Origin: Malassezia furfur
Lineage: Eukaryota
DNA: 36,016 bases
Assembly: GCA_052055015.1 (NCBI GenBank)
Contig: JBQJIT010000068.1
Direction: 5' to 3' (one strand)
The stretch's first letter is position 1, and every line of letters begins with the position of its first letter. Both the position numbers and the translations under genes were made by a program. The notes below the pieces were generated by a model that did not search any database, was not told the origin of the DNA, and saw only the letters and a program-made list of their open reading frames with translations. Positions 1 to 36,016 of this stretch are shown one piece after another.

Positions 1-443
1 TGTGGGTGCTTGAGGCCCCCCCGGGCGGCTCCGCGCCGGGTGCCGCAGCGCGGCGCGGCGTGCGCGATGTGCCGAGCAGCACGGCGGACGCGCTTGTCGT
101 GCACGAGCGGCACACGGTGCGCGTCTGGGACGTGCACACGGCGCTGGGCCGCGTGGCGTGTGCCGTGCTTGATGCGCTGCGCCAGGTGCTCGAGGGCCGC
201 GGCGCCCACATGCCTGCAGCGGTGTTGTGGGCGATGGCGACGCACCCCGTCGTGCTGGACGCGCTGGACGTGCGCCAGGCGCCGCCGGTGCGGGCGCTGG
301 GCGTGCGCCTGTTCCGTGCGCTGGCGCAGGCAGACGCCAACCTGGTGTGGGTGGTGGCGCGCGCCGTCGCCGGGGCGGGCGCGCCGACGTTTCTGGCGCG
401 GCGCAATGCGCGCCTCGTGCCGCTGGCCGAGGTCTGGGGATAG
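1..443 (+). CDS. TTI1: 3' end of TEL2-interacting protein 1 (TTT complex subunit), truncated by window edge
   Basis: Open frame to TAG 441-443. The C-terminal LDALDVRQAPPVRALGVRLFRALAQADANLVWVV resembles the Tti1 C-terminal segment (L..Q...L...A..LF..L...D.D..W), compared from memory. Confidence 0.6.
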   Translation, partial: WVLEAPPGGSAPGAAARRGVRDVPSSTADALVVHERHTVRVWDVHTALGRVACAVLDALRQVLEGRGAHMPAAVLWAMATHPVVLDALDVRQAPPVRALGVRLFRALAQADANLVWVVARAVAGAGAPTFLARRNARLVPLAEVWG

Positions 444-459
444 CTTGGGCGTATGTACA

Positions 460-3063
460 CTACAGCGTAAACAAAAAACGCAGGTCGTCGACCGACAGGC
501 GCCCCATCGCGGCGTCGTCGTTGCCGATGGCGGCCTCGATCATCGCGCTCTTCTTGTTCTGCAGCTCGATGATGCGGCTTTCGATGCTGTTCTCGATGAT
601 CATGCGCTTCACGACGATCGGGCGGTGCTGGCCGAGGCGGTGGATGCGGTCCATCGCCTGCACCTCCACCGCCGGGTTCCACCACGGGTCCATGAGGTAG
701 ACGCGCGACGCCTCGGTGAGGTTGAGCGCCACGCCGCCGGCCTTGAGCGAGACCAGGAACACGGTCACGCCCGGGTTCTCCATGAAGTGCTTGATCGTGC
801 GGTCGCGCGCCTCGGGGGTCATGTTGCCCTCGAGGCGGCAGATGCGGAAGCCCGCGCGCTGCAGCCGGAAGGCGATCAGGTCGAGGAAGTTGACAAACTG
901 CGAAAACACCAGCGACTTGACCGAGCGGTCCGGCAGCTCGCGCAGCAGCGTGAGCTCCTCGACGAGCGCCTCGATCTTCGTCGAGGAGCGCCAGCGCGAC
1001 AGGTCGAGGCGCGACAGGATGCCCTGGCGCTGCGTCTCGCCCGGGACGGGCGCCGGCGGCTCGAGCGCGGGCTGCTCGAGGTCGATCGAGAGCACCGCAT
1101 GGCAGTACGGACAGTCGGGCGTGACGTCCGCGCGGCGCGCCGTCTCGTCTGGGTCGCCCTCGACGCTTTCGACGTACTGCCGGATGCACGCGCGGCAGAA
1201 CACGTGGTGGCAGCGCGAGCGGATGGCGTCCTCGGCCTCCTCGGTGCACAGCTTGCACACGTTCACCTCCTCGCTCTCGACGAGCCCTGCGCGCGCGCCC
1301 GTGTTGGAGCGCAGCACAAGGTCCGGGTGGTTGGCCATCTGGCGCATGCGCGTGAGCAGCGAGAAAATGTTGGAGTAGTTGTTCAGCACGGTGCCCTGGT
1401 CGAGGTAGGTGGAGAACTTGCGCGTGGTGCTCGTGTACAAGCTCTGGTACAGCTCCTCCTCCTCGTCGTTGAACGTGTCGCGGCGCACTTGCACCGTGCG
1501 CGGCGGCAGCCCCATGTCGTCTGCGCGCTCGAGCTTGGTCCGGCGCAGCATGATGCGGTCGAGCAGCAGGCGCAGGTGCACAAACGCGTCGCGCCCATCG
1601 CCCTCCTCCGTACCGTCGCGCTGGATGGGGCGCAAGATAAAAAAGTTCCAGAAGCTGATGTGCGACATGGGCTTGTGCCCGCAGCCGTCGCACCGCCGGT
1701 TCCCGGTGAAGCGCCACTGGTGCGACTTGCACTCACACTCGCGGCAGAAGTAGTAGGAAAACGGGTCGCCGCCGAGGAAGCGGATCATCGAGTACAGCTC
1801 GCCGACGCGGTTCTGCAGCGGCGTGCCGCTCAGACACCAGTGGAAGTCGCTGCGCAGCGCAAACGCGCTCTTCGCCGTGTTGGTCGTGCGCTCCTTGATG
1901 TGGTGCGCCTCGTCCAGAATCACGCGGCGCCACGCGATCCCGTGGATCAGGCTCGGCTCCGTGACGCGCCGCCCGCGGCGCTGGAAGCCATGGTGCATCT
2001 TGCGGTACGCATTCTCGAGCACCGAGTAGCTCGTCATCACCACGTCCGCCTCTGCGAGCTGCGCTGCGTCCTGCGTGCGCTGCGCGCCGTGCCACACCAC
2101 CACCTTGAGGTGCGGCGCGTACTTTTGCATCTCGTTGCGCCACTGCAAGATGGCCACGGTCGGCGCCACCACCAAGTTCGGCCGCTGGGGGTCCGCCACG
2201 AGCAGCGACACCATCTGGATCGTCTTGCCCATGCCCATCTCGTCGGCCAGCAGCCCGCCGCGCCACTCGCTGCGCTCCTGCGACTGCAGCCAGTACAGCC
2301 CCTCGCGCTGGAACGGCAGCAGCGACATTGAGATGCCTTCGGGCTGCGGCGCTTGGGGCACCGGCCCTTCGCGCGGGGGGCGCCGCAGGCCGTCCCACAC
2401 TCCGACGAGCTCGGGGTGCACCGCCGCCAGCTGCTGCGTGCGCCGCTCAAACAGCGAGAGCTTCGGCTTCGCAGGCTTCTTTTTCCGGCGCTGCGCGCGC
2501 AGGTCGCGCAGCTGCTTGTGCGCCAGCGGCTCGTCGTCGTCGCTGCTGTCGCTCGTCGTCGCACCCCCATCCGTGAATGCGGCGTCGCTCTCGTCCGCGG
2601 GCAGCGGCAGCACGTCGACCTCAACGTTCTCGGCCTTGGGGTCACGACGCCCAGCCGCTCGCGGCGTCGCACTCGCACTGCGCTGCGCGCGCGCGGACGG
2701 TGGCGACGGCGTTCCGAGGACGACGCCCCAGTCCTGCTTGGCATCGACCACGTCGTCGTCGCTCGTCACCGACTGCGCGCCGTTCGGCTCCTCGTAGAGC
2801 GACTCATCCTCCGACACGCTCGGCACGTCCGAAATGGTCGCCTCGGAGTCGTCCTCGTCTTTGAGCGGCGCCCGCGCCGCGTCGGTGCGCGCGCGCTTCG
2901 CCGGTGGCGTCGGCGGCACGTCAGACAGGTCGTCGTCGGACTCGTACTTGAGCGCACCGCCGCGGCGCACATCGGGCTTGCGCTCCAGCTCAGCGGCGAC
3001 CTCGGCGTCGGACGCATCCGCCGCCTGTCCGTGCGCCGCAGCACGGGCCGATCGGCGACGCAT
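460..3063 (-). CDS. RAD16: Rad16 SNF2-family ATPase with RING finger (global-genome nucleotide excision repair)
   Basis: Intronless 867 aa ORF. Motifs GGLLADEMGMGKT, ILDEAHHIK and LSGTPLQNRVGELYS; Rad16-type Cys insert (YFCRECEC...CDGCGH); C3HC4 RING (CKLC..CHHVFCRAC..CPYC); HelicC QAMDRIHRLGQ. Confidence 0.95.
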   Translation of the reverse strand: MRRRSARAAAHGQAADASDAEVAAELERKPDVRRGGALKYESDDDLSDVPPTPPAKRARTDAARAPLKDEDDSEATISDVPSVSEDESLYEEPNGAQSVTSDDDVVDAKQDWGVVLGTPSPPSARAQRSASATPRAAGRRDPKAENVEVDVLPLPADESDAAFTDGGATTSDSSDDDEPLAHKQLRDLRAQRRKKKPAKPKLSLFERRTQQLAAVHPELVGVWDGLRRPPREGPVPQAPQPEGISMSLLPFQREGLYWLQSQERSEWRGGLLADEMGMGKTIQMVSLLVADPQRPNLVVAPTVAILQWRNEMQKYAPHLKVVVWHGAQRTQDAAQLAEADVVMTSYSVLENAYRKMHHGFQRRGRRVTEPSLIHGIAWRRVILDEAHHIKERTTNTAKSAFALRSDFHWCLSGTPLQNRVGELYSMIRFLGGDPFSYYFCRECECKSHQWRFTGNRRCDGCGHKPMSHISFWNFFILRPIQRDGTEEGDGRDAFVHLRLLLDRIMLRRTKLERADDMGLPPRTVQVRRDTFNDEEEELYQSLYTSTTRKFSTYLDQGTVLNNYSNIFSLLTRMRQMANHPDLVLRSNTGARAGLVESEEVNVCKLCTEEAEDAIRSRCHHVFCRACIRQYVESVEGDPDETARRADVTPDCPYCHAVLSIDLEQPALEPPAPVPGETQRQGILSRLDLSRWRSSTKIEALVEELTLLRELPDRSVKSLVFSQFVNFLDLIAFRLQRAGFRICRLEGNMTPEARDRTIKHFMENPGVTVFLVSLKAGGVALNLTEASRVYLMDPWWNPAVEVQAMDRIHRLGQHRPIVVKRMIIENSIESRIIELQNKKSAMIEAAIGNDDAAMGRLSVDDLRFLFTL

Positions 3064-3114
3064 GGTCGTGGAAAAAATTCAGCTACGCGGCGCGCTATCA
3101 AAGGGCCTCCACAT

Positions 3115-4708
3115 TCAGCGCCCGCCGTTGAACCGCTTCGACGCACCGTAGTCGTCCGCCTCGGGCGGTCCCCGCTTCTGCCCGCCACGGCCTGCGCGGC
3201 GATCGGACCGCGCACGGTCGCGGTCGCGCCGGCCATGCCGATCGCGGTCGCGGTCGCGGTCGCGGTCACGGTCCCGCCCGCCGCGCGGCGCATCGTCGTA
3301 CGCATACCGCTCGTCGTCGTATCGCGGCGTCGTCTGCCGCCGGTACCGGCGATCACTCTCGCCGTGCGGTGCGGATGCACCATAGTCCAGCGCATCGCCA
3401 GGACCCGCCTCGCTGTCCCGGTCGTTGTAGTACTCGCGCCGCGTCGCCGTAGGATGCAGCTCGGGCGCATATGCATCATCGTCGGGCGGCGGCGATCGGT
3501 CGTCTGCGCCCATACGCCCGTTCCGCCGCGACGCGTTTCCAGAGCGCGGCGCACTGCGGGTGTCGCGTCCGCCCCGACGAGAGCGCGCACCGTGCGCATC
3601 GCCGTCGTCGGGCTCGTGGCCGCTCCGTGCATCGTCCGCCGGCGGCACACCCCCAGGTGCGGCTGGCGGCGGCGCTGCACCGGCCGCCCAGGGCGGCACA
3701 TCCTGGCTCTCGGGCGGCGGCATGCCCATCATCGGCATGGCGTCGGACGGCGCACCTTGGGGTGCCCCCGGCGGCATCATCATCGGCCATTGCATCCCAG
3801 GCATTCCCATCATGCCCGGCGCAAACATTGCAGTCAGGTTCGCCATAGGGTTTTGTGCATCGCCCGATGCGCCCGGCGCGAATCCAGACTCGGCGCCGGC
3901 TTCGCCCTCGTTCGTAGCTTGCAGTGTGTTGGCAAACTCGGCCCGCGCCTGGCCCATGCGGTTCTTTTGCGCACACCACATCGCCCACGTTGCCTCATCA
4001 AACCCGTAGTTGAACCAGTCGCTCAGGTTGGCACCCGGCCGACGCCAGGGCTTTTCGGGCAGCGAATCGATGTCCACTTGGTATATGTTGAGTTTCGAGC
4101 TCGTATCGTCGTCAGTCTCGTAGATGGCATCCGTCGGCGGGTATTGCAGGGCCTCTGGCTTCGGCGACAACACCAACTCCGGCGCTGTAATGCCGGCCGT
4201 TGCCGGGGGGCCTTCGGGCTCGTCCGCATCCCCGGCCGCTGTCGAGACTGCGGGCTTCGCGGCCGGCGCCGGCGCCGGCGCAGAAGCGGGCACACTTGTG
4301 ACTGGTGCGGCTTGCGATGGCAGTGGTTCTGCTGCAGGACCGGGTACCGCAGGCACAGACGGCACGTCGTCGCCCGCCGGTGCATTCGTCGGCGCCTGGG
4401 TCGCAGGTGTCTCGGTCGCAGCTTTGCTGGGGCTCTTGATAGGCACGGGGGTAGGCGCATACGTTGCTGAGCGCGACGGGGGTACCGCAGGCGCATTCGG
4501 GTCGATAATGAACTCGATATCCTGTGGTCAGAAGAAAGGCACATACCGAATCGTCGCTGTCTTCCTCTTCGTCGTCGTCTGATGCGGGACCTTCGGGCGC
4601 CGCAGCAGGCACAGGGGCGCTCGGCGCTGCTGGCTGCTCCGTTGGAGCAGGTGCCGCAGGCGCAGCAGGGGCCTCGTCCCCGTACAGGAACGCGTCGTCG
4701 TCGTCCAT
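3115..4708 (-). CDS. FIP1: Pre-mRNA polyadenylation factor Fip1
   Basis: Exons 4708-4547 and 4521-3115 (25-nt intron 4522-4546). Acidic N-terminus MDDDDAFLYG...DDSDIEFIID, Fip1 motif EKPWRRPGANLSDWFNYGFDEATW, C-terminal RD dipeptide repeat. Confidence 0.93.
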
Positions 4709-4822
4709 CGCGTCTGGACCACGGCGATTCGGGGATCGAACTGGGAAGTATGCACACGAAAAGGCCGCGGGGCAAACCCCAGCGTGGCTGCAACGCCTCC
4801 TTACCTCCACGACCGTTCAGCC

Positions 4823-5267
4823 ATGACATCCGCAGCGGCCGGTCGCTTCAGCTCTTTCTGGAACGGGCCGACGGGTCCCAAGACGGGTATGTTGGATACC
4901 GCGTGCGTGCTTATCCAGTGTTCTTTTGGGCGCCTGCGATGAAGTGGGGCATTGTCCTGGCCGGGATCAACGACCTCTTCCGCCCGGCCGACCAGATCTC
5001 GGTCGCTCAGAACACGGCGCTTGCGCTCACCGGATCGATCTGGGTCCGGTATGTGCGTGCGTACTGACACAGCTATTGCTTCGTGATCACCCCGGTGAAC
5101 TACTCGCTTGCGGCTGTCAACTTCTTTGTCGGTTCGACCGGACTGGTGCAGCTGGCTCGCGTGGCTCAGTATGTGGGATATGCTCACACAGTTACCGTTA
5201 TACGCACCCTGAGGCGGCCGCAAAGCCCGCTGCTGTTGCGCCTTCGCCCGACACCAAACCGCACTGA
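4823..5267 (+). CDS. MPC2: Mitochondrial pyruvate carrier subunit 2
   Basis: Exons 4823-4886, 4919-5048, 5073-5168, 5192-5267 (introns 32, 24, 23 nt) give 121 aa with GPKTVFFWAPAMKWG...ALTGSIWVRYCFVITPVNYSLAAVNFF. Confidence 0.92.
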
Positions 5268-5535
5268 GGGAAGGCGGGTGCGGGCAGACCCTGTAGGATT
5301 GTATGTGCCAACCGAGGAAACGATACGCATGTTTCGCGCGCGCGACATAGGCACCGTGATTCATATCACCCTGTGTAGCGTACAGCACGACTCCGTGCTA
5401 TGTCGCTACGTCCGCCGCGTCCGCCGCGTCCGTTCACTGTACGCTGCAGCGCTGCGTCCCCGTCACGATCACGTGGGGAGCCTAGTGCGGCGGCGCGTGG
5501 AAGCTCGCACGAGCCGTACCATTCAATCAATCATC

Positions 5536-6311
5536 ATGGCCTCTTCGTTTCGGCAGACGGGCCGCAAAATCGTTGCGTATGTTTCGTGCATTCACACAGG
5601 ATCGGCCGCAACTTTGCTGACCATGCAAAAGAACTGAACAATGCGGTGCCGACGGAGCCGTTCTTCTTTCTGAAGCCGACGTCCAGCTACATTGGCTCTG
5701 GCGACGCGATTGAAATCCCGCGCGGCGTCGTGGCGCACCATGAGGGTAGGTGTATGGCTTATGGCAGTGGAGCTGGCCGTGGTCCTCGGGCAAAAAGCGC
5801 GCGATATCAAGGCATCGCAGGCCAACGACTACATCGGTGGTTATGGTACGTGGACATCATTCATTCAGCGCTCGCAATCGATATGACCGCACGGAATGTG
5901 CAGGATAAGGCGAAGAAGGCCGGACTGCCGTGGTCAACCGCCAAGGGATTTGACACCTTCACGCCGATCAGTGCATTTGTGCCGAAAGACGCGATTGCTG
6001 ACCCGAGCAACGTGAACCTCTGGCTCAAGGTCAACGACGAACTCAGGCAGAACGGAAACACGCAGGACATGATCTTTGACATCCCTGCCTTGCTGGCCCA
6101 CGTTTCGTCTATCATGACCCTGGATGTGGGTGACGTGATTTTGACCGGTACGTTGCTCCTTCTGACGCAAGGCACACCCAAGGGCGTTAGCCAAATCAAC
6201 CCTGGCGACCACGTCACCGCCGGGATGCAGCTGCCCGGCTCATCCAAGATCCTGGCCGAGCTCAAGCTGCGTGCTATGCAACGCGAAGGAGGCTTTGTTT
6301 TCCAGGGATAA
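5536..6311 (+). CDS. FAHD1: Fumarylacetoacetate hydrolase family protein (FAHD1/Fmp41-like acylpyruvase / oxaloacetate decarboxylase)
   Basis: Exons 5536-5576, 5600-5745, 5768-5845, 5869-6147, 6172-6311 (introns 23, 22, 23, 24 nt) give KIVAIGRNFADH, FFLKPTSS, HHEVEL, DMTARNVQ, KGFDTF and GDVILTGTPKGV. An upstream in-frame ATG exists at 5329. Confidence 0.92.
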
Positions 6312-6343
6312 TAACGAATACTATACAACTAGGTCATACTAGG

Positions 6344-6963
6344 TTATGCAGCAGATGACTGGCGCTGAAGTTAGTATAGGCTTGCATACCTGCTCCAATG
6401 CAGCCACCTTTTCGGCGAGCCGCTTGCGCTCCGTGCGGAGCTTCTCGAGGGTCCGGCGCTGCTCCTCAATCTCGGTCTGTGTCACGAGCGCAGCGACAGA
6501 CGGTGAGGACCGCGACGAGTCGCCAAGCACTCCCTGAGCTCCTGACCGTGCCTCAAGCTGCGCAAGCTCTTGTGTGGCCTGGTTGCGCAGCGTACGCGCG
6601 TGCCGCTCGTCATTGGTAAGCGCGTCCTCAGCGCGTACGATCAATTCACGCAGTAGCGGTGCAATTTCGGCGGCAACATGATCGCGTGCTTGCCGCACAT
6701 CGCGCTCCGACACGAGGTCAAAGTGCTGTTTTGTCAGTGGGTATGCACATACGCGTTGGCTCGCCATAGCGGTGCGTAGCCGATCAAAGTCGCCCGTGTG
6801 GTGCGCCAGAATTTGGTTGGTTTCGGCGACCTGCGTGAGGCCAGAAACGTACGATATCACATGAGGCTCGCACACTTTCGATGCATGCATGGATGCTGTT
6901 GAGCTGATGTACACTGGCCGCGGGGTTCCCGTACAGCGACTGTCGCGGCGGCATTCGCGCCAT
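6344..6963 (-). CDS. SPC19: DASH/Dam1 kinetochore complex subunit Spc19
   Basis: Exons 6963-6853, 6830-6753, 6725-6390, 6364-6344 (introns 22, 27, 25 nt), 181 aa. DFDRLRTAMASQRHFDLVSERDVRQARDHVAAEIAPLLRELI plus a C-terminal coiled coil (LEKLRTERKRL) match the Spc19 pattern. Confidence 0.8.
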
Positions 6964-7016
6964 GGTGGAGTCGCGTCGCGCCGGTGGAGGACAACACGGA
7001 TCGGCCGAACGCGTCC

Positions 7017-7571
7017 ATGGACTTGGTGTCCGTGCTCGGCACGGCGGTCGGAAGCAACGCATGGACGGCGCTGCTGGGCGCGGATGCTGACTCGTTGGAG
7101 CTGCGCACATACCCCGACACACACTATTACAATGCCCGTACGCGCGGCGTCAGTTTCCAGGTCAATCCGGAGACATCGCGTGTCGTAACCATTGACGTGT
7201 ACAACGCGCAACCACGGTGGGGAACCTACACTTCCTATCCGATTGCGATTCACTACTGGGCGGACGACACGCACGAGCGTCACCTCGACATTACGCCGAC
7301 GACCAAAGCGATCGATCTCGTCCAGGCGCTCGGTGAGCCGTCGCGCAAAGGCGGCGCCGAAGCGGGTGGTCCCACGGCGCGCGCGCTGGGCCCAGCGATG
7401 TGGACCGAGTGGGCCTTGTCCGTCGATGTACCTGCTGTCGGGCGCACGACACTTTACCTTTTGGCCGAGTATGCGGGCGAGGCTGCGCGCGCGCGCGACC
7501 GATGGGAGCCCGGCCGGGGCAGCGAGGCGACGTGGGCGACGCTGGCCCTATCTCTAGTACCCCCACCATAG
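7017..7571 (+). CDS. Conserved fungal hypothetical protein (184 aa)
   Basis: Intronless ORF from ATG 7017 with globular composition. Motifs ELRTYPDTHYYN...GVSF and LVQALGEPSRKGG...WTEW resemble an uncharacterised basidiomycete family (recollection only). Confidence 0.75.
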   Translation: MDLVSVLGTAVGSNAWTALLGADADSLELRTYPDTHYYNARTRGVSFQVNPETSRVVTIDVYNAQPRWGTYTSYPIAIHYWADDTHERHLDITPTTKAIDLVQALGEPSRKGGAEAGGPTARALGPAMWTEWALSVDVPAVGRTTLYLLAEYAGEAARARDRWEPGRGSEATWATLALSLVPPP

Positions 7572-7756
7572 CGAGCATGTGAAGAATTGCACATCCTCTC
7601 GCGACTACGAAAGAGCTCGATCTACTCGCGCTTCTCCTAGCCGACAATTAACGGACCAGAGCATGCGACTTACTCGGATCTGCATTACAGTGACAATTGA
7701 TTAGAAAGGCGATATGGAGCAAGTTTCAAAAAGACATGAGTTGGGCACCCAGAAAA

Positions 7757-8875
7757 TTACTGCGACCAGGGGGCACCGCCGGTGTAGGTCTCACCCTCAA
7801 CCGAGCGCTGGTTGGTGCCGAGGTTCAGCAGGCCAGCGTCCTCGACCGAGCGGGTCTCGCTGGTGAGCACACCGCCACCCTTCACGAAGTCCTCCTTGCG
7901 GATCGGCTGGTGAGCAGTCGACTCGTGCACAATGGGGGCCTCGTGGGTGATCTGAGTGGTCGGGACCGTGGTGCGGATACGGTGGTACTCGTACACGTCC
8001 TTCTCAATGATCGGCTGGACGATGTTGTGGATGTGGTGGTGCACAATCTCACGGACAGTCTCGCCCTTGTCAATCACCGAGCGCTCAATGGGAGCCTGGG
8101 TGTAGGTGTCCTTGGGGGTGCCAGCGACCGAGCGGAGCAGGGCAGCGTCCTTGTCGGTGTTGGCGTGCACCTCACGGATGGTGGTGGCAGGCACCACACG
8201 GGTGTGCAGCTGCTCAGCAAGGTGGACCTGGTCGAGCACGGGCTGCACGTGGTGCTGGATGTGGTGCTGGTGGATGTGGTGCTCACGCTCGCGGTGGAGC
8301 TCCTCAATCTCCTGGCGGTGGAGGGTCTCGCGGGTGACCGGGGCGAGGTGCTGCACGTCCTGGTCGACGTTGCCAGCAGCCACGTTGACACCCGAGTTGA
8401 CGCTCGAGGTCTGGGTCAGGTTCGAGCTGCGGTTGTAGGCCGACTCCGAGGGCTGCACACCCACGGTCTCGGTCTGCTGCGAGACGGGCACACCGCTGGC
8501 GACAGCAGTCTTCTCAGTGGCCGACGAGCCAGTGAGACCCGAGGCACCGGTGCCAACAGCGCCGACGCCGCCAGCCGACGAGGCGTCCTTGCCGACCGAC
8601 CAGGGGCCCTGCGAGGCCGACGAGGTGGTCTCCTTGGTGGCCTGCTGGGCACCGTGGTGGTGGTTGCCGAACATGCCGGTGATCTTCTCGCGAGCGTCGC
8701 CGAGGATGCCCTCGCCCTTGTGCTCAGCGCCCTTGGCGCCCTCCTCGCCGCGGTGGAAGATACCGCCAGCGTGCTCCGTCTTGGAGGTAGCACCCTGGGT
8801 GGTCTCGCCGATCTTGTTGCCGGCCTCACCCTCAGCCTTGTCGGTGTTGAAAACCTTCTTAATAACGTTGGACAT
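7757..8875 (-). CDS. His-rich hydrophilic protein of the fungal family often annotated 'allergen'
   Basis: Intronless 372 aa ORF with strong C/G-ending codon bias and an upstream TATA box. G/E/K/T-rich N-terminus; His-rich blocks REHHIHQHHIQHHVQPV and EIVHHHIHNIVQPIIEK. Confidence 0.8.
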   Translation of the reverse strand: MSNVIKKVFNTDKAEGEAGNKIGETTQGATSKTEHAGGIFHRGEEGAKGAEHKGEGILGDAREKITGMFGNHHHGAQQATKETTSSASQGPWSVGKDASSAGGVGAVGTGASGLTGSSATEKTAVASGVPVSQQTETVGVQPSESAYNRSSNLTQTSSVNSGVNVAAGNVDQDVQHLAPVTRETLHRQEIEELHREREHHIHQHHIQHHVQPVLDQVHLAEQLHTRVVPATTIREVHANTDKDAALLRSVAGTPKDTYTQAPIERSVIDKGETVREIVHHHIHNIVQPIIEKDVYEYHRIRTTVPTTQITHEAPIVHESTAHQPIRKEDFVKGGGVLTSETRSVEDAGLLNLGTNQRSVEGETYTGGAPWSQ

Positions 8876-8922
8876 GGTTCTTTAGTTCGATGTGGGAGAA
8901 GAGGCCGGGCCCGCCCCGGGCC

Positions 8923-8931
8923 TTTTATATA
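8923..8931 (-). promoter_or_regulatory. TATA box (TATATAAAA) of the His-rich allergen-type gene
   Basis: Reverse-strand TATATAAAA about 50 nt upstream of ATG 8875, embedded in very GC-rich sequence. Confidence 0.75.
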
Positions 8932-9430
8932 GGGCTACCGACCATTTCGGGACATCCCTGCATGGGCGCCTGCGCGGGCCCGAGCGTTCCGCTCGCGTTC
9001 CGCGCGGGTCCAATCGCGTTCGCGCGCAACGAGTGACGTGGAGTGGACGAAACAGTGTGGAATTTAGACGCCTAGCCAAGGAGAATCGGGCTAATCCGAA
9101 AACCGAGCCAATCAGAACGTGTACAGGATGTACGTTCGCGGCAAAATTGCACTGGCGGTGCAGCTATCGTCATACACCGCAGATTGCGCACGATCCTGCT
9201 GCACAAGCGATCCGCCTGCCGCTGACCCAGACGCAGTATGACCGCGTTCGGCAGCCCTGACTATCCACGCCCTACCAGCATGGTCGGACCCGCCGCCGAC
9301 GTATCGCGGAGATTTCGTCGAGACTCTTGAGTATGCGTGCCTGAATGGGTACAACGCGTTAGGGTTTTGTGTCCGTCGAGTCGCATGCAGGCGTGCGGAG
9401 GGCGAGCGAAGCGGGGACTCGGTACGCGGC

Positions 9431-10570
9431 CTAGGCCCCTTGCTCGTTGCGCTTGCGCTTCCGCGGCTTAACCTTTTGTTTGGCACGGACCACCTCAGGT
9501 GTGTGTGCAGCGTCGCTAGAAGGCATCGGCTCACCGTCCTTCTCGGCGGGCACCACCGAGAGCCGCGACACGGCACCTCGGAATGTTTGTCGCGTCTCTG
9601 CTGTCAGCTAAGTAGTACGTACGGGCACGGATCAACAAAGATCGGCAAGTAGCAGAGAGGGTATCTTTCGCAGACGTAGGGGTCATGCCCATCAGTGTCG
9701 CCCTAGACATCAGCTTCGCAGTGGATACGTACAAGTTCATCACATCGTACGGCGCACGAAGACTCATCGCGGCCAGTGCGCCGCTCGAGAAAATTACGCC
9801 TTTGCCATTTGTCACTCGCAGAAGATCCCGCGCATTGCTGAAGAGATTGCGCCGCGCAGTTGGCACATCGCGCACCTCGCGCGATGGATCCAAAGCATCG
9901 CCGTAGGTGATTTCAAACACCACACCGTTGGCGAGCGCCGCGCCCACGGTGCTTCGCTTTAGATGGAAGGGAAGACGGGGGGAAGCGGCCAGATCCAGCG
10001 TGATAATGTCGATACTGAACGGCTTTAGTTCACTGAGTGTGATGCACGCATGCTGGAAAGCCATGTCGGTCAGAGGCATCACGGACAACAGGTCATACTG
10101 AAGAAGCGCATTACTGTTTGCCGTGACAAAGCCCGTGCCCGACTTGATCAGGTTATCTTTGTCTAGAACCACCGTGAGTCGGCTGAGTTGTGTGAGCGGC
10201 GAGGCTTGAACTGAACACTTGCCGCACACGCGGGGGTCCAGTTTAGGGAACGGAGGATGTGGACGTTGTTGTTGCCGGCGAAATGGGTTAATATATGTGG
10301 TTGGGTCAAGTTTACCGTAAACGGTTTGGTTGTAGGCAATCACATTGTATCCCACTGTATGAGTTTCAGACACATACATGACCGCAGCTCGTAGGTCAGC
10401 GTAGTGACGCGCTGCTGCTCCGCCGAAGAGAGCCGCGCCAGGGCTTCGTCGTCCGGGCGTTCCTCTTGTGTTGTTACTGAGGATGATGGATTGTTCTTTT
10501 TCCCCTTCTTATTCGGCGCATCCACAGCTAGACCTTGTGATGGCCACGGTATATTCAGATCGTAAAACAT
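9431..10570 (-). CDS. RPP1: RNase P/MRP subunit Rpp1 (p30)
   Basis: Exons 10570-10378, 10354-9733, 9702-9623, 9597-9431 (introns 23, 30, 25 nt). MFYDLNIPW start, GYNVIAYN, QLSRLTVVLD, YDLLSV, IDIITLD, GVVFEITY, GVIFSSGA...LRAPYDVMNL; basic C-terminus KPRKRKR. Confidence 0.92.
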
Positions 10571-10711
10571 GCTCTGTCGGCACGTCCTCTGCGAAGCGCG
10601 TTAGGTTCTCCGCGCAGGTGGAGGCAACGCGCGAAATTTCGTTCACGTGGCTGTGTGCGGCGTCTTGCAGCGTGGACATTGCATGGACACACTGTCGTCG
10701 GCGCGTCCACC

Positions 10712-11619
10712 ATGCCGCCGTACGTGGTGCTGCGACGCGATTATAGCACGGATGATCTCGTGCCTACAACAGATCAACGTAACACGATCATTGTTGCGTG
10801 CGTGTATGCCCTGGCTATCCTGCTCCTGGTAGGTCCGTGCGCGCAACCTCTTCTTACGCCAGTGGAACATCCCAATTCTCAAGGTGATTCTGTACCCATT
10901 TAAACTTTTGGTACGTTGACCATACTAAGTAAGACGGTCGGGTTCCATGAATTCTCTCACGCCCTGATGGGCGTACTCACATGCGCGAAAATTGAGTCGA
11001 TCCAGCTCGACCCCGACGAGGGCGGTGCAACGCGTATGCGCGGGGGCATCCACCTGCTCACGCTGCCGGCCGGCTACCTTGGATCGTCGCTGATTGGCGC
11101 CATTTTGATTGCATGCGGCTTCGATGAACGCGCTAGCAAGGTCGCCAGTCTCGTTGTGGCTGCCTTCTTCCTTGTGATGCTCTGGTGGGCAAGACGAAGC
11201 TGGGTGTACGTACGCGCGACTGATGGAAAAGTACCTGGCTCCTGATTATTTTCATGGTCGGATTGTTTGTCCTATTTTGGGTATGTGTCTGTACTTACCA
11301 CAGCTTGTCGAAAGCTCGGTCGCTCTGCGATACTTTGTGCTTTTTATTGGTGTGATGAATTGCCTGTACTCAGTGTGGGACATTTGCGATGACCTCGTCT
11401 TCCGCAAAGTGAACGAGTCAGATGCGACTGCTTTCGCCAAGCTGGTAGGCTGTTGCCCACCCCAAGTATGGGGCGTCGTCTGGCTACTAATCAGCATTGC
11501 TTTCTTTGCGGGCGGGATTCTGTATGTATTTTGGCTCACCCAGCGTCGGTCTCGTACTGTTCAAAACGCCCGTCTCAGAACAAAAATCGGACGACTTCCT
11601 GCGGGTTCCTACTCGTTAA
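10712..11619 (+). CDS. Peptidase M50B-like multi-pass membrane metalloprotease
   Basis: Exons 10712-10828, 10863-10910, 10934-11205, 11232-11280, 11304-11521, 11544-11619 (introns 34, 23, 26, 23, 22 nt), 259 aa. YPFKLLTVGFHEFSHAL (HExxH), GGATRMRGG, LPAGYLGS, YSVWDICDD and several hydrophobic helices. Confidence 0.88.
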
Positions 11620-11646
11620 ACAATGTTTCTATTGTACATAGCAACT

Positions 11647-14600
11647 CTACAAATCCTCCCTTAGCATATCGTTCACAAGTTCGTCCAGAATGGTATAGAG
11701 TACATGTTTGTTCAGCCGTTGGTTCTGCACCATGGCCACCATTTTTTGCGCGGCAATTTGCGCGCGGTTGTTTCCAAGAATGTTGTCCATCACGGCGGGC
11801 ACCAACGTAGCCATTGTGGCATGCGTCAAATTGAGCGTGTCCAGCCGTTCCGTCGCACTGCGCACTGGCGGCGGATTGAGTTGGAAATGGGCATTGTCTG
11901 GCCAGAGCATCTGGCGAAGCGACGCCAAGGACGAATATATCACGGTCTCGCTTAAAAATTTGGACATCATTCCACGCATCCATGTTTCGATAGTGCTTCC
12001 CAGCAAGTTTTGTAGTATGATCACAATGGCCCGTCGCCGGAGCCAGTCAGCCTTGTGTCGGAGTTGGAAAAGCTCAATGATAAAATCACACAGCGGCTCA
12101 GTGATATAGCTGGGCCGACTCGGATCTTCGCTAACACCTGCCACAAGGGGTGCAGACGCATGGATGTCAACTTGCGAGTCACCTTTTATAAGCTGTTGCA
12201 CCACCGCATCAAACATGGGCGGACGGAAGCCGCCCACCAGATCGTCCACATTGTCCGCAAAACCCGCGACGCTGTCAAACATGCGCGTGATCAAGGTAGG
12301 GCCAAGGTCGTTCATATTGCGCGAGTCCTCTTCCGCAATGCCAGTATCCGACAGAAACTCGCGCATATCCGCACTCAGGCGGACTTCGGAGAGGGCCACA
12401 ACGGCTTGGAGGTAGCGCTCAAGCGCGGCTCGACGCTGCTCCACAAATGCTTCATTCATGGACCCAACCAGTTTCTTGCCGGGAAACATAGATTCAAATG
12501 GCCACACGGACCGAAATTTGCGTTTCAAATTCTGGTGCAGCGTTCGAAATTCCGAGTAGCGACGAGATACCATCCATTCCTGTCCTTCGGTAGATGATGC
12601 CGCGCTCGAACTTGGGAGGTGTACACAAATATGGTACAGAATGAATGGGCGTTGGTCCCCATCGAGATGGATCTCCGTATCATGGATAGACACCCTTGCT
12701 TCTCCCCTGCTCCCATCAAACACATGCATGGATTCTCGACGAATCTGTTCCACATACTCCATTTCCCATAAGACCGAGCGCAAGTCGCGTTGGACTGAGC
12801 AACTGGAAGCCTCAATCAGGCGCACCTGGTTTGCCTTGGTCCCACTCAGTTCTGCCTTTTTGAGCAGCGTGTCCAATATGGCCTCGTGTTTTCGGAGTTT
12901 TTCCACCATCACCACAAGTTCTTTCAGTCGCCGGTTGGCTGAGCGGTACCGGTCATCCCGCATGGTGGCTTCAATGACTTCGTTATCGGGCATCGCCTGC
13001 TTAGATTCGCCTTCAAACTGTTCAGCAGGGACGGTGTTGAGCTCCTCGTTAATGGAGAGCGCGTCCGTTTGTCTCGGAGTTGCTGGCTCGCCCGAATTAT
13101 CGGAAATCCATTCCGAGTCATCATCGTCCTCACCAAAGAGTGGGTCTTGGCCAAAGAGTGGTTTGCGTTCAGAAAACAGATCGGTGGTACGAGTCCCATC
13201 GCCAGGGCCCACCAAGAAGCCATACCTTAGTGGGATGCGGTCGTCCTTGTCCAAATGAACCCGGCATGCATTCATTGCATGTGAGCGAGGCGTGGGAGAC
13301 TCACAGCTCCCTGTGCTAGACTTGCTGGAAGCAACACCCGGTGCAAGCTCTGGCTCCATCTCCTGATTGGGGAGAATTTCGAAGGCTGAATTGTTTGCCA
13401 GCTGTTCTTCGGCTTGAAAATAGAGATTGCTTTTCGCGAATGGCTCCCAATCATTTTCAAGCATGATGTGCATGACATCGTGCTGTGCTAGCAATGCGCT
13501 TTGTCGCACAACGTAGATCTGCTCTTCGCAAACATCTTCTGCGCTCATTTGGTCCACAAAGTGACGCGCCGTGGCGATGTATTTTGAACGGACCTCGAGA
13601 AGAGGCGAGTCGTAGAAGTGGTCCAAGAGAATTCGCATTGTCTCTTGTACAGACCGTGCTTCTTCCATACACTCTGTGCCTGAATGCTCCGTTCGCCGCT
13701 GCGCCACAAGAGCGGCAGGGCAGATCTGTTCAGCCTTTTCCAAGTCCGCCTCCTCTAATGGGTTTTTGAATGCATTCACAGTCACCCAGAAGTACACGAG
13801 GATTGCCCGGTCGCGGCGCTCCATATATTCCATGAAAAAGGAGAGGCTCGACGGATTCGACAAAATGTCGCGCAGCTCTGTATTTGTTGCTCGTCGAAAA
13901 TTGTCTGGCGATTTGGGCATTGGCAAGGGGCTGCTTCTAGGCTGTGCTTCGCTCAACACTGCAAGGTGTTCGTCCACGACCACCAGCGCGTGCCGAAGCA
14001 TGGACATGTAACTCGGTGTGGCTGGCTCGTCGCCCACCATGCTCCCGCCAACGTTGGTGACAGTATCCTCTTCTTTTTGGACTTTCTGAATCTGCAGTAC
14101 AATGCTGTTGCGGATCTGCCGGGCTTCCATCATCGACTTTGTACTGGTGATTTGCTTGAGAAACTCGTCAAATTTTTCAGAGCGATGCTTGGAACTTTTC
14201 TTGGCACGGTCCCCACGGTGTTTTCGCCGGCGTAGTTTCCGAGGGGATACATGCTGTTTGCTTAATTGTGAAGCCGACTTGCGGTGGAGCAGTTGGTCAA
14301 ACGCGCGTCCATCGTCGAGCGCACTCCGAAGACGCTCTACACGTTCGCGTTGTTCGATTGTTGCAGCTGCCCTGCGACACAAAAGCAAATTAATCCAGTC
14401 AGGCTCCGAAATCAGCTGAATTAACGGGCATAGGATCGCACAGGCCAATATTTCGCGCACAAACGTCTTGCTCGCCCTCCCCAGCCGACTGTCCTGCGGA
14501 AGACAGGCATCAAGAATGCGTGTACATGTAACGCGAAGATAGGCTCGCTCCGACTCACGCGTATCCATACTAGCCACATTCCCAACCGCGGAGTGCAACT

Positions 14601-15135
14601 GTCCCCGATTGTAGCGTGTCGCTAGGAACAATTCGTCGAAGCCTGTGTCCGATGGTACGGATTTGGTCGCGCCGTACATGGCGATTTCTGCATCGCCGTA
14701 GCGTACCATGTGCTCGCGCAATATCGGTATAATGCGCTGCATTATGAGCTCGGTTGTGTCGATGCGGCGTGTCTTTTGCACCAGCCGGTGCAGCGTTGCG
14801 CCTAGCAATGATGCAATGGCCGTCGGAAAAGTTTCTGAATCCGTACCTTTTTCTTCCTGCACCACTTTCTCATGCCATGATGATACAAAGTCTCGCGTAA
14901 TCAATCGCGCCAAGAGTTCTAGCTCTTCTGGCGCAGACTCTGGCATACCCGTATCGAGTGGGCGCAGCGGAACGGAGGAGAGTGGGGTGATCCGCCGGGG
15001 TTTTGCGACGCATAGAAAGCCAAGTTCAGCACGCCATATCACCAGGAACACCAATATGCATAGAACACCCAAGGCCTTCGTTGCACTCCAAACCCACGGC
15101 CCCAGGACCAGGGCAACAAAGAGCGCGAACCACAT
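11647..15135 (-). CDS. PXA-RGS-PX-Nexin_C sorting nexin (Mdm1/SNX13-14-25-like)
   Basis: Long intronless ORF: N-terminal hydrophobic segment, PXA (LITRDFVSSW), RGS (LRDILSNPSSLSFFMEYM...FW), PX (WMVSRRYSEFRTLHQNLK...FPGKK...EQRRAALERYL), Nexin_C (WLRRRAIV...LNKHVLYTILDEL). Start uncertain; first in-frame ATG is 15135. Confidence 0.88.
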   Translation of the reverse strand: MWFALFVALVLGPWVWSATKALGVLCILVFLVIWRAELGFLCVAKPRRITPLSSVPLRPLDTGMPESAPEELELLARLITRDFVSSWHEKVVQEEKGTDSETFPTAIASLLGATLHRLVQKTRRIDTTELIMQRIIPILREHMVRYGDAEIAMYGATKSVPSDTGFDELFLATRYNRGQLHSAVGNVASMDTRESERAYLRVTCTRILDACLPQDSRLGRASKTFVREILACAILCPLIQLISEPDWINLLLCRRAAATIEQRERVERLRSALDDGRAFDQLLHRKSASQLSKQHVSPRKLRRRKHRGDRAKKSSKHRSEKFDEFLKQITSTKSMMEARQIRNSIVLQIQKVQKEEDTVTNVGGSMVGDEPATPSYMSMLRHALVVVDEHLAVLSEAQPRSSPLPMPKSPDNFRRATNTELRDILSNPSSLSFFMEYMERRDRAILVYFWVTVNAFKNPLEEADLEKAEQICPAALVAQRRTEHSGTECMEEARSVQETMRILLDHFYDSPLLEVRSKYIATARHFVDQMSAEDVCEEQIYVVRQSALLAQHDVMHIMLENDWEPFAKSNLYFQAEEQLANNSAFEILPNQEMEPELAPGVASSKSSTGSCESPTPRSHAMNACRVHLDKDDRIPLRYGFLVGPGDGTRTTDLFSERKPLFGQDPLFGEDDDDSEWISDNSGEPATPRQTDALSINEELNTVPAEQFEGESKQAMPDNEVIEATMRDDRYRSANRRLKELVVMVEKLRKHEAILDTLLKKAELSGTKANQVRLIEASSCSVQRDLRSVLWEMEYVEQIRRESMHVFDGSRGEARVSIHDTEIHLDGDQRPFILYHICVHLPSSSAASSTEGQEWMVSRRYSEFRTLHQNLKRKFRSVWPFESMFPGKKLVGSMNEAFVEQRRAALERYLQAVVALSEVRLSADMREFLSDTGIAEEDSRNMNDLGPTLITRMFDSVAGFADNVDDLVGGFRPPMFDAVVQQLIKGDSQVDIHASAPLVAGVSEDPSRPSYITEPLCDFIIELFQLRHKADWLRRRAIVIILQNLLGSTIETWMRGMMSKFLSETVIYSSLASLRQMLWPDNAHFQLNPPPVRSATERLDTLNLTHATMATLVPAVMDNILGNNRAQIAAQKMVAMVQNQRLNKHVLYTILDELVNDMLREDL

Positions 15136-15194
15136 GGGCTGGAGAACATGCACGGACGCGGGGTGGTTGCGCTGACTAAGCGCAAAGTAGGTAC

Positions 15195-16452
15195 ATGCTC
15201 CGCAACGGTGTGCGGCATACGATCTCCCCCGTACGCTTCACCCGCCCGCTGTTTCCTCGTTTGTGTAGGAGTCTTGTTCAGCTCAGGATGTCGGATATTG
15301 TGAACCTTGATCCACTTGTTGCCGAAAAGTTCAAGGCAGCCGTCGATGCCGGCGACGCCTTCTTTTTCGACTCGACCGTGCACATTACGGGCAATCAGGA
15401 CAAGAGCCACCCGCCTATTGCTTCGGTACCATGGCAAGTGCGCACTGTGCCTGCCCTTCTCAAGAAGCCTACTGCCAACAAGGAGGAGCCGAAAGATGAG
15501 AAGCCGAAGGACGAGAAGCCGAAGCAGAACCAGAAGGATGTGTTCGCTCCTCCCTATGTGCCGAATCTTCTCGTGAAAGAGTTTGCCGACTTTACTGTCC
15601 TGCTCAACAAGTACTGCGTGCTTCCTAAGCACTTCCTCATGGTGACCAAAGGTACGCCACTCGACTTACCTAGACTTTGTCAATCAGGAGCTTCCGCCGT
15701 CCCCAGAAATGCTTGCATCGGTGTACCTTGTAATTGAGAGGCATCGTGCGGAGCATCCTCAGGCGGAACTGCTTGGATTTTTCAACTGTGGCAAGGACAG
15801 TGGTGCGTCGCAGCCGCACTGTCACTTCCAGATGGTCGAGCTGGTACCCGAAAAGTCGACGATGGCCGTGCCGATTGAGAACCTGTTGCAGCACATTGAG
15901 CGTGACGGGAAGGAGTATAGTACGTGGTTAACTGACACAGGTGATGTACACTTGTTGCCTGTTCCGTGGCAGCATTTTGTCGTACTACTGGATCCCCCGA
16001 GCGACGAAACGCAGCTTTCGACCTATTTGGGACACCGCTTCACGCAGCTGCTTGACTGCATGTTTGCTGCCGCGCGCGACCTCAATCATATTCAAGGAAC
16101 AGAGCCGCGCCGCGGTCCGCCTCAGTTCAATATCTTGCTCACCAAGCGCGCGATGCACCTCATCCCGCGGCGCCAGGAGGGCTTTGACTTGAACACTACC
16201 GACTGGGCACCGTACAACAACGGGCAAGCACCGGAGCATACGGGTACACTCAGCGTAAATGCGCTCGGTATGTCTCTTACTGACTCAGGGTACGCGGGTC
16301 TCTTTTTGACACGGCACAAGGCGGAGCTGGAGGCGATGACCGACCCCGCCAATGCCCGCATTGCGCATGTGCTTGCCCAAACCGGCGTGCCGATTCCGAT
16401 CCAAGAAGGTACGGAGGCTCCCGCCGCCGACGAGAAAAAGGCCGATGCCTAG
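15195..16452 (+). CDS. Ap4A phosphorylase / ATP adenylyltransferase (Apa1/Apa2 family)
   Basis: Introns 15652-15673 (22 nt), 15920-15940 (21), 16268-16288 (21). Motifs DVFAPP, LLNKYCV, FFNCGKDSGASQPHCHFQ (HxHxQ), and SVNALGYAG after splicing. Two in-frame ATGs: 15195 and 15288. Confidence 0.9.
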
Positions 16453-16463
16453 CTTGGCATACA

Positions 16464-17850
16464 CTACATACCTTGGAATATACGAGAAATGTTGATAAAG
16501 AGTGCCAGCACCAGTACAGCTCCGCCCCAGAGCCCCAGGAAGAAGGCGGACGAGTGTAGAGTCGCGTTCGGCTCATCATCGTACATGCGGCGATACAGCA
16601 ATGCAGGGAGAATGAAGGAGATAGTCGTGCTTCCCACTGATCCAACGATGCCCAGCACAATCGACAGGTCGTCGATCAGCAGGCTCACTAGCAGGCCGGC
16701 AGTCATGAGCGCCAGCGTGAGGAGCGACCAGCGCCGATCGTTTACCTCGTAGTGAACCACCGGATCCATTTCGGCGGTTCCTGGGCCAAGCATGGACTCC
16801 TCTGTGTCTTCCGAGGAGAGGATGGTCGCATTCACCTCGAGCATGTTGATCAAACTCGCACGGCAAGGGTATAGTTGCATCGGATAGCTCGTGAGCGTCA
16901 GTGCGATCACGGAGAGCTTGCCGATGCTCACAAACAGGCTCGACGAAGGGTACATGGCAATAATGTTGTCACCCACCTGGGAGCCAAACGTCGCATATCC
17001 GACCGAGGCGACCACGACGTAGACCATCGCGCATGCGCCCAGCGAGACAATCGTCACAAGCGAAGAGCGCTTCACGGTACTGTCCCGAAGCTCGCTGTAC
17101 ACAGGCAGGATGTTTTGAGCGCATGTATACGCAAACACCATGATGGGGAAGGTACGGAGCACATCCGTAGAGAAGATCACCGCGGCGATCTCTCCACGAG
17201 GCGGCAGCGTCGCACGCGCCGTGCCCGACAAAAAGTAGTAAAGCATGATCACCAGCAAGTACACGACCGCGGCCATGTTCAGGTAGCCGATACCGCGCAT
17301 CTGGTGTAGCTTCCGGTAGAAGCACACGGGGCTGACTAGTGCCAGCGATACGATCACCCACAGCAGCTTGCTGAGGAAAAAGGCAGGTACGGTGTGCGTG
17401 TCGCCACGGATCGACTGTGCAAAGCTCAGGACCACCTGGGGCATCAGGTGCCCGCAAATCATCAGATAAGACACGCCTACGCCAAAGCACTGGGTCAGCG
17501 GTAGAGTAGCGCACCTTGACAAAGATAGTCACGTCAAAGTACCATACGGCCGAGGGCATCACCTGGCTCGTCATGTCGTAAAAGCTCTGCGGCCGGCGGT
17601 CCATGCGCACTTCGCACAGCTTGACGAGGTGCAGGCCAAAGTTGGTCACGACGGCGCACAGCAGCACCAGCACCGTGCCCAACAGCCATCCCATCGTCGC
17701 ATAGGCGTGCGGCAGTGCGAGCATGCCGGCGCCGATGATAGTGTTTGTCAGTCCGCTGATGCTCGACAGCACGGTCGCAGATCCGTGGACCTCCTCGCCA
17801 TCTTCGCCAAGCGCGACGGCGCCGCGGCGCTCCTGCGTCGGTTCGTGCAT
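16464..17850 (-). CDS. Vacuolar amino acid transporter (AVT5/6/7-like, Aa_trans family)
   Basis: Exons 17850-17515 and 17489-16464 (25-nt intron). SSISGLTNTIIGAGMLALPHA, KCFGVGVSYLMI, FAYTCAQN, GYATFG, SYPMQLYPCR, VGSVGSTTISFILP; about 11 hydrophobic segments. Confidence 0.9.
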
Positions 17851-17947
17851 CGCGGCCCGGAGGAAACCCACGTGGAGTGGGTTTGCCCACGTGGCGAAGT
17901 AACACTTGCGCGCGCGGGGTGGCGAATTCGACGCGACGCGTCCCACG

Positions 17948-19048
17948 ATGTCTGAGGAACACGCCGCGGAACCGCAGGAGATGGAGGAGGTCATCGGGCC
18001 CCTCCCCATCAGCAAGATGGAGGTAAGCGGTTGTGCTAATGTTAGGAATTCGGCATTTCGGCTTCGGACTGCAAGAAGCTCAAGGAGGCCGGCTTCCACA
18101 CGCTCGAGAGTCTCGCGTTTACCCCCAAGAAAACGCTGGTGGGGATCAAGGGCATGTCCGAGCAAAAAGTGGACAAGATCTTGAGTGAAGGTACGCGAGA
18201 CGCGCTCACCCAGCCGCCAAGCTCGTGCCGCTCGGCTTCACTACCGCAACCGAATATCATCAGCGCCGCTCGGATTTGATCACGATTACCACCGGTTCGC
18301 CTGCACTGGATCTTGTGATTGGCGGAGGTATGGAAACGGGAAGTATCACAGAACTCTTCGGCGAGTTCCGCACCGGCAAGAGCCAGATCTGCCACACACT
18401 TGCTGTCACCTGCCAGCTGCCTATCGATATGGGTGGTGGTGAAGGCAAGTGCCTATACATCGATACGGAGGGTACCTTCCGTCCGGTGCGTCTGCTGGCT
18501 GTCGCTGAGCGATTTGGCCTGGATGGAGAGGAGGTGCTCGACAACGTTGCGTATGCACGTGCCTACAATGCCGACCACCAACTCGAGCTCCTCGTTCAGG
18601 CAGCAGCCATGATGGCCGAGTCGCGGTTTGCGCTGCTGATCGTCGACTCGCTCACCTCGCTGTACCGCACCGACTTTGCGGGCCGCGGCGAGCTGTCGGC
18701 GCGTCAGACGCATCTCGCCAAGTTCCTACGTACGCTTCTGCGCCTCGCCGACGAGTTTGGTGTGGCAGTGGTGGTCACCAACCAGGTCGTGGCACAGGTG
18801 GACAATGCTGGGTTTGGTGGCATGGAAACAAAGAAGCCGATCGGCGGCAACATTGTGGCCCATGCGTCTACGACACGGTACGTTGCGCCCTAACGCAGTT
18901 TGTCACTCCGCAAGGGGCGCGGAAATCAGCGGATTTGCCGTGTGGTAGATTCCCCCTCCCTTCCCGAGGCTGATGCCGTGTTTGCCATCAAGCCCGAGGG
19001 CATCGCCGATCCAGTAGGTGGCGCATGCGCTGACCGCAGGACGAGTAG
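17948..19048 (+). CDS. RAD51: DNA recombinase Rad51
   Basis: Exons 17948-18022, 18046-18190, 18214-18877, 18899-19013, 19040-19048 (introns 23, 23, 21, 26 nt), 335 aa. Walker [45 protein letters not shown]. Confidence 0.97.
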
Positions 19049-19100
19049 TTGTTGTAGTGTAGTGCACCTCCACATTCCCCACGCTGTGACCATCTCCGCC

Positions 19101-20046
19101 ATGGCGTCCGAGGCACGCAAGGGCCTTGCGGCGCTCAGCGCGCGCGATGCTGCGCCACGCTTCCAGTCGCTGTGTGCTTCGACTTTTTCTGCATTGCAGG
19201 AGCGGATACGGCTCGGCCATGAAGTTGCTATGTCAACAGAGGGCAGCGAGCACGCTTTCTTGCGCACCTTTCCCTACTTCGCGCGCGATAAAACCATCGC
19301 CAAGAACTTGCATACCCTGATGGACGCGCTCGATGCTTGGAATGCAACGCATGCTAATGGCGATCTTCTACAGAGCGACGACGTGCCTACGCTTGAACAG
19401 ATCACAGACTGGACCGCAACCGTGCACCGGTTGGTGCATCTGCTGGGCGAGACGAACAACGAGTTGAACGACCCGCGCGGCACCGAAATGCTCAATGAGC
19501 TCCGAATTGCGTACGTCATTGTCTGACACAGTCATCCACACGTGTTTGGGCTGGATATGAAGGCTGATGCGCCGTCTGACACGGCGCCTATGTCGCCGAT
19601 GCCCGAGGCGACCGAGCTCGTCGAGCCGCTACCGGCGTCGCATCTTCCGCGCGCTGAACTGATGTCCCATGTCGGTGAGATGCCCTCGACTGGATTTGCG
19701 CGCGACGAAGACGACGACCGTTTCGCTGCCCAGCAATTCGCGCAGCAAAATTTGGCATTCCGCCAGCAAGACACGCACTTGGACCACCTAAGTGCCTCCA
19801 TTTCTCGACAGCATGAGCTAAGCCTGCGTATGAATGAGGAGCTAGAGCTTCACACGGATCTCTTGCACGAGCTTGATCGTGATGTTGATGACACGGGCCT
19901 GCGGTTGGGCGGTGCCAATGACCGCCTTGAGCGGTTTCGGCGGAGCATGAAGGAGCACGGTAAGTCGCGATGCTTACGCAGGCTCTGTATGGGTCATCTT
20001 TGTGCTGATCTTCGTGCTGGTACTACTTATCTCGCTATTCAAGTAG
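19101..20046 (+). CDS. SYN8: Qc-SNARE, syntaxin-8/Syn8-like
   Basis: Exons 19101-19510, 19532-19959, 19982-20046 (introns 21, 22 nt). SNARE motif [34 protein letters not shown]...; C-terminal TM anchor [18 protein letters not shown]. Confidence 0.8.
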
Positions 20047-20053
20047 AGGGGTA

Positions 20054-21114
20054 TCATGCATCGGTGAGCGGACAGCACTGTGTCATTCAGTCCACCTACC
20101 AGGAACTCGACGAACGCATGGCCTGAGGCGGCAACTGTAAGAGGTGCCGCGCTCCGTGTCATGGCCTGAGCGTGGTGACTTGCAATCATGAACTGCACGC
20201 TTAGCATCCCGTTCTCGTCGATGCGGAGCGATGTCTTGAGTGATGTCTTGATGGCCTGCAGCATGTACGCAACGCATTGCAGTGGGTATGCACATGCAAC
20301 CGACTCGACGCAGTCAAATTTCTCCGTGAGCTGGTTTTCATTGGGAAACGAGATCTTTGTGAGGTTCAAACGTACCTCGGTGCTCCCATGGCTGTTTTCG
20401 GTGCTTAGATCGAGTCCACCGCGCTCTGTGCGTCCTGTACGTGGACGGAAATGAACATGCACTTGGGTCTCGCCGCCCGCATCGAGCTCCTGGAACGCGC
20501 GGGCAAGATATTCCGACTGGGTCAGTGATGCACGCACCTTCATGATGACCTGCGCAACGGTTGTCTCAGGCGAGAACTGCAGGTCCGGCACCATGCTCGA
20601 GTCGAGCGTGCGCAGCCGAAAGTTCATGTCGATGCGGCCAGTGTGCAGCCCGACGCTAAGGGGTTCTCCAAAGTCGCGGTAGGTTATCTCGACGTAGTCA
20701 CCCCGCCGCCGCGCGTCCATACCCCGAGAATCGTTTGCATGCATCCGACCTTCAAACAGCGTCAGACATTGCACCATCGTTGACACGTTGAGCTCGAAGC
20801 TAATATAGGGTTGTGCGTCCTCGTCATCGCTGTCATCTCTGTTGGCCAGTTCCATCCAATTTCTTGGCGGCACGAACGAGTATTCGTCAAAGATGGACGC
20901 GTAGAGATATGCGTGCGCTGCATTAGCGCAGGGACCTACCCTGCACGGCCTTGTTCACTTCCGATACCACCTCGAGACCGGACGCAGAAATGGATATGGT
21001 CGCAAACTAGGTAAGAAGGCCACCTACTGCTGTGAAATTGACCGCGCGCAACATGGCGGTCAGCATAGATGCGTCCGCGACGCGCGCGTACAGCACGCCG
21101 CGCGCCGTAGTCAT
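20054..21114 (-). CDS. RAD1: 9-1-1 checkpoint clamp subunit Rad1 (Ustilago Rec1 / S. cerevisiae Rad17 family)
   Basis: Exons 21114-21028, 21006-20940, 20917-20538, 20516-20376, 20354-20100, 20077-20054 (introns 21, 22, 21, 21, 22 nt), 317 aa. ISASGLEVVSE...QAHAYLYASIFDEYSF, IMKSEYLARAFQELD, KTSLRIDENGMLSVQFMI, FVEFLCCP. Confidence 0.9.
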
Positions 21115-21175
21115 GGCCAATGCGGCGTGGTTGGATCACGTGCCACAAAACGACGAAGCACAGACGCGAACCTCG

Positions 21176-22247
21176 ATGGCTTCGTCGCAAGCACCGCAGA
21201 AGTCGGCGCCGCTGACGTGCCATGGGCACACGCGACCAGTAGTGCACCTGGAGCATTCAGTGAAACAGGACGACGGGTCGTACCTGTTGCTTTCGAGCTG
21301 CAAGGATGGGAATCCTATGTACGTGGCGTCCCTCACACAGGCTTCGTGACTGGCTGGGCGACTGGGTTGGCACCTTCCTGGGTGCGTGTGTGTTACTGAC
21401 GCAGGCCACAAAGGTGCAGTATGGAGCGCAAAACTTTCTGAAGGCGACGCGGCGCGTGCCATCACAGGGAGTGCCGATTTTTCTGCAAAAGTGTGGGATA
21501 CGTACACGGGCGAGTGCGTGCAGACCTTTACGCACAATCACATTGTGCGCAGCGTCGCTGTGAACAGCGCAGGAACGCAGGTGCTTACTGGCGGTCACGA
21601 GAAAAAATTGCGCCTGTTTGATTTGCAGCACATAAAGGGAAACACCGCGGACGATGCACAGGTATTCGCCCCGAGGTCGGGATCCGATGACGGCACGACA
21701 CACAGCGGTACAATTCGCAGCGTCGTGCTGGGCCGCGGAACCAGTGGTGCCGAAAATGTGGTGGTGACGGCCGCCGAGGACAAGTGCATCCAGTGGTGGG
21801 ACATGCGCTCGATGCAGCCAGTGTACGAGCTCAACCTCGATGAGCCCTTTTCGTCCATGGAGCGCTGTGCGGGTGTCTATGGCGAGTACATTACGATCAC
21901 CGCCGGTAACCAGGCGATGTTTGTCGACTTGATGACGTATGTAAACACGCCGCGCTGACCACAGGCACGAAATTGTCAAGCAACACACGCTCGACATTGC
22001 GCCCTCGTCCGTGTACTTGCACCCCACGAAAGGTGACAAGTTTGTCGCTGGGTGCAGTGCAGACGAGTGGGTGCGTGTTTATGACTTTGAGACGGCCAAG
22101 GTGCTCGACCTGAGCAAGGGACACCATGGCCCCGTTCATTGCGTAAGCTATGCACCCGATGGCGAAGTTGCTGCTAGCGGCAGTGAGGATGGTACGATCC
22201 GTCTGTGGCAGACGAATCCCGGGACCAAGTACGGCCTCTGGTCGTAG
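21176..22247 (+). CDS. STRAP: WD40 protein STRAP/UNRIP (serine-threonine kinase receptor-associated protein)
   Basis: Exons 21176-21318, 21341-21381, 21405-21936, 21965-22247 (introns 22, 23, 28 nt). [69 protein letters not shown]...YGLW. Confidence 0.92.
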
Positions 22248-22419
22248 GTGGAGAATTGTACATACAAGGTTAAAATATGGGTATGCGTGTCAACGAGGTT
22301 GCGACACGACAGGCCACGACCCACGTTCCAGTGACGGATGTGGTAACGGGGTACCATTCAATGCGGAGTATCGCTTCCACAAATGTACGCATTACCGATC
22401 GACACAGAGAGATATAGAG

Positions 22420-22425
22420 TATAAA
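22420..22425 (+). promoter_or_regulatory. Putative TATA box (TATAAA) of the C2H2 transcription factor gene
   Basis: TATAAA about 49 nt upstream of ATG 22469, similar spacing to the TATA at 8923-8931. Confidence 0.5.
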
Positions 22426-22468
22426 GTGAGCGCAGTGCGTCCCCAGGCACACACATGTGCTGGTCACC

Positions 22469-23408
22469 ATGAGTCTGTCCAGCACCTCGGCACGGATAGA
22501 AGGCAAAGCGATGGAGCGCCGGTATCAGTGTCCATACAGCCCCTGCACCAAGTCGTTTGCACGGCAGTCGGATTTGAACAGGTACGCTACCCACTCACGC
22601 CAGGCACGTCCGAATCCATACCAACGAACGGCCGTACGCATGTGCGTACCCAGGGTGCAACCGACGGTTCGTGCAGAGCAGCTCGCTGCGTGTCCACCTT
22701 AACGTCCACACGGGTGCGCGACCGTACACTTGCGAGGTCTGTTCGCGCGCCTTTAGTGACACGAGCTCGTTGTCGCGGCATCGGCGCTCCCACACGGGGG
22801 TGCGCCCATACAAGTGCGAGTACGCAGGATGTGACAAAGAGTTTTGCCGTCGGACAACCTTGCGGCTCCACGTCCAGCGCGACCACGGCGAAACGTCGCC
22901 CAACGGGGCGTGGTCGTGCAACGACAGCGCGCAAGCCGATATGCCCAACATGCCGCATGCGCAGGCAATCCAGTGCAATGAGCCAGTGCCCTACAATGCG
23001 TCGCAGCTATTGGAAGACAACCTCGTCTTCCCCACGTGTGGCCAAACCCAAGCAACGAGTTCGCCTGTGCACGCCCATCTCTCGGAGCGCCGCATCGGGC
23101 CACAGCCGGCGCCGCTCCTTGTGTCTCCACCCCAAGCGCAGCTTGCCCCGCAAACGTCACTATCTTCGGTGTATGATCTGAGCGCACTGCAATCGGCCAT
23201 GTGCTTGAGCGCGCTGTCGTCGCCCGAGTGCTGGAGTTCGCCGGTGACCCCGGGCTTTCCGCTGACGCCCGTTACAGCTGTTTCCGCGCCGACTGATCCA
23301 TCCAAACACGCGGGTGTTCAATCCCAATATCTGGACCCAGGTGCATGGTCAATTCCATTTGTAGTGCATGGCGATGCGTCGCGCTATGCCTCCCACGTTT
23401 TTCTGTAG
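22469..23408 (+). CDS. Four-finger C2H2 zinc-finger transcription factor (possibly Znf2/Cos1-like)
   Basis: Exons 22469-22581 and 22604-23408 (22-nt intron). Fingers CPYSPC..FARQSDLNRHVRIH, CAYPGC..FVQSSSLRVHLNVH, CEVC..FSDTSSLSRHRRSH, CEYAGC..FCRRTTLRLHVQRDH with TGxRPY-type linkers; low-complexity tail. Subfamily call is inference. Confidence 0.9.
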
Positions 23409-23584
23409 CTTTGTCGTTCGTTCCCAAGTGTTGCTTTCGCCGCGCCTCCACATATGCGCGTCCGGGCTCCAGCGCGCGCTGATTTGGCTCGGTGCGCTGC
23501 ACGTGAGCGAAAGTGACACAAGCGCGGACACAGCCAGCCCAGACGCGTCCGCTGCCCTCGCATTCGTCTTCAGCCTAATCCGCG

Positions 23585-26500
23585 ATGACCGATGCCCAGG
23601 TGCCGTCCACAGGCCCTGCGGCTGGCGGTGCGGAGGATGAGCTGGCCACACAGCTGTGCCACCGCTACTACCAAGGGATCTTTTATACCCAAATCCAGGA
23701 AAGTGTGTTGGTGGTGCTCAACCCCTTCCACACTCCCGTGGATGTGAATGGCGAGGAGACGCTGCGTGAATATTGCCGTGCGTACCGCGACATGCGGTAC
23801 ACCACGAGCGACCGCAGCGTACCACCGCACATTTTCCGCACGGCCTCCGATGCCTACTTCTACATGCAGCGCACCGGTCAGGACCAGGCCCTCTTTTTCC
23901 TCGGCGAGACCGCGAGCGGGAAAAGCGAAGCGCGCCGCCTTGCCATGCGTGCGATTGTATCGCTCTCTGTGGCGCTCCCGGGAAAGCGCGGCGCTCGACT
24001 CGGAGCACAGCTGCCCGCAGCGCTGTTTGCGATGGAGTGTTTTGGGAACGCCGAGTCGGACGAGAACCGCAATGCATCCGGCATGGCGCTCTACAATGAG
24101 CTGCAGTTTAGCAAAAATGGGCGGCTGGTGGGAATGAAGATGCTCAATTACTACCTCGAGCGCAGCCGGGTGTCACCGCTGCGCAGCATGGAGCGCACCT
24201 TCCACGTATTCTACATGTTGATTGCCGGAGCCTCTGCCGAGGACCGCAACCGGTGGCGGTTTGATGATGTGCCGAGCTTCCGCCTGGTTACTGCAGGTGG
24301 CCGTGGTGCACCAGTGAGCAGTGCCGAGCAGCTCGCAGGGCGGTACACACGCCTGCTGCATGCGCTCGACGTCGTCGGCATGCCGCCAGTGCAGCGTGCG
24401 GCGATGCTGGATGTGCTCGCTGCGATTCTGCACCTGTCTAACCTGGACTTTGTGCGCGACAGCGGTCCGCATACCGCGGCGCGCGTCACGTCCGAGGAGC
24501 CGCTGTACATTGCTGCGTCGCTACTGGGTATCGGTGCGAGTGCGCTGGCGAATGCGGTGACGCACCTGACCAAAGTCGTGCGCGGCGACCTGTGCACCAT
24601 CATGCTGGATGCCAACGGTGCGGCTGCGAACCGGGATGCGCTCATGCGCATGCTGTACTCGCTGCTGTTTGCATGGCTCAACGAGTTCCTCAACCAGCAT
24701 CTGTCCAACGACCAGTTCCACGCATACATTGGTTTGCTTGACACGCCCGGGTGGACGAACCGCGTGCACAACTCACTGGACCAGTTTGCGGTCAATTTTA
24801 TGGCGGACACCGTGCACCGGCACATGGCCGCGACGCTGCTGGAGCGGCGCACGGACGAGATGGACCGCGAGGGGTTGTCGCACATGGCACCGCTGCCTGT
24901 CGCGTCTGACGAGGCCGAGCGGCTGCGCCTGTTGACGCACTTCCCGGGTGGCCTGGTGCATATCATGGACGACCAGACGCGCCGGCGCCCACGCAAGACG
25001 GACGAGACGATGGTCGCGGCGATGCAGAAGCGGTGGGTGAACCATGCGGCGCTGCACATCGATGCGTCCGACTCGCTGGGCCCCCCGTCGTTTGTCGTGA
25101 CGCATTTCCACGGCGAGGTGTCGTACGACCCCCATGCGTGGCTGGAGCGCAACGACGAATCGTTTGCACTGGAGCATGTGTCGCTGTTGCGTGGTGCTGA
25201 CCGTGCCGCAGATGGCACGACCGGCATGGGCTCGTCGAGCGCGTTTATCCGCAACCTGTTCAAGACAGCGGCGGTCTGGACGCAGCTGCCGATGCCCGAC
25301 GGCGCCAACTTGCAAGGCACGCAAGCGGCACTGCGCCCGCTCCGTGCCCCATCGACGATCCGGGCACGGCGCAACGGCACGCTGCGGGGCGCTGCGTCCG
25401 GCCGTGCGCGCGACGCCGATGCCGACGAGGATACGTACGGGAGCGACCTGCAGCGTGCACCGACTGTGAAGAAGCACGAGATGCCGTGTGTGCTGGGCGA
25501 GCTCCAGAACGCGCTCGGTACGCTCATGGAGGTCGTCGACGATGCTAAGCCGTGGTTTGTGCTGTGTGTGCGCCCCAACACCAACCAGCTGGCGAACCAG
25601 TGTGAGGCGCGCATGGTGCGGCGGCAGGCGCATGCGCTGGGCCTCGCGCGTCTGCGCCACGGCCACGCGCGCGACTACAGTGTGACGCTGACCTACACCG
25701 AGTTCTGTGACCGGTACGGCACACTGCCCGGCCTCGACTCGCTGCAGCTGCTGGGCGCGCCGAGCGCCGAGGCCAAGATGCGGGTGAGCGACGCATGTGC
25801 TTTGATGAACTGGACGGACGCCTACGTTGCGATGGGCATCCACAAGGTCTTTTTGTCGCACGACGTGTTCCGCGAGCTGGAGGACAGCCTGCGCCAGCGC
25901 GACCCCGAAGAGGTGCAGTACACGCTGCGCAAGGCGGCTGCAGAAGACGACACACCCGTGCAGGACGACCCGTACTCGCCGTACGTCGATGCGCCGCGCG
26001 CGGTGGACGACCTGCCGAACCCGTTCGAGGTGGTGGATGCGCCGCCGGCCGCTGCCTTTACGTACGCCGGCGAAGTCGACGCCGAGGAGACACACAGCCT
26101 GCTGCAGCGCGATGCCGCCTCCGAGAAGGGGTGGGCGGACGAATCCGTGTTTATGGACGATGCGCTCGACGCCGGCCCGGGCGACACAGGGACGGCCGAT
26201 GGGCCGCGTGTCACCGAGAAGCTGCGCGTTTCGACGCTGCGGCGGCACTGGGTGGCCTTGACGTGGCTGTTTACGTGGTGGATCCCGTCGCTGGTGTTGA
26301 AGCGGTTCAAGCGGTTCAAGCGGTCCGACGTGCGCATGGCGTGGCGCGAGAAGCTGCTGATCAACATGATCATCTGGTTCATCTGCTTGTGCTCCATCTT
26401 TGTGATTGTGTTTTTGGGCAACGTGGTGTGCCCGACGCAGCACCTGTACAGCACCACCGAGCTGTCCGGCTACAAGGGCAAGCAAGCGTACACGGCGATC

Positions 26501-29410
26501 CGCGGCGAGGTGTTCAACCTGAACGGCATCATTTCGGGCCATCGCGCAGCGATCCCTGTCATCTCGAGCAAGACGTTGCAGCAATATGCAGGCACCGATG
26601 CGACCAACATCTTCCCGGTGCAGGTGAATGCGCTGTGCAACGGCGTCACGGGCAGCATCTCGCCGTGGGTCACGCTCGACAACAACAACAACACGGACGC
26701 CAACGCACAGTACCACGACTTCCGTGCGTACCGCGGCGTGGATGTGCGCCCCGACTGGTACTACGAGCAGATGTGGTACATGCGCAGCCGGTTCCGGGTA
26801 GGAATGATTGGGTACACGCCCAAGGAGATCGACAACGCTAAGCAGGACGGGCGGACGCTCGTGGTGTACAACAAGGAGATTTACGAGATCACCGACTACA
26901 TCTCGCAGGGCAACCAGGGTGGCGTGATGGTGCCCGACGGCATGGCCCCGCCGCCTGACCTGGACCGCACGATCCTTGCGCCCGAGATTGTGAGCCTTAT
27001 GGCGCAGAACCCGGGTGCGGACGTCACACAGCAGCTCGACCGCCTGCCGCTCGATCCCGCCGTCTTGGGACGCCAGCGCGTGTGTTTGCGCAACCTGTAC
27101 TTTATTGGGAAGCTCGACGAGCGCAACTCGGCGCGGTGCACCTTTTCCAAGTACATCCTGCTCGCGCTGTCGGTGGTGATGGTCGCCACGATCGGGTTCA
27201 AGTTCTTTGCGGCGCTGCAGTTCGGTGGCGCACGGCCCCCCGAGGAGCAGGACAAGTTTGTCATCTGCCAGGTGCCGTGTTACACCGAGGATACCGACTC
27301 GATCCGCAAGACGGTCAATTCGCTCGCCAAGCTCAAGTACGACGACCGGCGCAAGCTGCTCATCCTCATCTGTGACGGCAACATTGTGGGTGCGGGCAAC
27401 GATGCACCCACGCCGCAGCTCGTCCTCGACCTGCTCGGCGCTGACACGAGCCAGGAGGCAGAGCCCTACAGCTTTGTGTCGCTCGGCGAGGGCAGCAAGC
27501 AGCACAACATGGCGCGCGTCTACAGCGGGTTGTACGAGCATGCCGGGCACATGGTGCCCTACCTGGTGATCGCCAAGTGTGGGCGGCCCACCGAGACCAC
27601 CAAGCCTGGCAACCGCGGGAAGCGCGACTCGCAGCTGGTGCTGATGCGCTTCCTCAACAAGGTGCACTTTGGCCTGCCCATGTGCCCGCTCGAACTTGAG
27701 ATGTACCATCAGATCAAGAACGTGATCGGTGTCAACCCGTCGTTCTACGAGTACATTCTGCAGGTGGACGCCGACACCGAGGTCGAGCCCACGGCGCTCA
27801 CGCGCATGGTCGCGAGCTTTGTGCACGACAAAAAGATTATTGGGTTGTGTGGCGAGACGGCCATCTCCAACGAGCAGCAGAGCCTCACGACGATGCTCCA
27901 GGTGTACGAGTACTACATCTCGCACCACATGGTCAAGGCGTTTGAGAGCCTGTTCGGCTCGATTACGTGTCTGCCGGGGTGCTTCTCCATGTTCCGCATC
28001 CGCACGCCGGACACGCAGCGCCCACTGTTCATCGCCAACAGCGTGCTGGAGGACTACGCGGAGAACCGCGTCGATACCCTGCATCTCAAGAACCTGCTGT
28101 ACCTCGGCGAGGACCGCTACCTCACCACGCTTGTGCTCAAGCACTTCCCAGACTACAAGACGGTGTTTGTGCGCCATGCCCGCTGTACCACCACCGTGCC
28201 GGACAGCTGGCGCGTGCTTCTCTCGCAGCGGCGCCGCTGGATCAACTCGACCGTGCACAATCTCGTCGAGCTGCTGCGTACGCCGCAGCTGTGTGGTTTC
28301 TGCTTGTTTTCGATGCGCTTCGTCGTGATGCTCGACCTGCTTTCGACCATCATTGCGCCCGTCACGATCGGCTACCTCGTCTACCTCGTCGTGGTGGTCT
28401 CCGTGGACGGCGGCAGCATTCCGTTCACCTCGATCATGCTCCTCGCGGCGATCTACGGCTTCCAGGCGATCATCTTCCTGCTGCACCGGCGGTTTGACAT
28501 GATTGGATGGATGGTGGTGTACATTTTGGCGCTGCCTATCTGGTCGCTCATCCTCCCGCTGTACTCCTTCTGGCACATGGATGACTTCTCGTGGGGCAAC
28601 ACGCGTATCGTCACGGGAGAGCACGGCGAGAAGCTCGTGGTGCACAACGAGGGCATCTTTGACCCCGCCGAGATCCCGCACATGACGTGGGAAGAGTACG
28701 AAAACGGTCTCTGGGAGAAACGGACGGGCGCATCCGACCCCGAGGCGTTTGCGCGCCACGTGCCGATGAGCAAGTCGACACGCGCGCTACTCCAGCGCAA
28801 CCCGAGCTTGTATGGGTACGCATCGCACCCCGTGCCAGAGTACACGGAGCCCGAGGCGATGTACGCCAGCTACTACACCGACGACTCCGACCCCCGCCAG
28901 TCCAAGCCACCGCTCGATGTCGACGGTCCGGACGCGTCGTGGGCCGCGCACGAATCCGCCTCGCTGCTCCCGCACGCTGGTGGCTACGATATGGCGTCGT
29001 ATGCGCAGCGGCCCATGAGCCACGCGACCTACAACTTCTCGTCCATGGGACACGGCATGGACTACAAGGACGAAGCGTATGCCCTCGATCCGCCGCACGC
29101 CGAGCCGCTCATCAACACGCATCCGGCGCCGATGCAGCCAAGCGCGTACACCTATGAGCCGGCCGCACCGACGCCGGCGCCCGCGCCCTCATCCCCGACC
29201 CCGCCGTCCTTCGCCGAGGCACGGCGCAACCGACTGCCGCGCGACGAAGTGATCCGCTACGACATCCGCCAGATCATTGCGCACTGCGACCTGACGACTG
29301 TGACCAAGCGGCAGGTGCGCAACCAGCTCCAAGAGCGCTATGGGTGCCCCATTGACGAAAAGAAAGCTTACATCAATGCGCAGATCGAAGCGGCGCTGCG
29401 CGACGTGTGA
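23585..29410 (+). CDS. MCS1: Class V myosin-motor chitin synthase (Mcs1/CsmA type)
   Basis: Intronless 1941 aa ORF. Myosin head with P-loop GETASGKSE; TM and cytochrome-b5-like region (AWREKL); catalytic core QVPCYTE, GNRGKRDSQ, VDADT, TCLPGCF, LGEDRYLT, SQRRRWINST, WHMDDFSWGNTR; C-terminal DEK_C (DLTTVTKRQVRNQL). Confidence 0.96.
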   Translation: MTDAQVPSTGPAAGGAEDELATQLCHRYYQGIFYTQIQESVLVVLNPFHTPVDVNGEETLREYCRAYRDMRYTTSDRSVPPHIFRTASDAYFYMQRTGQDQALFFLGETASGKSEARRLAMRAIVSLSVALPGKRGARLGAQLPAALFAMECFGNAESDENRNASGMALYNELQFSKNGRLVGMKMLNYYLERSRVSPLRSMERTFHVFYMLIAGASAEDRNRWRFDDVPSFRLVTAGGRGAPVSSAEQLAGRYTRLLHALDVVGMPPVQRAAMLDVLAAILHLSNLDFVRDSGPHTAARVTSEEPLYIAASLLGIGASALANAVTHLTKVVRGDLCTIMLDANGAAANRDALMRMLYSLLFAWLNEFLNQHLSNDQFHAYIGLLDTPGWTNRVHNSLDQFAVNFMADTVHRHMAATLLERRTDEMDREGLSHMAPLPVASDEAERLRLLTHFPGGLVHIMDDQTRRRPRKTDETMVAAMQKRWVNHAALHIDASDSLGPPSFVVTHFHGEVSYDPHAWLERNDESFALEHVSLLRGADRAADGTTGMGSSSAFIRNLFKTAAVWTQLPMPDGANLQGTQAALRPLRAPSTIRARRNGTLRGAASGRARDADADEDTYGSDLQRAPTVKKHEMPCVLGELQNALGTLMEVVDDAKPWFVLCVRPNTNQLANQCEARMVRRQAHALGLARLRHGHARDYSVTLTYTEFCDRYGTLPGLDSLQLLGAPSAEAKMRVSDACALMNWTDAYVAMGIHKVFLSHDVFRELEDSLRQRDPEEVQYTLRKAAAEDDTPVQDDPYSPYVDAPRAVDDLPNPFEVVDAPPAAAFTYAGEVDAEETHSLLQRDAASEKGWADESVFMDDALDAGPGDTGTADGPRVTEKLRVSTLRRHWVALTWLFTWWIPSLVLKRFKRFKRSDVRMAWREKLLINMIIWFICLCSIFVIVFLGNVVCPTQHLYSTTELSGYKGKQAYTAIRGEVFNLNGIISGHRAAIPVISSKTLQQYAGTDATNIFPVQVNALCNGVTGSISPWVTLDNNNNTDANAQYHDFRAYRGVDVRPDWYYEQMWYMRSRFRVGMIGYTPKEIDNAKQDGRTLVVYNKEIYEITDYISQGNQGGVMVPDGMAPPPDLDRTILAPEIVSLMAQNPGADVTQQLDRLPLDPAVLGRQRVCLRNLYFIGKLDERNSARCTFSKYILLALSVVMVATIGFKFFAALQFGGARPPEEQDKFVICQVPCYTEDTDSIRKTVNSLAKLKYDDRRKLLILICDGNIVGAGNDAPTPQLVLDLLGADTSQEAEPYSFVSLGEGSKQHNMARVYSGLYEHAGHMVPYLVIAKCGRPTETTKPGNRGKRDSQLVLMRFLNKVHFGLPMCPLELEMYHQIKNVIGVNPSFYEYILQVDADTEVEPTALTRMVASFVHDKKIIGLCGETAISNEQQSLTTMLQVYEYYISHHMVKAFESLFGSITCLPGCFSMFRIRTPDTQRPLFIANSVLEDYAENRVDTLHLKNLLYLGEDRYLTTLVLKHFPDYKTVFVRHARCTTTVPDSWRVLLSQRRRWINSTVHNLVELLRTPQLCGFCLFSMRFVVMLDLLSTIIAPVTIGYLVYLVVVVSVDGGSIPFTSIMLLAAIYGFQAIIFLLHRRFDMIGWMVVYILALPIWSLILPLYSFWHMDDFSWGNTRIVTGEHGEKLVVHNEGIFDPAEIPHMTWEEYENGLWEKRTGASDPEAFARHVPMSKSTRALLQRNPSLYGYASHPVPEYTEPEAMYASYYTDDSDPRQSKPPLDVDGPDASWAAHESASLLPHAGGYDMASYAQRPMSHATYNFSSMGHGMDYKDEAYALDPPHAEPLINTHPAPMQPSAYTYEPAAPTPAPAPSSPTPPSFAEARRNRLPRDEVIRYDIRQIIAHCDLTTVTKRQVRNQLQERYGCPIDEKKAYINAQIEAALRDV

Positions 29411-29459
29411 GCGCCAGCGCGTGGACGAACATCGATGAGCGAAACTGTACATTTTTTTT

Positions 29460-30579
29460 CTAGCGCATGATTTCCTCGTAGATCAATCGTTTCAGCTCCT
29501 CGCGCGAAAGCGGTGCCTTGGCCGAGTCGGCGTCAAAGAAGCTCGGATCCAGCGGCTCCGCATCCGGTTCGTCGTTGGGGTCATGGTAAGGCTCGAGGTA
29601 GGGGTGAGCCAGCGCCTCTTCGACGGTGATGCGCTTCCGAGGCGAGAACTCGAGAAGCCGCTCGAGCAAGTCGATGGCAAGCGGGTCGGCGTTCGGGAAG
29701 AGCGTCGCAAAGTTTTTGCGCTTGCAGAACGGAAGCGAGCGGATGTAGTCGCGCGACCGTGCCGAGTTGATCGCGTAGAAGTCGTCCAGCGACGGAGTGC
29801 CCAGTACTTCGAGGATGAGCGAGAGCTGATGATGGTAGTCGCGCCCAGGGAACAGCGGGCGGCCAGACAGCATCTCGGCAAAAATGCAGCCGACGGACCA
29901 GAGGTCAATGGCTTTGGTATATTCCTTGAAGGTGAGCATGATTTCCGGCGCGCGGTACCAGCGTGTCGCGACATATTCCGTCAGGAACGCCTTGCCATCG
30001 GGCTCCGGCTGATCAGCACTGCGTGCAAGACCAAAGTCGCAGATCTTCAGGTCGCAGTTGGCGTTCAGCAGCAAGTTGCTCGGCTTCAGGTCGCGATGCA
30101 AAACGCCCGCCGAGTGCAGTGCCTTGAGGCCACGCAGAATCTGGTACACGAAGTACTGGTAGTGGTCGTTGGACAGATTTTGCGTACGGATCACACGGTG
30201 CATGTCCGTCTCCATGAGCTCCTGGATAAGGTGCACCTCGGTGAACGACTCGAGCGATGCGGGCCGAATGATGTCGAGAATCGAGATGATATTTTCGTGA
30301 TGAAAGTGGCGCAGAAGATGGATTTCCCGCAGCGTGCGCAGGCAGAACATCTGGTGATCAAACGGCGAGATGCGTTTGACAGCGACGCGCGTGGATGTGG
30401 GCAGGTGCACGGCCGAACTGGGTGAGCAATGGACCAACGTACTACACCACACCGTAGGCGCCCTCGCCTACCGTCTTAATCAGGCGGTACGTTCCGCCGA
30501 GCTGCGGCCCCACAGTGCCATCCGTGGCTACCGGTACAGCGGCGGTCGTGCCTGCATGTGTAGGGTCGGCGTTGTTCAT
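29460..30579 (-). CDS. KPP2: Fus3/Kss1-type MAP kinase (Kpp2/Ubc3 ortholog)
   Basis: Exons 30579-30443 and 30417-29460 (25-nt intron 30418-30442). [36 protein letters not shown] activation loop ([14 protein letters not shown]), [20 protein letters not shown]. Confidence 0.93.
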
Positions 30580-30858
30580 GGGCTTTGGCAGGCCTCGACC
30601 GAGTGACGTCGCCAGGGCTGAGCACGCACGTCGAGAGTACCACTTTTGATCACGTGGGGCATCACGTTGGGGAAACCCGACGCCACCCCCGATTTGGCGC
30701 AAGAGGACTTGGCAAGCGGGGGGGGGCGTTGCCGCGTGGCATTTTCCCCGCCGAGCGCGTGCGCACATTACGATCGGCTTTGCCTGCTGCCCTTTTACGA
30801 GACACACTATATCGCTCAAACTGTTTGGTTGATCTTTGCTTCGCTGCTCCCTGGAAGC

Positions 30859-33516
30859 ATGCCACAGGCCTATGCGCTACCGCAACAGGGGGCGGAGGAC
30901 AATGCTCATTCTCGGCGTCCCCCATTAACCTGGACGGCGGCATCCAGGGGAAGCCACGATGTGGTCGACGACCGTTCCAAGTACTCCCATTCGGGAATCA
31001 ATATTCTCGACATTCTCACGCGTGTAAGCCAGCGCACCTCGCCACAGGTGAGTTTGGGCCCCGTGGATATGACATGTGCAATGAGTGTTGCACATGTCAC
31101 CTTTAATAACGCTTCGCGCATGCTCCAGATCGAGTTTGGGGATGTGAGCGACGAATTTTTGCGGCTCGTGGGACAGACGCGCGATCGTGTCCTGGGACAG
31201 GCACCTGCAAGTGTGTTGCCGTGTGCCGACTACGAGGTACAGCGCGTGCGCCGGATGTACGCTGCAGCAGCCAACGGTATCGAACAGCAGGCTGTGATGG
31301 AGCTGATAGGCCCCAAACAGCGCTCGCTCTACGTGCTCATGACGTTAATCCCTCTACGTTACATGGGTCGCCGGGATCTCCGTCATGACAACCGCGGCGT
31401 TGAGTGGATCGTGGGTTTCCAGGCAGAGGTTACGCCGGATATGCTCCCCCATACGCTCAGCCTCATCGACAATAGCGAGGGCCCCTTGGATCCAATCGCG
31501 CCGCATAAACCCGCCATCGAGGCACCAACCAAAGCAGAGCCATCAGAGGCCCCCCATGAATGGCAAGATCTTGTTGCGGAGACGGGCGATGCCGGGACCG
31601 TCTATTTCGTTACCTGGCACGATGTCCTACAGTATGTCTCGACGTCAGTCGAGTCGCAGCTCGGCTACCGTGCCGATGAGCTGATCGGCAAGCCCGTGGA
31701 GGATCTATGCCACCCGAACGACATGGTGGCGCTCTTTCGTGAGCTCAAAGGGATCAAGAATAAGACAGGCAAGATGCCCAATGCCCGTGCACGCTTCCCT
31801 GTCAAGCCCGTGCGCTTGGACGAGAATGTATCGCAGCACATGGTCCTCGCCGAGGTCAATGGCCTCTTGCGCTTCAAGCACAAGACCGAGGGATCTATCT
31901 GGATGGAGACGTCGGCTCGTCTCGTGCAGCAGCAGGGTGCTCCAGGCCGGCGTGCACGCTCAGTGATTGCTGTCTCTGGATGGCAACATAAGAACGGGTT
32001 GGCAAGCAAACCTGAGCTACGCGACGAGAAGGCTGCCCTCGATCCGCTCAAGATCTCCCAGTCTCCGGCGCTGCAGCATGCCCAAGCGCAGAAAGCACAA
32101 TCACAATTCGCTCAGGCTGAGCAGGCGCAGGCACAGCAGGCACAGCAGACGCAGCAGATGCAGCAGATGCAGCAGATGCAGCAGGCGCAGCAGGCGCAGG
32201 CACAACAGGCACAATCACAGTTCGTCCGGGCACAGCAGGCACAGGACCAGTTCGCCCAGCTTCAGCAGGCACAGGCGCAGCAGGCACAGGCACAGCAGGC
32301 ACAGGCCCGGTACGCTCAGGCACAGCAGGCACATGCTGAACAGATACAGGCACAACAAGTACAGCATGTTGCCGACCAGGCCAAGCATGCAGCCCAGCAG
32401 GCACAAAATGCTTCTCAACAGGCACAGCGTGTACAAAAGGCACAGCAGACACAACATACTGGACTAGCCCGGTCGACACATTCTCGCTCGGTGTCGTCGG
32501 ATGCGAAGGGAAGCATGAGTCCCCCTGTATGGTTGACGCTGTCCGCCATGGGCTTAATTTTGCAGTGCTTCGAGCAGACCGATGAAGACTCGGTGCGGCC
32601 TGTGGACGAGCTCGAGATTCCTCTGCGCATTGGTTTTGTCCTGCCGAATGTGATGCAGCAAGAGGTCGTGATTCAGATCCAGAAGGCATTTATGCACGGC
32701 GAGAAGCAGCCCGTGAGCGTCGCCACGTGGATTTCCAACACGCCGGTGATCACCACCTGGATCCCTCTGTCTCCCGAGCTTACGAGCGAGTCACTGGAGC
32801 AGATGGGCGTGCAGATGCTTGTGCGATTGGACGTGTGCCGCAACGGTTTTGATCGCCCGCCGCACCGTCTCTTTTCGCCCGATGAAGCGTGGCTTACGGT
32901 GCCCTCGGGATTGCGGCAGAATGCCCCGGAGGAGGTAACACTGAAACCAACTGGGCCGACCCTCGCGTCGTTCGACATGGGCCCCTTGCCTACGCACATG
33001 TCTGACCGCTCGTCGTCAGTGGTGAGCAGTCAAGACTTTTTCCCGTGGGGCTCAAGCGACGAGGCCTGGTCACAGTGGTCGCACTTCCGTGGACGCAGCG
33101 CCGAAGAGCCAGACCCGCTAACGCCCGGACCTATTTCTTCGCTTCTATGGAGCAATGGTGTGCCCAACGAGGCACATATGGACACCGACGGCGGACACAT
33201 GACGCCGAGGTCGATGTCAATGCAGAATCCTACAGCACACGGTGCCGATTTGTCGCAGTACACGTCGCACTCTTCCGCACCGCTTGCGGCAGGGATGAAC
33301 TCGGCAGCGCCGCTGGTCGGCATGCCTCTGAACGAATTTTTGACCCAGAGCGGGCTGACACCGATCCCGTCGGACAGCCTGCCGGGCTCGGACAAGAATT
33401 GGACTGCGGATATGTTTCCTTCATCGATGTCGTCCAACACGCCATCGCAGTATGCTTCAGACATGTCGCAAAATCACGCGCACTCGCATGACTCGTTTGG
33501 TTTTTGGCCCTACTAA
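30859..33516 (+). CDS. WC1: White Collar-1-like PAS protein with degenerate LOV domain and Q/A-rich insert
   Basis: Intronless ORF from ATG 30859. N-cap YSHSGINILDIL.RV..R..PQVSLGPVDMTCA matches WC-1; LOV-like fold ending GFQAEV; PAS-B (QYVSTSVESQLGYRADELIGKPVEDLCHPNDMVALFRELK...LRFKHKTEGSIWME); weak third PAS. No GATA finger, which is normal for basidiomycete WC-1. Confidence 0.82.
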   Translation: MPQAYALPQQGAEDNAHSRRPPLTWTAASRGSHDVVDDRSKYSHSGINILDILTRVSQRTSPQVSLGPVDMTCAMSVAHVTFNNASRMLQIEFGDVSDEFLRLVGQTRDRVLGQAPASVLPCADYEVQRVRRMYAAAANGIEQQAVMELIGPKQRSLYVLMTLIPLRYMGRRDLRHDNRGVEWIVGFQAEVTPDMLPHTLSLIDNSEGPLDPIAPHKPAIEAPTKAEPSEAPHEWQDLVAETGDAGTVYFVTWHDVLQYVSTSVESQLGYRADELIGKPVEDLCHPNDMVALFRELKGIKNKTGKMPNARARFPVKPVRLDENVSQHMVLAEVNGLLRFKHKTEGSIWMETSARLVQQQGAPGRRARSVIAVSGWQHKNGLASKPELRDEKAALDPLKISQSPALQHAQAQKAQSQFAQAEQAQAQQAQQTQQMQQMQQMQQAQQAQAQQAQSQFVRAQQAQDQFAQLQQAQAQQAQAQQAQARYAQAQQAHAEQIQAQQVQHVADQAKHAAQQAQNASQQAQRVQKAQQTQHTGLARSTHSRSVSSDAKGSMSPPVWLTLSAMGLILQCFEQTDEDSVRPVDELEIPLRIGFVLPNVMQQEVVIQIQKAFMHGEKQPVSVATWISNTPVITTWIPLSPELTSESLEQMGVQMLVRLDVCRNGFDRPPHRLFSPDEAWLTVPSGLRQNAPEEVTLKPTGPTLASFDMGPLPTHMSDRSSSVVSSQDFFPWGSSDEAWSQWSHFRGRSAEEPDPLTPGPISSLLWSNGVPNEAHMDTDGGHMTPRSMSMQNPTAHGADLSQYTSHSSAPLAAGMNSAAPLVGMPLNEFLTQSGLTPIPSDSLPGSDKNWTADMFPSSMSSNTPSQYASDMSQNHAHSHDSFGFWPY
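32077..32455 (+). repeat. Coding low-complexity Gln/Ala repeat (CAG-GCA/GCG units), including (CAGCAGATG)x3 at 32152-32178
   Basis: Directly visible tandem CAGGCACAG/CAGGCGCAG units encoding QAQ/QQ repeats. Confidence 0.9.
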
Positions 33517-33702
33517 GGATCGCGCGCGCCGCGCTCGACGATACCCCATAGCATAGTGATCAGCTCACCTCGATACCCAATCATCCCATCGGGGCGCGAT
33601 GCCCGATCCTCACGTGGTGCACGCGCGAAGATGCCAAGGGTGCGCAGCGCAGGCGCTTCCTCCACCCACTCTCGCCGTCGCTGCCTGCTCCTTCTGCCGT
33701 GC

Positions 33703-35841
33703 ATGTCGTTCCTGCCGGACCTGCCTTCGGGCTTTGGCAGCGAGTCTGCGTACCCTCCTATGCCGTCACATACGGCGAGCGAGACATCCAGTGATGTAAT
33801 GCGTCCCATGTCGCCGCCTCGCCCGCCGCGGGCCCCCGGCAGCGGCGCCAGCTCGCCGCGACCCGCGTTTATGGCGCACTCTGAATACGGCCGCGAGCCG
33901 AGCGCGCGGGTATCGCCGTTCGTGCGTAATGAAAGTCCTCAGCGCATGAGTGCAGAGCCTTTCGCGCCGCGTCCCATGCGCAGCCCGCCACGCCGCTCAC
34001 AGCCGCCGCCGTCGACAACGCAGGGCGCGGGCGCGATAGGCGAATGGCCTACGTCGCCGTTCGCGGCCGCATCCGACGATACGCGCGCACCTATTCACAC
34101 CCCTTCCGGCGCCCCACGGCGGCCGTCTACGCCGAATGCGCACGCGTATGCGTCACACCCTGCGTCGCCGCAGCGTGGTCAGGTGCCGCCGCCGCCGCCG
34201 CCGCAGCGGGTCCTGCCTGTCGAGCCACCGAGCGCGCCGAGTGCACCGAGTGCACCGAGCCCGCAGCGCACGCGTGTCCCATCGAGCGCGCCGGTCGCGC
34301 CCGTGCCACAGCGTGCGCCGCCTGCACGCGCGCCGCCTGCGCAGCCCGCGCCGATCCACGTGCCCCTGCCGGATACCAAAACGCTCGCGGAGCAGCGCGA
34401 GCGGGCACACAGGAGCGGGCAGGAGAGTGATCTGCTGCACTGGTCGATGCAGGTCGTCAAGTACGTCGAGCGTATGCAGGCGAGCGAGACGCAGGTCGAC
34501 GATCAGGTCACACAGTGGATCGACGAGGCGATTGTGCAGATCGTGCAGGCCGCATCGCTGCCCGACCCGCCCGCCGAGGCGCTGTATGCACGCGGCGATC
34601 TGCTGGCCGGCGGCGCATTCCCGACGTATGTCACCAAGGACCTGCGCTCGGCGTTCAGCGACTTTGAGCGCTCCGCCCGCAAAGGCTACGCCCCAAGCTG
34701 GTTCCGTATCGGGCGCGACTACGAGACACTCGGCGACATTGCGCGTGCGCGTAGTGCGTACTCGCGGGGTGTCAACATGAGTGACGTGAGCTCTACGTAC
34801 CGTATGGGCATGGCCACGCTGCTTGGCCAGCTCGACATCACTGCGAACGTTCCGGAAGGTGTGCGGCTGCTACGCACGGCGGCCGACATGTCGACGGTTG
34901 ACACGCCGCACCCAGCATACATTTATGCGTTGCTTCTCGTTGGCGAGCTGGAAGGCGTGCATGTGCCGCGCACGACGCTCGCCGAAGCCGAGGGCCTGCC
35001 TGCGAGTGCCGCCGCTGCACCCGAGACCCTGTATCCTTCGGTGCGCAAGTATTTGCAGCGCGCCGCATACCTCAACCTCGCACTAGCTCAATACAAGTGT
35101 GGGTGGTGCTTTGAACACGCGCAGCTTTCTTTCCCATTCGACCCGCTGATGAGCGTGCAGTACTACAGCGCTGCAAGTCAGGGCGGCGAGCCGGACGCGG
35201 ACATGGCACTCTCCAAGTGGTTCCTGTGCGGTGCCGAGGGCTGCTTTGACAAGAACGAGACGCTCGCCTGGACGTTTGCCGAGCGCGCCGCCAAGCACCA
35301 GCTGCCCACGGCCGAGTTCGCGCTTGGCTACTACATGGAGGTGGGCATCGGCACCCAAGTGAACCTCGCTGGCGCACAGCGCTGGTACGAAAAAGCCGCC
35401 GCACAGGGCAACACGGACGCAGCTGACCGCCTGGCGGCACTCAAGCAGTCGCAGGAGGCGCAGCTCTCGCGGGCACAGCACCAGGAGAATCTCGATGCGC
35501 GCCTCTACTCGGAACATACGCTCGCACGCTCGCGCTCCACCGACGAGCCGCTCGCGAGTGCAAGCAACCCGCGGCACACCGAACTTACGCACAAGCAGAC
35601 CATGCGCATGGTGGATGCGAGCGTGCGGCGGCAGCGGGTCGAACGCGCGCGTGCTCCGCCGGCACAGACACAGCCCGCGCAGGCGCAGGCACTGGCGGCG
35701 CACGGTGGCGAGCCGGTGCAGTACGGGCGCAGTGATGCGCCCCGCCCTGCCCCGGCACAGAGTGGCGCCAAGCGCGGACCCGCGACCTTTTCCGAGATGG
35801 GCTTGCAGCCTAAGCAGGACCGCGACTGCACCATTTGTTAG
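33703..35841 (+). CDS. Sel1-repeat chitin synthase regulator/activator (Chs4/Skt5/Csr family) with CAAX box
   Basis: Pro-rich N-terminus, multiple Sel1 repeats (AQYKCGWCFEHA..FPFDPLMSVQYY, ADMALSKWFLCG, AEFALGYYMEVGIG), C-terminal DCTIC* prenylation motif. Alternative in-frame ATG at 33631. Confidence 0.88.
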   Translation: MSFLPDLPSGFGSESAYPPMPSHTASETSSDVMRPMSPPRPPRAPGSGASSPRPAFMAHSEYGREPSARVSPFVRNESPQRMSAEPFAPRPMRSPPRRSQPPPSTTQGAGAIGEWPTSPFAAASDDTRAPIHTPSGAPRRPSTPNAHAYASHPASPQRGQVPPPPPPQRVLPVEPPSAPSAPSAPSPQRTRVPSSAPVAPVPQRAPPARAPPAQPAPIHVPLPDTKTLAEQRERAHRSGQESDLLHWSMQVVKYVERMQASETQVDDQVTQWIDEAIVQIVQAASLPDPPAEALYARGDLLAGGAFPTYVTKDLRSAFSDFERSARKGYAPSWFRIGRDYETLGDIARARSAYSRGVNMSDVSSTYRMGMATLLGQLDITANVPEGVRLLRTAADMSTVDTPHPAYIYALLLVGELEGVHVPRTTLAEAEGLPASAAAAPETLYPSVRKYLQRAAYLNLALAQYKCGWCFEHAQLSFPFDPLMSVQYYSAASQGGEPDADMALSKWFLCGAEGCFDKNETLAWTFAERAAKHQLPTAEFALGYYMEVGIGTQVNLAGAQRWYEKAAAQGNTDAADRLAALKQSQEAQLSRAQHQENLDARLYSEHTLARSRSTDEPLASASNPRHTELTHKQTMRMVDASVRRQRVERARAPPAQTQPAQAQALAAHGGEPVQYGRSDAPRPAPAQSGAKRGPATFSEMGLQPKQDRDCTIC

Positions 35842-35957
35842 ATAGAAGAAATGGCTTGCCTGCCGTAGCTACGGAAGAACGCCATTTCGCGACACGACCG
35901 TGCGCCGCGCCGGTACAGTGCCGCACCTGCGCAGTACACGGTGCGAGGCGTTTTCGT

Positions 35958-36016
35958 TTATTTGCCCTGAGGAGCCTCCTTGAAGGCGAGCGCGTGCTCC
36001 TCGTTCATGGCCGCAA
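35958..36016 (-). CDS. eIF5A: 3' end of translation factor eIF5A, truncated by window edge
   Basis: Minus strand reads ...AAMNEEHALAFKEAPQGK* (TAA 35958-35960), matching the eIF5A C-terminus pattern (xAMxEE...xFKEA). Confidence 0.8.
   Translation of the reverse strand, partial: AAMNEEHALAFKEAPQGK

Follow-up and report, generated by a model that had tools for sequence, protein, structure and literature searches.

Introns of 21 to 34 nt in a window of the Malassezia furfur genome and a putative branch-site geometry for their lower size limit

The window, a 36,016-nt stretch of Malassezia furfur DNA (contig JBQJIT010000068.1), contains 14 genes, from Fip1 to a protein kinase, which together require the removal of 39 GT-AG introns located between positions 4522 and 30442 (Table 1). 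The gene models were obtained by a motif scan, model building and one ortholog alignment, the last of which revealed the 39th intron (20078–20099 in the Rad1 gene). A previous sequence-only reading had arrived at the same 14 genes and 39 introns, and the rebuilt models reproduce its length histogram exactly, with seven introns of 21 nt, nine each of 22 and 23 nt, two of 24 nt, five of 25 nt, two of 26 nt and one each of 27, 28, 30, 32 and 34 nt (median 23 nt, mean 23.8 nt). All 14 rebuilt coding sequences amount to an integer number of codons. For the SNARE-like coding sequence, the Pfam search gave no match.

Table 1. Coding sequences (CDS) and introns of the window. Frameshift and internal stop refer to intron retention; L001 and L002 denote orthologous introns in two other Malassezia-lineage contigs.
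Feature	Coordinates	Strand	Evidence
Fip1 CDS, 522 aa	3115..4708	-	Pfam Fip1
Fip1 intron, 25 nt	4522..4546	-	frameshift
Mitochondrial pyruvate carrier (MPC) CDS, 121 aa	4823..5267	+	Pfam MPC
MPC intron 1, 32 nt	4887..4918	+	frameshift; L001 33 nt, same codon and phase
MPC intron 2, 24 nt	5049..5072	+	internal stop; Pfam MPC profile 16-57 / 59-88 across junction; L001 29 nt
MPC intron 3, 23 nt	5169..5191	+	frameshift; L001 29 nt
FAHD1-like (FAA) hydrolase CDS, 227 aa	5536..6311	+	Pfam and PDB alignment
FAA-hydrolase intron 1, 23 nt	5577..5599	+	frameshift; L001 25 nt
FAA-hydrolase intron 2, 22 nt	5746..5767	+	frameshift; Pfam 5-55 / 63-87; L001 27 nt
FAA-hydrolase intron 3, 23 nt	5846..5868	+	frameshift; Pfam 63-87 / 89-179
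FAA-hydrolase intron 4, 24 nt, in frame, stop-free	6148..6171	+	8-residue gap exactly there in human FAHD1 (6fog)
DASH subunit Spc19 CDS, 181 aa	6344..6963	-	identical to NCBI M. furfur protein
Spc19 intron 1, 22 nt	6831..6852	-	spliced model identical to NCBI M. furfur Spc19, 181/181; L001 28 nt
Spc19 intron 2, 27 nt, in frame, stop-free	6726..6752	-	NCBI identity; orthologs without the 9 residues; L001 25 nt
Spc19 intron 3, 25 nt, branch motif TACTAAC	6365..6389	-	frameshift; NCBI identity
RNase P/MRP p30 CDS, 353 aa	9431..10570	-	Pfam and PDB alignment
p30 intron 1, 23 nt	10355..10377	-	frameshift; L002 32 nt
p30 intron 2, 30 nt, in frame, stop-free	9703..9732	-	10-residue gap exactly there in human Rpp30 (6ahr); L002 26 nt
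p30 intron 3, 25 nt (22 nt with alternative AG)	9598..9622	-	frameshift; L002 30 nt
Peptidase M50B-like CDS, 259 aa	10712..11619	+	Pfam and homolog alignment
M50B intron 1, 34 nt	10829..10862	+	frameshift; junction gap-free against 13 cluster representatives; L002 24 nt
M50B intron 2, 23 nt	10911..10933	+	internal stop; junction gap-free; L002 25 nt
M50B intron 3, 26 nt	11206..11231	+	frameshift; junction gap-free; L002 23 nt
M50B intron 4, 23 nt	11281..11303	+	frameshift; junction gap-free
M50B intron 5, 22 nt	11522..11543	+	frameshift; junction gap-free; L002 25 nt
Ap4A phosphorylase CDS, 366 aa	15288..16452	+	Pfam and ortholog alignment
Ap4A intron 1, 22 nt	15652..15673	+	frameshift; orthologs continuous there; L002 26 nt
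Ap4A intron 2, 21 nt, in frame, stop-free	15920..15940	+	7 residues absent from gene-model orthologs; L002 27 nt
Ap4A intron 3, 21 nt, in frame, stop-free	16268..16288	+	ortholog alignment as for intron 2; L001 33 nt, L002 27 nt
Amino-acid transporter CDS, 453 aa	16464..17850	-	Pfam
Transporter intron, 25 nt	17490..17514	-	frameshift; Pfam Aa_trans 3-91 / 95-379
Rad51 CDS, 335 aa	17948..19048	+	Pfam and spliced alignments
Rad51 intron 1, 23 nt	18023..18045	+	frameshift; L001 33 nt; 48-88 nt in 15/18 other fungal loci
Rad51 intron 2, 23 nt	18191..18213	+	frameshift; L002 30 nt; 48-88 nt in 12/18 other fungal loci
Rad51 intron 3, 21 nt	18878..18898	+	internal stop; Pfam Rad51 1-205 / 207-244; L002 26 nt
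Rad51 intron 4, 26 nt	19014..19039	+	spliced 335 aa vs unspliced frame 503 aa; L001 28 nt, L002 25 nt
Tail-anchored SNARE-like CDS, 300 aa	19101..20046	+	gene model; 'SNARE' is a reading of the hydrophobic C-terminal tail
SNARE-like intron 1, 21 nt	19511..19531	+	internal stop; frame logic only
SNARE-like intron 2, 22 nt	19960..19981	+	frameshift; L002 26 nt
Rad1 checkpoint clamp CDS, 317 aa	20054..21114	-	identical to NCBI M. furfur GLX27_000472
Rad1 intron 1, 21 nt	21007..21027	-	internal stop; spliced model identical to NCBI GLX27_000472, 317/317; L002 23 nt
Rad1 intron 2, 22 nt	20918..20939	-	internal stop; NCBI identity; L001 25 nt, L002 24 nt
Rad1 intron 3, 21 nt, in frame, stop-free	20517..20537	-	NCBI identity; orthologs without the 7 residues
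Rad1 intron 4, 21 nt, in frame, stop-free	20355..20375	-	NCBI identity; orthologs without the 7 residues
Rad1 intron 5, 22 nt	20078..20099	-	revealed by conserved C-terminus of orthologs; NCBI identity
WD40 protein CDS, 373 aa	21053..22247	+	Pfam WD40
WD40 intron 1, 22 nt	21319..21340	+	frameshift; L002 32 nt
WD40 intron 2, 23 nt	21382..21404	+	frameshift; L002 29 nt
WD40 intron 3, 28 nt	21937..21964	+	internal stop
C2H2 zinc-finger CDS, 305 aa	22469..23408	+	Pfam
C2H2 intron, 22 nt	22582..22603	+	frameshift; L002 22 nt
Protein kinase CDS, 364 aa	29460..30579	-	Pfam Pkinase
MAPK-like kinase intron, 25 nt	30418..30442	-	internal stop; Pkinase profile position 18 is first residue of exon 2

Within the window, 36 of the 39 introns are shorter than 30 nt, 25 measure 23 nt or less and none falls below 21 nt, so that the floor at 21 nt claimed in the earlier reading is recovered as a sharp lower edge. 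Hence, the hallmarks of ultra-short introns, i. e. lengths typically below 30 nt, a narrow spread and a sharp lower bound, are found here for this window. No independent candidates shorter than 21 nt were detected in it, save for one 18-nt in-frame motif match within a chitin synthase ORF (26990–27007), which was taken as chance.

Several lines of evidence indicate that, judged from sequence, the 39 segments are genuine spliceosomal-type introns, and we infer actual splicing and, by motif only, the positions of the branch points. Retention would cause a frameshift or a stop in 32 cases; the other seven segments are in frame and stop-free, and each is supported by homologues. The homologues show gaps over in-frame introns, of 8 aa in FAHD1, 10 aa in Rpp30 and at both 7-aa inserts in the Ap4A phosphorylase orthologs. 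In the latter alignment of 12 rows, the seven residues are absent from 11 gene-model orthologs and present only in an unspliced ORF call (P0016). Moreover, Pfam profiles continue over exon ends, and all five junctions of the M50B-like gene are gap-free against 13 homologues. Frame and stop logic by itself backs four introns (Fip1 4522, SNARE-like 19511, WD40 21937 and protein kinase 30418). For the kinase intron, the start position of the Pfam match adds partial support. Some of the seven in-frame segments (21–30 nt) could in principle be lineage-specific coding insertions or be spliced only sometimes, as their retention leaves the frame intact and as unspliced ORF-style calls containing such segments occur in the protein collection (P0001, P0016 and P0070). 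Yet, all seven possess the complete architecture of donor, branch motif and acceptor, each insertion matches a homologue gap exactly, NCBI M. furfur proteins lack four of them, and at four of the seven positions L001 or L002 carries an orthologous intron of differing length, which makes coding insertions or occasional splicing very improbable.

The spliced models of Rad1 (317/317 residues) and Spc19 (181/181), which cover eight of the 39 introns, are identical to NCBI M. furfur proteins; these micro-introns are therefore already present in public annotation. As a phenomenon, Malassezia micro-introns are thus known, and novelty of the trait is not supported in view of these proteins and of published descriptions. 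The genus has been characterised by "very short introns" (PMC7426719). The curated M. sympodialis set comprises 5,350 introns with a mean of 30 bp, 99% of them RNA-seq supported (PMC5389616, Table 2), and curation reduced the published mean from 65 to 30 bp. For M. restricta, a median of 30 bp is given, with minimum-intron settings of 20 and 15 used in annotation (PMC6473144, PMC9241646). Mean lengths published for the genus vary with the pipeline used, between 79 and 30 bp. These annotations concern the same genus and the same kind of intron as the window; their passages on intron length provide only means or medians (about 30 bp), in contrast to the median of 23 nt found here. The further claim that gene predictors mishandle such introns is substantiated by annotated Malassezia proteins. 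Rad1 of M. yamatoensis and M. psittaci as well as Ap4A phosphorylase of M. yamatoensis carry in-frame inserts of 7–8 residues where introns are located, and in M. brasiliensis two genes are fused in protein P0020; in total, annotated proteins of four related species contain introns translated in frame or, in one case, a gene fusion. Default gene finders with a minimum intron of 30–40 nt will yield broken or silently lengthened proteins in such genomes.

Donors start with GT and have G at position 5 in all 39 introns, with A (36) or G (3) at position 3 and T (33) or C (6) at position 6, in full agreement with the previously proposed GT(A/G)NG(T/C). Acceptor triplets are CAG (31), AAG (4) and TAG (4). 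Hence, the features of U2-type introns are found, namely GT and AG ends in 39/39, an extended donor consensus, GTRNGY, suited to pairing with U1 and U6, a putative yTnAy branch motif 5' of the acceptor, and restoration of frame and conserved protein upon removal. A CTNAY-type motif occurs in 37 introns, and CTAAG and ATGAC are the putative branch sites, by motif only, of the remaining two. The putative branch A lies at intron position 16–20 in 35/39 and never before position 16. It precedes the 3' end by 5 nt in 25 introns, by 6 nt in 11 and by 7–8 nt in three. The acceptor is invariably the first AG to end 5 nt or more past this A, with a nearer AG skipped in two introns (at +3 and +1). The absence of a polypyrimidine tract noted earlier holds in the sense that only 2–5 nt separate branch motif and AG; a pyrimidine run precedes the branch motif in a few introns, the longest measuring 7–10 nt in 4/39. 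For p30 intron 3 (9598–9622), an alternative AG would give 22 nt, equally in frame, and it was taken as 25 nt because the 5-nt acceptor rule was assumed. On both strands, the architecture motif has 53 matches as compared to 13.2 ± 3.9 (maximum 28) in 200 dinucleotide shuffles, and in the 21–26 nt band 36 as compared to 3.3 (maximum 9). It is matched by 37 of the 39 introns, while of the 16 other matches seven are nested within true introns and nine are independent, in line with chance. In the literature on Malassezia introns, we found no account of a floor, of branch/acceptor spacing or of differences between species; unlike the short introns themselves, the 16 + 5 spacing is something we could not find in print.

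For 27 of the 39 introns, L001 or L002 contains a counterpart that matches in codon and phase. In the resulting 30 orthologous pairs, which stem from 13 genes, count three window introns in both lineages and include only introns with a good motif accepted by the aligner, the window member is the shorter one in 24, of equal length in one and the longer one in five (median 23 vs 26.5 nt; Wilcoxon p = 0.0005; L001, n = 11, p = 0.005; L002, n = 19, p = 0.02). The segments from 5' site to branch and from branch to 3' site are each 1–2 nt shorter in the window, and overall its introns fall short of their L001 and L002 orthologs by about 3 nt. Alternatively, the window may be typical of the genus, with the shortfall reflecting sampling or method. 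The small number of pairs and the motif-restricted aligner would allow for this, L002 also has introns of 22–24 nt, and the published values of 30 bp for M. sympodialis (mean) and M. restricta (median) were obtained with pipelines whose output may contain longer introns called in error. Against such an effect stand the 24 of 30 pairs, their p value and the parallel contraction of both segments, and we consider it unlikely. A longer perspective is provided by Rad51, whose first two introns follow codon 25 (phase 0) and codon 73 (phase 1). Ordinary fungal introns with the same codon and phase, present in 15 and 12 of 18 metagenome loci, respectively, span 48–88 nt instead of 23 nt.

The window most probably harbors ordinary U2-type (GT-AG) introns that were inherited at old fungal positions and have shrunk almost to the minimum that this spliceosome tolerates. 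Each of them comprises four elements, i. e. a 6-nt donor GTA(C/T/G)GT, a spacer of 6–10 nt, a yeast-like branch motif CTNA(C/T) and the 3' AG. Two spacing rules agree with all 39. The putative branch A never occurs before position 16, and the acceptor is the first AG whose end lies 5 nt or more past it (5 or 6 nt in 36/39). The floor of 21 nt follows as the sum of 16 and 5, and we infer that it reflects spliceosome geometry. With 39 introns from one 36-kb window as the sample, this floor and both rules may have exceptions genome-wide. Since the segment from branch to AG has no room for a pyrimidine tract, distance from the branch probably determines which 3' site is selected. In budding yeast, the 3' splice site is chosen in this manner, and the presumed distance-set 3' site can be likened to the fused branch/3' motif of Trichomonas.

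The earlier reading had instead invoked a reduced spliceosome, in which the U2AF large subunit, SF3b or U1 accessory proteins may be lost or truncated, so that introns without a pyrimidine tract are spliced. The gap of 2–5 nt indeed has no space for such a tract, and with the 5' site and the branch site at most about 10 nt apart, early recognition complexes would be crowded. Conversely, Stentor with its introns of 15–16 nt retains homologues of U2AF1 and U2AF2 as well as the full set of snRNAs (PMC9505925), short-intron myxozoans reportedly retain conserved 3'-site factors (PMC13644364), and the strong canonical donor and branch motifs argue for normal pairing with U1, U6 and U2. Neither spliceosomal genes (Pfam search) nor snRNAs were found within the window, and a literature search on Malassezia and U2AF returned no relevant paper. 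By analogy, loss of spliceosomal factors appears unnecessary for micro-introns, and this scenario seems quite improbable.

Returning to shrinkage within a canonical spliceosome, a tentative extension is that the thousands of inherited introns of M. furfur might have been driven onto a hard 21-nt floor measurably below that of other Malassezia, with the branch A at position 16 or later and the AG 5–6 nt on. If so, a transformable (10.1101/638429), CRISPR-tractable basidiomycete yeast would be the shortest-intron fungus that is still intron-rich, and also a natural system in which the physical lower limit of canonical U2-type splicing could be measured; its branch-site and 3'-site factors might be adapted. 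The 16 + 5 rules state in concrete, testable form the minimum for a spliceosome that relies on strong yeast-like signals. This single window holds 25 introns of at most 23 nt. One recent paper describes an intron of 23 nt in Trichomonas as "one of the shortest known" (PMC12316389), and another, in its overview of short-intron lineages, names ciliates, microsporidia and dicyemids without Malassezia (PMC13644364).

Among the closest known systems, ciliates such as Paramecium (about 25 bp; PMC5014332) and Stentor (15–16 nt) likewise display narrow lengths against a lower bound and GT-AG ends. In Stentor, the branch A occupies position 10 of 15 and likewise precedes the 3' end by 5 nt (PMC9505925). 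However, introns of ciliates are rich in AT and their branch consensus is weak, whereas the 39 introns have 52% GC and a strong CTNAY motif, and the distance from 5' site to branch is at least 15 nt here rather than 9 nt. Myxozoans and dicyemids (median 22–27 bp) are a further case in which canonical introns of compact genomes independently shrank below 30 bp (PMC13644364), yet these are animals with reduced splice-site motifs, while those of the window are strong. Type B introns of Trichomonas (23–25 nt) are similar in length and share an extended GTAYGT-like donor, a branch motif at a fixed short distance from the AG and the lack of a pyrimidine tract (PMC12316389). Trichomonas possesses only tens of introns with a fixed 12-nt 3' motif to which the branch is fused (PMC12316389), whereas Malassezia maintains thousands per genome (M. 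sympodialis), with a degenerate CTNAY motif 5–6 nt from the AG.

Both strands were scanned for GT(A/G)NG(T/C)...yTnAy...AG, and the candidates were tested gene by gene for an uninterrupted reading frame between ATG and stop. This procedure replaced whole-strand gene finding with a dynamic programme for codon scores and introns, which was dropped because false long introns joined adjacent genes in the GC-rich DNA. Scan and frame checks yielded 38 introns; the 39th, in Rad1, was revealed by orthologs whose Rad1 C-terminus ends in '...AFVEFLCCPL...'. The final set of 39 introns in 14 genes comprises seven introns of 21 nt, nine each of 22 and 23 nt, two of 24 nt, five of 25 nt, two of 26 nt, and one each of 27, 28, 30, 32 and 34 nt (median 23, mean 23.8; phases 14/13/12). 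This reproduces exactly the length histogram of the sequence-only reading, and the outermost positions given there, 4522 and 30442, agree as well. Its donor rule GT(A/G)NG(T/C) holds for 39/39 introns, and its claim that 14 genes require introns is borne out, with a CDS divisible into complete codons in all 14 models. Retention would shift the frame for 24 introns, introduce an in-frame stop for eight and leave seven in frame without a stop. These seven are found among 11 introns with a length of 3n. In ciliates, 3n introns without a stop, 'invisible if retained', are reported to be depleted; the ratio of 7/11 therefore gives no sign of ciliate-type depletion in this small sample. A 23-nt candidate at the 3' end of the transporter gene was rejected since a branch motif is absent; its removal would also delete the natural stop, and the extended protein would then read into antisense sequence of the adjacent gene. 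An 18-nt in-frame combination of donor, branch motif and AG inside the chitin synthase ORF is regarded as a chance match, because its branch A at position 11 breaks the spacing of all 39 introns.

Comparative evidence renders it highly probable that the introns are real. Pfam matches continue over the exon ends in MPC (profile positions 16-57 / 59-88), FAA_hydrolase (5-55 / 63-87 / 89-179), Peptidase_M50B (24-115 / 135-200), Aa_trans (3-91 / 95-379) and Rad51 (1-205 / 207-244), and the first residue of exon 2 of the kinase gene is the start of the Pkinase match (profile position 18). All five M50B junctions align without gaps to 13 cluster representatives. Each of the seven in-frame introns coincides with a gap in homologues: the eight residues of the FAA intron are skipped exactly by human FAHD1, within a conserved stretch between 'ILTG' and 'TPKGV', and the ten residues of the p30 intron by human Rpp30. 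PDB alignments of Ap4A with yeast Apa2 and of Spc19 with Chaetomium Spc19 did not resolve the in-frame introns, which were resolved by ortholog alignments. In the 12-row Ap4A alignment, both 7-residue inserts are absent from 11 gene-model orthologs of Malassezia and smut fungi and present only in an unspliced ORF call (P0016). The in-frame Spc19 and Rad1 introns were settled by such alignments together with protein identity at NCBI, where the spliced models equal, over their full length, the M. furfur 'DASH complex subunit spc19' (181/181) and 'hypothetical protein GLX27_000472' (317/317), respectively. The window thus belongs to M. furfur, or cannot be told apart from it at these two loci.

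The arrangement of signals is also enriched over chance. A motif consisting of the donor, yTnAy with its A 5-8 nt from the end, a non-G before AG and a length of 12-40 nt matches 53 times, compared with 13.2 +/- 3.9 (maximum 28) in 200 dinucleotide shuffles; within the 21-26 nt band, 36 matches stand against 3.3 (maximum 9). It catches 37/39 true introns, and the remaining 16 matches are either nested within true introns (7) or independent (9), the latter at about chance level.

The donors are yeast-like (GTACGT 13, GTATGT 11, GTAGGT 6, others 9), and the best branch motif is CTGAC in 13 introns, CTCAC in eight and CTTAC in five, with mostly other CTNAY variants in the remainder. As placed by this motif, the branch A lies at position 16, 17 or 18 in nine introns each, at 19 in five, at 20 in three and at 22-28 in four, but never earlier than 16. 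The distance separating this A from the 3' end is 5 nt in 25 introns, 6 nt in 11 and 7-8 nt in three. The AG used is in 39/39 cases the first one ending at least 5 nt past the branch A, and in two introns a nearer AG, at +3 and +1, is bypassed. Since the branch A never precedes position 16 and the AG follows it by at least 5 nt, the floor is 16 + 5 = 21 nt, a geometry found exactly in all seven 21-nt introns. The lack of a polypyrimidine tract, noted from the sequence alone, is likewise explained, as the 2-5 nt between branch motif and AG leave no space for one 3' of the branch motif. Mechanistically, the donor would pair normally with U1 and U6 and CTNAY with U2, and the 3' site is probably picked by its closeness to the branch, in the manner of budding yeast with its first-AG rule.

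To compare the introns with those of other Malassezia, Rad51 exon 3 was used as query in a metagenome scan, which returned 77 non-Malassezia loci and two syntenic Malassezia-lineage contigs, L001 (52% GC; closest named Ap4A from M. nana, 57%) and L002 (54% GC; M. equina, 74%); L003 gave the same matches as L002. The nexin gene was not found between M50B and Ap4A in L001. With a protein-to-DNA spliced aligner written for this analysis, which retrieved the four FAA introns when tested on the window itself, 27/39 window introns were matched in L001 or L002 by an intron of identical codon position and phase. In the resulting 30 orthologous pairs from 13 genes, with three window introns counted under both contigs, the window intron is the shorter of the two in 24, has the same length in one and is the longer in five (medians 23 vs 26.5; Wilcoxon p = 0.0005), and the shift appears in L001 (11 pairs, p = 0.005) and L002 (19 pairs, p = 0.02) separately. 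The introns of the two contigs have a median branch A position of 19 and a median of 7 nt from A to the end, compared with 18 and 5 in the window. This length shift, resting on 13 genes, speaks against introns no different from those of other Malassezia and gives a first indication that M. furfur introns may sit lower than those of two other Malassezia lineages. Window introns missing within aligned regions (24/35 in L001, 8/27 in L002) are upper bounds, because the aligner requires a good motif, and of the contigs' own introns (four and seven, respectively) some (41, 53, 84 nt) may be alignment artefacts. Outside the genus, an intron occupies the position of Rad51 intron 1 in 15 loci and that of intron 2 in 12 (48-88 nt each), as counted over 18 of the 77 loci, three of which look like one organism. 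The micro-introns are thus ordinary old fungal introns in shrunken form.

Pfam scans of every stop-to-stop ORF of at least 70 aa located about 20 eukaryotic genes on the window (53-71% GC), namely an SNF2/RING helicase, Fip1, the mitochondrial pyruvate carrier (MPC), a FAHD1-like hydrolase (FAA), DASH subunit Spc19, two genes without family match, RNase P p30, an M50B-like peptidase, a PXA/PX sorting nexin, Ap4A phosphorylase, an amino-acid transporter, Rad51, a tail-anchored SNARE-like gene, Rad1, a WD40 protein, a C2H2 zinc-finger protein, a myosin-chitin synthase, a protein kinase, a PAS protein and a Sel1-repeat protein. The SNARE-like gene has no Pfam match, and its name is our own reading. 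PDB and NCBIfam searches with it, the WD40 protein and the two unknown genes gave generic WD40 matches or none; the WD40 protein may resemble STRAP/UNRIP, a partner of the SMN complex in snRNP assembly. No RNA gene and no snRNA was detected in the window by Rfam and tRNA searches, and no spliceosomal gene by the Pfam scans. The introns fall in 14 short genes (121-522 aa; 2.9 introns per kb CDS), and the seven intronless genes include every long one (chitin synthase, 1941 aa; nexin, ~1162 aa; SNF2, 867 aa; PAS; Sel1). One intronless ORF with the strongest codon bias of the window is Gly-, His- and Thr-rich with repeated 'HH...V' segments and matches nothing in Pfam or NCBIfam. The convergent stops of SNARE-like/Rad1 and Ap4A/transporter are so close that the 3' UTRs must overlap, and an intron of the SNARE-like gene falls within this crowded zone. 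The distances between divergent start codons imply very short promoters common to both genes.

Positions of individual features in the window
Feature	Position	Strand	Size	Remark
FAA intron	6148-6171
Divergent stretch, Spc19/unknown gene	6963-7017			starts 53 nt apart
Intronless ORF	7757-8875	-	372 aa
p30 intron	9703-9732
Low-GC stretch (M50B, nexin, Ap4A start)	10001-16000		6 kb	GC 53-54%; 59-71% elsewhere
Divergent stretch, nexin/Ap4A	15135-15288			starts 152 nt apart
Rejected candidate intron	16449-16471	-	23 nt
Ap4A stop	16452			convergent; 11 nt to transporter stop
Transporter stop	16464
Divergent stretch, transporter/Rad51	17850-17948			starts 97 nt apart
SNARE-like intron	19960-19981		22 nt
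Crowded convergent zone	20044-20056; Ap4A/transporter counterpart at 16450-16466
SNARE-like stop	20046 (end)			convergent; 7 nt to Rad1 stop
Rad1 stop	20054 (start)			opposite strand to SNARE-like
Rad1 intron	20078-20099		22 nt
WD40 protein	21053-22247	+
Chance motif in chitin synthase ORF	26990-27007	+	18 nt

The existence of micro-introns in the genus is no new finding, because published annotations contain them and the Rad1 and Spc19 models are identical to NCBI proteins. According to the excerpted sources, the curated M. sympodialis set holds 5,350 introns (mean 30 bp; 5,271 RNA-seq supported), following a first annotation with a mean of 65 bp (PMC5389616), M. restricta introns have a mean of 37.2 and a median of 30 (PMC9241646), and those of M. 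globosa a mean of 76-79 bp with MAKER (PMC4634964). Annotation with intron minima set to 20 and 15 (PMC6473144), 'very short introns' in Malassezia genes (PMC7426719) and RNA-seq-based annotation of M. furfur introns (10.1101/638429) are also described. A full-text literature search returned nothing on a Malassezia length floor, branch/acceptor spacing, branch points, species differences or spliceosome content, and the excerpted text of recent short-intron papers (PMC13644364) does not mention the genus. The present analysis adds an explicit 16 + 5 architecture, a first-AG-at-5-nt rule, evidence for shrunken ancestral introns and, as a first indication, the lower position of M. furfur relative to two other Malassezia lineages. 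The anticipated mis-annotation of genes with such introns is indeed seen in four proteins (P0004, P0005, P0018, P0020) annotated in M. yamatoensis, M. psittaci and M. brasiliensis. Rad1 retains 'VGAPLIQ' at intron 3 in M. yamatoensis and 'VCCLLTK' at intron 1 in M. psittaci, Ap4A of M. yamatoensis has eight extra residues at intron 1, and M50B is fused to Ap4A in M. brasiliensis P0020. These retained in-frame micro-introns and the two-gene fusion are probably annotation errors in the public record.

It had further been proposed that U2AF, SF3b or U1 factors were lost or truncated in this lineage. This appears rather unlikely, given that strong canonical donor and branch signals argue against a need for factor loss, and that the excerpted reports describe U2AF homologues as kept in Stentor (PMC9505925) and 3'-site factors as kept in myxozoans (PMC13644364). 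For comparison, a Trichomonas intron of 23 nt, the median length in the window, has been termed 'one of the shortest known' in the excerpted PMC12316389. In the 15-nt introns of Stentor, as excerpted from PMC9505925, the branch A also lies 5 nt from the 3' end, whereas the minimum of the 5' segment differs, with 9 nt in Stentor and 15 in the window. As this 5-nt spacing is common to both, the analogy suggests that ~5 nt may be a general minimum for the second splicing step.

Follow-up and report, generated by a model that had tools for sequence, protein, structure and literature searches.

Here, we asked what seven 21-nt stretches in a 36,016-nucleotide (36-kb) piece of Malassezia furfur DNA, hereafter the window, represent, and why they share a single length and layout. 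The reading we favour, at a probability of about two in three, is that all seven represent normal GT-AG spliceosomal introns of the U2 type, from a yeast of the M. furfur group, and that they lie at the lower limit of intron length in the window, in the corner of two bounds. Branch adenosines are putative throughout, being assigned from the sequence motif; A16 denotes one at position 16 of the intron, and the tail is the number of nucleotides after it.

Seven 21-nt stretches with one layout

The motif GTRNGTNNNNNNCTNACNHAG has exactly seven matches on the two strands of the whole window, and their sequences are those quoted in the preliminary description. Against these seven matches to GTRNGT-N6-CTNAC-N-HAG, the chance expectation from 100 dinucleotide-preserving shuffles is 0.01, and none of the 100 shuffles reached seven. 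Without the branch box (GTRNGT-N12-HAG), the window contains 11 matches versus 4.8 expected. The four that lack the box lie antisense to genes (9499, plus strand, and 24545, minus strand), before the first in-frame ATG in the kinase gene model (30787, minus) or within a long Sel1 ORF (33922, plus), as is consistent with chance.

All seven matches have A16 and a tail of 5, and three of them contain an in-frame stop across which Pfam or ORF continuity is maintained. Intron 3 of Rad51 (18878..18898, plus; CTAAC) carries TAA: the Rad51 Pfam match breaks off at model position 207 in ORF 18189-18890 and continues from that position in ORF 18894-19523, and, of two syntenic relatives, L001 precisely lacks the intron and L002 has one of 26 nt. 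Intron 1 of a tail-anchored SNARE-like gene (19511..19531, plus) carries TGA; its splicing yields a single 300-aa ORF from 19101 to 20046, and the L001 and L002 orthologues are continuous over the junction, with no insertion. Intron 1 of the Rad1 checkpoint-clamp gene (21007..21027, minus; CTTAC) ends in an in-frame TAG, and its removal gives the N-terminus of the NCBI M. furfur protein P0057; a search of L001 and L002 with its flanks returned no usable match.

The other four are in-frame, stop-free and correspond to 7-residue gaps in named homologues. Intron 2 of Apa2 (Ap4A phosphorylase; 15920..15940, plus) would read through as STWLTDT, a gap in all named Malassezia and Ustilaginales homologues aligned, and L002 has a 27-nt intron at the same site. 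Intron 3 of Apa2 (16268..16288, plus) would insert MSLTDSG, which the named homologues lack; in P0002, a close relative, the frame shifts here, so that the length of the P0002 intron is not a multiple of three. In Rad1, read-through of intron 3 (20517..20537, minus) would give VRASLTQ, where P0057 and 6 more homologues have a gap, and that of intron 4 (20355..20375, minus; CTCAC) VRLNLTK, likewise missing in P0057 and the remaining named homologues.

Could these four stretches often be retained, as optional 7-residue insertions and partly coding micro-exons? Keeping them leaves the frame intact, and NCBI records keep 7-residue stretches in M. yamatoensis at the 20537 site and, as the read-through, in M. 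psittaci at the 21027 site. Nearly all the aligned homologues with names, however, distant Ustilaginales included, have gaps at the stretches, the exceptions being these two records; three of the four are precisely absent from the DNA of a relative (15920 from L001; 20537, with a 0-nt gap between the flanks, and 20375 from L002), and the fourth, 16268, corresponds to a 33-nt intron at the same site in L001 and a 27-nt one in L002. Moreover, the sequences of the stretches track splice signals, not conserved residues, and we regard retention as very improbable. In L001 and L002 together, 6 of the 7 introns are missing or of different length. All seven stretches behave as real introns, and the claim of the preliminary description, seven 21-nt introns with one geometry, holds for exactly the sites that the motif matches.

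The intron set of the window

The annotated set comprises 39 introns in 14 genes, exactly seven of them 21 nt long, and all 14 gene models close into single ORFs. It was found partly via the branch motif, so that in-frame, stop-free introns lacking the motif would escape, and 3 of the 39 (6148, 6752 and 6389) were called from the motif and little else.

Among the genes that harbour the 21-nt introns, Rad1 has two further ones: intron 2 (20918..20939, minus; 22 nt, CTAAT, A17, tail 5) is required for frame and gives a product matching P0057, and intron 5 (20078..20099, minus; 22 nt, ATGAC, A17, tail 5), when spliced, yields a C-terminus as in P0057 and the M. vespertilionis homologue and, when unspliced, lets the ORF continue into the adjoining gene. 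Intron 1 of Apa2 (15652..15673, plus; 22 nt, 5′ splice site GTACGC, A17, tail 5) joins ORFs 15180-15734 and 15646-16449, between which the Pfam Ap4A_phos_N model is divided. Rad51 introns 1 (18023..18045, plus; 23 nt, GTAAGC, CTAAT, A17, tail 6) and 2 (18191..18213, plus; 23 nt, GTACGC, A18, tail 5) follow from ORF closure, and intron 4 (19014..19039, plus) has 26 nt, A20 and tail 6; L001 has a 33-nt intron near the site of the first, and L002 a 25-nt candidate just past the end of the Rad51 match. In the SNARE-like gene, intron 2 (19960..19981, plus; 22 nt, A17, tail 5) closes the ORF to the C-terminal hydrophobic anchor.

Nearby, an amino-acid transporter intron (17490..17514, minus; 25 nt, GTGCGC, A20, tail 5) joins two ORFs that match the Aa_trans model at 3-91 and at 90-379. 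A WD40 gene contains introns 1 (21319..21340, plus; 22 nt, A17, tail 5) and 3 (21937..21964, plus; 28 nt, A22, tail 6), both given by ORF closure, the former at a residue where the tblastn HSP in L002 is also interrupted, and intron 2 (21382..21404, plus; 23 nt, A18, tail 5), whose internal GTGTGT sites would place the adenosine at A14 or A12, the A12 choice being frame-neutral and so allowed by frame. Splicing of the C2H2 zinc-finger intron (22582..22603, plus; 22 nt, GTACGC, CTCAC, A16, tail 6) joins ORF 22430-22702 to 22578-23405, making the first finger complete. In L002, a 22-nt candidate lies a short way downstream of the WD40 orthologue, in the place that the zinc-finger gene occupies in the window.

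The remaining genes are more distant. Fip1 has one intron (4522..4546, minus; 25 nt, A19, tail 6; ORF closure). The mitochondrial pyruvate carrier (MPC) gene has three on the plus strand, namely, 4887..4918 (32 nt, CTTAT, A27, tail 5), 5049..5072 (24 nt, A19, tail 5, in-frame TGA), over which the MPC Pfam model continues from 60 to 59 and whose nested GTGCGT sites (A15, A11) give the wrong frame, and 5169..5191 (23 nt, A18, tail 5). The FAA-hydrolase (FAH) gene has four, also on the plus strand: 5577..5599 (23 nt, TTCAC, A18, tail 5), 5746..5767 (22 nt, CTTAT, A16, tail 6), 5846..5868 (23 nt, TTCAT, A18, tail 5) and 6148..6171 (24 nt, A18, tail 6), the last in-frame, stop-free and a weaker call from the motif. 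Spc19, on the minus strand, has an intron required for frame (6831..6852; 22 nt, A17, tail 5), a second that is in-frame, stop-free and similarly a weaker, motif-based call (6726..6752; 27 nt, A19, tail 8) and a third called from the motif and an ORF closing 8 codons on (6365..6389; 25 nt, TACTAAC, A19, tail 6). The RNase P p30 gene, also minus, contains introns 1 (10355..10377; 23 nt, CTCAT, A18, tail 5), 2 (9703..9732; 30 nt, CTGAT, A23, tail 7; in-frame), which when spliced aligns gaplessly with the L001 protein over the junction and is 26 nt in L002, and 3 (9598..9622; 25 nt, CTGAC, A19, tail 6). The M50B-like peptidase gene has five, on the plus strand: 10829..10862 (34 nt, A28, tail 6), 10911..10933 (23 nt, TACTAAG, A18, tail 5), for which a 19-nt alternative breaks the frame, 11206..11231 (26 nt, CTGAT, A18, tail 8), 11281..11303 (23 nt, A17, tail 6) and 11522..11543 (22 nt, A17, tail 5). 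Finally, splicing of the MAP-kinase-like intron (30418..30442, minus; 25 nt, A20, tail 5) restores the kinase glycine-loop region; a nested GTTGGT that would make it a 21-nt intron gives the wrong frame.

Two bounds on intron size

Intron lengths in the window start at 21 nt (7 introns) and crowd just above (22 nt, 9; 23 nt, 9; 24 nt, 2; 25 nt, 5; 26 nt, 2; and one each of 27, 28, 30, 32 and 34 nt); none of the 39 is shorter than 21 nt. The putative branch adenosine lies at positions 16, 17 and 18 in 9 introns each, at 19 in 5, at 20 in 3 and at 22, 23, 27 and 28 once each, and the tail is of 5 nt in 25 introns, 6 in 11, 7 in 1 and 8 in 2. Thus, in none of the 39 does the adenosine precede position 16 or the tail fall below 5 nt, and an earlier remark on the longer introns extends to the full set, in which the adenosine comes no earlier than position 16 in 39/39 and is the sixth or seventh nucleotide from the end in 36/39. 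Neither motif matches with an adenosine before position 16, standing outside a longer intron, nor sense-strand candidates with a tail of 4 were found in the window. The commonest combinations of adenosine position and tail are (16,5), (17,5) and (18,5), with 7 introns each, followed by (16,6) and (17,6) with 2 each; for (16,5), independence of the two would predict 5.8 introns. The 21-nt class is thus nothing special but the corner where two roughly independent minima, 16 and 5, meet, and the two-ruler idea of the preliminary description, a minimal loop plus a minimal tail, fits: the window data agree with separate, possibly hard bounds, the adenosine no earlier than 16 and a tail of at least 5. 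Rarer introns below 21 nt may exist outside this sample of 39 introns from 36 kb.

Alternatively, there may be no hard two-part limit: intron length would be set by a soft trade-off of deletion bias against falling splicing efficiency, or by one requirement on total length, with 16 and 5 as sampling effects. The sample of 39 is small, the lengths crowd at 21-23 nt with no gap to mark a wall, the introns of relatives sit longer, so that the point of crowding can evolve, and Stentor splices far shorter loops (PMC9505925). Nevertheless, we consider this unlikely. A single-length ruler predicts 21- or 22-nt introns with A15 and tail 6 or A14 and tail 7, none of which is seen among the 39, and the 14 introns with a tail of at least 6 always keep the adenosine at position 16 or later, which argues against such a ruler. 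The onset is also abrupt, from 0 to 9, 9 and 9 for adenosine position and from 0 to 25 for the tail. The AG used is the first after the putative branch in 38/39 introns; the lone earlier AG, 3 nt past the adenosine in p30 intron 3 (9622-9598), is skipped, as judged from gapless protein alignment (the 25-nt version is gapless against L001; a 22-nt version adds one residue), and so, on the same basis, are AGs 3 nt past the adenosine in three L002 introns. Less can be drawn from the seven internal GTRNGY sites, nested 5′ splice sites that are unused: among them is GTGCGC in 10829-10862, which is unused as judged by frame and would give a permitted A20, so that the nested-site argument for a floor is weak.

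The branch box is strong: T at -2 and A at 0 never vary, C at -3 is present in 36/39 and a pyrimidine at +1 in 38/39, as pairing with the GUAGUA box of U2 would predict. Only -1 is degenerate (G16, C11, T7, A5), as is ordinary for the YTNAY pattern outside budding yeast; hence, the suggestion that a relaxed branch consensus puts position above U2 pairing carries little weight. The degenerate -1, the putative status of A16 and a second YTNAY with its adenosine at position 12 in two of the seven (15920 and 16268) would suit a reading in which CTNAC-N-HAG is one extended, protein-read 3′ splice-site signal, the lariat forms at other or several adenosines and 16 is only a landmark. Given the second motif, A16 is the common candidate branch and other candidates exist; yet five of the seven have no A12-type motif, and this reading, too, seems improbable in view of the nearly invariant box in 39 introns.

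The layout of each of the seven is as follows: a full 5′ splice site, GTRNGT, at positions 1-6, an unconserved 6-nt spacer, CTNAC with A16 as the presumed nucleophile, one free base and HAG. The 3′ part, nearly fixed over the 39 introns, forms a fused signal of putative branch and 3′ splice site into which a pyrimidine tract does not fit, and length variation is almost confined to the spacer. The 16-nt bound would reflect the need to hold an unshortened 5′-splice-site helix, an unshortened U2/branch helix and a short linker within the lariat loop, and the 5-nt bound the shortest loop with which the terminal AG can still get to the catalytic centre; in the 21-nt class, the smallest distance observed from the 5′ splice site to the putative branch meets the smallest from there to the end.

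Short introns elsewhere

Introns of Yarrowia lipolytica are much longer overall, so that what they share with those of the window is the 3′ ruler only. There, branch point and 3′ splice site are fused as CTAAC-N-YAG, with ~1 nt between the motifs and the same 5-nt tail; the box is strict CTAAC as opposed to CTNAC in the window and was noted to create in-frame stops (PMC2911113). The tiny introns of Stentor coeruleus, with putative branch adenosines at position 10 of 15 nt or 11 of 16 nt, also combine a length floor, a fixed adenosine, 5 nt after it and GT-AG ends (PMC9505925). Their loop is 10-11 nt versus at least 16 in the window, and, although a conserved GUAGUA box is reported in U2, their branch region is U-rich without a strong consensus and conservation at the 5′ end is limited to GUA, whereas both the 5′ hexamer and the CTNAC box are at full strength in the window (PMC9505925). 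Splicing in Stentor with the adenosine at position 10 implies that 16 is no universal physical limit. Ultra-short introns of myxozoans and dicyemids resemble those of the window in a median of ~22 bp, GT-AG ends and little or no pyrimidine tract, and U2-dependent recognition has been inferred; their weakly conserved adenosines, however, recede from the AG as introns lengthen, (PMC13644364). In the window, by contrast, longer introns have a longer 5′ spacer, and the distance of the adenosine from the AG remains at 5-6 nt.

That Malassezia introns are very short is already known, as is, from the Stentor and Yarrowia reports, the 5-nt tail. M. sympodialis, of the same genus, has 5350 nuclear introns with a mean of 30 bp, 99% of them supported by RNA-seq (PMC5389616), and a review terms Malassezia introns "very short" (PMC7426719). 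The words "branch" and "lariat" are absent from the main text of the M. sympodialis paper, the available supplement gives a cumulative length plot without describing a floor or branch geometry (PMC5389616), and the lineages listed as having introns below 30 bp do not name Malassezia (PMC13644364). Our full-text search of the Malassezia and fungal-intron literature returned no account of branch geometry for the genus.

In L001 and L002, introns are mostly longer, 22-33 nt with tails of 5-8, so that the compact layout is possibly lineage-specific. Introns of this lineage may have shrunk toward the bounds of 16 and 5, the three orthologous introns elsewhere in Malassezia being 26-33 nt. The seven introns are a tidy example of minimal intron size, not a new type of element.

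Seven 21-nt introns and their homologous sites

The preliminary description assigned a single layout, GTRNGT-N6-CTNAC-N-HAG, to seven 21-nt introns, and this stands exactly as claimed: scanning both strands of the window recovers precisely these seven sites (shuffles give 0.01 matches), namely 15920-15940 and 16268-16288 in Apa2, 18878-18898 in Rad51, and 19511-19531 in a SNARE-like gene, all on the plus strand, and 21027-21007, 20537-20517, and 20375-20355 in the Rad1 checkpoint clamp gene on the minus strand. If the branch box is dropped from the motif (GTRNGT-N12-HAG), the same scan yields 11 matches where 4.8 would be expected; the additional four lie antisense to genes, 5′ of the first in-frame ATG of a kinase model, or within a long ORF, and are compatible with chance. 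Both Apa2 introns contain two overlapping branch boxes (TTAAC and CTGAC at 15920-15940, CTTAC and CTGAC at 16268-16288), so that a candidate branch A at intron position 12 (A12) accompanies the one at position 16 (A16).

Three of the seven (18878-18898, 19511-19531, and 21027-21007) contain in-frame stops, each interrupting an otherwise continuous protein. The Rad51 intron falls exactly at position 207 of the Rad51 Pfam model and splits it there; with 19511-19531 removed, two ORFs become a single tail-anchored protein of 300 residues; and 21027-21007 has a terminal in-frame TAG, after removal of which the Rad1 N-terminus agrees with the NCBI M. furfur protein. The remaining four (15920, 16268, 20537, and 20375) are in-frame and stop-free, so that the ORF alone is uninformative. 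Their 7-residue translations, however, correspond to gaps in nearly all of the aligned named homologs, a set that spans other Malassezia species as well as Ustilago and Thecaphora, and are otherwise kept only by read-through ORFs from assemblies and by one M. yamatoensis record, at the 20537 site.

A metagenome scan with a Rad51 exon as query retrieved three syntenic contigs of Malassezia relatives, L001, L002, and L003, of which L002 and L003 appear to represent one species (52-56% GC). At the position of intron 15920, L001 has no intron and L002 has one of 27 nt; at 16268, the introns are 33 nt and 27 nt long, respectively; at 18878, the intron is absent from L001 and 26 nt long in L002. The 19511 intron is absent from both contigs, where the SNARE-like protein runs uninterrupted across the site. 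Introns 20537 and 20375 are absent from L002 and have no usable match in L001, and 21027 has no usable match in either. In the underlying tblastx search with intron flanks, spurious distant pairings were discarded for 21027 in both contigs and for 15920, 19511, 20537, and 20375 in L001; the L001 states at 15920 and 19511 were decided by tblastn. Exact presence or absence and changes of length at the predicted borders are how introns behave, and we thus conclude that the seven are real introns sharing a real layout.

Several database proteins differ at the same sites. The M. yamatoensis Rad1 record in NCBI (P0059) retains seven residues, VGAPLIQ, at the 20537 site, and an M. psittaci record (P0060) retains VCCLLTK at the 21027 site. 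Both peptides can be encoded by GT...CTNAY-N-HAG and look like 21-nt in-frame introns missed by annotation. At the 20375-20355 site, a read-through ORF that is 92% identical (P0058) has ARLRLTQ where the window encodes VRLNLTK; its first codon cannot be GTN, and the protein thus gives a hint that a related strain may carry this intron in a GC-AG form.

By Pfam annotation of all long ORFs, the window is gene-dense, with about twenty genes. In protein searches, the Ap4A phosphorylase read-through ORF is 64-77% identical to proteins of M. yamatoensis, M. psittaci, and M. brasiliensis, and the Rad1 clamp read-through ORF shares 94% identity with an M. furfur record in NCBI and 100% with another protein cluster. 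Because the best named matches for these two ORFs are Malassezia proteins, the window is, judged by its coding content, a piece of an M. furfur-group yeast. An Rfam search of the whole window on either strand returned no family at gathering score, and hence no snRNA gene. The M. brasiliensis ‘ATP adenylyltransferase’ (P0005, 444 aa) combines Pfam M50B and Ap4A domains, with M50B-peptidase sequence at its start; here, the M50B-like peptidase (10712-11619) and Apa2 (15195-16452) are separate genes with an antisense PXA/PX gene between them, and P0005 is probably a merged gene model. The convergent SNARE-like (plus strand) and Rad1 (minus strand) coding regions, with stop codons ending at 20046 and 20054, are separated by only 7 nt, so that their 3′ UTRs must overlap.

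Splice signals across the window

Gene-by-gene models, partly guided by the motif, place 39 introns in 14 genes of the 36-kb window. All 14 intron-containing models close as a single ORF consistent with Pfam domains; 3 of the 39 introns (6148, 6752, and 6389) are supported by little beyond the motif. We used these models in place of motif-free discovery from ORF joins, which returned 9206 ‘needed’ candidates because many frames stay open at about 60% GC.

Intron length is 21 nt in seven cases, 22 nt in nine, 23 nt in nine, 24 nt in two, 25 nt in five, and 26 nt in two, with single introns of 27, 28, 30, 32, and 34 nt. The median is 23 nt and the minimum 21 nt, the latter a lower limit only as firm as 39 introns permit. 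With 36 of the 39 shorter than 30 nt, the set belongs, at this sample size, to the ultra-short class represented in ciliates, microsporidia, dicyemids, and myxozoans and defined by a bulk below ~30 nt and a sharp lower limit. The 19 introns of the Fip1-M50B neighborhood (4522-11543) average 25.1 nt and include none of 21 nt, and the 19 of the Apa2-ZnF neighborhood (15652-22603) average 22.5 nt and include all seven; the lengths differ (Mann-Whitney p=0.001, Fisher p=0.008) under a split that was chosen post hoc.

All 39 introns, the seven included, begin with GT and end with AG. The 5′ splice site conforms to a GTRNGT-like consensus for U1/U6 pairing (G1, T2, and G5 in 39/39, A3 in 36/39, T6 in 33/39), and three hexamers, GTACGT (13), GTATGT (11), and GTAGGT (6), account for 30 of the 39. 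A strict YTNAY lies near the 3′ end in 37 introns, the other two having CTAAG and ATGAC. These features, together with the restoration of the frame or of the homologous protein upon removal, are those expected of U2-type introns. U12-type introns carry a 5′ consensus of the RTATCCTT type, and none of the 39 hexamers fits its extended form. Excision by Ire1, as in HAC1/XBP1, involves introns of ~20-26 nt in some fungi, but these reside in one dedicated transcript, have cut sites in paired stem-loops, and lack GT-AG ends and a branch box; the seven sites are spread over four unrelated genes and each has GT-AG ends and a CTNAC box, so this origin was rejected on sequence.

It had been suggested that the branch consensus is relaxed, with position outweighing U2 pairing. 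The boxes give no evidence for this view: relative to the branch A, the box has C at -3 in 36/39, T at -2 in 39/39, and Y at +1 in 38/39, and only position -1 varies freely (G16 C11 T7 A5). The box is thus strong and of the usual YTNAY kind, most often CTGAC (13), CTCAC (8), or CTTAC (5), among others. With the branch A assigned as that of the 3′-most YTNAY, the tail that follows it is 5 nt in 25 introns, 6 nt in 11, 7 nt in one, and 8 nt in two, and 31 introns end in CAG. The 3′ half is, accordingly, a nearly fixed fused signal of box, one or two bases, and HAG that leaves no room for a pyrimidine tract, and length variation falls in the spacer 3′ of the 5′ site.

Joint bounds on branch position and tail

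The putative branch A lies at position 16 in nine introns, 17 in nine, 18 in nine, 19 in five, and 20 in three, with one each at 22, 23, 27, and 28. Were A position and tail independent, the combinations (16,5) and (16,6) would be expected 5.8 and 2.5 times, against 7 and 2 observed; the 21-nt class is a corner of this joint distribution. In the 14 introns with longer tails, the A never precedes position 16, which is not what a single limit on total length predicts. No motif match with an A before position 16 occurs in the window outside a longer intron, and no candidate with a 4-nt tail was found on the sense strand.

The AG used is the first after the putative branch A in 38 of the 39 introns. 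In the RNase P p30 intron (9598-9622), the AG lying 3 nt beyond the A is skipped for one at 6 nt, and the resulting 25-nt choice aligns gaplessly to L001; three L002 introns (3095-3117, 3239-3263, and 8123-8149) likewise skip an AG 3 nt after the putative A and use the next. The AG-skipping introns end in ...CTGACAGCAG, ...CTGACAGTAG, or ...CTAACAGCTAG. Nested 5′ sites were also considered as natural proof of an A16 floor: six of seven internal GTRNGY would give an A before 16 and are, by frame, unused, but the seventh, with an allowed A20, is unused as well, so that this comparison cannot isolate the floor.

The preliminary description explained the 21-nt minimum as the sum of two rulers, a minimal A16 and a minimal 5-nt tail. 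Its descriptive part survives, as the bounds and their near-independence fit the 39 introns. The points above support the mechanistic reading, which is sensible but unproven, given that the branch points are putative, the set was partly found by motif, and two of the seven introns carry A12 boxes.

Precedents and a possible lower limit

Both halves of the layout have published precedents in other organisms. Branch point and 3′ splice site are fused in Yarrowia lipolytica, with about one base between them, in the account of PMC2911113; the window introns share this arrangement, with box-N-HAG in 25/39 and a 6-nt tail in 11/39. In Stentor, as described in PMC9505925, the branch A occupies position 10 of 15 or 11 of 16, leaving the same 5-nt tail as here. 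Stentor’s 10-nt loop shows that 16 cannot be the physical minimum for introns everywhere; the bound would be a property of this lineage’s spliceosome, perhaps owing to both helices being kept full-length, and, unlike in ciliates, both recognition elements remain strong here. Ultra-short introns of myxozoans and dicyemids behave in the opposite manner, their As lying farther from the AG in longer introns, according to a 2026 survey of introns below 30 bp (PMC13644364), where Malassezia is not among the lineages listed. For Malassezia itself, 5350 introns with a mean of 30 bp, 99% of them RNA-supported, are reported for M. sympodialis in PMC5389616, the main text of which contains neither ‘branch’ nor ‘lariat’ and the supplement of which shows only a cumulative plot. 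A single sentence in a review calls Malassezia introns very short (PMC7426719), and no description of an intron floor or branch geometry in the genus was found in the literature searched, including passages of PMC8476143 and PMC3560662.

A more far-reaching reading, less likely than not (a probability of about 30%), is that introns in the M. furfur lineage are pressed to a hard two-part limit, a 16-nt lariat loop plus a 5-nt tail, with full-strength signals only 6 nt apart. Under such a limit, the 6-nt gap between 5′ splice site and branch box would be too small to let U1 and U2 particles bind next to each other as they do in textbook A complexes, and the introns would have to be recognized either in successive steps or by a particle assembled beforehand. 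Because introns of 26-33 nt are kept by sister Malassezia at the three orthologous sites that were compared, either the limit itself or whatever presses introns toward it would have changed recently.

On the practical side, gene callers read through four of the seven 21-nt introns because these keep the frame and contain no stop, and 7-residue read-throughs of this kind appear to be present in public records of M. yamatoensis and M. psittaci. With a nearly constant tail, a variable 5′ spacer, and an abrupt onset at 16, these introns form a natural series in which to study what determines how small a spliceosomal intron can be. M. furfur is a yeast that can be grown in culture and for which gene-transfer methods exist, and, if the hard limit is real, it would provide a transformable system for dissecting the minimal substrate of the canonical spliceosome.
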